This document shows positions 1 through 56,058 of a stretch of DNA of 56,058 bases, one piece after another. A model generated the notes under the pieces. That model was given only the letters and a program-made list of their open reading frames with translations. It had not been told where the DNA came from and searched no databases. How positions within the stretch are numbered: position 1 is the stretch's first letter; each line of letters opens with the position of its first letter. This DNA comes from an uncultured Rheinheimera sp. (lineage in GTDB: Bacteria; Pseudomonadota; Gammaproteobacteria; Enterobacterales; Alteromonadaceae). Where the stretch lies: positions 1 to 56,058 of the forward strand of contig CBIMJC010000001.1 in the NCBI GenBank assembly GCA_966244125.1, in the 5' to 3' direction. Both the position numbers and the translations under genes were made by a program.

Positions 1-1853
1 AAGTTATTGACTTCAGTTGTACTTAATGATACTGTCGCTGTATCTGTAATATTACCACCTGAAACATCTATCGGCAGACGACACAGGCCGTTAGTGTCTG
101 TTCTTCTCTCAGAGCTTGAGTTGCAATTACCCACAGTGACCAAAAGTCCTCCCGTATTAGTTGAAGCATAACTGACGCTGGATGATATGATCATAAAGGG
201 CAAGCGTACGGAAGAGGCATCTTCCACCTCAAGCTGTATTACTGAGGAGCCCCGGATTGTTGTTTGCCCTGTAGTTTCAGTCATAGTCACGGGATTGATG
301 TAACTGAAACACTCCTGATTATCTATAGTAGTTGCACTGCTGCCACTTGCTTCAGCTATCACCCATACCTGAGCCGAGCCTTGAGGTAAAAAACGAGTCT
401 CAGCAGTTGCATCGACACAGCCTGCTCTGATGGTATTCTGATTGGCTGGGTAAGTAAGATAAAAAGTCGCTGCCCCGTCGGTAGTAACAGCCTGACCGCT
501 GACTAACTCTTCTTTGGCTGGATCAACCCCAGCAATCTGAGCTCCAAGTAAAGAAGCTCCTATCAGGTACTGGAGCTGGTTGGTGGTATAGGTATAAGCT
601 TTATTTACCATAAGGCTGGAGTTTTGATCCGGCAATGTGGCAACAAAACGGCTTTTATCTGCAGCCTGTGCATTTAGAAGCAATACCCTGTCCTGTGCTT
701 CGATATAGCGACTGGTGTTATTACGGGTGATCACTGCACTTTTAAATAATGCGTTGGTTAAATCAGTCAACAAGGCGGAATTTGCAGTAGTGGCGGCGTT
801 GCCGTCAGTCACAGTGCTACTGAAACCATAGTTAATCTGTGGTGGGCGGTTAGATAATAATACGCTGTCAATCACGCCTAAATTTATTACAGTACCGTCA
901 GCGACAGGGTTGCCGTATCTGTCGGTGGCAAGTAAACCGCCAATACGCCTGTAGATACCATTGCCCATATCTTCAATGGCATTTTCTCTTGGATAACTCA
1001 GGGCAATAGAGTGAGTCGGACCTGAGGCTATACTTAAAGCCGAAACAGTAGTTTGAATCACTGGGCTATAACTGGCGCCTGTATTGTCCAAAGCTTCTGC
1101 TTTTAGTTCTACTACACCAGGTAACTGACCTGAGTTCAGGGTTAAAGTCGCCACACCATTGGTGGTGGCTACATCCAGAGTTTTAGTGTTTTGTACCAAC
1201 TGACCTGAGGCCTGAGTGCCGAGTAATAACTCGCCGCCATTGGGCTGAGTGACAAAACTTACCCGCACATTATTGATGCCAGCCGGAGCATCCTGAGCAG
1301 CACCACCCGTAGAGGTTAATAAACGTACCGTAATAGTGCTGCTTTCTTTTTGTCCTACACCAGCGACATAAATAGCCCGCTCACTGGCGGCAATACTGAT
1401 ACTGGCAGGCACTGGCCGTTCAGGTTCCACAGCAGTACCGCTGATAGTGACTGTGGTTGTGGCCTGCACACCATTGACATAAGCAGTCACAGTGGCTGTG
1501 CCTGCACTTTGGCCCGGATACAAACGTACGGCGGCTATGCCATTGCCTGCGTCATTTGAACCACCCCGGCCTGTTTCAGCTGTGGTACTGCTTAAACCTG
1601 CGGTGGCGCTGAAGCTGCCTAAGGTAGTGCTGAACTGCACTGTGGCATTGCGTAATAAGGCGCCGTCAGCATCTCTGACTGTGGCGGATAAGGTCGCAAA
1701 ACGGTCCGGAAAACCTATATCCAGATTGCTGGTGCTGGCACTGACAACTACAGCTGTCGCATCTTCAGTTTTATTGGACCCCCCACAGGCGGTTAAAAAC
1801 AACATCGGCAGCAACACGAACAAACCAGACAAAAAACGCGGCAACACTGTCAT
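1..1853 (-). CDS. Ig-like (Big_1/invasin-type) repeat lipoprotein, partial (runs off the window start)
   Basis: Not in the ORF track. Read manually from ATG 1853 after an AAGGA RBS: MTVLPRFLSGLFVLLPMLFLTACGGS (lipobox LTAC), then T/A/V-rich Ig-like segments such as LSATVRDADG..V.FSTTLG and ATDRYGNPVADGTVI. The same frame is still open at the window start. Confidence 0.8.
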   Translation of the reverse strand, partial: MTVLPRFLSGLFVLLPMLFLTACGGSNKTEDATAVVVSASTSNLDIGFPDRFATLSATVRDADGALLRNATVQFSTTLGSFSATAGLSSTTAETGRGGSNDAGNGIAAVRLYPGQSAGTATVTAYVNGVQATTTVTISGTAVEPERPVPASISIAASERAIYVAGVGQKESSTITVRLLTSTGGAAQDAPAGINNVRVSFVTQPNGGELLLGTQASGQLVQNTKTLDVATTNGVATLTLNSGQLPGVVELKAEALDNTGASYSPVIQTTVSALSIASGPTHSIALSYPRENAIEDMGNGIYRRIGGLLATDRYGNPVADGTVINLGVIDSVLLSNRPPQINYGFSSTVTDGNAATTANSALLTDLTNALFKSAVITRNNTSRYIEAQDRVLLLNAQAADKSRFVATLPDQNSSLMVNKAYTYTTNQLQYLIGASLLGAQIAGVDPAKEELVSGQAVTTDGAATFYLTYPANQNTIRAGCVDATAETRFLPQGSAQVWVIAEASGSSATTIDNQECFSYINPVTMTETTGQTTIRGSSVIQLEVEDASSVRLPFMIISSSVSYASTNTGGLLVTVGNCNSSSERRTDTNGLCRLPIDVSGGNITDTATVSLSTTEVNN

Positions 1854-2016
1854 ACATCATCCTTGTAACCAGATCGTTAGCTTATGTAAAAATTTGCAGA
1901 TTTTACTGAATTCTAAAGAGGTAAGAGGCTTTTGTATAGGCTCAGCGGCAGGTACTTGAGCTTTAAAGCCGAACAGCGCATGCTGAGACTTCATTTCTCC
2001 GGAAGATCAGATTGTT

Positions 2017-2322
2017 ATGTTAATTACCTTTAAATCCACAGCCAGCGCACCAGTACAAATGTTTGGTCATATTGCGTTGCAACTATTGGAGCTAATGGGC
2101 CGCCAGCCTAAAACCCCCGGGGCTTTTTATGCCGAAGATGTGGCTGCAGCTTTGGCGCAATTGCAACTGGAGTTGTCTCTGCAGCCGGCAGAACCCATAC
2201 CTGCGTCAGCCGATCTGCAGGACGACAATCCGGCTGCTATTCCTTTGCGTAACAGAGCCTTGCCACTGATTGAATTAATGCAGGCGGCAGTGCGCGAACA
2301 AAAAGGTGTCAGCTGGGAGTAA
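2017..2322 (+). CDS. DUF1840 family protein
   Basis: MLITFKS.A...V.MFG..A..LL..MG, PGA..AEDV and L..RALPLIEL match the DUF1840 pattern. Confidence 0.8.
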   Translation: MLITFKSTASAPVQMFGHIALQLLELMGRQPKTPGAFYAEDVAAALAQLQLELSLQPAEPIPASADLQDDNPAAIPLRNRALPLIELMQAAVREQKGVSWE

Positions 2323-2486
2323 CCCTTTCCCCCCAGCCGCATAGTGAATCTATGCTCAGAGGACTCTTTCGCTTGCCGCCGCGCTGCAACTGCAATTACT
2401 TAGGGGAAACCCTAGCCTTTATGTACAGGCAATTTCTATGTCGTTGCATATACTTAAGTCAGGTTGCTGCCGTCAGGAGTTAGCTT

Positions 2487-2786
2487 ATGTTAGTTACATT
2501 CCATTCCAAAGATTCAGCCCCTGTTACCTTATTTGGTCAGGTCGCAGTGCAACTTTTACATATGATGGGACACAGTGGCAAAGTGCCGGGAGGGCTGTAT
2601 GCCGAAGATGTGGCGAAACATTTAGCCAGCCTGCAGGAAAAAATGCAGTACTGGCCCGAAGAAAGCATTATGGCCAAAACAGGCCATGGTCCTGATGCCT
2701 CCGTCAGTCTGCACCATCGTGCTTTGCCTTTAATAGAACTGCTGCAAAAGGCTGTTGCCGGACATTCTAACGTGAGTTGGGACTAA
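2487..2786 (+). CDS. DUF1840 family protein (tandem paralog)
   Basis: Same motifs as the preceding gene; shared DNA 17-mer TATGCCGAAGATGTGGC. Confidence 0.8.
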   Translation: MLVTFHSKDSAPVTLFGQVAVQLLHMMGHSGKVPGGLYAEDVAKHLASLQEKMQYWPEESIMAKTGHGPDASVSLHHRALPLIELLQKAVAGHSNVSWD

Positions 2787-2872
2787 TAACTGCCTAGTAA
2801 AAGGGGTTAAGCGGCGATCCCTGAACCAGCCAGTGCAGGGATAGGGTTTGGCCTGAGCCCAGATTTAAACAT

Positions 2873-4054
2873 CTAACCCCGTACCACTTTCTCCGCAATA
2901 AATTGCTGAATCTGAGTTTGAGAATAGCCCAGTGAAGACAGCAGTTGCTGAGCGTTTTCGCTTTCTTTAGGCGGGTTGTAACGCAGACCGAATTTTTGCT
3001 CATTCATCTCTATCGGCAAGGCTGGCAGTTTGATAGCTGAGCCATTGTCCAGATAGATATCCACTAAACCCCCTGCATTGAGGTGCGGATCACTGACCAG
3101 ATCCATTGGCTTATTCACCGGCGCGTAAGGCAAACCTATGGTATCGAGTTTTTGCATCAGGCTGTCCGTAGGCATTTGTGCAAACAGCAGCGTGAGGCGG
3201 GGAATGATCAGGTTGCGGTGATCAAAACGCCCGCTATTGCTGTCCAGTCTGGTATCGCTGGCAAAGTCAGTCAGTGCAAAAGCTTCACAGAATTTACGCC
3301 ACTGGGTGTCACTGACCACAGCCACAAAGACTTTTTCGTTGTCTGCTGTGGTAAAGGAATCGTATACCCCCCAGGCGGACTGACGTACTGACATAGGAGG
3401 AGGTTCGACCCCACTGATGGCACCTTGAGCTATATGCTGCCCAACCAAAAAGGCTGTGGTTTCAAACAAAGCACTTTGCACCTTTTTACCAAGACCGGTG
3501 CGATGTTTTTCCTGTAAGGCGGCAAGAATACCAATAACACCAAACATGGCGCCTGTGATGTCGATCACCGAAGCACCGGCCCGCATGGGCTTGTCAGGCA
3601 GGCCTGTCATATAGGCTAAGCCACCCATCATTTGTGCCACTTCGTCCAGCGCAGTGCGGTGCTCGTAAGGGCCTGATAAAAAACCTTTTAATGAACAGTA
3701 CACTATGCCCGGATGCTTTGCGGACAGACTGTGGTAATCCAGAGCATATTTCTCCAGTGCGTCGGGACGGAAGTTTTCAATCACCACATCGGCTGTGGCG
3801 ACCAGCTCTGTGACGAGCTGCAACCCCTGAGCTGTGTCCAAATCAACACAAAGGCTCTTTTTATTGCGGTTATACATAGAGAAATAACCAGCGCCAGAAC
3901 CTTTCAGCCGTCTGGTATTGTCGCCTTTCAGCGGCTCCACTTTGATCACTTCTGCTCCCAGGTCGGCCAAAATCAGGCCAGTCGCCGGGCCCATCACCAT
4001 ATGGCTGAACTCTATTACCCGAATCCCCTGTAAGGGTTGAACACTATGCTGCAT
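2873..4054 (-). CDS. CaiB/BaiF (family III) CoA-transferase, copy 1
   Basis: PLQGIRVIEF, LADLGAEVIKVEP, NRNKKS, ENFRP, catalytic D in SVIDITG. Confidence 0.93.
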   Translation of the reverse strand: MQHSVQPLQGIRVIEFSHMVMGPATGLILADLGAEVIKVEPLKGDNTRRLKGSGAGYFSMYNRNKKSLCVDLDTAQGLQLVTELVATADVVIENFRPDALEKYALDYHSLSAKHPGIVYCSLKGFLSGPYEHRTALDEVAQMMGGLAYMTGLPDKPMRAGASVIDITGAMFGVIGILAALQEKHRTGLGKKVQSALFETTAFLVGQHIAQGAISGVEPPPMSVRQSAWGVYDSFTTADNEKVFVAVVSDTQWRKFCEAFALTDFASDTRLDSNSGRFDHRNLIIPRLTLLFAQMPTDSLMQKLDTIGLPYAPVNKPMDLVSDPHLNAGGLVDIYLDNGSAIKLPALPIEMNEQKFGLRYNPPKESENAQQLLSSLGYSQTQIQQFIAEKVVRG

Positions 4055-4106
4055 CTTTGTCCGTCCGTTGCTCTGAACTAAATAAAACTGGTTATGAAAG
4101 ATTTAA

Positions 4107-4124
4107 TGATATAATCTTATATCA
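4107..4124. promoter_or_regulatory. Island operator palindrome, site 1 (TGATATAATCTTATATCA)
   Basis: Perfect 8-bp arms in the divergent gap; motif recurs at 8 other intergenic sites. Confidence 0.8.
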
Positions 4125-4150
4125 ATTGAGGCTTGGGTGTAAGCCCTATT

Positions 4151-4278
4151 TATACCCAAGTTACTTGAAGTTTCGGCGAGGCGACAAGCTAGTGAGACCC
4201 CAGGAGCATAGTAAACCTATGTGACTGGGGCGAGATGGCGCAGTCAACAAAGCGGCAACTTCAAGGACGAAGGGTATA
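4151..4278. repeat. ERIC/IRU-type miniature inverted-repeat element
   Basis: 128 bp with TATACCC...GGGTATA ends and the central core GTGAGACCCCAGGAGCATAGTAAACCTATGTGACTGGGG, matching the ERIC core. Confidence 0.85.
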
Positions 4279-4318
4279 TCCGGATCATGTGTTTTGCTGC
4301 AGAGGGTAAAGAAACCAG

Positions 4319-5248
4319 ATGAGTAAGGTCGATATTCTGATCAGTGAAGTGGGTCCGCGTGACGGACTGCAAAGTATTGCCAGCATTATGCCAACGGCAG
4401 CGAAAAAACAGTGGATCAGCGCTTTAGCGGCCGCTGGTCTGCGCGAAATTGAAGTGGGTTCTTTTGTGCCCGCCACAGTCTTACCGCAACTGGCGGATAC
4501 AGCTGAACTGGTGGCTCATGGCCGCACTATTGAGGGCCTGCACATTGCGGTGCTGGTGCCTAATCTGCGGGGGGCTCAAAGTGCTATCGCTGCGGGAGCG
4601 CATAAAATCAGTATCCCCTTGTCCGTCAGCGAAACCCATAGCCTGCGCAACGTCAAACGTACCCATGGCCAAATGCTGGAAGAAATTGCCCGCATCGCCG
4701 AACTGGTCAAAGCTCAGCCTGCAGCTGTGCGCCCGCATTTTGAAGTAGGACTGTCGACCGCTTTTGGTTGTAGCCTTGAAGGACCAGTGTCTGAATCTTT
4801 GGTGGTGCAACTGGCGGAAGCAGCACTTGGCGCAGGTTGTGATGAAGTGGGCCTGTCGGATACGACTGGCAGCGCCAATCCGGCACAGCTGCGCCGTTTG
4901 GTTGGCAAAGTCTGGTCTGCGGTAGGCAAAGACAAACTTTGTGGTGTGCATCTGCACAATACCCGTGGTCAGGGGTTAGCCAATGCACTGGCTGCCATCG
5001 ACATGGGCATTAGCACTGTCGATGCGTCTATGGGCGGCATTGGTGGTTGTCCGGCAGCGCCCGGTGCCAGTGGCAATATTGTCACCGAAGATCTGGTGTT
5101 TTTGCTGGAGTCTATGGGGCTGGAAACCGGCATTAACTTTGCCGCCTTATGTGCAGCCCGCGGGGTGTTTGCCTCAGCCATGCCCGGCACTGAACTTTAT
5201 GGTTTTACCCCCCTGGCTGGTTTACCCAAAGGATTAGAGATCAACTGA
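4319..5248 (+). CDS. HMG-CoA lyase family (DRE-TIM) acyl-CoA lyase, copy 1
   Basis: [16 protein letters not shown] metal motif, GGCP. Confidence 0.9.
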   Translation: MSKVDILISEVGPRDGLQSIASIMPTAAKKQWISALAAAGLREIEVGSFVPATVLPQLADTAELVAHGRTIEGLHIAVLVPNLRGAQSAIAAGAHKISIPLSVSETHSLRNVKRTHGQMLEEIARIAELVKAQPAAVRPHFEVGLSTAFGCSLEGPVSESLVVQLAEAALGAGCDEVGLSDTTGSANPAQLRRLVGKVWSAVGKDKLCGVHLHNTRGQGLANALAAIDMGISTVDASMGGIGGCPAAPGASGNIVTEDLVFLLESMGLETGINFAALCAARGVFASAMPGTELYGFTPLAGLPKGLEIN

Positions 5249-6654
5249 TGGCACAGACCTTATTCGATAAATTATGGGCCGATCACGAAGTGATGGTGCT
5301 GGAAGACAATCTGTCTCTGCTGTACATAGACCGGATTTTTTTGCATGAACGCACAGGCTCTGTTGCCCTGGAAAGTCTGGTGGCTGCAGGCCGTGCTGTG
5401 CTTAATCCGGAAAAAGTGTTCTGCAGCATGGACCATATAGTAGACACCCATCAGGGCAGAACAGACGACACCCTGGTGCCCAGTGGCAAAGAATTTATTC
5501 AGTCGACCCGCAAAGCGACTCAGGCGGCAGGTATCCGGCTTTTTGATATGGATGATCCTATGCAAGGCATAGTGCATGTGATTTCGCCTGAACTCGGCAT
5601 AGTGCAACCAGGTTGTACCCTGATTTGCCCGGACAGCCATACCTGTTCTCAAGGCGCTTTGGGAGCATTGGCCTGGGGCGTTGGCTCCAGTGAGGCTGAG
5701 CATGCCTTAGCCACCAATACGTTGGTGGTGCAGCGGCCAAAAAACATGAGGGTGAATCTGACAGGTGTGCTGGCGCCCGGCGTGACGGCCAAAGATGTGA
5801 TTCTGCAGCTGATTGCCCAGTATGGCGCAGCGGGTGGCACAGGTTATGCCATTGAATTTGCCGGTGAGGTGATTGATGCGCTGAGCATTGAAGCGCGCTT
5901 AACCTTATGCAATATGGCGGTGGAGTTTTCCGCCTTTACCGCCCTGATAGCCCCTGATCACAAGACCTTAGAGTACCTTGAAGGCAAAGCTTATGCGCCG
6001 CAAGGCGATAGCTGGCTGCAAGCCAAACAACACTGGGATAACCTGTTCAGTGATCATGATGCCCGCTTTGACAAAGAACTGAGCCTGGATTGCAGCCAAC
6101 TGGCACCAGTGGTCAGTTGGGGCACCAGTCCGCAACATGCCTGTGCCGTCACAGCTACTGTGCCTGTGGTGCCAGAGGCGTCAGCTGGCAGCGACCAGAG
6201 CAGTTATTTGCGGGCTTATCGTTATATGGATCTTGAGCCCGGGCAGGCGCTGACCAGTCTGGCCATTGATGCCGCCTTTATTGGCTCCTGCACCAACAGC
6301 CGCATCAGCGACCTGCGTGAAGCTGCCGCCATTTTGCATGGGCGTAAAGTGGCGGACGGGGTCAAAGCTATTTGTGTGCCCGGTTCCAAAGCTGTTAAAC
6401 GTATGGCAGAAGCTGAAGGGTTGGACCAAATCTTTATCGCTGCAGGTTTTGAGTGGCGTGAACCTGGTTGTTCTATGTGCTTTTTTGCCGGTGGCGAAAA
6501 TTTTGGTTTTCAAAAACGGGTGGTCAGCAGTACCAATCGCAATTTTGAAGGCCGGCAAGGGCCGGAAACCCGCACTCATTTAGCCAGCCCTGTCACTGTG
6601 GCAGCTTCGGCTATTGCGGGCCGGATCGCGGATCCAAGGGAGTATTTGCCATGA
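5248..6654 (+). CDS. leuC: LeuC-like [4Fe-4S] hydratase large subunit, copy 1 (probably catabolic)
   Basis: [30 protein letters not shown]; non-canonical HERTGS where LeuC usually has HEVTS; no leuA/leuB nearby. Confidence 0.9.
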   Translation: MAQTLFDKLWADHEVMVLEDNLSLLYIDRIFLHERTGSVALESLVAAGRAVLNPEKVFCSMDHIVDTHQGRTDDTLVPSGKEFIQSTRKATQAAGIRLFDMDDPMQGIVHVISPELGIVQPGCTLICPDSHTCSQGALGALAWGVGSSEAEHALATNTLVVQRPKNMRVNLTGVLAPGVTAKDVILQLIAQYGAAGGTGYAIEFAGEVIDALSIEARLTLCNMAVEFSAFTALIAPDHKTLEYLEGKAYAPQGDSWLQAKQHWDNLFSDHDARFDKELSLDCSQLAPVVSWGTSPQHACAVTATVPVVPEASAGSDQSSYLRAYRYMDLEPGQALTSLAIDAAFIGSCTNSRISDLREAAAILHGRKVADGVKAICVPGSKAVKRMAEAEGLDQIFIAAGFEWREPGCSMCFFAGGENFGFQKRVVSSTNRNFEGRQGPETRTHLASPVTVAASAIAGRIADPREYLP

Positions 6655-7289
6655 CACCTTTTGTCACTCATAGCGGCGTGGCGGCGGCCCTGCTGCGCAC
6701 CAATATAGACACTGACGCCATTATTCCGTCACGGGAAATGAAACTGGTATCCAAACAAGGTTTGGCTGAAGGTTTGTTTGCCGGCTGGCGTTATACGCAA
6801 GTGGGCGGCCGTGAACCCAACCCGGAATTTATTCTGAATCAGGCGGCTTATCAGGGCACCAGTATTTTGCTGGCAGGAAAAAACTTTGGTTGTGGTTCGT
6901 CGCGTGAACATGCGGTCTGGGCTTTGGCTGAATATGGCATCCGCGCCATTATTGCGCCGAGCTTTGGTGCCATTTTTTATGGCAATTGTATCCGCAATGG
7001 CATTCTGCCTTTGTGCCTGCCTGATGAAGTCATAGTGGCGATGGCGGCACAAATTCAGCAGCCGCAACAGCATAAAATCCAGATTGATTTGGCGCGCCGT
7101 CAGGTGACGGCCGTGGACGGCTCTGTGTATGAATTCAGCATAGCCCCATCATGCCAGTTGATGTTACTGGAAGGCCTGGATCAGATAGGTTTAACGCTGA
7201 AACGCTCTGAGCATATAGCCGCTTTTGAGTCGGACTATAAAAAACGCCGCCACTGGTTGTTTGAATTGCCAGCCACTGTTACGGGCTAA
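6651..7289 (+). CDS. leuD: LeuD-like hydratase small subunit, copy 1
   Basis: NIDTDAIIP, NFGCGSSREHAVWAL; ATGA overlap with leuC. Confidence 0.9.
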   Translation: MTPFVTHSGVAAALLRTNIDTDAIIPSREMKLVSKQGLAEGLFAGWRYTQVGGREPNPEFILNQAAYQGTSILLAGKNFGCGSSREHAVWALAEYGIRAIIAPSFGAIFYGNCIRNGILPLCLPDEVIVAMAAQIQQPQQHKIQIDLARRQVTAVDGSVYEFSIAPSCQLMLLEGLDQIGLTLKRSEHIAAFESDYKKRRHWLFELPATVTG

Positions 7290-7394
7290 GCAACACATAG
7301 AGATTTGATTATACGAGTCATAAAAACTCGCTATTTTTCGACAGCTTAGAGCTGTGATTAATATAGACAGACCAATAAGTTGAAGGGGAAGTTT

Positions 7395-8285
7395 ATGCGT
7401 CCGCATGTAGAAATGGTTGATGAAAAAGATTTGATCTGGCACCCGTCTGAACTGATGGGTGGCACAGGCTCTGCCCGGCAGCGTAACTTAAGTTATGACG
7501 AAGAAGATGGTTCAGTCTCTGCCAAGGTGTTGTTTGATACGGACTGGACCAGACCTGCTGGGGTGCATATAGCACAAACCGAATGGTATGTACTGAGCGG
7601 TGAAGTTCGTATTGGCGATGAACTGCTAACCGAAGGCGGCTATTGGTGCACTCCGCCTGGCATTCTGTGTCCGGCATTAACGGTCAAAGCTGGTACCGAG
7701 ATCCTGTATTTCCGCGAATTTGGCACCTGGGAATTTGAAGTTGCTGACAAAAGCAAAGACACAGTGCGGCCGGACCAAAAACTGGTGATCAAACACAGTG
7801 ACAAAATGGACTGGATCCCGGTGGAAATAGGCAGCCCAATGGACTTTTCCGCTGGTGGAACTCCGGTACCGGGGCTATTTATTAAATTGTTGTTCCGCGA
7901 CGAAAAAACTGATTTTTACACCCGTCTGATCCGGGCCAAGCCGGGTTGGGTGGAGCATCCTTTAGCGCATCACCCGGTCTACGAAGAGGCTTACACTTTA
8001 GAAGGCTCGTTTGAGTTTAACTTTGGTCAGCAGTGGCCGGGCGTGTATTTTTTCCGTCCAGCCTTAGTGCGTCATGGTGATTTCCGCTCTGGTCCTGAAG
8101 GCACCACCTGGTTATTACGTTGTGATGGCCGCCTGGTGGACTGGTATACCGACAATGCCAAAATGGAAATGCACGGCGACCCGGTGAACTGGGGACCTGC
8201 TTACCCCGGTACTCAGGCACCGGTTCCACTGCAGCCTGTGCGCTCTCGTTCCATAGGGCCTATGAAGGATCCCTATTACACCTGA
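7395..8285 (+). CDS. Double cupin (DUF4437/ChrR-like) protein
   Basis: Two cupin-like halves (GVH....EWYVLSG; HHPVYEEAYTLEG...YFFRP..VRHG); ATG 7395 after a GAAGGGG RBS. Confidence 0.7.
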   Translation: MRPHVEMVDEKDLIWHPSELMGGTGSARQRNLSYDEEDGSVSAKVLFDTDWTRPAGVHIAQTEWYVLSGEVRIGDELLTEGGYWCTPPGILCPALTVKAGTEILYFREFGTWEFEVADKSKDTVRPDQKLVIKHSDKMDWIPVEIGSPMDFSAGGTPVPGLFIKLLFRDEKTDFYTRLIRAKPGWVEHPLAHHPVYEEAYTLEGSFEFNFGQQWPGVYFFRPALVRHGDFRSGPEGTTWLLRCDGRLVDWYTDNAKMEMHGDPVNWGPAYPGTQAPVPLQPVRSRSIGPMKDPYYT

Positions 8286-8294
8286 TCTTGTATG

Positions 8295-8312
8295 CCCCCT
8301 CTGGTAAGGGGG
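8295..8312. terminator. Short hairpin between convergent genes
   Basis: CCCCCT-CTGGTA-AGGGGG; no clear U-tract. Confidence 0.35.
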
Positions 8313-9308
8313 TTAGAAGGTCGGCAGTTTAGGTTGCTGATGGTCTTCCCAATAACGGGTGGCTTCTTCCACCATATTTTTACCTTCACCCAGCAAATAA
8401 TCCCGGCACAGCTGGGCGATGACGGAAAAATCTTTGTGCTGACGGTGTACCACATACCAGTGGTCCGTCAGTGGAAAGCCAGCTATCGGCAGTTGTACTA
8501 AATCTTGTTGCTGGCCATGGTCCAGACTTAAAGCCGGTACTATGGCAATACCCATTCGCGCCAATACCGCATGCTTAATGCCTTCGTTGCTGGCAATCAC
8601 TATATGCTTGTTTATGCTGTAGCCTGATGCGGCCAATAGCTTTTCTGTGGCTATACGGGTGCCGGATGCGGCTTCGCGCAGAATAAACTGCTCATTGGCC
8701 AGGTCTTGCCAGCTCAGGCTGGTGCGGCTGGCCAGCGGGTGTGACTGTGCTGCTATAGCCACCAGATGATTAACGCCCATAGGTGTCACCATCAGGCCCG
8801 GGTCTTGCGGCGGGTCGCCAAAAATATACAGATCATCCAGATTCTGCTGCAGTCGTTCCAGCATTGCTTTGCTATTGCCAAATTGCAGTGACAACTCAAG
8901 TTGTGGGTAACGGCGACAGAAAGGGCCGAGTAAATGCGGGCTGAAATATTCGGCTGAACTGACAATACCCAGGCTTAGTTTGCCGATCAGTGCATCCTGC
9001 AGTTGGTACAAAGCCGCTTCGAGCCTGTTGGTGCAGTCAAATATCTCACGGGCATGGGCCACCACCATTTCACCGGCATGGGTCAGTATGATGCGTCGTC
9101 CGGCCATTTCGTAAAGTGGCAGGCCAATGCCTTCAGACAACTTACGCATTTGCATGGAAACACTGGGCTGACTCAGGTGCAGGCGTTCGGCGGCGGCGAC
9201 AATACCGCCGGTTTCGGCCACAGCCAGCAAAATTTCCAGCTGGCGAAAGGTGCCGATGCGGGAGGCTAATCTGCCTTTAGGAAACAAAGCGGTCATCTGA
9301 GCCTGCAC
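8313..9308 (-). CDS. LysR-family regulator (CbbR/CmpR-like)
   Basis: TFRQL..AVA..G...AAERLHLSQPSVSMQ HTH; VSSAEYF.P.LLG.F; FILRE..SGTR; SNEGIK. Confidence 0.9.
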   Translation of the reverse strand: MQAQMTALFPKGRLASRIGTFRQLEILLAVAETGGIVAAAERLHLSQPSVSMQMRKLSEGIGLPLYEMAGRRIILTHAGEMVVAHAREIFDCTNRLEAALYQLQDALIGKLSLGIVSSAEYFSPHLLGPFCRRYPQLELSLQFGNSKAMLERLQQNLDDLYIFGDPPQDPGLMVTPMGVNHLVAIAAQSHPLASRTSLSWQDLANEQFILREAASGTRIATEKLLAASGYSINKHIVIASNEGIKHAVLARMGIAIVPALSLDHGQQQDLVQLPIAGFPLTDHWYVVHRQHKDFSVIAQLCRDYLLGEGKNMVEEATRYWEDHQQPKLPTF

Positions 9309-9371
9309 AATAATGTCGGTCTTGATGTCGTTTTACACATGGAGTTCACCTTAAACCCAGGGATTTACCAT

Positions 9372-9400
9372 AAAAAAAGCACCAATCAGTATTGGTGCTC
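9372..9400 (-). terminator. Rho-independent terminator of the TonB-dependent receptor gene
   Basis: Minus strand AGCACCAAT-ACTG-ATTGGTGCT followed by a T-run. Confidence 0.8.
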
Positions 9401-9438
9401 CGGAGGATGTTACAGTCACACAGTCATAACACTGCGGA

Positions 9439-12084
9439 TCAGAACTTGTAGCTCAAACGAATACCTGCAGTTCTGCGTTGTGGCAAAGTCGCAACTACGG
9501 CATAAGGCACTGATTGGCCATTCGGGAAGAAGCCAAAGTCTACGTTACCAACAGCAGATTTAATCTTGTCGTCATCAAACAGGTTTTCCACGTAAGCGGT
9601 AACCAACCAGGACTGATACTGGGTGCCTGCGGACAAATCCCATTCCCAGTAAGCTGGCAGCTGAGAATGCTGGGCACGTTCAACGTTACGTTCAGAGCGG
9701 TACTGACCAAACAATTCGACAAAGCTGGCCGCTCCGCCTATGTCAAAGGAGTAACGGCCTGTGATGGTGCCAGAATGTTTTGACGACAAAGGCAAAGGCT
9801 GACCAGAGAAATCCGCGTCTGCATTACCAGCAATCATTTTGTCGACGTCACTGACTTTGGCGCCAGCCAGATCGGCGTTTTCCAGAATAGTAGTCAGGTT
9901 AAAATCAGTGTATTCGGCATCTGAGTACAAATAGGCCATAGACAAGCGGAAGTTATGGCTCACCTGCCAGACTGACTCCAGCTCTATACCTTTAACCTGA
10001 CTTTCACCGGCGTTAATCACAGACACAACCGCCAGTCCCATGTTATTGGTCAGGGTGAAGGGTGTTTGTTGATCCGAATATTTCCAGTAAAAGGCTGACA
10101 GATTGACGCTGGCATTGTTCTCCAGCGAATAGGCTTTGGCGCCTACTTCATAAGCAATCAGCTTTTCTGGTTTGTATACGCCATCAGTCACGTCGCCGTT
10201 GGCATCCGTGGTTGCAACGCCACTGGGTTTAAAGCCTTTGGAAACTGAGGCATAGGTAAAGACGGTTTCATTTAACTGATAATCGATACTGGCTCGCGGC
10301 AAAAACGCTGTATTATCAATGCTGTTTGAGGTGTGATAAGCCGGATTTGGCACCATGGTCTGGGTCACCGGGTCGAAAATCACACTGTTATCCATCATGA
10401 AGGCATCGTAGGTACGATTGTCGGCGTTGCCTGTGTAGCCTATGGTTTCATCGAGATAACGGCCTTCAAAGCCCAGGTTCAGGTCGTCAGTGACAGCCCA
10501 GTTGAGCAAAGCAGCGACAGACCAGTGGTCGGTGTCGCGGGTCATAGGTGTGACCACGTTTTGCCCGTCAGGCAGAGGCGCGTTTTTTATATCTTTGATA
10601 AAGCTGGTGAAAGGGGAGCGAGCTAAGGTCTTGATGACAGTCGGCTCGTGAGCACCTTCCCGCAACCAGAATTGGGTGCCAAAAGCTGTGTGCATATCTT
10701 CTTGCCAGAGCAGAGCCGAGGTCACCCAATTCACGGGCCCTGTTTCACCACTTAAACGGAATTCCTGACTGTACTGCTCCAATTCAAAGGCAGTATTGAC
10801 GTCAGCCTGAAAACCGTATTGCGACCAGGCCGCAGGCCCCAGATTTGGCGCTGCATAAAGAGAATAATTGGTCTTGTCGAAGTCTTCCTGAATATCCGAT
10901 TTGCTTTTGGTATAGCCGGACACAGAGCTGAACTCTATACCATCACTGGACCAGAGAAACTCCAGTGAAGCCCGGCTGTTTTTAATATCAGTGCCTGTGT
11001 AATCTTCGCCCGTTAAAGGGTTCAGCGAAAGGTCGATCAGGCTGGCATCGCCAGTGATAGTGCCTCTGACCATAGCGCGGCAGTCAGGCTGCACTGCATA
11101 GCCCATGCGGGTGATAATACTGTTAAAGGAGTTCCAGTAGGGATAATCGTAAGCTGATGTACAGTCAACACCCTGACCGTTTGCATCCCAGGCGTAAGGC
11201 AACATCACCGCGCCCTGAGCTGTATTCACTGAACCCGTGCCAAAGATGTTACCTGGCGTGTTTTCTGGCAGCATACTGCGGATAGTAAAAGTTGGACGCT
11301 GGCCGTAATGTTCATCTGAATGCTCAGCGCGGAAATATACAGATATTTCATCTGTCGGCAGGTAAAAGGCTGAAATCGCAGCGCCCTGAGAGTCAGAACC
11401 GCCGAGCAGATCACCACTGTTTGGGTTGGAATACTGGCCGTCACTGTTGGAGTCAATCAATTTGATTTTTGCTGCCAGCTTATCAGTGAGCCCACCTTCT
11501 AAAGCCACAGCCAAATCGCGGGTATTATCTTGTGCCAGGTGCACATCCACTTTTGTTTGGGTATCAAAACCCGGTTTTTTGGTCACATAGTTGATGGCGC
11601 CGGCAAAAGCACTACGACCATAGTTGACACTTTGTGGGCCTTTGACCACTTCCACCTGCTGTATATCCAGCAGTTTCATATTGGCTGTCGTACCACCACC
11701 AGACAAGGTCATGGTTTCGGAGGAGACGTCTATACCATCAATCAGCACTGCAACGTTTGGACGACCACGGTCTATGGTCAGGCCACGAATAGTGGGACGG
11801 GTGTCGTTCGGGCCGGCACCAATATCAAAGGTTAAACCGTTAATCAGTTTGGCGACATCTGCAGTATCCTGCACACCTTTTTCTTCAATTTGTTGTGATG
11901 TGACCGCAGAGATAGCTAAAGGTATGGTTTCGATGGTTTCAGCTATTTTCCGGGTCTTTACCTGAATTCGTTCAATAGTAGCGTCCTGCCCTTCTGTACT
12001 CTCTTGTTGAGCCATGGCGATGCCATGTACTCCCTGAGCAAATAAGGCAGCGATCGCCAGACTAAGTTTCTTCTTATTGTGCAT
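9439..12084 (-). CDS. TonB-dependent outer-membrane receptor
   Basis: Signal peptide from MHNKKKLSLAIAAL, TonB box (ERIQVKTRK), plug VEVVKGPQS..YG..A.AGAINYVTKKP, C-terminal F; AGGAG RBS before 12084. Confidence 0.95.
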   Translation of the reverse strand: MHNKKKLSLAIAALFAQGVHGIAMAQQESTEGQDATIERIQVKTRKIAETIETIPLAISAVTSQQIEEKGVQDTADVAKLINGLTFDIGAGPNDTRPTIRGLTIDRGRPNVAVLIDGIDVSSETMTLSGGGTTANMKLLDIQQVEVVKGPQSVNYGRSAFAGAINYVTKKPGFDTQTKVDVHLAQDNTRDLAVALEGGLTDKLAAKIKLIDSNSDGQYSNPNSGDLLGGSDSQGAAISAFYLPTDEISVYFRAEHSDEHYGQRPTFTIRSMLPENTPGNIFGTGSVNTAQGAVMLPYAWDANGQGVDCTSAYDYPYWNSFNSIITRMGYAVQPDCRAMVRGTITGDASLIDLSLNPLTGEDYTGTDIKNSRASLEFLWSSDGIEFSSVSGYTKSKSDIQEDFDKTNYSLYAAPNLGPAAWSQYGFQADVNTAFELEQYSQEFRLSGETGPVNWVTSALLWQEDMHTAFGTQFWLREGAHEPTVIKTLARSPFTSFIKDIKNAPLPDGQNVVTPMTRDTDHWSVAALLNWAVTDDLNLGFEGRYLDETIGYTGNADNRTYDAFMMDNSVIFDPVTQTMVPNPAYHTSNSIDNTAFLPRASIDYQLNETVFTYASVSKGFKPSGVATTDANGDVTDGVYKPEKLIAYEVGAKAYSLENNASVNLSAFYWKYSDQQTPFTLTNNMGLAVVSVINAGESQVKGIELESVWQVSHNFRLSMAYLYSDAEYTDFNLTTILENADLAGAKVSDVDKMIAGNADADFSGQPLPLSSKHSGTITGRYSFDIGGAASFVELFGQYRSERNVERAQHSQLPAYWEWDLSAGTQYQSWLVTAYVENLFDDDKIKSAVGNVDFGFFPNGQSVPYAVVATLPQRRTAGIRLSYKF

Positions 12085-12214
12085 GCTCCCACTCCTGAAG
12101 TGAAAATGTCCCATTTGGCTTGTTCTTTTTTAATTCTGTTTGCTCAATAAACAACCTGATGCCGTTTTAATCTACATACTTTGTTATATTGATGCAATAT
12201 TAAAACAAATATAA

Positions 12215-12232
12215 TGATATACCAATAGGTCA
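12215..12232. promoter_or_regulatory. Island operator palindrome, site 2 (TGATATACCAATAGGTCA)
   Basis: Upstream of the receptor gene; matches the consensus. Confidence 0.7.
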
Positions 12233-12546
12233 AAATGGCTTGATTTTTTCGCATGTTATTGAAATTTAATGAATTAAATTTTCAAAAAAAGATCACTTTT
12301 TCTGAAAAAAAACTCAGAAGCAGTGCAAAATCAGGGTTTTTGCCAGCTTTAAAACGCAGGATTTGAGTGATTTTTAGACGAAATACAGGCTGAAGGAGAC
12401 GGAATAGCTGACGTCTGATGCAGGTCGTATTCAGCATCCAATATGCTGGAAACTGCCAGCGAAATAAAGAGCTGTTACCTGCATTTTATGTAGCAGCAGG
12501 TAGCACGCCATGCTGCTTGGTAATAAAGATTTGGCGAACGCTGGTA

Positions 12547-13197
12547 TCAAGGGTGTTTACTGGCGACAAACCCCTGCAAGGCCGTGTTCATTTCGGCTAT
12601 ACCCTGGCGAACCTCAGCGTCTTCATTCACCCAGTGCCACCAGTCTGATAGCTGGGCGTAAGGCTGCAAAATCTGCTCGCAACCAAATAAGCGCGGAGTT
12701 TCAATGGCAAAAAACAAATTGGTTGCTAATGCAATATCACCGATCGAGAGTGCACGTTGTCGAAAGGGGGGCAAAGCTGCAAGCAGCCGTTCGCCTTTTT
12801 GCAGTTCTTGCTGCAGTCGGGTGATTTCTTGTGTGGCATCAATGGCTTTACCGGTTAGCAGCGCAATAAAGAGGGGAAATAGCGCCGGCGACAGATGCAA
12901 ATCGGCATAACGGGCCAGCATATTGATATGCGCAATTCCCAGGGCATCAACCGGCCGCAAACTGATTTCAGGAAAGCTGGCTTCCAGATATTCCATAATG
13001 GCCCAGGACTCCCCCAGACTAGTGCCGTCATCCAGCAGCAATACGGGAATTTTGCCTAAAGGGTAGAGTTCAGCAAATTCAGGCGTGCGCAGCGCCGGAT
13101 TGACAGGCGCTGCTATCTGGATCGGCAGCTGTTTTTTACGGATCTGAATTCGCACCCGGGTGGAGTAAGGCGAAAAATTACTGCTTAATAACTGCAT
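12547..13197 (-). CDS. Glutathione S-transferase
   Basis: SPYSTRVRI, PLGKIPVL, ESWAIMEYL, SIGDI N-cap. Confidence 0.92.
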   Translation of the reverse strand: MQLLSSNFSPYSTRVRIQIRKKQLPIQIAAPVNPALRTPEFAELYPLGKIPVLLLDDGTSLGESWAIMEYLEASFPEISLRPVDALGIAHINMLARYADLHLSPALFPLFIALLTGKAIDATQEITRLQQELQKGERLLAALPPFRQRALSIGDIALATNLFFAIETPRLFGCEQILQPYAQLSDWWHWVNEDAEVRQGIAEMNTALQGFVASKHP

Positions 13198-13222
13198 TAG
13201 ATGCACCCCTTAGTTTGCCTGT

Positions 13223-13897
13223 TCATGGATTAATTAAATGCATGCCTAAAGCTGTATTGAGCAGTAAGCCAAGCCAGATCAGATAAACAAAAGGCCGGGC
13301 TTTGGCCAGACAGCCATTAATCACACCGTCCACTTGTGGGTTGGGGCCTTGCTGCAACATGGTCGCAAAGGCCGGACCAAAAGGTTTCAGCGCCAGCCGG
13401 ATGCCTAAACCACAGCCCACCAGCGCAGCAAATACAATCAGTTTCCAGGCCAGATAGTCCATCAGTATCAGCGACTTGTCGCCCAGCAATGACTGAATGC
13501 CGAAATACAGACAAGCCGCAATCACCAAAAGCCGGAAGCTAAAGTCGATGCGGGTAAGTTTGGGGACATAACTTTTGTCATGCCCCAGATGAATCGCCAG
13601 TACCATAACCAGCCAATACAGGCAGATCAGCCAGGTGGCGATCATAGCCCAGGCCGGAATAGGCATTAACCCAGTGTTGTAAGCCATTTGAATACCTGGT
13701 GCCAAAATCAGCGCCATACAAATGCGCGGCCCCTGATCCACACCCATCATAATTTTTAACGCTGTTACCCGTTGTTCAGCACTCTGGCCTGCTTTGGCGA
13801 CAAAACGTGACGCGTAAAAGGTGCCCAAATCGCCGCCCAGCCAATAGACAAAGAGCACTATGTGCAGAAGTTTTAACAATAAATAAGTTTCGGCCAT
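13223..13897 (-). CDS. Integral membrane protein (about 6 TM), unknown function
   Basis: Hydrophobic helices; N-terminal K.LH......W.GG motif. Confidence 0.75.
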   Translation of the reverse strand: MAETYLLLKLLHIVLFVYWLGGDLGTFYASRFVAKAGQSAEQRVTALKIMMGVDQGPRICMALILAPGIQMAYNTGLMPIPAWAMIATWLICLYWLVMVLAIHLGHDKSYVPKLTRIDFSFRLLVIAACLYFGIQSLLGDKSLILMDYLAWKLIVFAALVGCGLGIRLALKPFGPAFATMLQQGPNPQVDGVINGCLAKARPFVYLIWLGLLLNTALGMHLINP

Positions 13898-13974
13898 AAT
13901 ATAAACTACTGATATTTAAGTGAAAGAGACGGCATATCCTGAAGGATTGCCCTAAATAAACTGTGGCTTGATCC

Positions 13975-14466
13975 TTAGCCATGCACCACTTTGGCGTAAC
14001 TGCCAGAATGAAAAAGCAGGGGTTGATTACACTCACTCATTTCATACTGCAGCACCCGGCCTACCAGAATCACATGGTCACCCCCATCGTACTGATGCTG
14101 GCAGACACACTGAAAACGCACGCTGTAATCGGTGAGCAGTGGCACTTCGGCCACCCCTTGATCCAAAGCCAAATCGGCGAACTTATCCGCCCCTTGTCGG
14201 GCAAAATGGTTAGATAATTCCTGCTGATGCTCGCCCAGCACATGCACGGCAAAGTGTTTGCCTTCACCAAAAGAATCGATAGAACGGGCTTGTTTCTTCA
14301 GGCTCCACAGCACCAGAGGCGGATCCAGCGACACCGAGTTAAAACTGCTGGCGGTGACACCAATTTTTTCGCCTTTGGTATTTTTTGTGGTCACTATGGT
14401 GACGCCGGTTGGAAATTTACCCAGTGCCCGGCGAAAATCAGTGGGGTCGAATTGCTGTTGGCTCAT
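13975..14466 (-). CDS. Flavin reductase (HpaC/DIM6/NTAB family)
   Basis: FRRALGKFPTGVTIVT, SFNSVSLDPPLV, GGDH. Confidence 0.95.
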   Translation of the reverse strand: MSQQQFDPTDFRRALGKFPTGVTIVTTKNTKGEKIGVTASSFNSVSLDPPLVLWSLKKQARSIDSFGEGKHFAVHVLGEHQQELSNHFARQGADKFADLALDQGVAEVPLLTDYSVRFQCVCQHQYDGGDHVILVGRVLQYEMSECNQPLLFHSGSYAKVVHG

Positions 14467-14492
14467 AGGGGCTCCGATACAAGGCTACTGAG

Positions 14493-15482
14493 TTATTTAA
14501 TGTATTTAGCGCTTAATACATTGGCACCAGCTGTCCAGTCCAGCACACCAAAGCAGGTGTATAACTCATCATTGGACTGGTAAAACTGCCAGACACCACA
14601 AAGGTCGAATTTGTCGTTGATCAGGGTGTCGCGGCTTTTCAGCTTAAAGGCTTCGCCATAAAAGTGTTGAGTGCTCCACAAATAGCGGCCATAAGCACGG
14701 CCATTACCAAAGACGTCCGGGCCTTCAAAGGTGTGGACTGCATCTACCCGCGAGCGTTTGTAGCTAAAAGTGCGTTCAATGGTGCCTGTCATGCTCACTG
14801 TCACTTCAGCGCTGCGCAGGTTCAGTGGTTGATAGTTGATGACAATATGGGTTTGGCCCAAACGCTGCTGTTTGTTGTCGTACACTTCAAAACTACCTGT
14901 CCACTGGCCTGCTTCTTTTACCGGCAGAATAAATGGCTTGATTGCGGCCTGACGCTCTGCAGCCAGAAAATCCGCCACTTTCTTTTGTTCATCCGGGTTA
15001 TTGGCATGGTCCTGAGTCACTACATACAGGCCATTGAATACCGCGACTAAGGTATCGGCTTCAAACAGCTGGGACGAATACACCTGCAGGCCGTGTTCGG
15101 GCAGAATTAAATTCACTGTGCGTAAGTCGGTGTTCCAGCCCGGCGAGTAGTAGTTGGAATCCACCAGCAAACCATAAGGCTTACCAGCGCCAACAAAGTC
15201 AGGGCCACAATAAATGCGGTCTTTGTCCGAATCTATCACGCCAAATTCAAAGCGGGCGCCTGCTGTGTCAAAACGGTTACGCAAAAGGCCGGAGTTCTGA
15301 AAGTCTGTTTCCATCCAGTACGTGACTTTATCGCCTTCAAACACGCTGGCGCGGTTTACTTTATTAAAACCTGTGTGGCTGCCGTTGGCGTCAAAAACGG
15401 AAGGCAATCCATGCCACTCGCCGGTAATAGCCTGTTGAAATTTACTGGGTTGTTGCTCGCTACTCTGCTTATTGTCTGGCAT
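14493..15482 (-). CDS. Hypothetical protein, probable tandem calycin-like beta-barrel (DUF3598-like)
   Basis: Two repeats each starting with a G-x-W-x-G motif (GEWHGLPSVFD, GQWTGSFEVYD), both later with (F/Y).GPD..G.G..YG; beta-strand pattern. Confidence 0.6.
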   Translation of the reverse strand: MPDNKQSSEQQPSKFQQAITGEWHGLPSVFDANGSHTGFNKVNRASVFEGDKVTYWMETDFQNSGLLRNRFDTAGARFEFGVIDSDKDRIYCGPDFVGAGKPYGLLVDSNYYSPGWNTDLRTVNLILPEHGLQVYSSQLFEADTLVAVFNGLYVVTQDHANNPDEQKKVADFLAAERQAAIKPFILPVKEAGQWTGSFEVYDNKQQRLGQTHIVINYQPLNLRSAEVTVSMTGTIERTFSYKRSRVDAVHTFEGPDVFGNGRAYGRYLWSTQHFYGEAFKLKSRDTLINDKFDLCGVWQFYQSNDELYTCFGVLDWTAGANVLSAKYIK

Positions 15483-15614
15483 AGTGAGTTCTCTGTGATT
15501 CGTTTTTGCTAAAGCCTGTACACAGGCATCATTACTGGTTTTGTGTCTTTACTTCAGGGCTCTAAGCAGGGATCTGTGCTTCCCTGCTCTGCCTGCAGTG
15601 CCATCACGTCATGT

Positions 15615-15648
15615 TGATATATCCTATATTAGATATAATGCTATATCA
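15615..15648. promoter_or_regulatory. Island operator palindrome, site 3 (AGATATAATGCTATATCA at 15631-15648 plus an overlapping imperfect copy at 15615-15631)
   Basis: Divergent promoter gap; consensus match. Confidence 0.75.
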
Positions 15649-15724
15649 ATAAATCTTTTTTTGTTGATTTATCCATCAGTGCAGCGTTTAATACAAACAG
15701 AGCCGTCATATGGAGAGAATAGCC

Positions 15725-16402
15725 ATGGAACTGTCGTCAAAAACTGCCAGAGAAATTTACACGGACATCAAAAACAACCCGACCCGCAAAAAATTTGGTT
15801 TTGGCCATAAAGCAGTGTTGGTCAATATCGATCTGCAAAAAGCCTATACCTGCGTTGGGGAATTCAAAACAGCCTACGAAACCGATCCGCATCAGCTGCA
15901 TTATGTGAACGAGCTGGCGAAAAAATTCCGTGCCAAAGGCTGGCCTGTGGTCTGGACTCATGTGGCTTATATGGACGACGCCTGTGACGCTGGTGTCTGG
16001 GGTACCAGAACCAATACCGAAGATTCATTGCAGAATATTAAGTTTGGCTCACGCCGCGCCGAATTCGACGACAGATTAGAAATAGACAAAAGCAAAGATG
16101 TGATTTACCTGAAAAAAATGCCATCGGCTTTTTTTGAAACTCAGCTGCAATCTTTGTTGGTCTGGCATCAGGTGGATACAGTGATACTGACGGGCGGTTC
16201 TACTTCAGGTTGTATCCGCGCCACTGCTGTGGACGCTTTATCCCGTGGTTACCGCACCATAGTGCCTGAGCAGTGTGTGGCCGACAAACATGAAAGTTAC
16301 CACTTTGCCAACCTGACCGACTTACTACTCAAATACGCCGATGTAGAAGATGTCGACACTGTATTCAGGTGGTTAGACGGCACCAATAAAATTGCCGATT
16401 AA
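15725..16402 (+). CDS. Isochorismatase-family cysteine amidase, copy 1 (maleamate amidohydrolase / N-carbamoylsarcosine amidase-like)
   Basis: D-K-C triad: NIDLQ, KKMPSAFF, GGSTSGCIRATAVD. Confidence 0.88.
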   Translation: MELSSKTAREIYTDIKNNPTRKKFGFGHKAVLVNIDLQKAYTCVGEFKTAYETDPHQLHYVNELAKKFRAKGWPVVWTHVAYMDDACDAGVWGTRTNTEDSLQNIKFGSRRAEFDDRLEIDKSKDVIYLKKMPSAFFETQLQSLLVWHQVDTVILTGGSTSGCIRATAVDALSRGYRTIVPEQCVADKHESYHFANLTDLLLKYADVEDVDTVFRWLDGTNKIAD

Positions 16403-16435
16403 GTTGTGGGAGCACCAGTAAGGAAATCAACAGCG

Positions 16436-17416
16436 ATGAAAGCAAACCCGCAGTTTTATGATTATTGGCCCTATCAGGGGCGGCCCAAAATTCAATGGCC
16501 TAATGGCGCCAAAGTGGCGTTTTGGGTGGCTCCTAATATCGAATTTTATGAGTTAAATCCGCCAGCCAACCCGCACCGTGCCGCCTGGCCTCAGCCCTAT
16601 CCGGCGATACAGGGTTATGGCATTCGCGATTACGGCAACAGGGTGGGTCATATCCGCCAGATGCAACTATTGGATAAATATGGCGTGCGTGGCTCTATTT
16701 CGTTATCGACCGCACTTTGTGATCACCATCCGGAAATTATTCAGATGTGCAAAGAGCGCAACTGGGAGTTTTTCAGCCACGGCATTTACAATACCCGTTA
16801 CACCTACGGCATGACAGAGCAGCAGGAACGCGAGATGATCCGCGACTCCATGCTGACGATTTACCAACACACAGGCCAACACTGCGCTGGTTATCTGGCG
16901 CCGGCCTTGTCACATTCAGAACAGACCCTGGATTTATTCGCCGAAGTGGGAACTGAGCTGTTTGGTAAAGAGTCCGGGCTGTGGCAGGGTAAGGAAACTG
17001 GCGGCATTTATACCTGCGACTTATTCCACGACGACCAGCCCACTCCTGTTCATACCCGCAGCGGCAAACGTTTTGTCTCTATTCCTTATTCGCTGGAGAT
17101 GAACGACACCATTGCTTATGTAGTGAATAAAGTGGAGCCGCGCCGCTACGGTGAGATGCTGAAGCAAAACTTCGATCGGCTCTATCAGGAAGGTGCTGAG
17201 TCCGGCACTGTGATGTGTATCCCGACTCACAATTATCAGGTCAGCTGCCCGCATCGCTTAAAAGCTTTTGAAGAGGCGCTGGATTACATTACCAGTCACC
17301 CCGATGTATGGGTGACCACAGGGCGCGAAATTGCCGATTACTACCTGCAGCATTATTACGATGCTGCAGTACAGAACATCACGGAGCAGCATGCAGCCAT
17401 AGGAGTAAAAGCCTGA
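16436..17416 (+). CDS. CE4 polysaccharide-deacetylase-fold hydrolase, PuuE/cyclic-amide hydrolase-like, copy 1
   Basis: RPKIQWPNGAKVAFWV..NIE, DYGNRVG, SHG, DDQP, PYSLEMND. Confidence 0.85.
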   Translation: MKANPQFYDYWPYQGRPKIQWPNGAKVAFWVAPNIEFYELNPPANPHRAAWPQPYPAIQGYGIRDYGNRVGHIRQMQLLDKYGVRGSISLSTALCDHHPEIIQMCKERNWEFFSHGIYNTRYTYGMTEQQEREMIRDSMLTIYQHTGQHCAGYLAPALSHSEQTLDLFAEVGTELFGKESGLWQGKETGGIYTCDLFHDDQPTPVHTRSGKRFVSIPYSLEMNDTIAYVVNKVEPRRYGEMLKQNFDRLYQEGAESGTVMCIPTHNYQVSCPHRLKAFEEALDYITSHPDVWVTTGREIADYYLQHYYDAAVQNITEQHAAIGVKA

Positions 17417-18390
17417 TGTCTGACAAAACCTTACCGCCGGATTACCTGCAATACCCAGAGCGTCACTATGGCATGGACCACAGTTTTTACCCCTGGTCTA
17501 TGTTGCATCAGCGCAGAAACATCGTCTGGCCAAAGGGCAAAAAGCTGGCGCTGTGGCTGAATATCAGCGTGCAGTTTTTCCCGCTGGACCAAAAGGGCAA
17601 ACCTTATAAAGTACCGGGTGGCATGACTATGCCCTACCCCGACTTACGCCATTACAGCCTGCGCGACTATGGCAACAGAGTTGGTATTTTCCGTTTGTTA
17701 CAGGCGGTGGACCAGTACGGCGTAAAACCGACTTTTGCTGTGAATAGCCGTCTGGTGGAACAGGCGCCTTTGCTGCTGCATAAACTGGCAGAACGTGGTG
17801 ATGAAATTTTATGCCACGGCTGGGATATGGACTCCATTCACTGGGGCAATAGTGCTCAGGCCGAAGCCAATAACGAAGCGGCTTTAATCGAAAAATCACT
17901 GTCGGTATTACGTGAATTCACCGGCCAAGCCATCAGCGGCTGGCTCAGTCCGGCACAAAACCAAAGTGAAAACACCGGACGTTATTTGGCTGACAACGGC
18001 ATTTTGTATTGTGGCGACTGGGTCAATGACGATATGCCCTATTTCTTTAATAAAGAGAGCTTTAATTCCGAACATAAAGGCAGCCAGGGCAAGCCGCTAC
18101 TGAATATTCCGCTGTCCACCGAGCTGGATGACCAGTTTATTCTGCAAAATAACCTGCATTCCGAAGCCTCCTATCTGCAGCAGGTGTGCGATGCCTGCGA
18201 TCTGTTATTGGCCGAAGCAGAGCAGTATGGCGGCCGCTTACTGGCGCTGAATATTCACCCCTGGTTATTAGGGCAGCCACACCGTATTGCTTATTTTGAG
18301 CAACTGCTGGCCTACCTGACCAGTAAACCTGAGATCTGGCTGGCCACAGGCAGCGAGATTTATTCGGCATTTAGCGGGCAGTCCGAGTAA
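17416..18390 (+). CDS. CE4 polysaccharide-deacetylase-fold hydrolase, PuuE-like, copy 2
   Basis: WPKGKKLALW, DYGNRVG, CHG, GWLSP, DWVNDDMPY, HPWLLGQPHR; TGATG overlap gives start 17416. Confidence 0.85.
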   Translation: MSDKTLPPDYLQYPERHYGMDHSFYPWSMLHQRRNIVWPKGKKLALWLNISVQFFPLDQKGKPYKVPGGMTMPYPDLRHYSLRDYGNRVGIFRLLQAVDQYGVKPTFAVNSRLVEQAPLLLHKLAERGDEILCHGWDMDSIHWGNSAQAEANNEAALIEKSLSVLREFTGQAISGWLSPAQNQSENTGRYLADNGILYCGDWVNDDMPYFFNKESFNSEHKGSQGKPLLNIPLSTELDDQFILQNNLHSEASYLQQVCDACDLLLAEAEQYGGRLLALNIHPWLLGQPHRIAYFEQLLAYLTSKPEIWLATGSEIYSAFSGQSE

Positions 18391-18397
18391 ACTGCAA

Positions 18398-18423
18398 CAG
18401 GCCTTTGCTGCGACAAAGGCCTG
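18398..18423 (+). terminator. Hairpin / likely terminator after the amidase-hydrolase operon
   Basis: CAGGCCTTTG-CTGCGA-CAAAGGCCTG then ATATTT. Confidence 0.55.
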
Positions 18424-18465
18424 ATATTTCAGCTTCAAACCCTCATTTTCAGACGAGCACTTTGC

Positions 18466-19419
18466 ATGAAAACGGTATTTTTGGATCGCGACACCTTTAG
18501 CCCCGGCATCAATTTTTCCGCTATCGAACAGCAAGCCAGCAGCCTGACCTGTTACGGCATGACGCAGCCGAATCAGCTGCTGGAGCGCTGCCGCGATGCT
18601 GAAGTCATTATTTCCAACAAGGTGCTGTTAAATGCCGACAGCTTAAAGCAATTACCAGCTCTGAAGCTGGTGTGTATCGCCGCCACAGGCACCAACAATA
18701 TCGACTTAAAAGCCGCGCAGGAACTGGGCATAGCTGTGACCAATGTGGCAGGTTACGCCCGCCATACAGTGCCGCAGTATGTGTTTGCGCAAATACTGGC
18801 GTTTTACAGCCAAACCGAACACCATAACCAAAACACAGCCAAAGGCCTGTGGCCACAAAGCCCAACTTTTGTGGTGCTGGGCAACCCCATGTACCAGCTG
18901 GCGCATAAAACTTTAGGTTTAGTCGGCTACGGCGCACTCGCCAAAGGTGTGGAGAAAATCGCTTTGGCTTTTGATATGAAAGTCATTATCAGCGAACACG
19001 CAGGTGCAACAAGCATGCGCCCCGGCCGCGTCAGCTTCGACGAACTGCTCGCCACAGCCGACATTATCAGCCTGCACTGCCCACAAACCCCGGACACAGT
19101 GGGTTTAATTAATGCCGCAGCGCTTTCAAAAATGAAACCAAACGCCATGCTAATCAACACAGCCCGCGGCGCTTTGGTCGACAATCAGGCTTTACTTAAC
19201 GCATTACAGAACAAACAAATTGGCTACGCCGTGCTGGATGTTCTAGAGCAGGAACCACCCCCAGCCGACCATATTCTGCTAAACGCCAAACTCGATAATC
19301 TAAAAATCACCGCCCACATCGCCTGGGCCTGTCAGGAAGCCCAGCAGGCCCTGGTCAATATCATTGGCCGCAATATCCAGAGTTTTAAAGCTGGGGAGCG
19401 GGAGAATAGGGTGGTGTAG
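18466..19419 (+). CDS. D-2-hydroxyacid dehydrogenase (glycerate dehydrogenase / HprA-like)
   Basis: ATGTNNID, GLVGYGAL, SLHCP, INTARG, DVLEQEPP, TAHIAW. Confidence 0.9.
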   Translation: MKTVFLDRDTFSPGINFSAIEQQASSLTCYGMTQPNQLLERCRDAEVIISNKVLLNADSLKQLPALKLVCIAATGTNNIDLKAAQELGIAVTNVAGYARHTVPQYVFAQILAFYSQTEHHNQNTAKGLWPQSPTFVVLGNPMYQLAHKTLGLVGYGALAKGVEKIALAFDMKVIISEHAGATSMRPGRVSFDELLATADIISLHCPQTPDTVGLINAAALSKMKPNAMLINTARGALVDNQALLNALQNKQIGYAVLDVLEQEPPPADHILLNAKLDNLKITAHIAWACQEAQQALVNIIGRNIQSFKAGERENRVV

Positions 19420-19567
19420 GGAGGGGGGCAGTTATCTATTAGCGCGAGGATGAAGGCAAACCAGCCACCGGCAACTACTGCGTTCGCCCGTTCGCGCTTC
19501 CCGCGCTCACTTTTATATCGATCACTGGGCAGTTACCAATGTCTGTTTTGATGGGTGTGGCCGCATA

Positions 19568-19816
19568 ATGGCCGCTTTCACCTCGAAAAATGAACTGGCA
19601 ACGCAAGTCCTTGCGGCCCTATACGGTACCGAGTTTGAATCGGAGCCAGGTTATTTTCGCTCACAGAATTTCTGCATTGGCGTACCTGTAGGACCAACCG
19701 GAGCATTTAAGCTTGGTCATTTGCAGCCGAATATTGTGACCGAAGTTTTCTACGACTTGTGGCCAAACGGCAAACAGTACGTGGCATTTCCGGCTGCATC
19801 TGTTAGATTGGCGTGA
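19568..19816 (+). CDS. Small hypothetical ORF, possibly a gene fragment
   Basis: 82-aa ATG ORF; no recognised motif. Confidence 0.3.
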   Translation: MAAFTSKNELATQVLAALYGTEFESEPGYFRSQNFCIGVPVGPTGAFKLGHLQPNIVTEVFYDLWPNGKQYVAFPAASVRLA

Positions 19817-19925
19817 GCTGATTTTCAAAGGATGAAATTGAATGCTGAATCAAATCCTTACCCTATAGCATACGTCGCATGCCTCACTTCCACCGCAACC
19901 CCTAAATCTTCATTTGGTAAATTTT

Positions 19926-21398
19926 ATGCAGTTCAAAACCATCGCTCAATTTATTGGCCCTAAAGGTACGACCCGATTTCTTTCATACACTGGCACAATC
20001 AAGGCCGCTGATATAACTACTGAGCACTACAGCACTGGGGGGTATTACACTGAGAAAATTGGTAATACGGTTTATCACCGTGACGATTATCAGGTACACA
20101 CGGATCACACGAGCCACCTTCAAATAGTTGACCAGCAAGGCGAGATTTCCTCATTTAAATTCGATCCGAATAGGATGTACTGCACTGTTGGCAACGAGGT
20201 GACGATTTACGCGATCGAAGACTCTGCAGGGGGGCTGGAAAAGTGTGAATTTGTAAATAATACCACTCGCAAGAGTCTGGATTATCAGCTGCGAGGTCCG
20301 TTCACCGCATTTAAGCGACGCTTTGACCCCGTATACTGGTTGCTGACTTTACTTGTTTTCGCTGTGTTTATTCTCGGTATTTTTGCCCATTATGGCCGTC
20401 CCCCAAAATATCTGCTGCCTGCGCTTGGCGGTTTGGCTCTGTTCTGGATTATCTTGACATCTTATCTGCGCACTAGGCGATTAGGCTTGGCGCTAGGTGC
20501 AGCGATTTTTGAAGCCAAATATCTAGCTGATAGGCATCCGGACGAGGTGGTTGAAATACCGATCCACGTTCCAAGTAATTCGCGGTGCGTCTTAAGGTAT
20601 TCGCTGCATTTCTTACGGAAAATGTGGCGAGCTGCCATCTGGACGATGCGGTGTATCCTAGTGCTTTTTGCTATTGCTGCACTTTCAGCCAGTTATGGCT
20701 TCATAGATGTAGCTGCTCAGCAGGGAAAAATGAAGGACTTTGCGAAGGAGGGGGGCTTTGATACCGTTTTCCAGCTTCCACTGGGAGCAGGAGCCAAAAC
20801 CCAAAGCTACTTCCAGGCGGCCATGCAAGCCAAAATCAACCCTGAATCATTACGCACAAAGATTATTAATTCTCGTGCTGGTGTAGCAGTTCTTGGCTTT
20901 CTCCGTGCCACAAAAGGTTTGGATGCAGCCCAAAATCTCAGTGGTACTGATAGCGCCTTTGTTGCTATTACGAAAATTCCCGTGAACTTCGGTCGCGCAA
21001 AAGCGCTTGAACTGGTGGTTTCTGAGGAAGTGTTGACTGCAATGTATTATGCAGGTTCGCAGAGGTTACATCAGCCACTACCGCCAAAGTCAGCCTATGA
21101 ATATGCGCTGCAGCGAAGTGCCAAGCTTTGGTTTGATAAGGGGGTGGGCGAACTGAGTGCAGATGAATTCTATTTTGCCTTTATACAAGCTGACAAAGAC
21201 TTTTCAAGAGACAAGGACCCTTTTAACTCAAAGGCTGATGCGTTTTCAGTGTTGTTTGCATGCAATTTGTATCATTGGCCTGATAGTGGCTACATCGCAA
21301 CCCTTCGTAAACGCTATTTTTCTTTGTTGGGCGAACCTGTTCCTGTGCAGTGGCCAAGTGGCATTTGGTCGTTCATGAAAAGGAAATGCAGTAAATAA
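19926..21398 (+). CDS. Hypothetical membrane protein with a degenerate C-terminal transglycosylase (GT51)-like region
   Basis: About 490-aa ORF with 3 hydrophobic helices; the C-terminal part loosely follows GT51 motif order (LELVVSEEVL..MY, AKLWFDKGVGELSADE). Confidence 0.6.
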   Translation: MQFKTIAQFIGPKGTTRFLSYTGTIKAADITTEHYSTGGYYTEKIGNTVYHRDDYQVHTDHTSHLQIVDQQGEISSFKFDPNRMYCTVGNEVTIYAIEDSAGGLEKCEFVNNTTRKSLDYQLRGPFTAFKRRFDPVYWLLTLLVFAVFILGIFAHYGRPPKYLLPALGGLALFWIILTSYLRTRRLGLALGAAIFEAKYLADRHPDEVVEIPIHVPSNSRCVLRYSLHFLRKMWRAAIWTMRCILVLFAIAALSASYGFIDVAAQQGKMKDFAKEGGFDTVFQLPLGAGAKTQSYFQAAMQAKINPESLRTKIINSRAGVAVLGFLRATKGLDAAQNLSGTDSAFVAITKIPVNFGRAKALELVVSEEVLTAMYYAGSQRLHQPLPPKSAYEYALQRSAKLWFDKGVGELSADEFYFAFIQADKDFSRDKDPFNSKADAFSVLFACNLYHWPDSGYIATLRKRYFSLLGEPVPVQWPSGIWSFMKRKCSK

Positions 21399-21538
21399 TA
21401 ATACTCAAATGACACCCAGTAGGTGCAGGATCTCAATTGGAGGCTGCACTTTTTTTCCAGCCGGAAGAGTAAATCGTCAGGCTTCTTTCCCTGCGCATCA
21501 GTTGAGAACGTGGGCGTTCAGGCATTCTGGCCTAAGTT

Positions 21539-21718
21539 ATGATTTACATTCTGCGCCTGCAAATCAACAGATTCTATTCAGATGCTATTGAATGGCTAAA
21601 CAAAGGGCTCAGCATCAACAAGGATTCAGAATACGCACATGATAGGTTGGCCTCAGCATTAAAGGATAAAGAAAAAGAACAAGAAGAGTTTCGCAGCGCC
21701 TGTAAGGAAGGCGTTTAA
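21539..21718 (+). pseudogene. TPR-like gene fragment (59 aa)
   Basis: Manual translation MIYILRLQINRFYSDAIEWLNKGLSINKDSEYAHDRLASALKDKEKEQEEFRSACKEGV; below the ORF-track cutoff. Confidence 0.45.
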
Positions 21719-21762
21719 TCCTTGCTATGCCTGCGTTGGAACTCAAGGCTGAGAGTGAAGAA

Positions 21763-21823
21763 TCCTAGCAAGGTATTCAAGCCCGTTCGCGTTGCGCACC
21801 GAGACGGTAATTCGGCGTTAATT
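21763..21823 (+). mobile_element. Degenerate integron attC-like site
   Basis: TCCTAGC-AAGG-TATTCAAG-CCCGTTCGC...CGG-TAATTC-GGC-GTTAATT resembles the four-box attC layout, with a mutated AAC and a shortened right arm. Confidence 0.4.
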
Positions 21824-21892
21824 CCGCAATAAACTCTAAGCGAACACTCATGAAAGGGAGCTCGCCCCTCGATTCACTAGTGACTCAGATAC

Positions 21893-23254
21893 CTACACCC
21901 TAACAAAAGCTATCTCTACAGCCTGTGTTTTTAAGTAAGCTGTTCTGGCGACTATGTTGTCACTCAACCCCTGAAAATACTCAAGATCGTCAGCTGTGAT
22001 AAAAGGCTGTTGTTTTAGCTGATGGATAAGAGCACTGCCAGAACCCTGGTCGGTGAGCTGCTGCAGTACTTTATCTGCAAGTCCAGTTAATAGCCGCGAC
22101 AGTAGCTTTTTGTCGAGGCTGCAGCTTTCGGCAAAGTCGGCCAATTGATAGGCGTGAATACTTTGCGGTTCAAACTCGTCTCCCATGGCCATGGCTAATA
22201 CCTGCTTAAACTGGGGGAACATGGCGATATTCACTAAATCATAAGCTGGGGTAAAGCGGGCGTTTTGTTTGTCGAAATACAGCGAGACGTTTTTGCCGTG
22301 GCTGTCGTAATTGCTGATCATTAAATTAAATAACTGCCAGTGGATTAGCCATTGCATGCTTTCTGCCGGTGACGTCATGCTGCGGCATAACTGAAATAGT
22401 TTTGGCAGGCTGGCCCCATCCCGAATGTGCTGAACGTCTCTGCCATCACCAAGATTGCGTTCGTATTTCAGGTCTCTTGCTAAATTCAGTGCCTGACAGC
22501 CGTCTATCAGATGGCGTCTCAGCACTTTCTGCGCCGCAGCATCGTATTTGCGGTCAAAGCGTTTGACGATCAGGGCCGGATGAGGGCCAAAACGTCTGAA
22601 TGCCACCTCTGCTGTCGGTAAGCCAATAGCAGTTGAAAGTGTCATGCAGAAGAATTCATTTAACACCAGGTTAGGGCAGTTTTTCCGTTCAAATTTCAGG
22701 ATATGGCTGGAACAGAGTGAACCGTCGCCAAAGCCAATAGTACCGGCTGCATCGATAAAGACATTTAATTTGTCCTGTACGCCCGCCACGCTAAGCCGGG
22801 GTTTGTCATCCCAGGTCAGTAAGCCGACCTGTTCTTTTATATTCAGCCGTTCGATCAGCTCTTTGTCTGCAAGGGGCCTGAAGATGGGCTGGTTCGGATT
22901 AGGCTGACTTTCCTCTACCGGCCTAAAGGCCACAGCACCTGCTAAATCATTGCCAAGAGCACGCACCTGCGAATACACGTTTTTTTCCGAAACCCCTAAA
23001 TTTTCCGCCAGTAGTTTTCGTGCCCCACCTTCGGGCAAGGCATTATCCAGGTAGTTGTAGGCGACTTCAGGCCTGTGCTGATGATTCAGTGGCAAATGCG
23101 GTGATATGGCAAAACCCTGTTGTTGCCACTCTGGTGTGTAGCTAAGTTTCAGTAAGTTGGTGCTGTTATCCAGTGCCAACAGGCCTATGACATCATCGCC
23201 ATAACTCAGCTTTAGTTGGTAAGCCTCACTGTTAACGACTTGCGGGTTCGCCAT
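21893..23254 (-). CDS. hipA: HipA-family Ser/Thr kinase toxin
   Basis: N-terminal couple domain, LSVAGVQDK P-loop, HILKF, NYDSHGKNVS, PAYDLV. Confidence 0.95.
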   Translation of the reverse strand: MANPQVVNSEAYQLKLSYGDDVIGLLALDNSTNLLKLSYTPEWQQQGFAISPHLPLNHQHRPEVAYNYLDNALPEGGARKLLAENLGVSEKNVYSQVRALGNDLAGAVAFRPVEESQPNPNQPIFRPLADKELIERLNIKEQVGLLTWDDKPRLSVAGVQDKLNVFIDAAGTIGFGDGSLCSSHILKFERKNCPNLVLNEFFCMTLSTAIGLPTAEVAFRRFGPHPALIVKRFDRKYDAAAQKVLRRHLIDGCQALNLARDLKYERNLGDGRDVQHIRDGASLPKLFQLCRSMTSPAESMQWLIHWQLFNLMISNYDSHGKNVSLYFDKQNARFTPAYDLVNIAMFPQFKQVLAMAMGDEFEPQSIHAYQLADFAESCSLDKKLLSRLLTGLADKVLQQLTDQGSGSALIHQLKQQPFITADDLEYFQGLSDNIVARTAYLKTQAVEIAFVRV

Positions 23255-23256
23255 AA

Positions 23257-23547
23257 TTAAACCCACTCATCTTCAGTTAGTGCTGCGGACGTTGTCGGCT
23301 TTAACTCTTTTGAGGTCAGCTTAATACCTAAGCCGTTTATTACCGCTAACACTGCTGCTAAGGTGCAATTGGCGTTGCCGTTTTCTATGCGTGACAAGGT
23401 GTTAATACCAACCCCACAAAGTGCGGCGCAGTCGGCTAATTTCATGCCGAGTTCTGTTCGCTTTGCTTTGATCAGTTGCCCCAAAGTCTCTGCATTATTG
23501 ATAAAGGCTGAATCAGGCCTGTCTGAAACTGTGACTCTTTTTGCCAT
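23257..23547 (-). CDS. hipB: HipB-like Xre HTH antitoxin
   Basis: LGQLIKAKR..LGM....A...GV...TLSRIENG; C-terminal W; directly upstream of hipA. Confidence 0.9.
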   Translation of the reverse strand: MAKRVTVSDRPDSAFINNAETLGQLIKAKRTELGMKLADCAALCGVGINTLSRIENGNANCTLAAVLAVINGLGIKLTSKELKPTTSAALTEDEWV

Positions 23548-23570
23548 GATAGAAAAGACCTTGCTCAATT

Positions 23571-23689
23571 AATCACTGAATATGGTGATTATAGGCTGGT
23601 TTTAACAAAGCGCCACTATAATCACCAATAACGGTGAATATAGTGTTGTGGTGGCGGATGATACTAATTAATCACCGATAATGGTGATT
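23571..23689. promoter_or_regulatory. Three hipBA operator palindromes AATCAC-N8-GTGA(T/A)T
   Basis: 23571-23590, 23620-23639, 23670-23689 (spacing 49 and 50 bp). Confidence 0.85.
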
Positions 23690-23708
23690 AATTTGGCTTC
23701 AAATAGAC

Positions 23709-23730
23709 AAAAGGGGCCAACAGGCCCCTG
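23709..23730 (-). terminator. Rho-independent terminator of the 33229-23756 operon
   Basis: Minus strand AGGGGCC-TGTT-GGCCCCT-TTT. Confidence 0.7.
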
Positions 23731-23755
23731 CAATCTAAATCGCTAAGCGAACACA

Positions 23756-24991
23756 TCACTGCACCAACAAGGATTCCCGTACACAATTCAGCATGCCGCG
23801 TTCCATGATAAAGGCCTTGGCTTTCACCGGGTCGGCGGCGGTTTGCATAAAGTGTTGCTGGCGCTGTTGTTGAATATCCGGGTCTGTCGATTCCATCAGT
23901 TTTTTATTGGCTATGGTGTGTTCCTGCACAAAACGCACGGCTAAATCTTTACGCTGGCGGTTGTATTGTTCGAATAGTGGGGTGTAGTCGGCACCTTCTA
24001 ATAGAATGGCGGTGAGTTTTTGCGCCAGGTTAAAGGCGTCGTGCAGGCCGCCGTTCATGCCCATGCCACCTAAGGGGTTGTTCAGGTGGCAGGAATCTCC
24101 GGCCAGAATGGCGCGGCCGTTAAAGTAGGTTTCGGCCACACGCTGGTGCACGTTGTACAAAGTGCGGTGGCCAATATGGTAGTCACCTTCTTTGGCGTAC
24201 AGGTGCTGCAGCCGCTGCTGGATATAATCGTCGGTCAGGTATTTATCCAGATTGGTTTCTTTGGGGTCGGTTGGCCACAAAACGCGCCACAGCTTATCGG
24301 TGCGTAAAATCACACACCATTCGTCCGGGTCCGACACGTAATTGACATAAGATAAATTGTCGAACACCTGTTCAAAGGGGAAGCTGGTGCTGGCCACCAG
24401 AAATTTTTCGTCGTAGGTAAAGCCGCCAAAGCCAATACCGGCCGATTTACGTACATTGCTGGATGCACCTTCGCAGCCGACAATAAAGCTGCCTGCAAAA
24501 CGCAGTTCTTTGCCCTGATGATTCACCACGGCCGTAACGCCATTGGCATCCTGCTCAAAACTGACCAACTGGTGCGAAAACAGTGTCGTGACGCTGGGGC
24601 ATGCTTTTAATTTTTCCTGCGCCAGATAGGTCATTTCGTATTGCTCTAACTGCAGCCGGAACGGAAAACGGGTTTCGTCAGCAATCAGCTGCATATTAAA
24701 TTCAGCCACTTCCTGAGTTTTGCGGTCGCGGTACTGGTACCTATCCACCACCAGGCCTTTGGCTATCATGGCTTCTGCTAACCCCACTTCGTCCAGCATT
24801 TCCAGTGACGGCGGGTGAAAGGTGGAGGCGCGCAGGTCTATAGGTAAATTGGCTTCTTTTTCCAGTAACAGCACCGGAATATTGCGCTGACCTAAATACA
24901 ACGCCAATAAGGAACCCGCAGGGCCTGCTCCGGCAATAATAACAGGGCCCTGGTGTTTGGTTGCGACTAGAGGTGCAGAGGAAGTTGCCAT
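23756..24991 (-). CDS. FAD-dependent monooxygenase (group A, MhpA/PHBH-like)
   Basis: GAGPAG, GCEGASS.VRK, LAGDSCH.NNP.GG.GMN.G..DA.NL. Confidence 0.92.
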   Translation of the reverse strand: MATSSAPLVATKHQGPVIIAGAGPAGSLLALYLGQRNIPVLLLEKEANLPIDLRASTFHPPSLEMLDEVGLAEAMIAKGLVVDRYQYRDRKTQEVAEFNMQLIADETRFPFRLQLEQYEMTYLAQEKLKACPSVTTLFSHQLVSFEQDANGVTAVVNHQGKELRFAGSFIVGCEGASSNVRKSAGIGFGGFTYDEKFLVASTSFPFEQVFDNLSYVNYVSDPDEWCVILRTDKLWRVLWPTDPKETNLDKYLTDDYIQQRLQHLYAKEGDYHIGHRTLYNVHQRVAETYFNGRAILAGDSCHLNNPLGGMGMNGGLHDAFNLAQKLTAILLEGADYTPLFEQYNRQRKDLAVRFVQEHTIANKKLMESTDPDIQQQRQQHFMQTAADPVKAKAFIMERGMLNCVRESLLVQ

Positions 24992-25011
24992 AATACTGCT
25001 GTCCTTTGTGA

Positions 25012-25623
25012 TTAAGCGAAGCGCTGTTGTAAGGTGGAAAGTACGGTGGAAATGATCTGGCTGCAGCTTTGTACGTCGGCGTACTTGGCGTGCATGTCAT
25101 GCAAATTGGCTTTGTGGGCGTCCGGATTACGGTCACCGACTGCTTCTTCGGCCACCACCACTGGGTAGTTGTGCTGCAGGCCGTCCACTACTGTGGCGCG
25201 CACACAGCCACTGGTGGTCAGTCCCGTGATAACTAAAGAATCGGCTTTTAACGCCAGCAATTGTTGGGCTAAATCAGTGCCGAAGAAGGCGCTGGCCCAG
25301 CGTTTTTCTAAAACCATTTCGCCCGGCTGTGGCTCGAGTCTCGAATCTATTTTCACCCAGTGTGAGTCGGGCGTCAGTAAATTCAGCGCATTAATACGGG
25401 CGCGAAATACGCTGGCCTGAGCCGGGCCGTGGTACACCACAGTGGTAAAAATAATGGGCAAAGCGGCCGCACGAAAGGCGTCCAGCAGCAGTTTGTTATG
25501 CGCGACTACTGCTTCACATTCGGCGCCAAGCGGGCAGGCCGGGTCGGTAAAACCATTCACCATATCCACTAAAATCAGCGCTGGTCTTTGGCCAAGGCCC
25601 AGTGAGTTGCGTTGTAAATCCAT
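25012..25623 (-). CDS. Isochorismatase-family cysteine amidase, copy 2 (NicF maleamate amidohydrolase-like)
   Basis: G.RPALILVD, EKRWASAFFGT, GLTTSGCVRATVVD, VGDR. Confidence 0.9.
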   Translation of the reverse strand: MDLQRNSLGLGQRPALILVDMVNGFTDPACPLGAECEAVVAHNKLLLDAFRAAALPIIFTTVVYHGPAQASVFRARINALNLLTPDSHWVKIDSRLEPQPGEMVLEKRWASAFFGTDLAQQLLALKADSLVITGLTTSGCVRATVVDGLQHNYPVVVAEEAVGDRNPDAHKANLHDMHAKYADVQSCSQIISTVLSTLQQRFA

Positions 25624-25633
25624 TCCATCCGCC

Positions 25634-26458
25634 TTAATAGGTCGTTGAGTTCAACTGGCTGTAAAAGTTTTTGATCAGCTGTGCCAGTTGAGCGCTGTGA
25701 GTTTCACAGATATAAGTTGAAGCATCGCCAAGCTCAGCCGTTTCAGCACTCTGGCCTTTAGGCAGCAGCGCGACTGTGGGGGCAACCAGAGGCTGCAGCA
25801 CATCAAGCGCTCCGGCAAAAACCAGAGTCGGGCATTGAATTTGGGCAATTTGTGCCGCGAAATCCTGCGCTGCCACCGCCTGATAGGCTTTTTTGTAGCT
25901 GCTGCCTAAACGCAGCGCCAACAGAGTTTCGCGTAAGCTAAGTTCAAGTGGCACAGAGTTGTCTTTGCCACGGATTTTCTGCCAGTAGCGCTGCAAAAAA
26001 TCACCGGCTTCATCTGTGCTGGCATCCACCACTGATGCAGGCAGCGCCTGTTTTTGTGTGTCGCTTAACAGTGTCGGGCCGGAGAAGATCAGCGCCCGGC
26101 AAAAACCCGGCTGGTCGTGTTCCAGCTGAGCCGCCACAGCCACACCAGTGTGATGACCAAACACCAGCGGGCTTGAGACTTTTAATGCCTGTAAACAGAG
26201 CCAAACGCTGTTGGCATACAGCGCCACGCTGTGTTCCAGAGCTGCATCACTGTTACCAAAACCAATAAAGTCGGGTGCTATACAATAAAAATCCTGCGCC
26301 AACAGCTGCATCAAAGGCCGGAACATTTCGCCGCTGCTGGGGGTCTGATGCAAAAGCACTAAAGCCGGTCGTCCGATACTGGCCGGGTTATGCAGATAAT
26401 GAATTTGCCCCAGTTCGGTTTGGGCGTAGCCTTTGCGGATGATCTGATGCGGCAGCAT
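25634..26458 (-). CDS. Alpha/beta hydrolase-fold protein with a non-canonical nucleophile elbow
   Basis: LVLLHQTP, APDFIGFGNSD; GHHTG instead of GxSxG. Confidence 0.85.
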   Translation of the reverse strand: MLPHQIIRKGYAQTELGQIHYLHNPASIGRPALVLLHQTPSSGEMFRPLMQLLAQDFYCIAPDFIGFGNSDAALEHSVALYANSVWLCLQALKVSSPLVFGHHTGVAVAAQLEHDQPGFCRALIFSGPTLLSDTQKQALPASVVDASTDEAGDFLQRYWQKIRGKDNSVPLELSLRETLLALRLGSSYKKAYQAVAAQDFAAQIAQIQCPTLVFAGALDVLQPLVAPTVALLPKGQSAETAELGDASTYICETHSAQLAQLIKNFYSQLNSTTY

Positions 26459-26459
26459 G

Positions 26460-27920
26460 TTAAAGCACCGCATTCAGTTCGACACTGACCCATTTCAGTT
26501 CAGTAAATTCTTCAGTGGAATAAGCGCCACCACTGCGGCCAAGGCCGGATAATTTACTGCCGCCAATAGGGGCCAGCGCATTGCTCTGAAACGAATGCAT
26601 ACCAATATGCACTGAGCCGGCGTCAATTTCTTTGGCGGCGCGCATGGCGGCATAAATGTTTTTCGTCAGCACAGAAGCCGACAGACCAAATTGTGAATCG
26701 TTGGCGAGTTTAATGGCGTGGTCTAAATCCTCAGCCACTACCACATTGGTTAAAGGGCCAAAAGATTCATCGCGCCAGGCGCTGCAATGAAGTGGCGAGT
26801 TCAACAGCACTGTCGGCTGAAACACCAGACTGGGCTGGCCATTCGGGTAAGGCAAAGCTTTACCTCCGGTCAGGATCTCTGCGCCAGCTGCCACAGCTTC
26901 GGCAATATGCTGGCTGATTTTATTCACCGCAGCGCGGTTAATCAGTGGGCCATAAATGGTTTTTGGGTCACGTAAATCGCCAATCTGCAGCTGTTCGGCG
27001 GCGGTTTTTAACGCCTGAATAAAGTCGGCATAAATGGCTTTAGCCACTATCACCCTGCTGTTGGCCATACAAATCTGGCCACCGTGAGTAAAAATACCCT
27101 GGGCGACAATAGCAGCGGCTTTGACCGGGTCGACATCGTCCAGCACTAAAGCTGCACTTTTACCGCCTAATTCCAGCTGAGCCCGCACCATACGTTTCAT
27201 CGCTGTGGCACCAATATGAATGCCGGTTTGGGTAGATCCTGTCAGCGCTATACAGTTGACGTCCTGGTGTTCCACCAGCGGTGCACCACATTCGGCACCA
27301 AAACCTGTGACTACATTCACCGCGTCGGCCGGGACACCGGCTTGCAGCAATATTTTGGCAAACTCAATGGCAATAACAGGGGTTTGCTCCGAAGGTTTAA
27401 TCACCACACTGTTACCGGCCGCCAGCGGAAAAGCCGCCATTTTGGTGAGTAACGACAGTGGCGCATTGTAAGGCGATACCACAGCCACCACACCAACAGG
27501 GTGACGAAACACCATAGACAATCGCTCCGGATTGTCATTCGGAAAGGTCTCGCCGTATAAACGCCGTGCTTCACCGGCCGCTGTACGCAATAAATCCACA
27601 GTGTAGTTAATTTCAAAAGTGGCTTTGGTAATAGCGGAGCCACTTTCGTCGATCAGAATATCCAGCAGCCGGGTTTTGCCTTCTGTGGCTACTATGTCGG
27701 CGGCTTTGAGTAAGGCGGCTTCACGTTGTTTCGGTGCTAAAGCGGACCAGGTTTTAAAGCCCTGGCGGGCAGTTTTTACTGCCAGTTCGACATCCGGCTG
27801 ACTGGCCTGTGCAGCGCGGGCATACAGCTGTTCAGTTTCAGGTGCCAGCACGTCGAAATACAGGCCAGTCTGTGGTTTAACATCCCGGCCGCCAATCAAA
27901 AGTTCTGTCTGTTTGATCAT
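26460..27920 (-). CDS. NAD(P)-dependent aldehyde dehydrogenase (aromatic-aldehyde type)
   Basis: PYNAP, KPSE, TGS, LELGGKS, GQICMA, ESFGP. Confidence 0.93.
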   Translation of the reverse strand: MIKQTELLIGGRDVKPQTGLYFDVLAPETEQLYARAAQASQPDVELAVKTARQGFKTWSALAPKQREAALLKAADIVATEGKTRLLDILIDESGSAITKATFEINYTVDLLRTAAGEARRLYGETFPNDNPERLSMVFRHPVGVVAVVSPYNAPLSLLTKMAAFPLAAGNSVVIKPSEQTPVIAIEFAKILLQAGVPADAVNVVTGFGAECGAPLVEHQDVNCIALTGSTQTGIHIGATAMKRMVRAQLELGGKSAALVLDDVDPVKAAAIVAQGIFTHGGQICMANSRVIVAKAIYADFIQALKTAAEQLQIGDLRDPKTIYGPLINRAAVNKISQHIAEAVAAGAEILTGGKALPYPNGQPSLVFQPTVLLNSPLHCSAWRDESFGPLTNVVVAEDLDHAIKLANDSQFGLSASVLTKNIYAAMRAAKEIDAGSVHIGMHSFQSNALAPIGGSKLSGLGRSGGAYSTEEFTELKWVSVELNAVL

Positions 27921-27964
27921 GGGTTCTCTCTTTTTCACATCGCCGTGGAGCGGGCTGCGCTGCT

Positions 27965-29413
27965 TCAGGCCACGCCTATCACTCGGGTGCCACGGAAAAA
28001 CTCAAAGGTTTCTTTGGTGCCTTCATCGCCGAGGCCACTTTTTCCCCAGGCGGCACGGGGCAAATCGCCACGCAAAGCAAACAGCGACACACCGTTAATT
28101 TTGATCACGCCAGCGCGTAAGGTGCGTGCCATCTGCCAGGCTTGTTGCTCTTCGCCAAACACATAAGCAGCCAGACCATAGGCGGTCTGATTGGCCAGTT
28201 GAGTCGCTTGCTCAGGGCTGTCGAAACTATGCACTGTGGCGACAGGGCCAAAGATTTCTTCCAGACATTGTTCGCCGCTCAGGCCAGTGATGAGGCTAGG
28301 TGCGATAAACCAGCCTTTAAGTTCTGTTGGAACAGCGGTTGGGCTGATCAGCTTTGCTCCCAGTTCAGCGTATTCGGCAATACGCTGCTGCACATGTTGC
28401 CAATGGCCCTGATGCACTAAAGGACCCATTTGACTGTCTGCCTCAGTGGAGGCCCCAATCTTCAGGGCTGCCAGTCGTTGTGTGACTTTATCCAGTAAAA
28501 CGGCTTCAACAGAGCTGTGTACTATCAGGCGGCCAAGTGCACGGCACCACTGGCCATTTAAGGTGGTGAGGCCTGTGATAATGCCATCGGCCGCTGCATC
28601 CAGATCGGCACTGGCCAACACCACCAGAGCATTATTGCCACCCAGTTCCAGCTGGGCTGGTTTGATATTGGCGCCACAAACACCACCGACAGCGGCACCG
28701 CCCATGGCTCCACCGGTAAAGGAAACCGCAGCGACACGATCATCTGCACACAAAGCGGACCCTACAATTCCGTCTCCATGTAACAGATGAAATGTGCCGT
28801 GCGGTAAATCGGCATCAACAATGGCCTGAGCTATGGCCTGAGCAGAGCCTGCCGCCCATTCCGAGGGTTTAAAGATCACAGGGCAGCCTGCCGCCAGCGC
28901 ACTGGCAATTTTGTGGCAGGCTATGCCAGAAGGTGCATTCCAGGGCGCAATAATGGCAGCGACTCCGAGCGGCAAACGCTCCAGAATAATGCGGTTTTGG
29001 CTTTGGCCTTCAAATTGCTGTTCGGCAGGCAAAATGCGCAGCAGATTGGCGGCATTGCTAAATGCCAGAGCGCAGACAGTGGCAAATTGTTTGGTCAGAG
29101 TTTGCAACACACCGGTTTGCACTGCATCACAAAACTCAATGCTGCTGGCGTGCTGGCCGATGTTTTGTGCGATTTTATCCAGAAAAGCCGCCCGCTCGCT
29201 GTAGCTCAACAAAGACCAGCGGCCGCTGGCAAAAGCCTGGCTCGCGCAGTGCATAGCGGCATTGATTTGTGCCCCCGAGCTGCTGTATTGCCAGCCAATC
29301 TGCTCGCTGGTATTGGCATTGTGCAGTGGCCGCAGCAGGTTGATTTCAGGCTGTTGCCATTGGCCGTTAATGTAATTTAATTGTGCTGGTAACTGGGTCA
29401 TTGTTTTATCCAT
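27965..29413 (-). CDS. NAD(P)-dependent aldehyde dehydrogenase, second copy
   Basis: PWNAP, KPSE, FTGG, LELGGN, GQWCRA, EEIFGP. Confidence 0.92.
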   Translation of the reverse strand: MDKTMTQLPAQLNYINGQWQQPEINLLRPLHNANTSEQIGWQYSSSGAQINAAMHCASQAFASGRWSLLSYSERAAFLDKIAQNIGQHASSIEFCDAVQTGVLQTLTKQFATVCALAFSNAANLLRILPAEQQFEGQSQNRIILERLPLGVAAIIAPWNAPSGIACHKIASALAAGCPVIFKPSEWAAGSAQAIAQAIVDADLPHGTFHLLHGDGIVGSALCADDRVAAVSFTGGAMGGAAVGGVCGANIKPAQLELGGNNALVVLASADLDAAADGIITGLTTLNGQWCRALGRLIVHSSVEAVLLDKVTQRLAALKIGASTEADSQMGPLVHQGHWQHVQQRIAEYAELGAKLISPTAVPTELKGWFIAPSLITGLSGEQCLEEIFGPVATVHSFDSPEQATQLANQTAYGLAAYVFGEEQQAWQMARTLRAGVIKINGVSLFALRGDLPRAAWGKSGLGDEGTKETFEFFRGTRVIGVA

Positions 29414-29418
29414 CGGCC

Positions 29419-30687
29419 TTAGCGTTTTACGCCAAACTGAGATTGTTCAGCGCCTTCCACTTCCATTTGTGCGGCCATCAGCCGGCCGCGCTCAGCCGGG
29501 AAGGCTTGCACCAATGCCATCGCCATTTCACGTAAACCGTGCGCACTTGGATTGGAAAAACCTGTGCCTGTGGTGCCTGTGCATTTCAGTGCATTGACGG
29601 CCAGGCTGAAGCCTGCTTCAGCCACTACGCCTTTGCACAAGCGCCAGCGTTTCACCACTTCTTGTTTTGGCAGAATTTCCGGTTCGGCGGTTTCCAGCTC
29701 GAGCTGACGGCGTAACCACAAGGTTGCGGTTTCTAACTCGCACATCATCTGGCCTATCAGTTGCTGGTGCATAGGCGAGCTGGCAATGGATTTGTCGGAA
29801 TCGCCAAACTTACTGCTGGTCAGGGTATGCAGGGTTTGCTGGTAAATGGACCAGGCCTGACCTAAATACACGGCTATGCTGGCCAGCTGATTACCCACAA
29901 AGCTGCCGCGGCTCATTTGCATACAACGCACAAAAGCACCGGGAATAGTTAAGGCGTCGTCGTCCGCCACAAAAACCTCTTTTAAAATCAGGCCATGAGT
30001 GGCTGAGCCGCGCATGCCTATGGCATCCCATTTCTGCCGTTCGCTGACTCCTTCGGCATCTTTATTAACAAAAAAGGTGGTCAGGCCGCTGGCATCTTCA
30101 TAGCCTTCCAGACTGGCTGTCACCAGGTACTGATCGGCAATGCCGGTGGCGCAGCCAAAAGCTTTAACACCGTTTAACAGGTAGCCGCCTTCGACTTTTT
30201 TCGCTTTGGTGGAAATGGTAATAGCGGCTTTTTCTGACTTCACCGATTCGCTGGCAAAGTTGGCCAGCCATTTACCGTCACGGCCCATAGTGGTCAGCAC
30301 TTTTTCAGCAAAGGCTTTGACCTGTGGTGCTTCGTCGGCATTAAATAAACCAGCTTCCAGTGCTTCTAAAGCTAACAAACCACGGGATGCCGAAGAGCAG
30401 TGGAAAAAGAAACATAAGGCGGTAGATGGACAGACTGTGCCCAGAGCAAAAGTTGCTGCAGCCATATCACGCAGGCTGCCTCCTAATCCGCCGTATTGTT
30501 CCGGGATAATCAAACCGAGTAAGCCTGCGTCGCTAAAGGTTTTGACATGTGGCAGATGAAACTCGCCATCGCGGTCCACCTGAGCGGCCGCCGCTTTAAT
30601 CACAGGCAGAATAGCTTCAACACGCTGCGCTCTGGCTTTTTCTGCGGCTGTCATCTGTTCAACAAAATGTTCGGCTGTTAATTTCAT
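29419..30687 (-). CDS. Acyl-CoA dehydrogenase-fold flavoprotein (possibly a two-component monooxygenase)
   Basis: GLLGL.IP..YGGLG, GGYLLNGVKAF..G, WDAIGMRGSATH. Confidence 0.85.
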   Translation of the reverse strand: MKLTAEHFVEQMTAAEKARAQRVEAILPVIKAAAAQVDRDGEFHLPHVKTFSDAGLLGLIIPEQYGGLGGSLRDMAAATFALGTVCPSTALCFFFHCSSASRGLLALEALEAGLFNADEAPQVKAFAEKVLTTMGRDGKWLANFASESVKSEKAAITISTKAKKVEGGYLLNGVKAFGCATGIADQYLVTASLEGYEDASGLTTFFVNKDAEGVSERQKWDAIGMRGSATHGLILKEVFVADDDALTIPGAFVRCMQMSRGSFVGNQLASIAVYLGQAWSIYQQTLHTLTSSKFGDSDKSIASSPMHQQLIGQMMCELETATLWLRRQLELETAEPEILPKQEVVKRWRLCKGVVAEAGFSLAVNALKCTGTTGTGFSNPSAHGLREMAMALVQAFPAERGRLMAAQMEVEGAEQSQFGVKR

Positions 30688-30755
30688 CGGACTTCCCTTC
30701 GTCTGCTGCTTGCTTGTTCGTCTTAGGTTTGCTGGAACTCTTTTGTTTATGCCGG

Positions 30756-31496
30756 TTATTCACCGCGAAGAATGGCGCGTAACTGTTCACTGGCTGGCGT
30801 ACCAATCAGGCCTTCAATACGTTTCCACACTGGGTCTATTTCCGGGCTGAAAATAGCGGCGCGATTGGCTTTGTCGCGGCTGACCAGCTCGGCGGCAGAA
30901 ACCGGGCTGTCGACGCCTTTGTCGATCAGGCCATACCAATACTGCAGATAGGCTTCGACATGGCTGAACAAGGTTTTAAAAGCAGGTTCTGTGGCGCGGT
31001 GCACCAACATCCAGGGCGACATAATGGCGCGCTGACGCGGCGTGATATGGGCGTGCTCTATACCTTCGATGGCTTCAGCGGCATTAAATTGGTCGGTTAA
31101 GGGCCAGAACACCTGATTCAGGTAGTTGGTGTGGGCACCTAAATCGACCCTTGGGGTTAAATCCAGGTGGAAGGCAAAATGTTCGCCTGCTTTGACTGAG
31201 TCGAGGGTAAAGTGCGGCACAGCGCTGTCGGCTGGCATAAAGCCGTACAGCATGTGGGAGTCCAGCTGAATTTGCGGCACCACTATGGAGCAGGTCACCA
31301 GCTTGTTCAGCGGGCCACCTTCAAACAGCCGTACTTTGCCGACAGCACCCTGGGCCATAGGCAGATGGCTGACTAAGGTCATAAAAGGGCCACCGTCGCT
31401 GGCCAGCACTTCATGCATGCCATATTTGGCGACTATCTTGTCGACAGTGCTGTCGGATAAATCCTGAGCTAAAGATAATTCTGTAGTTTGGGACAT
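30756..31496 (-). CDS. RCC-reductase / ferredoxin-dependent bilin reductase-like protein 1
   Basis: GF..DSAVPHFTLD...F.LDLTPRVDL....YL, R...SPW, YL.YW, RD...R, DP follow the RCCR/FDBR pattern as recalled. Confidence 0.72.
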   Translation of the reverse strand: MSQTTELSLAQDLSDSTVDKIVAKYGMHEVLASDGGPFMTLVSHLPMAQGAVGKVRLFEGGPLNKLVTCSIVVPQIQLDSHMLYGFMPADSAVPHFTLDSVKAGEHFAFHLDLTPRVDLGAHTNYLNQVFWPLTDQFNAAEAIEGIEHAHITPRQRAIMSPWMLVHRATEPAFKTLFSHVEAYLQYWYGLIDKGVDSPVSAAELVSRDKANRAAIFSPEIDPVWKRIEGLIGTPASEQLRAILRGE

Positions 31497-31546
31497 GATT
31501 ATTCTCTTTGTTTTTGTCTGAGTCGTTGTCTGAAACAGCAGGCGGC

Positions 31547-33229
31547 TTACAGCATGGCCTGCATCAGTTTCCATGGACGATTTTTAATTAAATCAGTGTT
31601 TTGCGAACACACTTTATTATGAGCAGCCCGTGGATGCACAGTAGCGCTGGTGACCAAATGGTCAGCCAAACCGCTGATCTGAACACCGGCGCTAAGCAGA
31701 CCATCAAACTTACGGTGCTGCCATGGCGTCATAATGGTGAATTCTTTTTGCATCACGCAGATCAGATTGTGCTCAGGTTGCAGACTGGCCGACACCAGAT
31801 TGACGCGGTTTTCTGAGGCCCGTTCCAGCAAGCCGGTTTTTGATTGCCAGTTTTCCTGTTGACGCACTGGGGCCAGCACCACTTCACAGCCTTGCATGGC
31901 GATCAGACGGAAGCTTTCCGGATAGATGGCGTCATCTTCCAGGATCAGCGCCAGTTTGCCGTGAATGCTGTCATAAACCGCAAATTGATCCGTTAAAGCG
32001 GACCAGGCAAAACGCTGCGAGAAATGCACCTGACACTGGATCAGTTCTATGCCTTTGTGGCTAATCAGCACAGCACAATGCGCCAGTTTGTCACCATGCT
32101 GACGTACTATGCTGGTGGCGACATACTGATCCGGTGCGCAGGCTGCGGCCAGACTGGCAACCACCTGCTCACTCATCGCCACTTGTTGTTCAGCATAGTG
32201 GGTGCCTGCCAGCCAGAACAATTCGGCTAAACAAATCAGTTTATGCTGGGGATGGGCCTGAACTGCAGCCACAGCCTCGGCCACAGCCTCTGTGCCTTTG
32301 CTGGCAATGCTGATGGCAGCGACTGATAAATCCAAAGCGCCGCTAAATTCAGGTAAAGGCTGGTTCGCCGGGTTTTCGCCCAACGCCTGATAAAGCTGTG
32401 GGCGGCGCTGTTTAAAAATGTCGGTGCCGTCCGGCCGGGTTTTGTGATCCGCAAGGGCCGGGTTGATATCGGCCCAAATCACTTCTTCACCTTTGCCAGC
32501 CAGTGCCAGCACTGTGCCATCCGGCGCTACAATCTGGCTGTCACCTGCACCATGTAAGAAATGCAGCGGAATGCTGGTCGCTTCAGACACAGGCACTAAC
32601 AAAGCTTCAGGGATCAGCGGGCCCACTTTATTGGCTGCGACGATAAAGACTTTGTTTTCAGCCGCCCGTACCGGAATGTGTAAATCGCCTTCGTCCAGCG
32701 CAAAAGAATTTAAGCTGTTGCAGAGAATTTGGGCACCGCGCAGCGCAAGGCCTCTTGGGGTTTCGTTGATCACACCATCCATGCAGGAATACATCGCGAC
32801 TTTGCCAATAGGGGTGTCGATCACTGGCCCTGCAGTGTCGGCACTATCCAGAAAGTCGTTTTCATGCCCGACCAGCACCTGCTTGTTATTTTGCGCCAGC
32901 AACTCGCCTTGTGGCGAAATCAGGAAGCTGGTGCCGGTGCAGTGTTGCTCACCACGCTCAGGGCGCTTTACTGTGGCATTAAACACCAGATAAGCCCTGG
33001 CTTCGGCAGCCGCTGCTTTGATGCTGCTGATAAAGTCACCTTCCAACCTAATAGCCACTTCATAGCAGTGGGCCTGATTGTCATACCAGGAGTTGTGGTT
33101 CACAAACTCCGGCAGCACGATAAGGTCGGGCGAACATTTGGCGGCTTCTTTAATCATGCGCAAACAAGTGGCTAAATTGTCCTGCACGTTATTGGTCACA
33201 GCAAATTGGGCAGCAGCAACACGGATCAT
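31547..33229 (-). CDS. Tandem-domain nitrilase / C-N hydrolase
   Basis: Domain 1 has an intact E-K-C triad (LPEF, NKQ, SCMD); domain 2 is degenerate. Confidence 0.88.
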   Translation of the reverse strand: MIRVAAAQFAVTNNVQDNLATCLRMIKEAAKCSPDLIVLPEFVNHNSWYDNQAHCYEVAIRLEGDFISSIKAAAAEARAYLVFNATVKRPERGEQHCTGTSFLISPQGELLAQNNKQVLVGHENDFLDSADTAGPVIDTPIGKVAMYSCMDGVINETPRGLALRGAQILCNSLNSFALDEGDLHIPVRAAENKVFIVAANKVGPLIPEALLVPVSEATSIPLHFLHGAGDSQIVAPDGTVLALAGKGEEVIWADINPALADHKTRPDGTDIFKQRRPQLYQALGENPANQPLPEFSGALDLSVAAISIASKGTEAVAEAVAAVQAHPQHKLICLAELFWLAGTHYAEQQVAMSEQVVASLAAACAPDQYVATSIVRQHGDKLAHCAVLISHKGIELIQCQVHFSQRFAWSALTDQFAVYDSIHGKLALILEDDAIYPESFRLIAMQGCEVVLAPVRQQENWQSKTGLLERASENRVNLVSASLQPEHNLICVMQKEFTIMTPWQHRKFDGLLSAGVQISGLADHLVTSATVHPRAAHNKVCSQNTDLIKNRPWKLMQAML

Positions 33230-33332
33230 GGATATTCCTTTTTAATCAACTTGGTCATAGCATCTGTTGTGGTTATTTTTGCAGTGAAGCGGCCATCAGA
33301 TACCTGTACTTTTAACTGTACTTTGAATTAAT

Positions 33333-33350
33333 TGATATAACAATATAACA
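33333..33350. promoter_or_regulatory. Island operator palindrome, site 4 (TGATATAACAATATAACA)
   Basis: Divergent gap; consensus match. Confidence 0.78.
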
Positions 33351-33395
33351 TGAGTTAAGCTGAGTCAGCAAAAATGTTCAGGTCAGGAGAAAAAA

Positions 33396-34106
33396 ATGAC
33401 GAATGAGTATGAATACAGTATGGCTTTAGCCTTGTTTGATTTTGTGCCACTGCTGTTATCCAGTGCTGGATTGCTTTATCTGGCGCGGGCTTTGGGCCTG
33501 ATTAATCCGGCGATCAAATGGCAGGCTTTGGCGTCGGCTCTGCTGATTATCACCGGAGGTTTTTGCAAGGTATTCTGGAAATTCCTGATCGCCGCCACAG
33601 AAGTGCATTACCCGGTACTGAACAATATGTTTTTTATTTTGCTGGCCCCGGGTTTTACCTTACTGACCTACTACTTGTGGGCAGCCCGGGCTTTTTACCG
33701 GCAGCGTGTTATATCTGGTTTTGCCATCGTCTGGCCCTGGCTGATTATTGCAGTTTTTGCTGTTGTCGCTGGCTATCTGGCGCTGACTTTCCCGGAGCAG
33801 CGCAAATGGTTTTTAGCCCTGTTGGTGCTGGTGACTGTGTCCAATGTGGTATTTATCTGGCACGCGGTGCGGCATAGCCTGCAACTGAAACTAAGCCGCA
33901 GCGCCTGGTTGTTGGTGCTGAATTTAGTCGGAGTTTTTGTGCTGGCGGGTTTGGCTCGTGCCGGGCATCAGCATGAAGCTGTGCAGTGGGTGGAGCAAAT
34001 ACTGAATACTTTTACCCAAGGCGCTTTGTTAGCTGCCGCCTTGATGCTTTACAACAAACATCGTCAGATCCAGTCGCAGGATCACAGCCTTAGCACTCAT
34101 TCATAG
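33396..34106 (+). CDS. Integral membrane protein (about 7 TM), unknown function
   Basis: Seven hydrophobic segments; AGGAG RBS. Confidence 0.78.
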   Translation: MTNEYEYSMALALFDFVPLLLSSAGLLYLARALGLINPAIKWQALASALLIITGGFCKVFWKFLIAATEVHYPVLNNMFFILLAPGFTLLTYYLWAARAFYRQRVISGFAIVWPWLIIAVFAVVAGYLALTFPEQRKWFLALLVLVTVSNVVFIWHAVRHSLQLKLSRSAWLLVLNLVGVFVLAGLARAGHQHEAVQWVEQILNTFTQGALLAAALMLYNKHRQIQSQDHSLSTHS

Positions 34107-34114
34107 GAAGCAGC

Positions 34115-35419
34115 ATGTCAGAGTCATTGCTAGAAAAAAAATACTTAGGGATCCGCGTCAACGACGGTGTGACCGCCTGGCACATGTCCACTTTTTACTT
34201 AACCTGTGTTGCCACTATTTTGTTAGGCACTTTTATTAATGCCTTTCAGCCGTTTTTGTTTAACGAAATGATGCAGATCCCAACCGCCGAACAAGGGGTT
34301 GTCAGTGGCAAGCTGAACTTCTGGGGGGAAATGGCCATTATTGGCTCTGTTGGGGTCTGGGGGGCTTTGTCGGATAAACTCGGCCGCCGTTTGATTATGG
34401 TGTTGGGTTTTTTATTAGTAGCAGTGGCTATGTATTTGTACCCTCAGGCCCAAAGCGTCAATGAGCTGGTGTTGTACCGGGTGATTTATGGCCTGGGCAT
34501 AGCCTCGGCCACTTGCATGATAGTGACTTTGCTGGCCGATTACGCCAAGGACATCAACAGAGGCAAGGCGGCAGGGCTGCAAGGGGTGTGCAACGGTATT
34601 GGCGCCGTGATAGCCCTTTTCGTGTTATTGCGTTTACCGGCAATTTTTCAGCAGCAAGGCATGACGGCTTTTGAAGCCGGTACCCAGACTTATCTGATAG
34701 TGGCAGGCCTGGCCGTTGCTGTGGGTTTGTTGTCGGTGCGTGGTTTAAAAGCACATCAGAAGGCGGCGCAGACGCATAAACAAAGTGTCCTGTCGATGAT
34801 GGTAGATGGTGTGAAAGCAGCCCGTGAACCCGGTATTGCTTTGGCTTATGGTGCAGCTTTTGTTTCCCGCGCTAATCTGACCATAGTGGGCGCTTTTATG
34901 ACCTTATGGCTGTCGCACTACGGCACAGAACAGGCTGGAATGTCGGCCGCTGATGCACTGAAAAAGGCCGGTATTATTGTGGCTATTGCCCAGAGTGTGG
35001 CGCTGTTTGGTGCACCTTTGTTTGGTATTTTAACCGACAAACTGAACAGGGTAACGGCCCTGTTAATAGCGCTGTTTATTACCTTTGTTGGTTATTGCAG
35101 TACTTACCTGATCTCCGACCCTTTTGGCTCAGGCATGCTGGTGGTGGTGGTGCTGATTGGTTTAAGTGAAATTGGCGCCATTATTACTTCAGGTGTACTG
35201 ATTTCCCAGCAAACACCGGAGCAGAACCGTGGTGCTGTGATTGGTATCTTTAACCTTTGTGGTGCTATAGGTATTCTGGTGTCCAGTGTGGCAGGTGGCT
35301 ACTTGTACGATCACTGGGACCAGTCCGGCCCCTTTGTTTTTGTCGGCTGCTGTGGCCTGATCGTCTTTATCTGGGGTTTGCTGGTGAAGAACAGGATAGT
35401 GCCGCTGAATCAGCAATAG
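34115..35419 (+). CDS. MFS transporter (paralog of 51611-52948)
   Basis: GALSDKLGRR motif A; 12-TM pattern. Confidence 0.92.
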   Translation: MSESLLEKKYLGIRVNDGVTAWHMSTFYLTCVATILLGTFINAFQPFLFNEMMQIPTAEQGVVSGKLNFWGEMAIIGSVGVWGALSDKLGRRLIMVLGFLLVAVAMYLYPQAQSVNELVLYRVIYGLGIASATCMIVTLLADYAKDINRGKAAGLQGVCNGIGAVIALFVLLRLPAIFQQQGMTAFEAGTQTYLIVAGLAVAVGLLSVRGLKAHQKAAQTHKQSVLSMMVDGVKAAREPGIALAYGAAFVSRANLTIVGAFMTLWLSHYGTEQAGMSAADALKKAGIIVAIAQSVALFGAPLFGILTDKLNRVTALLIALFITFVGYCSTYLISDPFGSGMLVVVVLIGLSEIGAIITSGVLISQQTPEQNRGAVIGIFNLCGAIGILVSSVAGGYLYDHWDQSGPFVFVGCCGLIVFIWGLLVKNRIVPLNQQ

Positions 35420-35429
35420 CACAGACTGT

Positions 35430-35456
35430 ACTCAGCTCAGAAGTTCTGAGCTGAGT
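35430..35456. terminator. Perfect hairpin between convergent genes
   Basis: ACTCAGCTCAGAA-G-TTCTGAGCTGAGT. Confidence 0.6.
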
Positions 35457-35479
35457 CGCGGGCAGCAAGGTCTTACTCT

Positions 35480-35947
35480 TTAATCAATAGCAGTTAAATT
35501 CAGCTGCTGTACCACTGGCTGATCAGCCACCTGAAATAAGGCGTCTTTATAATCAGGAGGACCCATGCTGCCTTTGGCGTTGTTGGAGGTGGCGACTGGT
35601 TCTTTTGGAATGCCTATCCAGTTACTTTTCAGCTCGGTATTGTTGTCCAGATCCTGAAACAGTGAGAGTGCATAGTCCCCGGCCGGCAGGTCCAGGCTGA
35701 GTTGCACGCTGTTGTCTTTGACCTGACCTTGCAGTGGGAAGCTTTGCTGTTTGAAAATTTCACCGGCTTTATCAGACAGCCAGTGTTTTTTGTTGTTATA
35801 TACCCGGACTACCAGTTGGCCTTGCTCCGATTGTACACCGGACAAGCTGATAGTCAGATTCTGGGCTGTTGCCGGGCTGGCACAAAGCGTGGCTGCGAAC
35901 AGAATGGCTGTTGGCAGACTGGCGACGCTGGCGGTTTTTGCGGTCAT
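35480..35947 (-). CDS. DUF2141 family exported protein
   Basis: Signal peptide; G.YA...FQD.D.N..L..NW.GIPKEP...SNN....GPP....A.F. Confidence 0.88.
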   Translation of the reverse strand: MTAKTASVASLPTAILFAATLCASPATAQNLTISLSGVQSEQGQLVVRVYNNKKHWLSDKAGEIFKQQSFPLQGQVKDNSVQLSLDLPAGDYALSLFQDLDNNTELKSNWIGIPKEPVATSNNAKGSMGPPDYKDALFQVADQPVVQQLNLTAID

Positions 35948-36019
35948 ATCAGTTCCTTTTTAATGGCCTCAGGGCCAGAGACTTGGGCCGCAACGCAGCA
36001 GAGTGCCAGCGCTGCGGTG

Positions 36020-36793
36020 TTACTTCATCGAAAATTCCATCTCAAACTGGTATTGGTCCGGGCGGTATACGGCATACATATGATCAAAAAGTTCGCCGTT
36101 TTTGTCGTACATGGAACGGTCCAGTACCAGCAGTGGTTTACCTGTCGGAATACCTAAGTGCATGGCGGTATCCACATTCGACAAAGTTGCAGTCACTGAC
36201 TGTTTCACTTTGCCCAGATGCAACTCAATACCGGCCATACGGAAGATATCCATACGTGACATTTTCAGCAGGTTTTCTTCGCTGTACACATCGCCTATAT
36301 CACGGGTCCAGCTGCCGTAGTAACCAAAAGGTATGCCGTCTGACAAACGTACCCGTTGTGATTGGATCAGCTGGGTTTCGCCATCAATACCAAAACGCTC
36401 CTGAATATCCAGTGGCGGAATAGCTTTGCGGAACATCAGTGACTGCACCTGAGTTTCACGGCCCATAATGGCAAGGCTTTCCAGTAAACCGGAAATAGGG
36501 GCGTTTAACTGCTCGGCACGATGCTTATAGGTCACATGGGAACCTTTGCCTCTGTGACGGCTGATATAACCTTCTTCGGCCAACTCATCCATAGCGCGTT
36601 TGGCGGTAATTCTGGACACCCCAAATACATCGGATAATTGATGCTCTGTTGGCATTTTTTCGCCGTAAGGGATCTCGCCCAGATGAATTTTTTCCTTCAG
36701 AAACAAATACACCTGATGGTACAGCGGAGTTGGTACGTCGCTTAAGATGGCTTGTTTTAAGCGTGGATCAGCTAACAGTTGTTCAAATGTCAT
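36020..36793 (-). CDS. GntR/HutC-subfamily regulator with UTRA domain
   Basis: PLYHQV, PTE..L...FGVSRIT..RA..EL..EG...R..GKGS; C-terminal UTRA-like (Y..YRPD.Y). Confidence 0.93.
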   Translation of the reverse strand: MTFEQLLADPRLKQAILSDVPTPLYHQVYLFLKEKIHLGEIPYGEKMPTEHQLSDVFGVSRITAKRAMDELAEEGYISRHRGKGSHVTYKHRAEQLNAPISGLLESLAIMGRETQVQSLMFRKAIPPLDIQERFGIDGETQLIQSQRVRLSDGIPFGYYGSWTRDIGDVYSEENLLKMSRMDIFRMAGIELHLGKVKQSVTATLSNVDTAMHLGIPTGKPLLVLDRSMYDKNGELFDHMYAVYRPDQYQFEMEFSMK

Positions 36794-36908
36794 AAGCTCA
36801 TTCTTTTTGAGGGTGATTTTACCGGGGCAGTGAGTTTTATTCAGTTGCACTCAGCATAGCCCGAGTCACCGGTTTTTGTGAAACGCTTAAAAAAATAGCA
36901 AGTTACTA

Positions 36909-36926
36909 TGTTATAGAGTTAGAACA
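36909..36926. promoter_or_regulatory. Island operator palindrome, site 5 (TGTTATAGAGTTAGAACA), upstream of gntR
   Basis: Consensus match at an autoregulatory position. Confidence 0.65.
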
Positions 36927-37110
36927 ATTATAACAAAGATTATACTTTAGTTAAACGCAGATAATGACGGATCGGATCTGTTTAACCTTTGTTCTCTCTG
37001 ATTGTTTAGTTCTGAATGCTGTTTTACGCCTGTTTTGCTGCTGTCTTCAGTTCCTCTGCACCTGTGCTTGTTGATCCCGGATAAATTCTATAGCTTTGAA
37101 TTGTTTTAAA

Positions 37111-37128
37111 TGGTATATCATTAGGTCA
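37111..37128. promoter_or_regulatory. Island operator palindrome, site 6 (TGGTATATCATTAGGTCA)
   Basis: Consensus match; same right half as site 2. Confidence 0.65.
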
Positions 37129-37195
37129 AAGTTGGCAATATATCTGGATTTTCAGCATCAGGCAGCTTTGCTGCGCAGCGAATTAAGGAGTTTTC

Positions 37196-37972
37196 ATGGA
37201 TAACTACCAAATAGCACGCCGTGCTCAAATTGGCGTCATTATTCCTTCCACCAACACTGGAGTGGAGTATGACCTGCAGAAGTTACGTATTGATGGCGTA
37301 ACCTGGCACCCGTCGCGCTTTTTTATTGAGTTACGTAACTGGGCCGATGAAGTGGCCAAAACAGGTGAAACCGACAACCAGGTGTTTGAACGTTTTCTGG
37401 AAATTATGCGTGGTGAGATCCCTTATTCAATTCGTAACGTACTCAGTGCCAAGGTAAATCACATTATGCTTGGCATGTCGGCTGAGACCTTCTGGGGTGG
37501 CCTCGAGGGCAATATTGCTTTTGAACGTGATATTAAAAATCAGATTGGTGATTTGGGTTTAACCACCGGGGCCGGGGCCACTAAAGACGCGCTGGAAAAA
37601 TTTGGCTGTAAGAAGATCTCTGTCATTACGCCCTATCCTCAGGTGGGTGATGAAAACGTGATCCGCTTTTTCAGTGATATCGGCTTTGAAGTACACAAGG
37701 TCAAAGGCCTGAACCGGCCTTCAGCCACGGCTATAGCCGAAACCTCGATCAAGCAGGTGGTGGACGCTATTTATGAAGTGGATGCTGATGACGTGGACTG
37801 CATTATTCAATGCGGCACCAATTTATCGACTGTGGATATCTTCCCCAGTTTTGAACATATTCTGGGCAAACCTATGTTGCCTATTAACACCTGCACCGTC
37901 TGGCATGCGCTGCGAGCCTGTGGTGTGAATGACAAAATTACCGGTATGGGGCGTTTGCTGGAAGAGTTCTAG
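37196..37972 (+). CDS. Asp/Glu racemase superfamily (maleate isomerase / arylmalonate decarboxylase-like), copy 1
   Basis: IGVIIPSTNT.VE, ISVITPY, GTNL, LGKP...IN....WHALR. Confidence 0.85.
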   Translation: MDNYQIARRAQIGVIIPSTNTGVEYDLQKLRIDGVTWHPSRFFIELRNWADEVAKTGETDNQVFERFLEIMRGEIPYSIRNVLSAKVNHIMLGMSAETFWGGLEGNIAFERDIKNQIGDLGLTTGAGATKDALEKFGCKKISVITPYPQVGDENVIRFFSDIGFEVHKVKGLNRPSATAIAETSIKQVVDAIYEVDADDVDCIIQCGTNLSTVDIFPSFEHILGKPMLPINTCTVWHALRACGVNDKITGMGRLLEEF

Positions 37973-38025
37973 GCTTAACCTGCTGATTTACAGGGTATAC
38001 CGCCGGCAGACCATAAGGGGTGTGT

Positions 38026-39036
38026 ATGCGTTTTAGTTTACCGCTGGGAATTATGGCCTGTCTGGCACTCACAGCACTGATATGGCTTTTAGGGCCTTAC
38101 AGTGCGCATATTGCCTTTGCGCCGGATCAGGGGGCCTTGTGGTATTACTGGCAACGACCTGACCCGGATCTCTGGAGCCGGGTTAGTGCCTGGGGTTTGT
38201 ATATAGGTCACCAGTTGGCGATCTGGTGGCTGATTTACAGTGCCAAAAGTTTGTATTCTGAACCGGGCACGGACAGCACAGCCAGCAGCCCTGTGTATCA
38301 ATCACTGGGGCTGCATAAAGTGAATCTGTATGCGCTTGGCGTTAACCTGGTATTTATCCTGCTGCATATAGCCCAGACCAAAATTTTTTACGACGGGCTG
38401 GCGCAGGATGTCAGCAACCTGAGCGCACAGTTTTCGGTGATTATTCTGCTGATTATGGTGTTGTTGCTGGAGCATAAACGCCGCGGTTTATTTTTTGGTC
38501 AAAAGCTGTCCGCTGCTGAGCAAAGTTACGGCTGGATCAGGCGTTACCATGGTTACTACTTTGCCTGGGCTATTATTTATACCTTCTGGTTTCACCCTAT
38601 AGAAACCACTTTGGGTCATTTGCTGGGTAACCTTTATACCTTCCTGCTGTTGTTGCAGGGCAGTTTATTTTTCACCCGTTTTCACCGTAATAAATACTGG
38701 ACTGTGCTGCTGGAGACTTTTGTATTGCTGCACGGCGCCATGGTGGCTTATGCCTCTGTGCATGGTGAATCTGCCGCTATGTTTGCTTTTGGTTTTGCGG
38801 TGATGTTTTTTGTCACACAGATTTATGGGCTGGGTTTAAGCCAGAGGCTGATCCTGCTGCTGAGCGGATTATTTATCGCCGTTGTGCTGCTGTATTATCA
38901 AACCAACCTGATTAAAAGCGTCGAAATTTTCCGCATCCCGCTGGTGCTTTATCTGGGCGCAGGGCTTTTTGTTGCTATTCATTGGCTGGGTAAAACCGGC
39001 GGCCGCTTTTTCTCCAAACCGCTGCTGCGGCGCTGA
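38026..39036 (+). CDS. His-rich integral membrane protein, unknown function
   Basis: About 9-10 hydrophobic segments with several intramembrane His. Confidence 0.75.
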   Translation: MRFSLPLGIMACLALTALIWLLGPYSAHIAFAPDQGALWYYWQRPDPDLWSRVSAWGLYIGHQLAIWWLIYSAKSLYSEPGTDSTASSPVYQSLGLHKVNLYALGVNLVFILLHIAQTKIFYDGLAQDVSNLSAQFSVIILLIMVLLLEHKRRGLFFGQKLSAAEQSYGWIRRYHGYYFAWAIIYTFWFHPIETTLGHLLGNLYTFLLLLQGSLFFTRFHRNKYWTVLLETFVLLHGAMVAYASVHGESAAMFAFGFAVMFFVTQIYGLGLSQRLILLLSGLFIAVVLLYYQTNLIKSVEIFRIPLVLYLGAGLFVAIHWLGKTGGRFFSKPLLRR

Positions 39037-39062
39037 TCCGCGCAGCAGCGGTCTGTTTTTTT
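39018..39062 (+). terminator. Rho-independent terminator
   Basis: ACCGCTGCTGCG...CGCAGCAGCGGT then a T-run. Confidence 0.7.
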
Positions 39063-39145
39063 CTGCTCATTTTAGCTTCAGCACTCTGATTTCAGCCTTT
39101 GATGTCTTAAAGCACGTTAAGCAATGCTTGCTGAAAAAATTCAAA

Positions 39146-39163
39146 TGATATAAAGTTATATCA
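39146..39163. promoter_or_regulatory. Island operator palindrome, site 7 (TGATATAAAGTTATATCA)
   Basis: Perfect arms identical to those of site 1. Confidence 0.82.
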
Positions 39164-39200
39164 TTGTGTTCATAAGATGATTAACCTTTGGATCCTAACC

Positions 39201-40400
39201 ATGAATAAACCTTTAGCGGGCATCCGGATTATTGACCTGACCCATATGTTATCCGGGCCTTATGGCGCGATGATTTTATCGGATATGGGGGCTGACACTA
39301 TTAAAGTCGAGCCACTGCAGGGCGAAGGTACACGCAAGCTGCTGGCTTCGGATCCAAAAAATTCGCTGGATGGTTTTGGTGCTTATTACATTACATTGAA
39401 CCGTAATAAACGTTCTGTTGCTATCGATCTGAAAACGGACGAAGGCAAACAAGTGTTTTATCAGCTGGTGCAGCAAGCTGACGTGGTGATCAGCAATTTT
39501 GGTCCCGGTGTGCCGGAGCGTCTGGGCATTGATTACGACAGCCTCGCCAGGTACAACCCACGCATTATTACCTGCACTATTACCGGCTTTGGCTCAAGTG
39601 GACCAGCGGCAAACAGACCGGCTTTTGATCAGGTGGCGCAGGCCTTTGGTGGCGGCATGTCTATTACAGGCCACCACACAGATGAACCCATTCGGGCCGG
39701 TATTCCTATTGGCGATCTGGGCGGCGGTATGTTCAGTGTGATGGGGATTCTGGGCGCTATTATTGAGCGGCAAAGCAGCGGCAAAGGCCAGCATGTGGAT
39801 ATCTCCATGCTTGACTGTCAGATTTCGATGTTGAATTACATGGCCACCATGCACTTTTTGTCGGGCGAAGACCCTTACCCTATAGGCAATTCTCACTTTG
39901 TGCATGTGCCGTACAACAGTTACAAAACCAGGGATGGTCACATTATTCTGGCGGTGATCACGGACAACTTCTGGCAGAACCTGAAAAAGGTAGTGAAAGT
40001 GCAGGAGTTTGAGGACGAAAAGTACGATACCCAGCCCGGACGTTTTGCCGACAAAGCTTTTATCGACGCCACACTGAACAGCATTCTGGCGACCAATACC
40101 AATGCCCATTGGATCCGCCTGCTGGAAGAGGCCCGAATTCCCTGCGCTCCGGTGAACAAATTCAGCGATGCGTTAAACGACTCGCAGGTCCGGCATCGCA
40201 ATATGGTGGTTGAATTACACCACCCGGACGGTAAAAAAACTCAGGGGCCGGGCCACCCCATCAAAATGTCGCGCAGCAATGAAGAAAGTTTTTCGCCAGC
40301 CCCTCATATAGGTCAGCACACCGATGATGTGTTGTCTGCACTGCTGAATTTCTCTGCGGCTGAAATCAGCGAGTTAAAGAGCAAGGGCATTGTGGCCTGA
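39201..40400 (+). CDS. CaiB/BaiF (family III) CoA-transferase, copy 2
   Basis: PLAGIRIIDL, DMGADTIKVEP, NRNKRS, PIGDLGGG. Confidence 0.93.
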   Translation: MNKPLAGIRIIDLTHMLSGPYGAMILSDMGADTIKVEPLQGEGTRKLLASDPKNSLDGFGAYYITLNRNKRSVAIDLKTDEGKQVFYQLVQQADVVISNFGPGVPERLGIDYDSLARYNPRIITCTITGFGSSGPAANRPAFDQVAQAFGGGMSITGHHTDEPIRAGIPIGDLGGGMFSVMGILGAIIERQSSGKGQHVDISMLDCQISMLNYMATMHFLSGEDPYPIGNSHFVHVPYNSYKTRDGHIILAVITDNFWQNLKKVVKVQEFEDEKYDTQPGRFADKAFIDATLNSILATNTNAHWIRLLEEARIPCAPVNKFSDALNDSQVRHRNMVVELHHPDGKKTQGPGHPIKMSRSNEESFSPAPHIGQHTDDVLSALLNFSAAEISELKSKGIVA

Positions 40401-40414
40401 GGGGTGGAAAAAGC

Positions 40415-41335
40415 ATGAGCGAATTTGTCCGAATTAACGATGTAGGCCCACGTGACGGCCTGCAAAATCAGGCCAAAGTATTAACGCCAGAGCAGCGGAT
40501 CCAGCTTATTCATGCTTTGGTTGATGCCGGCTTGCCTGCTATTGAAGTGGGCAGTTTTGTTTCCCCCAAAGCTGTGCCTGCTATGGCCGGAGCTGCGGAA
40601 ATTGTCACCAGTCTGAATCAGGCCGGTGTGAATAAAACAGCCTATCTGCAGTCGTTGGTGCCAAACCAAAAAGGTTATGAGCTGGCAAAAGCAGCAGGAG
40701 CTGAAGCCGTGTTGCTGGTGGTCTGTGCCTCTGAAACCATGAATCAGAAAAATGTGCGTATGGGCATTCAGGATGGTCTGGCGCAGGCGCGCGACATCAT
40801 TCAGCAGGCTAAAGCCGATGCGATAGATGTATTGGCCTGTATAGCTGTGGCCTGGGAATGTCCTTTTGAAGGCAAAACCGACCCTAAAGTGGTGTTGGAT
40901 ATGGCGGCGCTGCTCAGTAGTTTTGGCGCTGATGAGCTGGTGATTGCCGACACTATTGGTGCTGCGACACCCAGGGCTGTGCACAGCCTGATGCGGCAGC
41001 TGAAAGCTCAGCAGCCAGAGCAGTTACTGGCCTGCCATTTTCATGATACCCGCGCTATGGGGCTGGCCAATGTCTATGCCGCACTGGAGGCGGGGATCCG
41101 CCGTTTCGACGCTTCGGTCGGTGGTTTGGGCGGTTGTCCTTTTGCACCCGGAGCCACCGGCAATATTGCGACTGAAGATGTGGTGATGATGCTGCAGCAA
41201 ATGGGTCTGCACACCGGTATAGATTTAACGAAATTAATGGCAGTAGGTCAGTTGGCTGGTGAGATGACCGGCACTGTGACAGGTGGCCGTGCCCATCAAT
41301 GGCGCAGTTTACAGCTGCAAAAAAACGGGCTCTGA
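40415..41335 (+). CDS. HMG-CoA lyase family acyl-CoA lyase, copy 2
   Basis: [28 protein letters not shown]. Confidence 0.92.
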
Positions 41336-41393
41336 GGGTCGGCTGATCCTTATCCTTTATTCCTGTATCCGAGCAGAAAGAATAAAACAGATC

Positions 41394-42830
41394 ATGAATG
41401 GACAAACACTGTACGACAAAATCTGGCAAGCGCATCTGGTGTCTGGTGATGACGAATCGGCGCTGATTTACATTGACCGCCATATCATCCATGAGGTGAC
41501 TTCAGCTCAGGCCTTTGAAGGGCTGAAACTGGCCGGTCGTTCTGTCTGGCGCAGCGATTCGATTCTGGCAACACCTGATCATCAGGTGCCCACCACAGAC
41601 AGGGACAAAGGCAAAGCAGGTTTTACCGATAAGCTGGCTTTATTGCAGGTAACAACGCTGGACGATAACTGTGATGAACATCAGATCGCCTACTTTAAGC
41701 TGCAAGACCAACGTCAGGGCATAGTGCATGTGGTCGGGCCGGAGCAAGGGGCTTCTTTGCCCGGCATGACCATAGTCTGTGGTGACTCTCATACCTCAAC
41801 CCATGGTGCTTTTGCCACTTTGGCTCAGGGTATTGGCACCTCTGAGGTGGAGCATGTGCTGGCCACTCAGTGTCTGCAGCAGAAAAAGTGCAAAAACCTG
41901 CGGATCCGGGTTGAAGGCAAGCTGCAGTTTGGTGTCACGGCCAAAGATATGATTTTGCATATTATTGCGCTGTTAGGCACAGCAGGCGGCACAGGTTATG
42001 CCATTGAATACGCAGGTTCAGCCATTCGCAGTTTATCTATGGAAGGCCGTCTGACGGTGTGCAATATGACGATAGAAGCAGGCTCTGCTATTGGCATGAT
42101 TGCCTATGATCAGGTGACAGAAGACTATCTGCGTGACAGGCCTTATTCGCCTAAAGGTGAAATGTGGGATCAGGCGGTGTTGTACTGGCGCACTTTGGTC
42201 AGCGACAGCAATGCCAAATTTGATAAAGAACTGGTGATCCGGGCTGAAGATATTCAGCCGCAGGTCACCTGGGGCACTAAGCCGGATCAGGTGGTGCCTG
42301 TGACTGCTGCTGTTCCTCCGCTGACCGCTGCCAAAGACCCGGTGCAGCGGTCCGACTGGCAAAGGGCCTTGCAGTATATGGGGCTGGAGCAAGGTGCAGC
42401 CATGACTGATTTGAAGCTGGATCAGGTGTTTATTGGTTCCTGCACCAATGGCCGGATTGAAGATATCCGTGCTGTTGCCAAAGTGGTCAAGGGCAAACAA
42501 GTGGCGCCCTCCATTAAACGCGCCATGGTGGTGCCGGGCTCCGGCCTGGTGAAACAGCAGGCCGAAGCTGAAGGACTGGATAAAATTATCACAGCGGCGG
42601 GGCTGGAATGGCGTTATGCCGGCTGCTCTATGTGTAATGCGATGAACCCGGATTCGCTGGCCAGTGGCGAACGTTGTGCTTCCACCTCCAACCGCAATTT
42701 CGAAGGCCGGCAAGGGCAAGGCGGCCGTACCCATCTGGTCTCTCCGGCTATGGCGGCTGCTGCAGCTATAGCAGGGCATTTTGTTGATATCCGTCAGGTA
42801 GCACTGGCGCAACTGGAAGGGGAGCTGTAA
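41394..42830 (+). CDS. leuC: LeuC-like hydratase large subunit, copy 2
   Basis: [44 protein letters not shown]. Confidence 0.92.
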
Positions 42831-43471
42831 TGGCCGCTTTTAGGACACATCAGGGTCTGGTTGCTCCTATGGACAGAGCAAATGTTGATACCGATGCCAT
42901 GATGCCCAAGCAGTACCTCAAATGTATTTTCAAAACAGGTTACGGTGGCTGGGCCTTTGATGACTGGCGTTATCTGGACGCAGGGGATGTCGATATAGAT
43001 GTCAGCACCAGGCGGCTGAACCCGGACTTTGAGCTGAATTTTCCCGCTTATCAGGGCGCCAGCATTTTATTGGCGCGGGAGAATTTTGGTTGTGGTTCCA
43101 GTCGTGAACACGCGGTCTGGGGTATCCGGGATCTGGGTTTTAAGGTGATTATCGCCACCAGCTTTGCCGATATTTTTTACAATAACTGTTTTAACAATGG
43201 GATTTTGGCGATCAGCCTGGATCCGGAGCAGATTGACCTGTTGTTTCAGCGGGCTGCAGAGGGATTGCAACTGACCGTCGATTTAGAACAATGTCTGGTG
43301 TTATTGCCCGATGGCGGACAGATGGCTTTTCAGATCGAACCCAAACGCCGGGAGAAAATGTTAAAAGGTCTGGATAACGTGGCCACCACTTTATTGCAGC
43401 GCCAGGCCATTCAGTCCTTTGAAAGCCGCCACCGCGGCAGCCACCCTTATTACTTTTTAAGCTTGAGGTAG
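42830..43471 (+). CDS. leuD: LeuD-like hydratase small subunit, copy 2
   Basis: NVDTDAMMPKQYL, NFGCGSSREHA; TAATG overlap. Confidence 0.92.
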   Translation: MAAFRTHQGLVAPMDRANVDTDAMMPKQYLKCIFKTGYGGWAFDDWRYLDAGDVDIDVSTRRLNPDFELNFPAYQGASILLARENFGCGSSREHAVWGIRDLGFKVIIATSFADIFYNNCFNNGILAISLDPEQIDLLFQRAAEGLQLTVDLEQCLVLLPDGGQMAFQIEPKRREKMLKGLDNVATTLLQRQAIQSFESRHRGSHPYYFLSLR

Positions 43472-43478
43472 GCCCTTG

Positions 43479-43524
43479 GGGCTGGTCTGTCGTTGGTTCC
43501 CTCCAGCAGCCAGCCCGTTTTTTT
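43479..43524 (+). terminator. Rho-independent terminator after leuD copy 2
   Basis: GGGCTGG...CCAGCCC then GTTTTTTT. Confidence 0.65.
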
Positions 43525-43558
43525 ACCCCGGAGCAGTTACAAATTCAGGTGAGCCACC

Positions 43559-44719
43559 ATGCCGATTTTATTTTTCACAGTGCTGATTGACCTGATAGGT
43601 TTTGGCATGGTGATCCCGATTTTACCTTTTATGGCGCCGCAGTTTGGCGCCAGCCAATTCGATATTGCCATGTTGATCGTTGTCTACTCTGTCTGTGCCG
43701 GTCTGGTCGGAGGCTGGTGGGGCAAACTCAGTGACAGACTGGGCCGAAAACCTGTGATTATCTTTTGCCTGCTGGTGACAGCTTTGTCTTATCTGTTGCT
43801 GGCTTTTGCTACCAGCTTAACGGCGGTCTATGTCGCCCGTATTGTGGCGGGCAGTGTCGCCGGTATTTATGGTGTGGCGTCTGCTATGGTGGCGGACTTA
43901 TCCAGCCCGGAGCAACGCGCCAAAAGTATGGGCTTCATAGGTTCAGCTTTTGGTTTGGGTATGGTGGGCGGCCCTTTTTTAGGAGGGGTTCTGGCAGGGG
44001 ATGAGATTAACTTCTTTTTGCCCTCTATGGTGGCGGCCAGTTTATCTGTAGTGGCAGCTCTGTTGGCTATGCTGAAGTTGCCTGAATCCCACGGCCGGGA
44101 GCAGCGCCTTGCCTACAAGGCCTGGCGCAACGAAACCGGCAAAGTCCGTTTTATGCAGTTGCTGAAACAAACCCGCAACAGCTGGCTGATCACTGAGTTT
44201 TTATTGCACTCTATGCTGGTCTCCACCGTCACTTATCTGTTTCCGCTCTGGATGGGCGAAATCTGGCACTGGGGGCCGACTCAGGTGGGGATAGTCTTTG
44301 GCATTCAGGGGCTGTTGATGGCTGTGCTGCAGGCCAAACTGGTGGGCGTATTGAGCCATAAGTTTGGTGAACTCAATGTACTGACTGGGGCTATTGTGCT
44401 GCTGACTTCTGGTTTTGTATTGGCGAGTCTGGCGGAGCAGGAACACTGGATGATCCTGAGTTTCTTTTTAGCTATTACAGGGGCCAGCAGTTGCTCGCCA
44501 GTGCTGAATGCTTTGTTGTCTAAGCGCACGCCACTGGAATACCGTGGCCGCATGATGGGCAGTGCCAGTGCTATGGGGGCATGGGGCCGGGTATCCGGGC
44601 CTTTGCTGGCTGGTACTTTATTGACTTTTTCCGGTTTTTCTTTGGCCTGGGCTGCTGGCATTCTGGTGGGCTTGCTGTTTTTAAGCTGGCCTTTGTACGA
44701 ACGCAAGAGCCAGCATTAG
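43559..44719 (+). CDS. MFS transporter, TetA/DHA1-like
   Basis: D.IGFG..IP, GKLSDRLGRKPV, G.AFGLG...GP..GG motif C. Confidence 0.92.
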   Translation: MPILFFTVLIDLIGFGMVIPILPFMAPQFGASQFDIAMLIVVYSVCAGLVGGWWGKLSDRLGRKPVIIFCLLVTALSYLLLAFATSLTAVYVARIVAGSVAGIYGVASAMVADLSSPEQRAKSMGFIGSAFGLGMVGGPFLGGVLAGDEINFFLPSMVAASLSVVAALLAMLKLPESHGREQRLAYKAWRNETGKVRFMQLLKQTRNSWLITEFLLHSMLVSTVTYLFPLWMGEIWHWGPTQVGIVFGIQGLLMAVLQAKLVGVLSHKFGELNVLTGAIVLLTSGFVLASLAEQEHWMILSFFLAITGASSCSPVLNALLSKRTPLEYRGRMMGSASAMGAWGRVSGPLLAGTLLTFSGFSLAWAAGILVGLLFLSWPLYERKSQH

Positions 44720-45591
44720 CTGGCATCGTATTTTTTCGCTTGCTCCAGCAGCTGGTCTGCATCAAGCAACTGGTTGATTTGATTGAGGTCCAGCAGAGGC
44801 TGGCTGAACTGACGGGTTTCGCCATGCTGCTTAATATGCTGCAGCAACGCCTGAGCTGTGGGCACAAAGACATGCAGCAGCGCCACAGGGTAGAGTGCTA
44901 ACCTGTAGCCCAATTCAGCTAACTGGGCTGCACTGGCGACAGGGCTGGCACCGCCTTCGACCAGGTTATGCACCAGCGGTACTTTGCTGCCAAACTCCCG
45001 GGCTATCAGCTGCATCTGCTCCAGGCTTTTTGGTGCTTCGATAAAGAGTAAATCGGCACCGGCGTCCAGATAACGGCGGGCTCTTTCCATCGCATCGTCA
45101 AAACCTGTCACGCCCAGAGCATCGGTGCGGGCCACCAGCAGGGTTTGTTCACTGCTTCTGCTGTCGACAAAGGCGTGAATTTTACCGACCATCTCGGCGC
45201 AGCTGACCACATTTTTACCTTTCATATGGCCGCAGCGTTTGGGCATCACCTGATCTTCCATTTGCATGGCGCTGGCCCCGGCGCGCTCAAACACCCGCAC
45301 CGTACGCTGTACATTCAGCGCATTGCCAAAGCCTGTGTCTATATCGACAACCAACGGCAGCTCGCTGATTTCACGCATCAGCGCAATGCACTGGGCCACT
45401 TCGCTCATGCTAATCAGGCCCAGATCCGGTATACCAAAACGGGAAAAGGCTAGTCCGGCGCCTGAGACAAAACCAAGCTCAAAACCGGCCTGCTCCACCA
45501 GCCGGGCGCTCAGGCCGTCGAATACCCCCGGCGCTTTGAGCACAGCGGGTTTGGCCAGCGCTTGTTGCAGTCGTTGACTGTGTGTGGTCAT
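44716..45591 (-). CDS. Isocitrate lyase/PEP mutase family lyase (2,3-dimethylmalate / 2-methylisocitrate lyase-like)
   Basis: PGVFDGLSA, DIDTGFG, EDQ..PKRCGH, ARTDA. Confidence 0.9.
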   Translation of the reverse strand: MTTHSQRLQQALAKPAVLKAPGVFDGLSARLVEQAGFELGFVSGAGLAFSRFGIPDLGLISMSEVAQCIALMREISELPLVVDIDTGFGNALNVQRTVRVFERAGASAMQMEDQVMPKRCGHMKGKNVVSCAEMVGKIHAFVDSRSSEQTLLVARTDALGVTGFDDAMERARRYLDAGADLLFIEAPKSLEQMQLIAREFGSKVPLVHNLVEGGASPVASAAQLAELGYRLALYPVALLHVFVPTAQALLQHIKQHGETRQFSQPLLDLNQINQLLDADQLLEQAKKYDAS

Positions 45592-45601
45592 GGTAGCGCC
45601 C

Positions 45602-46381
45602 CTATGCCGGAATACTGGTGTGTTCGGCCAATAAGGAACCAAAACCACGAATACGATCCGGAATACCGTTGCTGCGCAGCGCGTGCCAGAAGGTCAGCGC
45701 ATTGATAGCCAGCACTGGTTTGCCAAGCTCCAGTTCCAGTTGGGCAGCCAGCTCAACAAAATACAAATTAGTGCCTGCCTGTAAAATCAGGTCCACATCA
45801 TCACCATTGACCTGATCCACCAAAGCGCGGGTTTTGGCAAAATCTTCATGCGCAATCTCCACAGGACCTGGCGAACAGTGTCCGGCAATTCGTACCACTT
45901 CGTAGCCGATATCGGCCATAAATTTCACCACCTGATTGTCACCTACCGGCATATAAGGCGAAATCACGCCAATACGTTTTACTTTGGGGTAACATTTCAG
46001 CGCATCCATAATGGCCTGAGCACCAAAGGTGATGTTGCAGTGGCCTTTAGCCTGTGCTATGTCGTTGTATTTTTTGAATTCGCGGTCTGAGCGGCCTTTG
46101 CCGTCCCAGAAGGTTTCTGCTGAATAGCCAAAAATGACATGGTCGGGACGACAAGTCAGGGCATCCAGCAAACCTTGTTCTGTGGCCGCACCTATTGCTT
46201 GCACCATTTCGACAAATTCCTGCTCATTGGTCACTTTAAAGGGCGGGATCACACAGGCCCTGGTAGCCAACACCACACCTTCAGGGCACATTTTGTGGTA
46301 CTCAGTTTCTACTGCTGTGTTGGTGGATGGCACCAGTACAGCGAATTTTTTGCGGTAACCGTAATAATCCAGAGTTTTCAT
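45602..46381 (-). CDS. Asp/Glu racemase superfamily protein, copy 2
   Basis: VPSTNT.VE, SAETFW.G, SPY, AGTNL, LGKPV..IN...FWHALR; paralog of 37196. Confidence 0.85.
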   Translation of the reverse strand: MKTLDYYGYRKKFAVLVPSTNTAVETEYHKMCPEGVVLATRACVIPPFKVTNEQEFVEMVQAIGAATEQGLLDALTCRPDHVIFGYSAETFWDGKGRSDREFKKYNDIAQAKGHCNITFGAQAIMDALKCYPKVKRIGVISPYMPVGDNQVVKFMADIGYEVVRIAGHCSPGPVEIAHEDFAKTRALVDQVNGDDVDLILQAGTNLYFVELAAQLELELGKPVLAINALTFWHALRSNGIPDRIRGFGSLLAEHTSIPA

Positions 46382-46437
46382 AGGTTTTAGTCCTCAGTTC
46401 ATTGGTTCGGAGTGAATCTGTAATTCGTGAGTTGGGT

Positions 46438-47625
46438 TTAGTTGACTGACCACTGCCTCTGAATAGCCTGTGCCAGAAAAAACAGCGCAATAACACAGCA
46501 GGTGGCAAGTATTAGCGGGCTTTGTATGCCAAACAGCAGGTAGATGCTGCCAGTGGAAAAGGTCGCCAGAGTGCGGGCCAAAGTGCCGGCTGATGAAAAC
46601 AGCCCCATTACCCGGCCTTTTTGATGGGCTGCAGCTTTTTGTGACACCAGACTTTGAATGCAGGTCAGCATTAAGCCTGTGGCGGCGGCCTGCATTGACA
46701 TCGCCAGCAACACCAGCCAGTACAGCTGACTGGCGCCACTGCCGATCATCAGCAGCATAGCCACAGCGTAGAGCCAGGCACTGAATTTCAGCAGTGTCTG
46801 TTCACCGTATGTCCGGCTGAGTTTGCCAACCAGACCACCTTGCACCACAGCCAGCGTAAGACCTGACACCAGCAGCATAGGGGCCAGCCCCTGAGGGCCG
46901 CTGATCAGGGCCAGATCTTTAGCCCAAAGCGGGAAAATCGATTCGAATAAGCCTGCGGCCAGGTTAAACAACACACCACAGCAGATAATCAGCAGCAGAA
47001 CCCGCTGAGAAAACACAGCTTTTAATGCGGTCCAATGTGACTGCGATGGTGCGGTGCGATTCTGCCGCCGCAGTTCTTTGCTTAAACTTTCTTTCAGAAA
47101 TAACGCGATACCAATAAAGGAAATAAAAGACAAAGCCGCCGAGGTGAGAGCTGGCAGCATAAAGTTGGCTGCCGCAAACTGATCGCCGGCCATAATGCTG
47201 CCCAGCGCCGGACCTATGACAAAACCCAAACCAAAGGCGGCTCCAATCATGCCCATACCTTTGGCTCTGTTGGATTCATCCGTGATATCGGCAATGTAGG
47301 CCTGGGCTGCTGCAATATTGCCTGCCATAGCACCGCTGAGTAAGCGGGATAAAGCAACCAGCCACAAGCTGTCGGCAAAAGCCAGCAACAGATAACCCAG
47401 GCAGGCTCCAAACATACTGAGCATCAGCACTGGTTTGCGGCCATAACGATCACTTAAGCGGCCAAGCAAAGGTGCTGAGCAAAACATGGCCAGCGAATAC
47501 AAGCCCATCAGCAGGGTGGCTGTCTGAGCGCTGCCGCCCAGCTCAAGCACGTAATAGGCAAAAATAGGGATCATGATGCCAAAGCCAATCATATCGGCGA
47601 GGATCAGCAGAAAAATATTCAGCAT
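46438..47625 (-). CDS. MFS transporter, TetA/DHA1-like (paralog of 43559)
   Basis: DMIGFG..IP, GRLSDRYGRKPV, AQAYIADIT, GAAFGLGF.IGPALG. Confidence 0.92.
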   Translation of the reverse strand: MLNIFLLILADMIGFGIMIPIFAYYVLELGGSAQTATLLMGLYSLAMFCSAPLLGRLSDRYGRKPVLMLSMFGACLGYLLLAFADSLWLVALSRLLSGAMAGNIAAAQAYIADITDESNRAKGMGMIGAAFGLGFVIGPALGSIMAGDQFAAANFMLPALTSAALSFISFIGIALFLKESLSKELRRQNRTAPSQSHWTALKAVFSQRVLLLIICCGVLFNLAAGLFESIFPLWAKDLALISGPQGLAPMLLVSGLTLAVVQGGLVGKLSRTYGEQTLLKFSAWLYAVAMLLMIGSGASQLYWLVLLAMSMQAAATGLMLTCIQSLVSQKAAAHQKGRVMGLFSSAGTLARTLATFSTGSIYLLFGIQSPLILATCCVIALFFLAQAIQRQWSVN

Positions 47626-48407
47626 AGGAAGTCCTGTGGGCTCAGGGCAGGTGTATGGATCTGATGGGTGTCCAGCTCTACCTGCCAACACTGCTCTGGG
47701 TTTTGTTGCCAGTGATACTTCAGCAACAAGCCCCTGGCATCAGTCCAGAAGCTGGCGTTGTCCTGCTGCTGATAACGCTCTGACAGATAGTGGTATCGCT
47801 CTGCCTGATAACTTTGGCCATGAAGTTCAATCTGTTCTTCAGCCTGCAGCTGTGCACTACGCAGGTGTTCTGTCGGTTGCAGCAACGTATTTCTGTCTGT
47901 TGGGTTGTTTATATCCGGCACCAGTGTGGGCAGGGGGCCAGCATGCGCCAGTTGCCGGATCACAGCACCACTGAACACCCGTAGCAGCGGGAAATACAAA
48001 AAGGGCTCTGCTTTGTGCTGCTGGCTATGGCTTATGCCGGTGTGATCTGTCCGGTAGAGCTGCAACTGCCGCTGCTGCTGACAAAACTGATACAAAGCCC
48101 TGATCTCAGTCTGGCCTGCCTGTTGCCAGCGGATTTCACTGTCAAAACCAGCAGGCAATGGCAGGTTTTGGGCGGAAGACGGCGGCAGCTGTTGGCACAA
48201 ACTCACCAGCAAAGTAGCCTGCAGGCTTTCGATAAAACGTGCGCTCTGAGTCAGGCTCTGGCCTGCAGAGTTCTGCGCTTTCAGCCAGGGTTCGGTAATG
48301 GCTTGCAGCTGGCCGTTCAGCAGATAGCGGTAACAGCCCTGTTCGGTCAGCTGGTAACCTCCGGGCAGGGGCAAGGCCTGCAGCAAGCGGCTGAACAGAT
48401 CATGCAT
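47619..48407 (-). CDS. Hypothetical protein (beta-rich)
   Basis: 262-aa ORF overlapping both neighbours in the operon. Confidence 0.65.
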   Translation of the reverse strand: MHDLFSRLLQALPLPGGYQLTEQGCYRYLLNGQLQAITEPWLKAQNSAGQSLTQSARFIESLQATLLVSLCQQLPPSSAQNLPLPAGFDSEIRWQQAGQTEIRALYQFCQQQRQLQLYRTDHTGISHSQQHKAEPFLYFPLLRVFSGAVIRQLAHAGPLPTLVPDINNPTDRNTLLQPTEHLRSAQLQAEEQIELHGQSYQAERYHYLSERYQQQDNASFWTDARGLLLKYHWQQNPEQCWQVELDTHQIHTPALSPQDFLC

Positions 48408-48885
48408 GGTGAATCACTTCTATCAGCTCCACCAGCAGCCCACCTGTGGTGGCCGGGTCCAGATAGACCATCTTTTTTGCACTGGTCGAAGTTTTGGTCA
48501 TGGTAATCACCCCGTCCGGTGTGACATGACCGGGCTTAATGCCGTGGCTGGCCAACAGTTGCATAGCGCCGTCTATATCTTTCACTTGCCAGGCCACATG
48601 ATTAATACCGGCACTGCCACTGGCGCCCGGTGTCAGCAGCAGCTGTTTGAAATGGGCTGAAATGGGTTCGATCAGCTCAAACTCCATGTCTTTTACTTTA
48701 ATCAGCGCAAAACGTGCTGGCACATTGTCTGTCTGCTCAAAAGGCGGCAGCACCAGAATATCGGCCGCCGAAACACCGTACAGCCGCTGAAAGTCGGCGA
48801 TGCTGGCGGCCAGGTCGGCCACTATATGGCCAACATGCACAAAGCCAAGGATATGGTCGGACAGGATCTGTGGGGTGCTTGTCAT
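48400..48885 (-). CDS. VOC-family protein, methylmalonyl-CoA epimerase-like
   Basis: HVGHIV, ELIEP, GINHVAWQV.DID, G.LVELIE (H/E/H/E pattern). Confidence 0.82.
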   Translation of the reverse strand: MTSTPQILSDHILGFVHVGHIVADLAASIADFQRLYGVSAADILVLPPFEQTDNVPARFALIKVKDMEFELIEPISAHFKQLLLTPGASGSAGINHVAWQVKDIDGAMQLLASHGIKPGHVTPDGVITMTKTSTSAKKMVYLDPATTGGLLVELIEVIHHA

Positions 48886-48947
48886 CTGTTATTGCGCTCC
48901 GCTTGATCGCAGCATGCACTGCTTTTTATTTTTGCTATTTGACTAAA

Positions 48948-48965
48948 TGATATATTATTAATACA
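48948..48965. promoter_or_regulatory. Island operator palindrome, site 8 (TGATATATTATTAATACA)
   Basis: Divergent gap; consensus match. Confidence 0.7.
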
Positions 48966-49006
48966 TTATGTCTATCTTGAAGCAAGATCACAATAAAAGG
49001 CTGTGC

Positions 49007-49870
49007 ATGAAACTCTTTATTCTTGGTTTGGGCCATGTTGGAAAGGCTCTGGCGAAAAAGCTGAAAGCCGATGGTCATCAGGTGGTGGGCAGTACCACAA
49101 CAGAAAGCAAAGTGGCTGAACTGGAGTTACTGGTGGATACGGTAGTGGTGCTCAAAGGCGAAGAAAGCGCCAAAGTGGCGGCCGCTGCGGCGGGCTGCGA
49201 CGCCATTATTGTCACAGTGGCGCCTAATGTCCGCAACACCAGAACCAAAGAAGAGCGGGAGGTGCATTACGAGCAGGTGCTGGTGCGCAGCTGCCAGAGT
49301 GCAGCTTTGGCCTGCCCACGGGTGATCTTCTTATCGTCCTTTTCGGTGTATGGCGACGGTGGTGTGGGCACAGCAGCTATTGATGAGCTGACGCCAACCG
49401 CCAATCATCAGGAACCTTCCTCCAAATACTATCAACTGGCCGAACAGCAGGTGCTGAGCTCAGCAGCAGGCTGTGTGCTGCGTTTCCCTGATATGTACGG
49501 CGCGCCCGGCGATTTCAGCTTCCCACAGCGGGTGAAAATGGCCATTGATTATTTTGGTGGTAAAGCCATTTTCAGCGCTGATGCGCCTTTGTACGCCATC
49601 CATTTTGAAGATGTGGTGGACGCTGTGCATCACGTCATTCAGGCACAGCTTTGCGGCATTTATAACGTCTGCGACAACTCTCAGGTGCCTGCCACCAATA
49701 AAGAGGTGTTTGATGCTATCTGTGACCAAAACGACTGGCCACGTTTGCAGTTTCTCGACCAAATCAAAGCCCCGCTGCGCAAAATTTCTGCGGCAAAAAT
49801 TTACGCCACTGGCTATCAGGTGAAACACCCTGATCCAAACGCCCCTCTTGCCGCCAGCGCAACGGCCTGA
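49007..49870 (+). CDS. NAD(P)-binding extended/atypical SDR oxidoreductase
   Basis: ILGLGHVG Rossmann motif, FLSSFSVYG, AEQ.VL, G.YNV.D. Confidence 0.85.
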   Translation: MKLFILGLGHVGKALAKKLKADGHQVVGSTTTESKVAELELLVDTVVVLKGEESAKVAAAAAGCDAIIVTVAPNVRNTRTKEEREVHYEQVLVRSCQSAALACPRVIFLSSFSVYGDGGVGTAAIDELTPTANHQEPSSKYYQLAEQQVLSSAAGCVLRFPDMYGAPGDFSFPQRVKMAIDYFGGKAIFSADAPLYAIHFEDVVDAVHHVIQAQLCGIYNVCDNSQVPATNKEVFDAICDQNDWPRLQFLDQIKAPLRKISAAKIYATGYQVKHPDPNAPLAASATA

Positions 49871-49893
49871 AGCAGTCAAAAAGGAGAAGGCAG

Positions 49894-50718
49894 ATGACGC
49901 GAATAGTAATTACCGGCAGCACCAAAGGCATAGGCAAAGGTCTTGCCGCTGAATTTGCCCGTTTAGGCCACAAAGTGGTGATCAGCGGCCGGCGGCAGGA
50001 TGATGTGGATGCCACTTTATCTGAATTGGGCTACCCATCTGAGCAACTGACAGGGCTGGCTTGTGACAGCGTCGACAACACTCAGGTGGAAGCCTTATGG
50101 CAATTCGCCTCTGAGCAGTTTGGTGGTGTGGATATCTGGATCAATAACGCAGGTTTGGCCAGAACGGTCTGGCCCATTCTCGACACGCCGGACAACGAAA
50201 TCCAACAGATGGTGCAGACCAATATTATCGGCACTATCAACGGCTGCAAAGTGGCGGCCAGCGGTATGAAAAAAGCCGCCAGGCAAAGCCTTGGCCTGGT
50301 CAGAGAGCCGCAGAAAATTTTCAATATGCTGGGTGGGGGCAGTGACGGCGAATACTTCACAGGTATGGGCGTGTACGGCACCACCAAAAGAGCACTCGAC
50401 TACTTCACCAGCGCTTTGAGTAAAGAGCTGCAGGCCGACCATATTCTGGTTGGCAAAATCCGCCCCGGCATGATCATTACCGAAGGCGTGATCCGTGAAG
50501 CTCAGGCGGATATGGACAATTTTGAAAAGCGCCGCAAGTTCGCCAACTTATTGTGTGATCACGTCGAAACCGTAGCGCCTTATCTGGCGCGGGAAATTCT
50601 CGCCCTGAATAAAACCGGCCGCAAAATCCGCTGGCTGACTCCACTGAAAATGACTGGCCGCATGCTGTCCGGTCTGATCCGGCCTGCGCCGGATAAATTC
50701 AGCCGTTATGGCCTGTAA
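49894..50718 (+). CDS. SDR oxidoreductase, NOL/NYC1 (chlorophyll b reductase)-like, copy 1
   Basis: ITGSTKGIG, DIWINNAG, IFNM.G.GSDG, YGTTKR, PGM..TE, N.L...VETVA.YL. Confidence 0.8.
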   Translation: MTRIVITGSTKGIGKGLAAEFARLGHKVVISGRRQDDVDATLSELGYPSEQLTGLACDSVDNTQVEALWQFASEQFGGVDIWINNAGLARTVWPILDTPDNEIQQMVQTNIIGTINGCKVAASGMKKAARQSLGLVREPQKIFNMLGGGSDGEYFTGMGVYGTTKRALDYFTSALSKELQADHILVGKIRPGMIITEGVIREAQADMDNFEKRRKFANLLCDHVETVAPYLAREILALNKTGRKIRWLTPLKMTGRMLSGLIRPAPDKFSRYGL

Positions 50719-50753
50719 GGCCAAAACCAACCAAGAACCAACAGAGAATCAAC

Positions 50754-51578
50754 ATGTCAGTGACTAAAAATAAAGAAACCAAAACCCTTGATGAATTTTT
50801 GGCTGAAAACCCGAATGTGGATGTCAGCCGTTACTGGGAGCGCTGCTGGGGCATTCTGACTGCGCTGAAACAGAAGATCACCAGCAGGTTTCCACACCTC
50901 AATCAGCACCCTTCCACTTTTGATCGTGAGTACTACACCTCACCCAATGGTGAGTTTGAAGGTTCTTATGCCGCCTGGACAGGCAACGGTGTGGAGTGGC
51001 TGGTCAATTCCTGGATAGGTAACCGCAAAGCCAGCATTCTGGATATGAACACCACTGCCTTTTTGGGGCAGGAAACCGACGTTCCTCATCTGGTTATTGT
51101 GTTTGGCACTGTGCCTAAGTTGTTTTGTTATTGCGACTACACCCCGCGCAAGAACCTGCTGACCGACGTGGCTTATCTGGACAAGTACTACGGCCCGGAC
51201 GTGAACGACTGGTATATGAAGCTGCGCTCTCACCCGAATTTTCACTGGTCAGTCAGTCACGGCAGTTATATGCGCGCTCTGATCAACCCGGCCACGCAAA
51301 GCTTAATGGGGGAGTTAAACGACGAAAACATCAGCATTTTCGAAACCTATCTGCATGAAATGGTTGACCGCTGGCTGGGCTGGTTAGACAAGGCCACTCC
51401 AGTGCCGGAAGCCGAACGTGCTGAACTGCAACGCAATGACCACATTATCCGTGAAATGAGTTACCGCCGTGACCCGATGAACAAACTGGCGGCCAATGTG
51501 TTTGGTCAGGCGGAAGTGGAAAAGATGATTGAGCTGCGCATGGGCAAAGCGCAAATCGACGCCAACGCCAGCTATTAA
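50754..51578 (+). CDS. RCC-reductase / ferredoxin-dependent bilin reductase-like protein 2
   Basis: VEWLVNSWI, FL..ETDVPHL, DYTPRKNL..D..YL.KYY, S...YMRA..NP, ERAELQRND..IR, DP......FG. Confidence 0.78.
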   Translation: MSVTKNKETKTLDEFLAENPNVDVSRYWERCWGILTALKQKITSRFPHLNQHPSTFDREYYTSPNGEFEGSYAAWTGNGVEWLVNSWIGNRKASILDMNTTAFLGQETDVPHLVIVFGTVPKLFCYCDYTPRKNLLTDVAYLDKYYGPDVNDWYMKLRSHPNFHWSVSHGSYMRALINPATQSLMGELNDENISIFETYLHEMVDRWLGWLDKATPVPEAERAELQRNDHIIREMSYRRDPMNKLAANVFGQAEVEKMIELRMGKAQIDANASY

Positions 51579-51610
51579 CGGCTGATACAGGTGCAACAAG
51601 GAGGCGACAA

Positions 51611-52948
51611 ATGATGGAGCAGGTGCAATCGGCAGCCGCTAAAAAATTCTTTGGCGTCCAGCTGGTGGATGGTCTGAAGCGCCGTAACTGGCTGACGTAT
51701 TTGTTTGCGGTGCTGATTTCGTCAGGTTATGCCGGAGCTTTGTCGATACTGCAGCCCGGTCTGTTGCAGGTGATGGGTATTCCTTATGCCGAACAGGCCA
51801 AACTCACCGGGCTTTTGGGTGGGCTACAGGAACTGGTGTTTATCCTGATGATGGGGCTTTATGGGGTGCTGGCCGATCGGTTTGGCCGGCGGGCTATTTA
51901 TGTCTTTGGTCTGGCGACCACTGCATTGGGTTTTGCGCTTTATGGCAGTGCCAGCTCTGTAGAACAGTTGGTTGCCTACCGGCTGATAGTGGCTTTTGGC
52001 TCCGCCGCTATGGTCGGCATGATGGTGACAGTAGTAGCTGACTATTCAGCGGACTGCAGCCGCGGCAAAGCCAATGGCTTTCAGGGTGCTATTGCGACCC
52101 TGGGGGCTTTTATTCCGCCTGTACTGGCCGGTTTACCACAAAGTTTTGTTGCACAGGGGTATAGCGAAGCGGCTGCCCAGCAGGCCACTTTTGCTGTGGC
52201 CTCAGCTTTGGGCGTTATTGCTGCTGTGGTGGCGCTGCTCGGCTTGTCAAATCAGGTCGGTAAAGTGCTGAGCGCACAAAAAGAGCCCTTGCTGCGGTTG
52301 CTGCGTCAGGGCGCTGTGGCGGCGAAAAAACCTGCTATTGCCTTGTCTTATGGTGCTGCTTTTATCTCCCGTGGCGATCTGGCGGTCACCGGCGCTTTTA
52401 TGGGGCTCTGGCTGGTGCAACATGGCACAGGCTCCCTTGGTCTCTCAACCAGTGATGCCATGGCACAACTGGCAATGCCCGCCATTTTAATGGTGGTATC
52501 AGGCGCTCTGGTCGGTTCCATTCTGACAGGTTATCTGAGTGACAAAGTCAGCCGTATTACTGCAGTTGCCATAGCGTCCGGATTGGCCGGCACTGTGTAT
52601 GGCGCGATGTTTTTTGTCAGCGATCCGACAGCCTCCTGGGTATTCCCACTGCTTTTTGTCATGGGCATAGCCGAAATCAGTGCTTTTGTCTCCAGTCAGG
52701 CCTTAGTAGGTGAACAGGCGCCAGCTGAGCGTAAAGGTGCCGTCATAGGTTTGTTTGGTGTAGCAGGCGCTATCGGCATTCTGGTCGCGACCACGGGCGG
52801 TGGTTTCCTGTTTGCTCATTGGTCCCCTTCCAGCCCCTTTGTGCTGTTTGGGGTGCTTAATTTCATCGTGTTTATCTGGAGTCTGTTGCTACGCAGACGC
52901 AACTCCAACTCCTTAGCCAATTCATTATTAACAGAACAACGTATTTAA
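51611..52948 (+). CDS. MFS transporter (paralog of 34115-35419)
   Basis: GVLADRFGRR; shares IAL.YGAAF.SR..L...GAFM.LWL with 34115. Confidence 0.92.
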   Translation: MMEQVQSAAAKKFFGVQLVDGLKRRNWLTYLFAVLISSGYAGALSILQPGLLQVMGIPYAEQAKLTGLLGGLQELVFILMMGLYGVLADRFGRRAIYVFGLATTALGFALYGSASSVEQLVAYRLIVAFGSAAMVGMMVTVVADYSADCSRGKANGFQGAIATLGAFIPPVLAGLPQSFVAQGYSEAAAQQATFAVASALGVIAAVVALLGLSNQVGKVLSAQKEPLLRLLRQGAVAAKKPAIALSYGAAFISRGDLAVTGAFMGLWLVQHGTGSLGLSTSDAMAQLAMPAILMVVSGALVGSILTGYLSDKVSRITAVAIASGLAGTVYGAMFFVSDPTASWVFPLLFVMGIAEISAFVSSQALVGEQAPAERKGAVIGLFGVAGAIGILVATTGGGFLFAHWSPSSPFVLFGVLNFIVFIWSLLLRRRNSNSLANSLLTEQRI

Positions 52949-52965
52949 TCCGACAAGGTAAAACC

Positions 52966-53817
52966 ATGACACAAAGCCAAGTTGAAACTAAACCCATGAT
53001 GACCGAAGAGTTCGCACGCCATCTGGCCAGCGGACTGAAAATGGATACCAGCGCGATTTACACTGAAGTGTTAGCACTGCGGGATCGTATTTGGGACTAT
53101 ATCAGTTCAGAGCTGGCCTTTACCGAAGATTTGGGCTGCGAAGATATCCACGAGTTCACCGATTTAGCAGGTAATCCGCTGGGCAGAATGCGTAACTTTA
53201 CCGGTCAGGGCGATAATCCGGTGGATTGGGTGATCCATTCCAACATTGGTTTGCCGGAAAACACCTTTACCAACATTCACCTGACCTTCTGGATGAAAGA
53301 CAACACCGACATTCCGCATCTGGGTCTGGCCTTTGGCACCTTACCTGAAGCTTTTTATTATGCCGACCTGATGCCACGTTATGAGCTGGTTACGCACCCG
53401 AATTATGTGGAAAAATATTACGCCCCTGTTAATCAGCTGGCGCTGGATCACCAGAAAGCCTTATTTCAGGATGGGGTGAAACCTTTTCATGCCGCTATGC
53501 CTTTTATTCGGGCCAGCATCAGCCCTTGTGCTATTTGTGGTGTGGGACCGCTGGCGTTTTTTCAGCAGCATGCCCGGGAGCAGATCATGAGCATGGTGAA
53601 ATACTGGGTCGGATTAGTGAAGAAGGCGCAGCCCGATACCGATCCGGAAGCTTGTGCGCAAAGGCGTCTGCATGATTATCAGCAACGCAAGAATATAGTT
53701 TATCTGGACCCGGCTAACCCTATAGCGGAGCGTCTGGTGGGTAAAAAGGCGGCGGACCGACTGGTCAGGATACTGGCAGGTGAAGAACGTAATGGCGTAC
53801 CCTACGCTCAGATCTGA
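52966..53817 (+). CDS. RCC-reductase / ferredoxin-dependent bilin reductase-like protein 3
   Basis: VDWVIHSNI, FW...TDIPHL, DLMPRYELV..PNYVEKYY, FIRASISP.A, DP......G. Confidence 0.78.
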   Translation: MTQSQVETKPMMTEEFARHLASGLKMDTSAIYTEVLALRDRIWDYISSELAFTEDLGCEDIHEFTDLAGNPLGRMRNFTGQGDNPVDWVIHSNIGLPENTFTNIHLTFWMKDNTDIPHLGLAFGTLPEAFYYADLMPRYELVTHPNYVEKYYAPVNQLALDHQKALFQDGVKPFHAAMPFIRASISPCAICGVGPLAFFQQHAREQIMSMVKYWVGLVKKAQPDTDPEACAQRRLHDYQQRKNIVYLDPANPIAERLVGKKAADRLVRILAGEERNGVPYAQI

Positions 53818-53853
53818 ACCGCCCGGCCGGAGTTTGTACTGAAGGAGAACTGG

Positions 53854-54585
53854 ATGTTGAAAAAGATTGTGCCCGGCATTGCCGCTGTGCTGGTGCTGGC
53901 TGTGGCTGGCACCTTAGGCTGGATGAGCATTCCTTTTGCGTATCAGCAGGAAGAAACCGCAGCAGCGCTGGTGTCGACCGATCAGGTGCAGGTGACTCAG
54001 GGCGATTTTATCAGCTTTGCGCCAGCACACAGCACGCCAGACAAAGGCATAGTGTTTTATCCGGGCGGTAAAACCAAAGCTGAAACCTTTGCCCCTTTGC
54101 TGCGGCGTTTTGCTGAGCAGGGTTATCTGGCGGTGATAGTGCCTATGCCATTTAACACCGCCTTTTTGGGCATCAGCAAAGCGGATCAGGTGGTTGCCGC
54201 ATTTCCTGCAGTACAGCAGTGGGTGATAGCCGGGCATTCGTTAGGCGGCGTGGCGGCGTCTGAATATGTCAAAACTGCCGATCTGAACCGCTTTAAAGGC
54301 TTGTTATTGCTGGCTTCTTATCCGGCCAGCGATATCAGTCAGTTGGCTATTGCCGTCAAGTCGATTTCCGGCTCAAAAGACCTGCAATCCACCCCTGAAA
54401 AAATCAACGCCAACAAGCCGAAGTTGCCGGCCAACACCAGCTATGTGGTGATCGAAAACGCCAACCACTGGCAGTTTGGATCTTTTGCGGCACAAGATGA
54501 ACAGCAGCAGGGCTTGCTCAGTCCGTCAGAACAGGCGGAGCAGGTATTTGCCCAAAGCTTAGCCTTTTTACAGAGCCTGCCCTGA
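53854..54585 (+). CDS. Membrane-anchored/exported alpha/beta hydrolase (esterase-like)
   Basis: N-terminal TM, FYPGG, GHSLGG, GSKD, NANH.QFG (S-D-H triad). Confidence 0.88.
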   Translation: MLKKIVPGIAAVLVLAVAGTLGWMSIPFAYQQEETAAALVSTDQVQVTQGDFISFAPAHSTPDKGIVFYPGGKTKAETFAPLLRRFAEQGYLAVIVPMPFNTAFLGISKADQVVAAFPAVQQWVIAGHSLGGVAASEYVKTADLNRFKGLLLLASYPASDISQLAIAVKSISGSKDLQSTPEKINANKPKLPANTSYVVIENANHWQFGSFAAQDEQQQGLLSPSEQAEQVFAQSLAFLQSLP

Positions 54586-54618
54586 TGGCTGGCTCTGATG
54601 GCTTATCCCGGGTTCAGG

Positions 54619-55407
54619 CTAGCTGAATAAATCCCGCTTCTTAAAACCAGCCGTCATAAAGCGGACAAAGGCTTTGCCTCCTGTTAACCAGGCCACTTTG
54701 CTACCGGATTTATCGCTGGCGAGAATGCCGTTGACCAGCCATGGCGTCACGGTTTCTACGGTATCGCCGAGGATATTGAAGATCTTTTTTACTTTCAGCC
54801 ATTCGGCGGAAGAGGTGTCGTAATCACCCACTAATAAATCTGTCACCACTATGCCGGGGCTTAAGGTATTGACCTGCACAGCTGTGCCTTTGACTTCTTT
54901 TTGCAGTGATTTATTCAGGTAAGTGACGGCTCTTTTGGTGGCACCGTAAATCGTCATGCCGGGTTGAGTGGCATCATTGCTGCCAAAACCTTCCATATTC
55001 CAGAGCTGGCCATGGTTTTGTGCTTTCATGCCTTTTAACGCAACACTACTCGCCAGTGCCACACCCGTTAAATTAGTAGCAATAATGCTGTGGATGGCGG
55101 CGGGGTCCTGCTGTTCCAGTGGTTTGCGCGGCAGACTGATGCCGGCGTTGTTGATCCAGATATCTACAGCCGAGAAGGTGGCAACCGCATGGTCCCATAC
55201 CGCCTGTAGCTGGTCGTAGCTGCTGACATCACAAGCCAGTCCTGTTACCTGATCGGCACTGAACTGATGTGCAAACTGCGCCACCACTTCATCGACCTGT
55301 GGCTGAGAGCGGCCGGTAATCACCACCTTGCAGCCCTGTTTTAAAAAGTTTTCGGCCAGCCCTTTGCCTATGCCACGGGTACTGCCGGTGATAATCACTG
55401 TTTTCAT
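54619..55407 (-). CDS. SDR oxidoreductase, NOL/NYC1-like, copy 2
   Basis: ITGSTRGIG, CDV, DIWINNAG, NMEG.GS, YGATKR, KSLQ.E, LSPG.V.TDLL, FNIL. Confidence 0.82.
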   Translation of the reverse strand: MKTVIITGSTRGIGKGLAENFLKQGCKVVITGRSQPQVDEVVAQFAHQFSADQVTGLACDVSSYDQLQAVWDHAVATFSAVDIWINNAGISLPRKPLEQQDPAAIHSIIATNLTGVALASSVALKGMKAQNHGQLWNMEGFGSNDATQPGMTIYGATKRAVTYLNKSLQKEVKGTAVQVNTLSPGIVVTDLLVGDYDTSSAEWLKVKKIFNILGDTVETVTPWLVNGILASDKSGSKVAWLTGGKAFVRFMTAGFKKRDLFS

Positions 55408-55450
55408 GGTTTTTCCACCTGTTTCTTCGAGGATTTATTGATTCTTTAAT

Positions 55451-55468
55451 TGTTATAACTTTAATACA
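55451..55468. promoter_or_regulatory. Island operator palindrome, site 9 (TGTTATAACTTTAATACA)
   Basis: Divergent gap; same right half as site 8. Confidence 0.7.
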
Positions 55469-55510
55469 AATGTAAGCTGGTGAACAGAGTAAATAGCAGC
55501 AGGATCAGTG

Positions 55511-56058
55511 ATGACAGCGGTTTTTCCCATTGGCAGTGTTGGTCATACCTTAATGCAGCTCAGAGGCACCTGGCACGACAGTGTTGAGTTATTTCATTTG
55601 GATGGCAGCCCACTAGTTGACGATACCCTGGCCGGCAGTGGCACCCCGGGCCAGTCGCCTTTTGACAATCTGGTGTATATAGATTTTGACGGGGTAAATT
55701 TTAAAATCACCAATGTGCATTTTCGTGGCCGGCCGGCTCTGGCTAAAACCTTTACCGGTCAGTTAAAAGACGGGGTGCTGGTGTTTGACGCTATGGGTCC
55801 CGGCAGTTACGAAAATGTCGGCATGTCCGGCGGCCCCGGCATACTGACCTTCAGCGCAAGGCAGTTAAACCAGGCCACAGATGTGTATATCGAACCCGAC
55901 TTTATTATAGTGACAGCGCCAGGCCACAGAACAAGACACACAGTGCTCTACCGCAACGGCCAGGCCACCCGCACTTTAACGGCCAAAGGCGTTCGCTTAT
56001 CACCTTGTTGTCAGCAGCGGCACCCGCTCGATCCACGAGGCCCGGATGGTGAAGTGCA
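55511..56058 (+). CDS. Hypothetical protein, partial; probable calycin-like beta-barrel
   Basis: Not in the ORF track. ATG after AGGA; MTAVFPIGSVGHTLMQLRGTWHDSVELFHLDG... open to the window end; G-x-W start motif. Confidence 0.6.
   Translation, partial: MTAVFPIGSVGHTLMQLRGTWHDSVELFHLDGSPLVDDTLAGSGTPGQSPFDNLVYIDFDGVNFKITNVHFRGRPALAKTFTGQLKDGVLVFDAMGPGSYENVGMSGGPGILTFSARQLNQATDVYIEPDFIIVTAPGHRTRHTVLYRNGQATRTLTAKGVRLSPCCQQRHPLDPRGPDGEV

Follow-up and report, generated by a model that had tools for sequence, protein, structure and literature searches.

The presence of relatives of plant chlorophyll-breakdown enzymes in a non-photosynthetic bacterium raises the question of what substrate is degraded and how far. 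The window analysed here is the whole 56,058-nucleotide stretch of an uncultured Rheinheimera sp. (GCA_966244125.1, contig CBIMJC010000001.1, 1..56,058, forward strand); the features reported lie at 2873..56058. Alongside a GntR/UTRA regulator, a TonB receptor and four MFS transporters, it encodes two paralogous SDRs, an FAD monooxygenase and an oxygenase-like protein of ACAD fold with a flavin reductase. Two amidases of the isochorismatase family, two proteins similar to PuuE and one nitrilase-family member are also encoded, as are two LeuCD pairs, a lyase similar to PrpB/Dml, two pairs that each combine a CoA-transferase with an HMG-CoA-lyase-like protein, and two members of the AMDase family. 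Because relatives of plant breakdown enzymes are joined to ring-opening and acid-splitting enzymes, consumption of chlorophyll to ordinary metabolites appears likely. The reading to which we incline, and which we hold to be somewhat probable, is a GntR-type regulon for chlorophyll, with predicted dephytylation, ring opening, cutting to monopyrroles and dialkylmaleates, and splitting to pyruvate and acids. If this is true, bacteria consume chlorophyll to ordinary metabolites by the route predicted here. The gene set, the folds, the shared operator and the strict co-inheritance are directly supported, as is the intactness of the catalytic motifs in the amidases, the hydratases and the lyases.

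Extent and regulation of the island

An 18-bp palindromic operator, TGWTATA-N4-TATAWCA, was found at eight sites with at most two mismatches, against 0.38 expected, and this count was reached in none of 100 shuffles. Three sites in the window were perfect, and none was perfect in the remaining 4.10 Mb. All eight lay at operon starts, 3-270 bases from an ORF start: between g4 and g5 (4107..4124, perfect), upstream of the TonB receptor gene g10 (12215..12232), between g14 and g15 (15631..15648), between g28 and g29 (33333..33350, perfect), between g32 and g33 (36909..36926), upstream of g35 (39146..39163, perfect), between g44 and g45 (48948..48965) and between g51 and g52 (55451..55468). In related islands, the operator was kept at operon starts despite the shuffling of gene order. 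The GntR/HutC-type (UTRA) regulator g32 (36020..36850, -), present in 14 of 14 related islands, has operators upstream at 36909 and 37111 and is likely the repressor predicted to bind them.

The claim of the initial annotation that a shared operator unites an island with RCCR-fold genes was thus confirmed, and the conserved island, of about 50 genes, proved to be larger than the window and to extend past its end. Its continuity was confirmed for the regulon but not for 19.4-23.75 kb, where a foreign insertion (19420..23755) carries a 494-aa membrane ORF, hipA (HipA_C) and, upstream, a small ORF interpreted as hipB. The insertion is outside the regulon and was found in none of the 14 related islands, g19 and g20 being absent from all of them.

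Conservation of the gene set, a check that had been proposed, was found to be high: 29 genes recurred in 14/14 related islands though gene order was shuffled. Orthologues of RCCR, of the Rieske oxygenase described below (at least 76%) and of g33 (at least 79%), used as the lower-pathway marker in this count, occurred in the identical 12 of 401 genomes of the family. Searches of the genome that were positive in known genomes as a control revealed no photosynthetic reaction-centre genes, in agreement with the earlier statement on photosynthesis genes, and no haem-oxygenase gene.

RCCR-like proteins and genes beyond the contig end

Three RCCR/bilin-reductase-like genes had been proposed, and all three were recovered. 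The proteins g47 (50754..51578, +; E 6e-13) and g49 (52966..53817, +; E 5e-12) matched RCC_reductase (PF06405) above the cut-off, and g47 also matched AtRCCR by sequence (E 7e-9). The third, g27 (30756..31496, -), had no Pfam match, aligned to g49 at E 1.8e-12 and was recognised by its modelled fold (pLDDT 91.7). Its best fold match was Arabidopsis RCCR (E 2.8e-11, TM 0.71), and the PDB fold matches shown at E<=0.001 comprised only RCCR, bilin reductases, coproporphyrinogen oxidase and two Ycf2-FtsHi motor subunits. At the position of AtRCCR Glu154, g27 has Asp, g47 has Val and g49 has Ala; that is, the acid is absent from two of the three. Every fully fetched island contained three RCCR-like genes; in 6/15 loci g49 was swapped for a fourth RCCR type beside the Rieske gene, and in 6/15 an RCCR-like gene sat between the Rieske gene and its reductase gene. 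Lone RCCR-like genes (about 50% identity) were found outside any island of this kind.

The extended-SDR reductase g45 and the classical SDR g46 (48968..50718, +) precede g47, an order that recurs in metagenomic loci. A g46 paralogue, the classical SDR g51 (54619..55407, -), is fused in other bacteria to a g30-type MFS. The two paralogous SDRs therefore stand as described earlier, but their NOL/NYC1 label was recovered by no search.

Retrieval of the sequence beyond 56058, also proposed earlier, demonstrated that the same regulon goes on. The conserved protein g52 (55508..56058, +; model pLDDT 40), cut by the contig end, reads on in frame into contigs C473, C320 and C312, which were joined via contig-end overlaps and on which operator sites scored 20.2 and 19.2 bits. 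They encode a Rieske oxygenase, a rubredoxin-reductase fusion, a membrane protein, a chlorophyllase-like protein (PF07224, 48.6 bits, cut-off 26; a permissive profile, above cut-off in 3/14 control genomes) and a pheophytinase-like alpha/beta hydrolase. The two hydrolase genes were present in 13/14 islands and lie under the operator. The Rieske oxygenase is of a generic VanA type and contains no PaO domain; in a quick tree, it formed its own clade, separate from green-algal Rieske proteins, and in one genome remote matches to it numbered 12, their contexts being mixed. The search for Mg-dechelatase (SGR) gave no match in any genome, controls included.

In G874, a genome of the family that the OmcA/MtrC marker singled out, the hydrolase, Rieske and RCCR genes span about 11 kb, and the entire island then follows colinearly. 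By span and gene types, this resembles the "SH-RCCR-type" chlorophyll degradation locus of Shewanella acanthi, for which CLH/PPH/PAO/RCCR homologues in about 11 kb are described in the available text of a bioRxiv preprint (10.64898/2026.03.19.712979). There, a PPH-CLH knockout slowed chlorophyll loss, and wild type and mutant reached a similar OD (0.485 vs 0.445). The main text of the preprint reports no ring-opened products and no growth on chlorophyll.

Because the chlorophyllase-like, pheophytinase-like, Rieske and reductase genes lie beyond 56058, the likely input moves to chlorophyll or pheophorbide. The initial annotation had assumed imported linear bilins; a tetrapyrrole was retained, but its opening by the cell itself is now likelier. 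The earlier version, in which tetrapyrroles that arrive in linear form (phycobilins, biliverdin, excreted RCC, phyllobilins) would be scavenged, the Rieske oxygenase would only hydroxylate and the hydrolases would cut other esters, appears unlikely. It would suit the fold of g27, whose similarity to PebA, PcyA and HY2 is roughly on a par with that to RCCR (TM 0.64-0.75), a Rieske oxygenase outside the PAO family and the excretion of RCC by algae (available text of PMC9306834). However, it leaves the hydrolase genes, under the operator and present in 13/14 islands, to be explained, the Pfam family is that of RCCR and no bilin reductase family, and no haem oxygenase was found in the genome as a supplier of biliverdin.

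A substrate other than a tetrapyrrole, for which the RCCR folds would have been co-opted to act on some different polycyclic N-heterocycle (alkaloid, indole or pyrrole pigment), is decidedly unlikely, since the characterised enzymes among the fold matches all act on tetrapyrroles (available text of PMC10151467), four plant-pathway look-alikes are grouped under one operator, and hydrolase knockouts at the S. acanthi locus, which is of such description, changed chlorophyll turnover according to the preprint text. Low identity to AtRCCR, the alteration of the active site in two of the three copies, the generic Rieske type and the permissiveness of PF07224 would nevertheless agree with it.

Oxidation, transport and the lower pathway

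For oxidation, the window encodes the single-component FAD monooxygenase g21 (23756..24991, -; PF01494), present in 14/14 islands, and the ACAD-fold flavoprotein g26 (29419..30687, -), likely a two-component monooxygenase with flavin reductase g13 (13975..14466, -; PF01613) as its likely partner. Two aldehyde dehydrogenases, g24-g25 (26460..29413, -; PF00171), retain catalytic Cys and Glu motifs. Alpha/beta hydrolases are encoded by g23 (25634..26473, -) and, in membrane-anchored form, g50 (53854..54585, +).

The amidase candidates are the maleamate-amidase-like isochorismatases g15 (15710..16402, +; D...TSGC motif intact) and g22 (25012..25623, -). The PuuE-allantoinase-like g16-g17 (16406..18390, +; TIGR03212 below cut-off, PDB PuuE E 6e-22) are predicted cyclic imide/lactam hydrolases, and g28 (31547..33229, -) is a two-domain nitrilase-family C-N hydrolase with an E-K-C triad in domain 1. 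LeuCD-like hydratase pairs are g6-g7 (5248..7289, +; Fe-S cysteine motifs intact) and g37-g38 (41283..43471, +), the housekeeping leuCD being elsewhere, on C98. The lyases comprise g5 (4319..5248, +), an HMG-CoA-lyase-like C-C lyase of citramalyl-CoA-lyase type (PF00682, NF004283 above cut-off), near the family III CoA-transferase g4 of an accessory module (2873..4054, -; PF02515; 3/14 related islands); CoA-transferase III g35 with HMG-CoA-lyase-like g36 (39177..41335, +), core in 14/14; and the methylisocitrate/2,3-dimethylmalate-lyase-family g40 (44716..45648, -; KRCGH motif intact), separate from the housekeeping prpB on C369. In the AMDase/maleate-isomerase-fold proteins g33 (37196..37972, +) and g41 (45602..46381, -), the catalytic cysteine is replaced. 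Therefore, the maleate-isomerase step of the imide-amide-maleate-malate-lyase tail claimed earlier was unsupported. A single tetrapyrrole-catabolism regulon with such a tail is partly supported, being in keeping with what the folds, the operator and the co-inheritance show.

Uptake through the outer membrane is the likely role of the TonB-dependent receptor g10 (9439..12114, -). MFS transporters are g30, next to membrane protein g29 (33396..35419, +), g48 (51611..52948, +), g39 (43559..44719, +) and g42, the last two similar to efflux MFS; g42 lies with g43, of unassigned family, and the glyoxalase/epimerase-like g44 (46438..48885, -). A further membrane protein is g34 (38020..39036, +).

Lower-module relatives were found in clusters without RCCR or Rieske genes in 3/3 genomes examined (G110, G168, G303), where g4-g8 and g15-g17 have orthologues at 52-86% identity and g21/g41/LeuCD have paralogues. 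These types therefore need not be chlorophyll-specific. Two functions could accordingly share one regulator, namely a short route that detoxifies chlorophyll or harvests phytol and stops at a linear product without colour, and a lower module for free small imides or another N-heterocycle. The efflux resemblance of g39 and g42 points the same way, as does the pigment change, not growth, in the S. acanthi preprint text. Such a division is quite unlikely, however, as the island-type g33 tracks RCCR and Rieske exactly and g27 lies inside the monooxygenase-dehydrogenase-amidase operon in 14/14 islands.

Proposed route and known systems

In the chlorophyll reading, exported chlorophyllase-like and pheophytinase-like hydrolases would strip phytol and g50/g23 the methyl ester, and the pigment would be imported via the TonB receptor and MFS carriers. 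The Rieske oxygenase, with electrons from the rubredoxin-reductase fusion, would open the macrocycle; g27, g47 and g49 with g45, g46 and g51 would bind the linear product and reduce it, so that labile CH2 bridges remain. Hydroxylation of pyrrole alpha-carbons by the flavin monooxygenases g21 and g26/g13 may then free monopyrroles, whose aldehydes g24/g25 would oxidise to acids. Decarboxylation or tautomerisation to pyrrolinones or imides is a possible role of g33/g41. The ring would be opened by g16/g17 and g28 and ammonia freed by g15/g22; dialkylmaleates would be hydrated by the LeuCD pairs and split by g40 or by the CoA-transferase and HMG-lyase-like pairs. Pyruvate, short acids and ammonia would be the end products, so that the pigment may serve the cell for carbon and nitrogen, and the four differently substituted rings may be the reason for the paralogue pairs. 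Plants end at stored phyllobilins; here, ring opening would run as in plants and then continue past that endpoint to single pyrroles.

As in the plant PAO/phyllobilin pathway (CLH/PPH, PAO, RCCR; NYC1/NOL), hydrolases of dephytylating type are found together with a Rieske oxygenase and with proteins of RCCR fold. Unlike it, the island has three RCCR-like proteins, two of them without the Glu154-position acid, a Rieske oxygenase outside the PAO family, rubredoxin reductase instead of ferredoxin, and no SGR match. It also adds about 25 catabolic genes for downstream steps, together with import systems and a repressor. The main text of the S. acanthi preprint follows the steps only as far as pFCC and describes neither a regulator or operator nor transporters or a lower pathway. 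The claim of an undescribed pathway thus does not hold entirely for the upper part, which was proposed in S. acanthi in 2026.

With nicotinate catabolism (NicF, maleate isomerase, dimethylmaleate hydratase/2,3-dimethylmalate lyase), the island shares enzymes of the maleamate-amidase-like, LeuCD-like and Dml-like kinds, whose motifs are intact; nicotinate hydroxylase and dihydroxypyridine dioxygenase were not seen, the isomerase-fold proteins of the island are Cys-less, and it adds PuuE-like hydrolases and CoA-transferase/HMG-lyase pairs. In itaconate/citramalate degradation (CoA-transferase, hydratase, citramalyl-CoA lyase; PMC9875883), a family III CoA-transferase likewise accompanies an HMG-CoA-lyase-like C-C lyase, whereas the island hydratase is LeuCD-type, in two sets, under a pigment-type regulon. 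Ferredoxin-dependent bilin reductases, including heterotroph pre-PcyA, share the fold and an occurrence in non-photosynthetic bacteria; those systems are biosynthetic, with globin, V4R and Fe-S genes, in the available text of PMC10151467, whereas the island context is catabolic, with no haem oxygenase.

Among the other genes, those for the glutathione S-transferase g11 and for g12, a membrane protein with five helices (together 12547..13897, -), both recur in 14/14 islands. The LysR regulator g9 (8313..9308, -; 3/14) and D-2-hydroxyacid dehydrogenase g18 (18466..19419, +; 4/14) are accessory; g8 (7380..8285, +) is a cupin (DUF4437) and g31 (35480..35947, -) a DUF2141 exported protein. Of two calycin-like barrels proposed earlier, g52 was not confirmed as one at its model pLDDT, and g14 (14493..15482, -), of unassigned family and without a PDB match, is a lead only, towards DUF3598/BFA1 double beta-barrels (Atlas 0.88); it is 72-97% identical across related islands.

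Operator and extent of the regulon

The window comprised the entire contig C1 of a 491-contig, 4.16-Mb genome, and its 52 ORFs, numbered g1 to g52 in scan order, were scanned against Pfam and NCBIfam. The nearest related loci were found in Rheinheimera; Paraglaciecola hydrolytica and Thalassotalea mangrovi also carried related loci. The initial annotation had proposed that a shared operator unites the island, and this was borne out by the distribution of the palindrome TGWTATA-N4-TATAWCA. With up to two mismatches, it occurred eight times in the window versus 0.38 times in shuffled sequences, and every window site lay just upstream of an ORF start, including that of the GntR/UTRA regulator g32. 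Three perfect copies were present in the window and none in the remaining 4.10 Mb; at one mismatch there were two copies versus four in the rest of the genome, and at two mismatches three versus 42. The motif was built from the window sites themselves, and independent support came from leave-one-out scores of 14-25 bits and from recurrence of the operator at operon starts in related islands. An AT-rich chance pattern was rejected because of the shuffle counts and the leave-one-out scores. Such a palindrome at operon starts, conserved with a regulator gene and its orthologues, is that of a GntR/HutC regulon with predicted operator binding.

In the compared genome G007, g52 was followed by five further genes. 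Two encode a Rieske oxygenase and a fusion of two rubredoxins with a reductase; the others encode a protein that matches the chlorophyllase profile and begins like a lipoprotein, an alpha/beta hydrolase with a membrane anchor, and a membrane protein. The sequence past 56058 was retrieved from the source genome, where these five genes were placed on contigs C320 and C312. Contigs C1 and C473 overlapped by 8 bases, with g52 (55508-56058, cut by the contig end) reading on in frame; the overlap was about 10 bases for C473/C320 and 27 bases for C320/C312. The genes beyond the window were preceded by operator sites of 20.2 and 19.2 bits. Therefore, the regulon spans about 60 kb, and the co-regulated island of more than 53 kb that had been proposed stood as to its size and runs past 56058; its stretch at 19.4-23.75 kb did not stand, being found in none of 14 related islands and thus rejected as a foreign insertion.

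Two separate hipA-type toxin-antitoxin insertions, one at 19420-23755 of the window and one read from the sequence of C473, break the island in its own genome only. A repeat element of ~120 bp, recognised by eye, is shared by window positions ~4150-4270 and the end of C320, i.e. by both ends of the regulon. The island is flanked by a gene for a protein with Ig-like domains and a tandem pair of DUF1840 genes (window 3-1853, minus strand; 2017-2786, plus strand), which among the compared loci recurred only in G007. Outside the island, operator matches at C414:1918 (22.3 bits) and C55:4443 (15.6 bits, within background) each precede a gene for an exported alpha/beta hydrolase; one of the two hydrolases is a g50 paralogue, and the other weakly matches chlorophyllase. 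Both are possible remote members of the regulon.

RCCR-like proteins and the Rieske oxygenase

The presence of RCCR/bilin-reductase-like genes was upheld for all three candidates. PF06405 (cut-off 24.9) matched g47 (50754-51578) at 49.1 bits and g49 (52966-53817) at 46 bits, and the only significant PDB matches of g47 were to Arabidopsis RCCR (E 7e-9). No Pfam match, PF06405 included, was obtained for g27 (30756-31496), which aligned to g49 at E 1.8e-12. Its model (pLDDT 91.7) is an alpha/beta/alpha sandwich with RCCR 2zxk as the top Foldseek match (E 2.8e-11, TM 0.71), followed by PebA, HY2, PebB, PcyA and PebS. RCCR converts RCC to pFCC using a one-electron donor. Glu154 and Asp291 of the Arabidopsis enzyme are functionally important acids; the position of Glu154 is occupied by Asp in g27 only, by Val in g47 and by Ala in g49 and a fourth RCCR-like type. 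An Asp-Pro pair, one column off Asp291, was invariant in 20 of 20 aligned sequences. The islands pair g47 with g49 (nine loci) or with the fourth type (six loci), never with both, and the fourth type sits between the Rieske and reductase genes. A search of plasmids with g47 returned no match. That the island serves for scavenging of linear bilins is unlikely; mineralisation of chlorophyll is the preferred reading.

In the island Rieske protein, PF00355 and VanA_C were recognised, and the motifs CxH...CxxH and DxxHxxxxH were invariant in 10/10 sequences. The PaO domain PF08417 gave no above-cut-off match in the source genome, and the control search was positive. In a quick tree without any characterised PAO (76 rows, SH-aLRT only, fragments among the 150 hits excluded), the protein formed its own clade, apart from named green-algal long Rieske proteins. 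PAO orthology was rejected on the basis of the missing PaO domain and the separate clade. Judged by sequence, the Rieske protein is not a PAO member, and it may work like PAO. The chlorophyllase profile PF07224 (cut-off 26) was matched at 48.6 bits by the G007 protein and at 36 bits by the C320 fragment; it was also above cut-off in 3 of 14 control genomes. A search for SGR gave no match in any genome and therefore shows nothing. A Rieske protein that carries an SDR and a PCP_red domain of protochlorophyllide reductase as fusion partners was seen, as were fusions of g30-type MFS carriers to g51-type SDRs in many bacteria (P0241-P0272; P0324).

No photosynthesis genes had been reported for the window, and this was corroborated at genome level: reaction-centre and haem-oxygenase searches were empty in the genome, and both found their targets in control genomes. 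The SDRs g46 and g51 may resemble NOL/NYC1; searches with these types returned bacterial and archaeal SDRs with generic names and no named NOL/NYC1. Of the two proposed calycin-like barrels, g14 had an Atlas match of 0.88 to DUF3598/BFA1, which is a lead only, and its sequence had no match in the PDB. The model of g52 had a pLDDT of 40, and profile comparison of g14 with g52 yielded no alignment.

Lower enzymes, conservation and transfer

The catalytic motifs of the amidases, nitrilase, aldehyde dehydrogenases, LeuC and HMG-lyase, and the KRCGH motif, were all intact, in agreement with the proposed amidase, LeuCD-like and dimethylmalate-lyase-type enzymes. The amidases g15 and g22 have an isochorismatase fold with an Asp-Lys-Cys triad and a TSGC motif, as in NicF-like maleamate amidohydrolases, and the nearest PDB chains were 4l07, 1nba and 3ot4. 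Of these, 4l07 and 3ot4 are maleamate amidases. The lyase g40 carries the KRCGH loop and matched the profile of the 2,3-dimethylmalate lyase/PrpB family; TIGR02317 was below cut-off, so g40 is a family member and not an orthologue. The proposed maleate-isomerase step was not sustained. Maleate cis-trans isomerase uses two catalytic cysteines; in 10/10 aligned g33/g41 proteins (AMDase fold), the second site is Gly and the first is Met or Tyr, and g33 and g41 were thus rejected as maleate isomerases. The LeuCD pairs g6/g7 and g37/g38, the lyase g40, g5 and g36 were rejected as housekeeping copies, the housekeeping genes being on C98, C369 and C99.

PF06405 was present in 4 of 61 relatives, in 12 of 401 genomes of the family (five genera), in 3 of 179 genomes of the Shewanella-like family and in 2 of 400 scored class-wide (one further genome unscored); these draws overlap and include the source genome. 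In the family of G049, it was found in none of five genomes, which is uninformative. Orthologues of g33 (at least 79% identity) and of the Rieske oxygenase (at least 76%) were confined to the same 12 of 401 genomes; outside these 12, a single distant homologue of g33 was present in ten genomes, and in two genomes the Rieske match was distant or a fragment. Gene-set conservation was confirmed in 14 well-covered islands (G872, of which only part was covered, was excluded): with an identity threshold of 35%, 29 of the 57 query genes were common to every island and 34 occurred in 12 or more, in shuffled order. The island-bearing genomes are kin and not independent, and these counts show linkage and not a P value. 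The accessory genes g4-g9 were present in 3-5 of the 14 islands, and several islands without them have HacA/DmdB-type LeuCD and PrpB-like genes nearby.

In G874, which belongs to the Shewanella-like family, core genes were 87% identical versus 46% for the flanks, whereas in G031, of the same genus as the window, core genes were 67% and flanks 97% identical. These values point to horizontal transfer. The island is a real, conserved and apparently mobile regulon. The genome G410 lacks RCCR but encodes, at C1:424472-424645, a remnant of 58 residues with 91% identity to the island Rieske protein, which suggests that an island was lost. Among 32 metagenomic loci of at least 5 kb, the RCCR-like gene was accompanied by g46 in 11 and by the SDR g45 in 10; RCCR-like genes of the ~50%-identity class stand alone, often beside two-component or cation-efflux genes. 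The only further PF06405 genome of the class-wide draw, G779 (L090, L091, L187-L194), has a size of 2.8 Mb, a high GC content, a single isolated RCCR-like gene and no g33-type gene. Its 12 distant matches to the island Rieske protein include seven of nearly full length (34-39%); one of the 12 adjoins amidase, PuuE-like, cupin, MFS and TonB genes.

Sister catabolic clusters that lack both RCCR and the island Rieske gene were found at G303:C1:129-173 kb, G168:C17:213-260 kb and G110:C1:2735-2760 kb (L168-L170, L177-L186). They contain close orthologues of g15-g17 and, in two of them, of g4-g7, with a related GntR regulator and operator-like sites. Their content includes an FAD monooxygenase, a g41-like protein, PuuE-like proteins, aldehyde dehydrogenases, LeuCD, amidases, a lyase and TonB receptors, and in two of the three a hydantoinase/oxoprolinase. 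These clusters may be cross-feeders on monopyrroles or imides, or a sign of another substrate for the lower enzymes. A detoxification route joined to an unrelated lower module would agree with lower-enzyme orthologues in these three genomes, but island-type g33 occurs in exactly the RCCR/Rieske genomes, and we regard this explanation as somewhat less likely still than bilin scavenging. A non-tetrapyrrole substrate for the island is the least likely alternative. Mineralisation of chlorophyll by the island is probable.

Proposed pathway and related systems

The proposed chemistry was derived from the protein families and from the substituents that the rings of chlorophyll a are known to carry. 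Phytol would be removed by exported hydrolases, and the pigment would enter through the TonB receptor and MFS carriers; in other bacteria, the MFS-SDR fusions link carriers of this kind to an SDR. After opening of the macrocycle by the Rieske oxygenase, the bridges would be reduced by the RCCR-fold proteins and SDRs and cleaved by the flavin monooxygenases; a two-component monooxygenase acting on pyrrole-2-carboxylate has been described (PMC6165268). Aldehyde dehydrogenases and the Cys-less g33/g41 would yield pyrrolinones or imides. Bridge reduction, bridge cleavage and pyrrolinone/imide formation are the least certain steps. PuuE-like, nitrilase-like and maleamate-amidase-like enzymes would then open the rings and free ammonia, and the LeuCD hydratases and lyases would yield pyruvate together with an acid or acyl-CoA, with citramalyl-CoA cleavage as a model for the lyase step (PMC9875883). 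The chances appear about even that this is the first complete chlorophyll-mineralising pathway: a horizontally moving ~60-kb regulon with phytol removal, ring opening by a PAO-independent Rieske oxygenase, bridge cleavage to methyl-ethyl, methyl-vinyl and methyl-propionate maleates and then formation of pyruvate, acyl-CoAs and ammonia, the RCCR-free clusters cross-feeding on released monopyrroles/imides.

The island would work like the top part of the plant PAO/phyllobilin pathway but differs in that its Rieske protein is not a PAO member; it also has an added lower route, which was not found in print. In a literature search, with most subscription journals outside reach, no paper on a lower chlorophyll/bilin mineralisation pathway or regulon was found, nor a gene set taking chlorophyll pyrrole rings down to central metabolites; likewise, as the initial annotation had stated, no characterised cluster for full bacterial bilin mineralisation appeared. 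In S. acanthi, structural homologues of CLH, PPH, PAO and RCCR lie within ~11 kb (bioRxiv 10.64898/2026.03.19.712979), and a PPH-CLH knockout lost chlorophyll more slowly at similar growth; no ring-opened product is reported there (same source, main text). In G874, the one positive genome of the 148 from its family's main genus, the full island is colinear with the window and the hydrolases-to-RCCR span is also ~11 kb; the two loci are likened by span, strain identity aside.

Annual chlorophyll production amounts to about a billion tonnes (10.64898/2026.03.19.712979). The island gives candidate enzymes for every step, cultured hosts and a regulator with a defined operator for finding the true inducer, which makes it directly testable what becomes of the carbon and nitrogen of chlorophyll in water and sediments. 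It is also relevant to maleimide biomarkers in sediments and to the origin of plant RCCR. An acyl-CoA catabolic cluster adjoining the island in G031 (C1:3407-3436 kb; L022, L023) contains the g15-g17 genes of that genome, together with CoA-transferases, acyl-CoA dehydrogenases, two MmgE/PrpD proteins, an amidase and HacA/DmdB-type LeuCD, and could handle phytol or acyl products.

Follow-up and report, generated by a model that had tools for sequence, protein, structure and literature searches.

RCCR-like proteins in a conserved gene island of an uncultured Rheinheimera: a probable chlorophyll catabolic regulon in a heterotroph

Results

Gene content of the island

The window (the whole stretch of DNA analysed, 56,058 nucleotides from an uncultured Rheinheimera sp.) is largely one island of about 50 genes (Table 1). 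Two of its open reading frames, here called A and B, had been proposed in an earlier note on this DNA to be RCCR-like paralogs. Both are present, they align with each other (26% identity across 276 columns, E 4e-25) and they flank an MFS transporter gene, as the note had it. The run from the atypical SDR gene through SDR1, A, the MFS transporter and B to the alpha/beta hydrolase is spaced by 17-36 nt (the first gap measured from stop to start), consistent with the single operon that had been proposed. SDR1 may resemble NOL in its motifs.

Table 1. Coordinates of the features in the window
Feature	Position	Strand	Remarks
Second CoA transferase, HMG-CoA-lyase-like protein, LeuCD set, DUF4437 cupin	2873..8285	.	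accessory module
TonB-dependent receptor	9439..12114	-	
Flavin reductase	13975-14466		
DUF3598/BFA1-like double beta-barrel	14493..15482	-	nitrobindin/CpeS-type fold, low-confidence model
Isochorismatase-family amidase and two PuuE-type proteins	15710..18390	+	cyclic-imide hydrolase candidates
FAD monooxygenase	23756..24991	-	
Isochorismatase-family amidase and alpha/beta hydrolase	25012..26473	-	hydrolase without GxSxG
Two aldehyde dehydrogenases	26460..29413	-	
Acyl-CoA-dehydrogenase-fold protein	29419..30687	-	candidate flavin monooxygenase
Third FDBR/RCCR-type protein, C	30756..31496	-	central Asp (PHFTLD) and DP Asp both kept
Nitrilase-family C-N hydrolase	31547..33229	-	
GntR/UTRA (HutC-type) regulator	36020..36850	-	likely palindrome reader
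Asp/Glu racemase (maleate isomerase) fold protein 1	37196..37972	+	
CoA transferase III, HMG-CoA-lyase-like protein, LeuCD-like hydratase	39177..43471	+	
Methylisocitrate / 2,3-dimethylmalate lyase-like protein	44716..45648	-	
Asp/Glu racemase (maleate isomerase) fold protein 2	45602..46381	-	
Palindrome WTGDTATAHCAW	48947..48958	.	ahead of RCCR operon
Further palindrome copies	4114, 12214, 15614, 15638, 33332, 37110, 39153, 55450		
Atypical/extended SDR (epimerase, NAD_binding_10)	48968..49870	+	probable start 49007
Classical SDR1	49894..50718	+	TGxxxGIG, YGTTK
RCCR-like protein A	50754..51578	+	274 aa; Val116 at central-acid site, Asp97 and Asn99 on neighbouring strand, Asp240
MFS transporter	51611..52948	+	in 10/11 fetched island regions
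RCCR-like protein B	52966..53817	+	283 aa; Ala122 at central-acid site, His105 at PcyA His88 position, Asp248
Alpha/beta hydrolase, candidate esterase	53854..54585	+	GHSLG; hydrophobic N-terminus
Classical SDR2	54619..55407	-	37.5% identity to SDR1; fused to MFS in other bacteria
Conserved protein of no family	55508..56056	+	runs past contig end; Rieske oxygenase next in relatives

In racemase-fold proteins 1 and 2, SAET and GTN motifs replace the Cys pair at what we take to be the catalytic positions of maleate cis-trans isomerase, and their PDB matches are at the level of fold only (E 5.7e-9). The fold match of the double beta-barrel is a lead only, because its model is weak (pLDDT 57). The accessory module occurs in RCCR-negative genomes too.

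A search of the host genome for photosynthetic reaction-centre genes detected its positive control but no such gene, in agreement with the apparent heterotrophy assumed in the note. Heme oxygenase (PF01126) was not found in the host genome (491 contigs, rated 100% complete), the control being detected in 3/14, and no ferredoxin motif was found in the island. An HCAR-type FrhB gene was not found in our search, which counts against a role in chlorophyll breakdown.

Family, fold and catalytic residues of A and B

A and B are true relatives of the plant chlorophyll-breakdown enzyme RCCR. Both exceeded the gathering cut-off of Pfam RCC_reductase (PF06405; 49.1 bits for A and 46 bits for B against 24.9), and Arabidopsis RCCR was the top PDB sequence match of each (profile E 1.6e-24), which bears out their earlier assignment to the plant RCCR/ACD2 family. 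The other Pfam family named in the note, Fe_bilin_red (PF05996), matched neither protein at E<=0.001, and in profile comparisons RCCR was preferred to the bilin reductases by ~15 orders of magnitude. The AF2 model of A (pLDDT 93.7) had the FDBR-type sandwich that the note had anticipated, with plant RCCR as its top Foldseek match (E 9e-13, TM about 0.7). With VIA-align, HY2, PebB and RCCR were tied at Z 24.7-25.4, and the ten chains with Z>=8 were all tetrapyrrole enzymes save one chloroplast motor subunit. The alpha/beta/alpha FDBR sandwich is predicted for A by this model and for B and C through homology alone.

The position five residues past a conserved Pro is Asp99 in GtPEBB and Glu154 in AtRCCR; by alignment it is Val116 in A and Ala122 in B, the replacement of the FDBR central-strand acid that had been noticed earlier. 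The C-terminal DP acid is kept in both, again as noticed, with Asp240 of A and Asp248 of B aligned to GtPEBB Asp219. In the HMMER alignments this distal-loop Asp coincides exactly with PebB Asp219 and lies one residue off in AtRCCR (Asp290); we take Glu154 (central strand) and Asp291 (distal loop) to be functional sites of the plant enzyme.

Judged from the alignments, loss of the central acid is the rule across subfamilies A, B and D and is nothing special to these two proteins. The site was Val or Ile in 197 of 202 subfamily A rows (the other five were unread by the pattern) and Ala in 11/11 B rows and 9/9 D rows, while plant RCCR rows had Glu or Asp in 6/6. Asp97, Asn99, Arg174, Tyr237 and Asp240 were invariant in 202/202 A rows, as were Asn-x-His and the DP Asp in 20/20 B/D rows. 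By spacing, B His105 matches PcyA His88 and AtHY2 Asp116, and since this His is kept, catalysis by B is still plausible. In AtHY2 the proton donor is Asp116, at the His88 position, and the central Asp is missing; the pre-2 variant D91N remains active; GtPEBB requires its central Asp. By analogy, a moved proton donor would have precedent in AtHY2 and pre-2 D91N.

A third paralog and a fourth subfamily

The A/B pair is one module of the conserved island, and C was not seen in the earlier note. It fell under both Pfam cut-offs (RCC_reductase 17.7 bits against 24.9; Fe_bilin_red E 0.0023). In most islands its gene lies within an operon ordered nitrilase-C-ACAD-ALDH-ALDH-amidase-monooxygenase. Three paralogs were found together in 16 of the 17 positive genomes. 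Among the 11 fetched island regions, B (five regions) and D (six regions) were mutually exclusive, and in the D-bearing islands the D gene adjoins the Rieske gene.

In trees without an outgroup, the plant RCCR rows formed a separate group (100/99), A and B fell among bacterial rows, and A+B as sister groups were compatible with the AU test (p 0.42). The initial tree was a quick one, and the subfamily placement of A and B comes from a later tree. A recent local duplication yielding A and B was ruled out by their low identity and separate subfamilies.

Of 32 long metagenome loci, 19 had a solitary A-type gene, as did genome G641, a point against a role in chlorophyll breakdown; lone A-type genes in other lineages stand in housekeeping contexts. 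Phage carriage was rejected, with 60 pattern matches in viral contigs and 0 true relatives. Among plasmids A had no match and SDR2 had one (42%).

Extent and conservation of the island

In the host genome the island carries on over two small contigs (C320 and C312) with genes for an oxygenase (Rieske+VanA_C), a double-rubredoxin reductase fusion and a hydrolase of the chlorophyllase family that scores above the cut-off of Pfam Chlorophyllase. In genome G007 the Rieske, rubredoxin-reductase and chlorophyllase-family genes lie directly past the counterpart of the window end. The island Rieske possesses both the CxH..CxxH and the mononuclear iron motifs. A PaO domain (PF08417) was not found in it, the control being detected, and its best PDB matches were SxtT/GxtA-type and Ndm enzymes, which counts against chlorophyll as the substrate.

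The RCCR profile matched seven of 251 family genomes, with three matches apiece. Full-length orthologs of the Rieske (77-100%) and of racemase 1 (79-100%) were found exclusively in those seven, and SDR1/2-family matches fell in exactly the same genomes (<=10 candidates scored per genome). Sixteen genes, persisting down to about 40-60% identity, were shared by all 11 fetched island regions, which represent several families and are reshuffled in order; a gene missing in this comparison is missing from the fetched region only. In G011 the Rieske and chlorophyllase-like genes were located on another contig. No chlorophyllase-like gene was found in G188, a further point against chlorophyll breakdown.

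The palindrome had nine matches in the window, where shuffled sequence gave 2.9 on average and 8 at most. It occurred in 10 of 13 promoter gaps of the island and in 29 of 1172 elsewhere; the motif was first spotted in seven of those 13 gaps, and the remaining six held three matches. Palindrome-bearing gaps precede the dephytylase operon, the Rieske gene and the lower-pathway genes, and exact copies lay within the island in 8 of 9 other island regions. Copies also lie near paralogous PuuE modules of RCCR-negative genomes, which counts against a link to chlorophyll. Sigma-70 promoter and terminator scans gave chance-level results. The island is likely a single GntR-controlled regulon.

Relation to Shewanella acanthi

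A preprint reports chlorophyll breakdown in S. acanthi from an ~11-kb "SH-RCCR type" cluster, which holds all top chlorophyll-catabolic matches of that species, and counts 1,193 RCCR homologs in prokaryotes, many of them heterotrophs (bioRxiv 10.64898/2026.03.19.712979). RCCRs of heterotrophs are therefore already known; with the 467 relatives of A that we found, the expectation in the note that such genes belong to phototrophs did not hold. The substrate in the preprint was spirulina extract rather than pure chlorophyll, and a PPH/CLH double mutant lost pigment more slowly. The products shown were pheophytin and a little pheophorbide, with no RCC or pFCC reported; an acid control likewise converted chlorophyll, and prokaryotic steps besides Mg removal were called unexplored (bioRxiv 10.64898/2026.03.19.712979).

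Seven island proteins are near-identical in S. acanthi and in the same order (accessions QYJ78811-78850). The 90% clusters shared are those of the Rieske, B, racemase 1, the ACAD-fold protein, the FAD monooxygenase, PuuE1 and the barrel, with identities of 87% for B, 97% for racemase 1 and 92% for the ACAD-fold protein. In G007 the CLH-, PPH-, PAO- and RCCR-like genes fall within ~11 kb (10.8 kb from the PPH-like gene to A); in the host genome the same set is spread over contigs C312, C320 and C1. The S. acanthi cluster fits the island end with this set, and we infer that it is the end of this island. The preprint differs in that its main text covers four or five plant-like genes only and nothing past pheophorbide, and is silent on the three paralogs, the missing acids, the rubredoxin fusion, the regulon and ~40 further genes.

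Discussion

We suggest that the conserved island is probably a chlorophyll catabolic regulon of a heterotroph, in which the RCCR-like proteins are predicted to reduce ring-opened pigment. A lipoprotein chlorophyllase-family hydrolase and a PPH-like hydrolase would strip phytol outside the cytoplasm, a step with indirect experimental support in S. acanthi; every step past dephytylation we infer. Pheophorbide would be imported via the TonB receptor and MFS carriers, and its macrocycle opened, PAO-like, by the Rieske oxygenase with electrons from the NADH-rubredoxin-reductase fusion. B, or D in islands where it takes the place of B, would reduce the red catabolite, with His105 and Asp248 standing in for the central Glu/Asp. 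C has both canonical acids and A has invariant Asp97 and Asp240; these two may act on other bridges or intermediates, unless A merely holds phototoxic pigment. Since the island lacks a ferredoxin motif, rubredoxin or a housekeeping ferredoxin would have to supply the electrons. SDRs and aldehyde dehydrogenases may handle formyl groups, and flavin monooxygenases may turn freed pyrroles into maleimides. Ammonia would then be set free by PuuE-type imidases and amidases, and cleavage of the alkylmaleates to pyruvate and short acids would fall to LeuCD-like hydratases together with CoA-transferase/lyase pairs and the methylisocitrate-type lyase.

That a single regulon mineralises chlorophyll completely, by dephytylation, Rieske opening, three rubredoxin-driven RCCR-fold reductases with relocated proton donors, and passage from pyrrole through maleimide and alkylmaleate to ammonia, pyruvate and short acids, is a tentative proposal, slightly less likely than not. 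In the literature searched, which covered few subscription journals, we found neither the trio of paralogs nor the displaced proton donors, and no lower pathway leading from pyrrole via maleimide and alkylmaleate to pyruvate; nor did a bacterial cluster for tetrapyrrole mineralisation turn up there. The later part of the pathway appears to be undescribed.

A different mechanism, compatible with a role of the island in chlorophyll breakdown, would have A, and perhaps B, bind or shield pigment non-catalytically and leave C as the sole reductase. A possesses neither the central acid nor the His (Asn99 in its place), the dependence of GtPEBB on its Asp, the housekeeping contexts of lone A-type genes and the lack of an island ferredoxin motif point the same way, and yet the invariant residues of the A and B/D rows, the proximity of D to the Rieske gene and the tolerance of central-acid loss in HY2 and pre-2 make this rather unlikely.

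It is improbable that action on chlorophyll is confined to the upper ~11 kb (for phytol scavenging or detoxification of phototoxic pigment), with the amidase, hydratase and lyase genes serving another N-heterocycle. PuuE1 orthologs, and with them the PuuE/isochorismatase module, occur in 20 RCCR-negative genomes, LeuCD1, HMGL1 and DUF4437 adjoin that module in G110, G236 and G303, the preprint products end at pheophorbide, and linkage on a mobile island would suffice for co-occurrence. However, C is embedded in the nitrilase-to-monooxygenase operon, the 16 shared genes are kept despite reshuffling, and the same palindrome stands ahead of upper and lower operons.

Breakdown of other tetrapyrroles (phycobilins, heme-derived bilins or bacteriochlorophyll), the plant-like gene order being mere resemblance, seems about as improbable. 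It would suit the structural equidistance of A from HY2, PebB and RCCR, the Rieske without a PaO domain, the similarity of the barrel to nitrobindin and CpeS folds and the use of spirulina extract, but sequence profiles strongly favour RCCR, the search of the host genome yielded no heme oxygenase, and open-chain bilins can do without a Rieske ring-opener or a hydrolase of the chlorophyllase family, both of which are co-inherited and palindrome-bearing. Recruitment of the RCCR fold to unrelated aromatic or alkaloid catabolism is very hard to credit, for although all other enzymes belong to broad families, the chlorophyllase and SDR labels are weak and the Rieske resembles small-molecule demethylases and hydroxylases, the structural matches of A are tetrapyrrole enzymes with the one exception, the three paralogs occur together and the S. 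acanthi mutant phenotype indicates chlorophyll.

As a putative chlorophyll catabolic regulon, the island resembles the plant PAO/phyllobilin pathway in that its RCCR-fold genes are accompanied by genes for dephytylase-like hydrolases and a Rieske oxygenase, and Arabidopsis RCCR/ACD2 (PDB 2ZXL, 3AGA) has the same fold and is the best sequence and Foldseek match. Identity to it is only 20-23%, the plant central Glu/Asp is lost in A and B, and the island Rieske differs from PAO in its domain content. The plant pathway ends at tetrapyrrolic phyllobilins, whereas the island has ring-destroying enzyme families. FDBRs (HY2, PebB, PebA, PcyA, pre-PcyA) share the sandwich fold (Z 22-25), the DP Asp and the position of B His105, and RCCR-related sequences form the outgroup to FDBRs in one study (PMC10151467). 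Unlike FDBRs, A and B have no Fe_bilin_red match and no heme oxygenase or ferredoxin partner was found. The nicotinate maleamate pathway with its dimethylmaleate branch presumably combines amidases, a maleate-isomerase fold, a LeuCD-type hydratase and the dimethylmalate-lyase family, as the island does; sequence identities are low, the island proteins lack the Cys pair of the isomerase, and neither a nicotinate hydroxylase nor NicX was found among the annotated ORFs.

Chlorophyll production amounts to about a billion tonnes yearly. The Rieske and the paralog trio could be used as marker genes of chlorophyll turnover in water and soil, and RCCR-fold variants without the canonical acid are natural material for the study of bilin-reductase mechanism. 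For the fate of the pigment after ring opening, the step that plants do not carry out, the island supplies an operator, a defined set of genes and, in S. acanthi, a cultured species that has already been engineered. Complete mineralisation, if true, would represent the first genetic route by which the tetrapyrrole rings are themselves destroyed.

RCCR-like paralogs A and B

The window is one contig (C1) of a 4.16-Mb genome whose closest named relatives are Rheinheimera (93-97%), and nearly all of it consists of catabolic genes, here termed the island. The RCCR-like genes A and B lie in a tightly spaced run (aSDR-SDR1-A-MFS-B-hydrolase), on either side of the MFS gene as the earlier note had claimed. 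Their resemblance, there judged by eye, was confirmed by pairwise alignment (26% identity, E 4e-25), and both passed the Pfam check. The first PDB sequence match of each was Arabidopsis RCCR, and a 69-row profile matched RCCR (E 1.6e-24), HY2 (2.7e-9) and PebB (2.3e-7). The anticipated fold was also recovered from the predicted model of A (pLDDT 93.7), for which Foldseek ranked RCCR first and VIA-align placed HY2, PebB and RCCR equally. One subunit of the chloroplast Ycf2-FtsHi motor (8xqw_H, 8xks_P) shares this fold (Z 21), a possible precedent for its non-enzymatic use. Three divergent RCCR-like database proteins (P0204, P0216, P0226; 299-349 aa) with long low-complexity N-termini are possibly algal or protist.

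The genome yielded no heme oxygenase gene, and no reaction-centre gene, the latter in agreement with the presumed heterotrophy of the host; the control searches for both were positive. The expectation that RCCR-type genes are unusual outside phototrophs did not hold, since relatives in heterotrophs serve as outgroup in the available text of PMC10151467 and are termed SH-RCCR in a preprint (bioRxiv 10.64898/2026.03.19.712979). The available text of PMC9306834 covers the green lineage only.

Features of the window
Feature	Position	Strand	Remarks
RCCR-like A	50754-51578	+	ORF; Pfam RCC_reductase above cut-off
RCCR-like B	52966-53817	+	ORF; Pfam RCC_reductase above cut-off
FDBR/RCCR-type C	30756-31496	-	alignment with B 26%, E 2e-14; profile E 5.7e-16
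Conserved island protein, no Pfam family above cut-off	13223-13897		10/11 fetched regions
Conserved island protein, no Pfam family above cut-off	33396-34106		10/11 fetched regions
Conserved island protein, no Pfam family above cut-off	38020-39036		7/11 fetched regions
Conserved island protein, no Pfam family above cut-off	47619-48407		9/11 fetched regions
Ig-like (invasin/Big_1) lipoprotein	3-1853		off contig start; outside island

Subfamilies and active-site residues

A, B, C, D (which replaces B in other islands) and plant RCCR each formed one group in the tree, and a tree test did not reject A and B as sister groups. All three paralogs were present in 7/7 positive genomes among 251 searched, in 4/5 positives of a further set (the exception, G641, had one), in 3/3 positives among 171 genomes (one shared with the 4/5 set) and in G007, G011 and G031, totalling 16 of 17 distinct positive genomes. 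B and D were mutually exclusive (five and six of the 11 fetched island regions), and D adjoins the Rieske gene.

Metagenome searches left 80 of 242 loci, 32 of them at least 9 kb long; 13 of these had island context and 19 carried more distant A genes (53-56%) without it, six of which were inspected. Such A-type genes stood alone among apparent housekeeping genes (judged by eye), unaccompanied by B, C or D, at L148, L164, L169, L183 (about 9900-10850) and G641:C21:31264-32061, and could serve to bind or detoxify pigment independently of the pathway. At least seven Rieske paralogs, 34-39% identical to the island enzyme, are also encoded in G641.

The central site, five residues beyond a conserved Pro (A 111, B 117), aligned with GtPEBB Asp99 and with AtRCCR Glu154 (numbering offset set from the F218V pair), which we take to have the central-site role. 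The replacement of this acid by Val or Ala, already noticed, extends across subfamilies A, B and D: Val/Ile in 197/202 A rows (the pattern left the other five unread) and Ala in 11/11 B and 9/9 D rows. Asp occupies 14/15 C rows, and Glu or Asp all six plant rows. The C-terminal DP acid is indeed kept, its Asp corresponding to GtPEBB Asp219; Asp219 and Asp99 are both essential in GtPEBB according to the available text of PMC6755814. Seventeen residues ahead of the central site is the position of PcyA His88, equated with AtHY2 Asp116 in Table 2 of PMC13446030. It is His in 20/20 B/D rows and Asn in 202/202 A rows, with an invariant Asp97 two residues ahead of that Asn. Loss of the central acid is no proof of lost catalysis, because HY2 functions without the central Asp and the pre-2 D91N variant is still active (available text of PMC6755814, PMC13446030).

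Island content, inheritance and regulation

Beyond the point matching the window end, the related genome G007 encodes, besides a membrane protein, a Rieske oxygenase, a double-rubredoxin/reductase fusion and two hydrolases, one of them a lipoprotein and the other PPH-like. The same genes occur in the host genome on contigs C320 and C312, which overlap each other by 27 nt; no overlap was found between C320 and C1. The lipoprotein hydrolase exceeded the Pfam Chlorophyllase cut-off. The Rieske protein has VanA_C, and a Pfam search with positive control found no PaO domain in it. Sixteen genes were present in 11/11 fetched regions, and three of the four proteins without a Pfam family are hydrophobic. 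The island is broken at 19914-23266 by genes for a membrane protein (494 aa) and a HipA-like kinase; G007 lacks them at this place, and they appear to have been inserted later.

The RCCR family was patchy (4/37 genus genomes, 0/24 others, 2/400 in the class), and the GC of C1 (50.8) was the highest of 71 contigs >15 kb (47.8 +/- 0.9). For G769, a genome of a different family, the median identity was 86% over 46 island genes versus 66% over nine genes near the origin, which suggests spread by lateral transfer. Among the 251 genomes, Rieske matches (E<=1e-20) occurred in 15, full-length at >=77% in seven only; racemase 1 had matches in 15 and orthologs in seven; SDR1/2 matched in seven. Each seven were the RCCR genomes. 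PuuE1 (a PuuE-type imidase candidate) had orthologs in 27, including all seven, so its module is not exclusive to RCCR genomes. Four RCCR-negative genomes (G236, G110, G303, G144; L056-L069) have an isochorismatase-PuuE-PuuE module, some loci adding LeuCD, CoA transferase/lyase, GntR and paralogs (~40%) of the racemase and the monooxygenase, which suggests a sister pathway acting on a different ring compound. In the databases, 32 proteins (P0232-P0263) are fusions of an SDR2 ortholog (42-63%) with an MFS transporter.

Reading seven intergenic gaps yielded the palindrome WTGDTATAHCAW, presumably of GntR/HutC type. It matched nine times in the window (shuffle mean 2.9), always between genes, and in 10/13 island promoter gaps versus 29/1172 elsewhere and 9/320 AT-rich gaps. 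Three of six island gaps left out of the derivation had it, among them the gap ahead of the hydrolase operon and that ahead of the Rieske/rubredoxin pair. Of nine other island regions, eight had exact copies inside (22 versus one in flanks), as did 2/3 RCCR-negative regions with paralogous modules. The island probably forms a single regulon, with its GntR likely to read the palindrome.

Relation to Shewanella acanthi and proposed pathway

Protein-cluster look-ups gave a named S. acanthi member for 7 of 17 clusters (3/20 queries were outside the collection): Rieske QYJ78811, B 78815, racemase 1 78831, acyl-CoA-dehydrogenase-fold protein 78838, monooxygenase 78843, PuuE1 78848 and the DUF3598/BFA1-like barrel 78850. 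Accession spacing up to 78843 matched the island's gene order exactly. In that species every top chlorophyll-catabolic match is reported to lie inside ~11 kb and a PPH/CLH double mutant to discolour more slowly; pheophytin was shown, as was some pheophorbide, but not RCC, and acid alone also dechelates (bioRxiv 10.64898/2026.03.19.712979). Judging by the genes it holds and by the 10.8 kb between the PPH-like gene and A in G007, the ~11-kb cluster would be the end of this island. The literature searched did not describe the paralog trio, the probable regulon or a lower pathway, although subscription papers or the preprint supplement could contain a description.

The analysis shows which genes are present, which folds and residues their products have, and that there is co-inheritance and an enrichment of the motif. 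In the putative pathway, dephytylation would come first, followed by import, ring opening by the Rieske enzyme with electrons from rubredoxin (no ferredoxin motif was found in the island), and then a reduction carried out by B/D and C, perhaps also by A. Pyrrole oxidation and a maleimide route may follow, judging by family resemblance of the lower-pathway proteins. The isochorismatase-family amidases have matches including entries that we take to be maleamate amidases. Maleate-isomerase-fold proteins lacking the Cys pair, LeuCD-like hydratases and a methylisocitrate/dimethylmalate-type lyase are also encoded. The expected ring fragments, presumably methyl-ethyl-, methyl-vinyl- and methyl-propionate maleates, fit these lower enzyme families. 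PuuE-type proteins are present too, a family that opens cyclic imides (available text of PMC9304392). We consider it probable that the island serves chlorophyll catabolism; that it may encode a complete pathway for chlorophyll mineralisation is a more tentative proposal.
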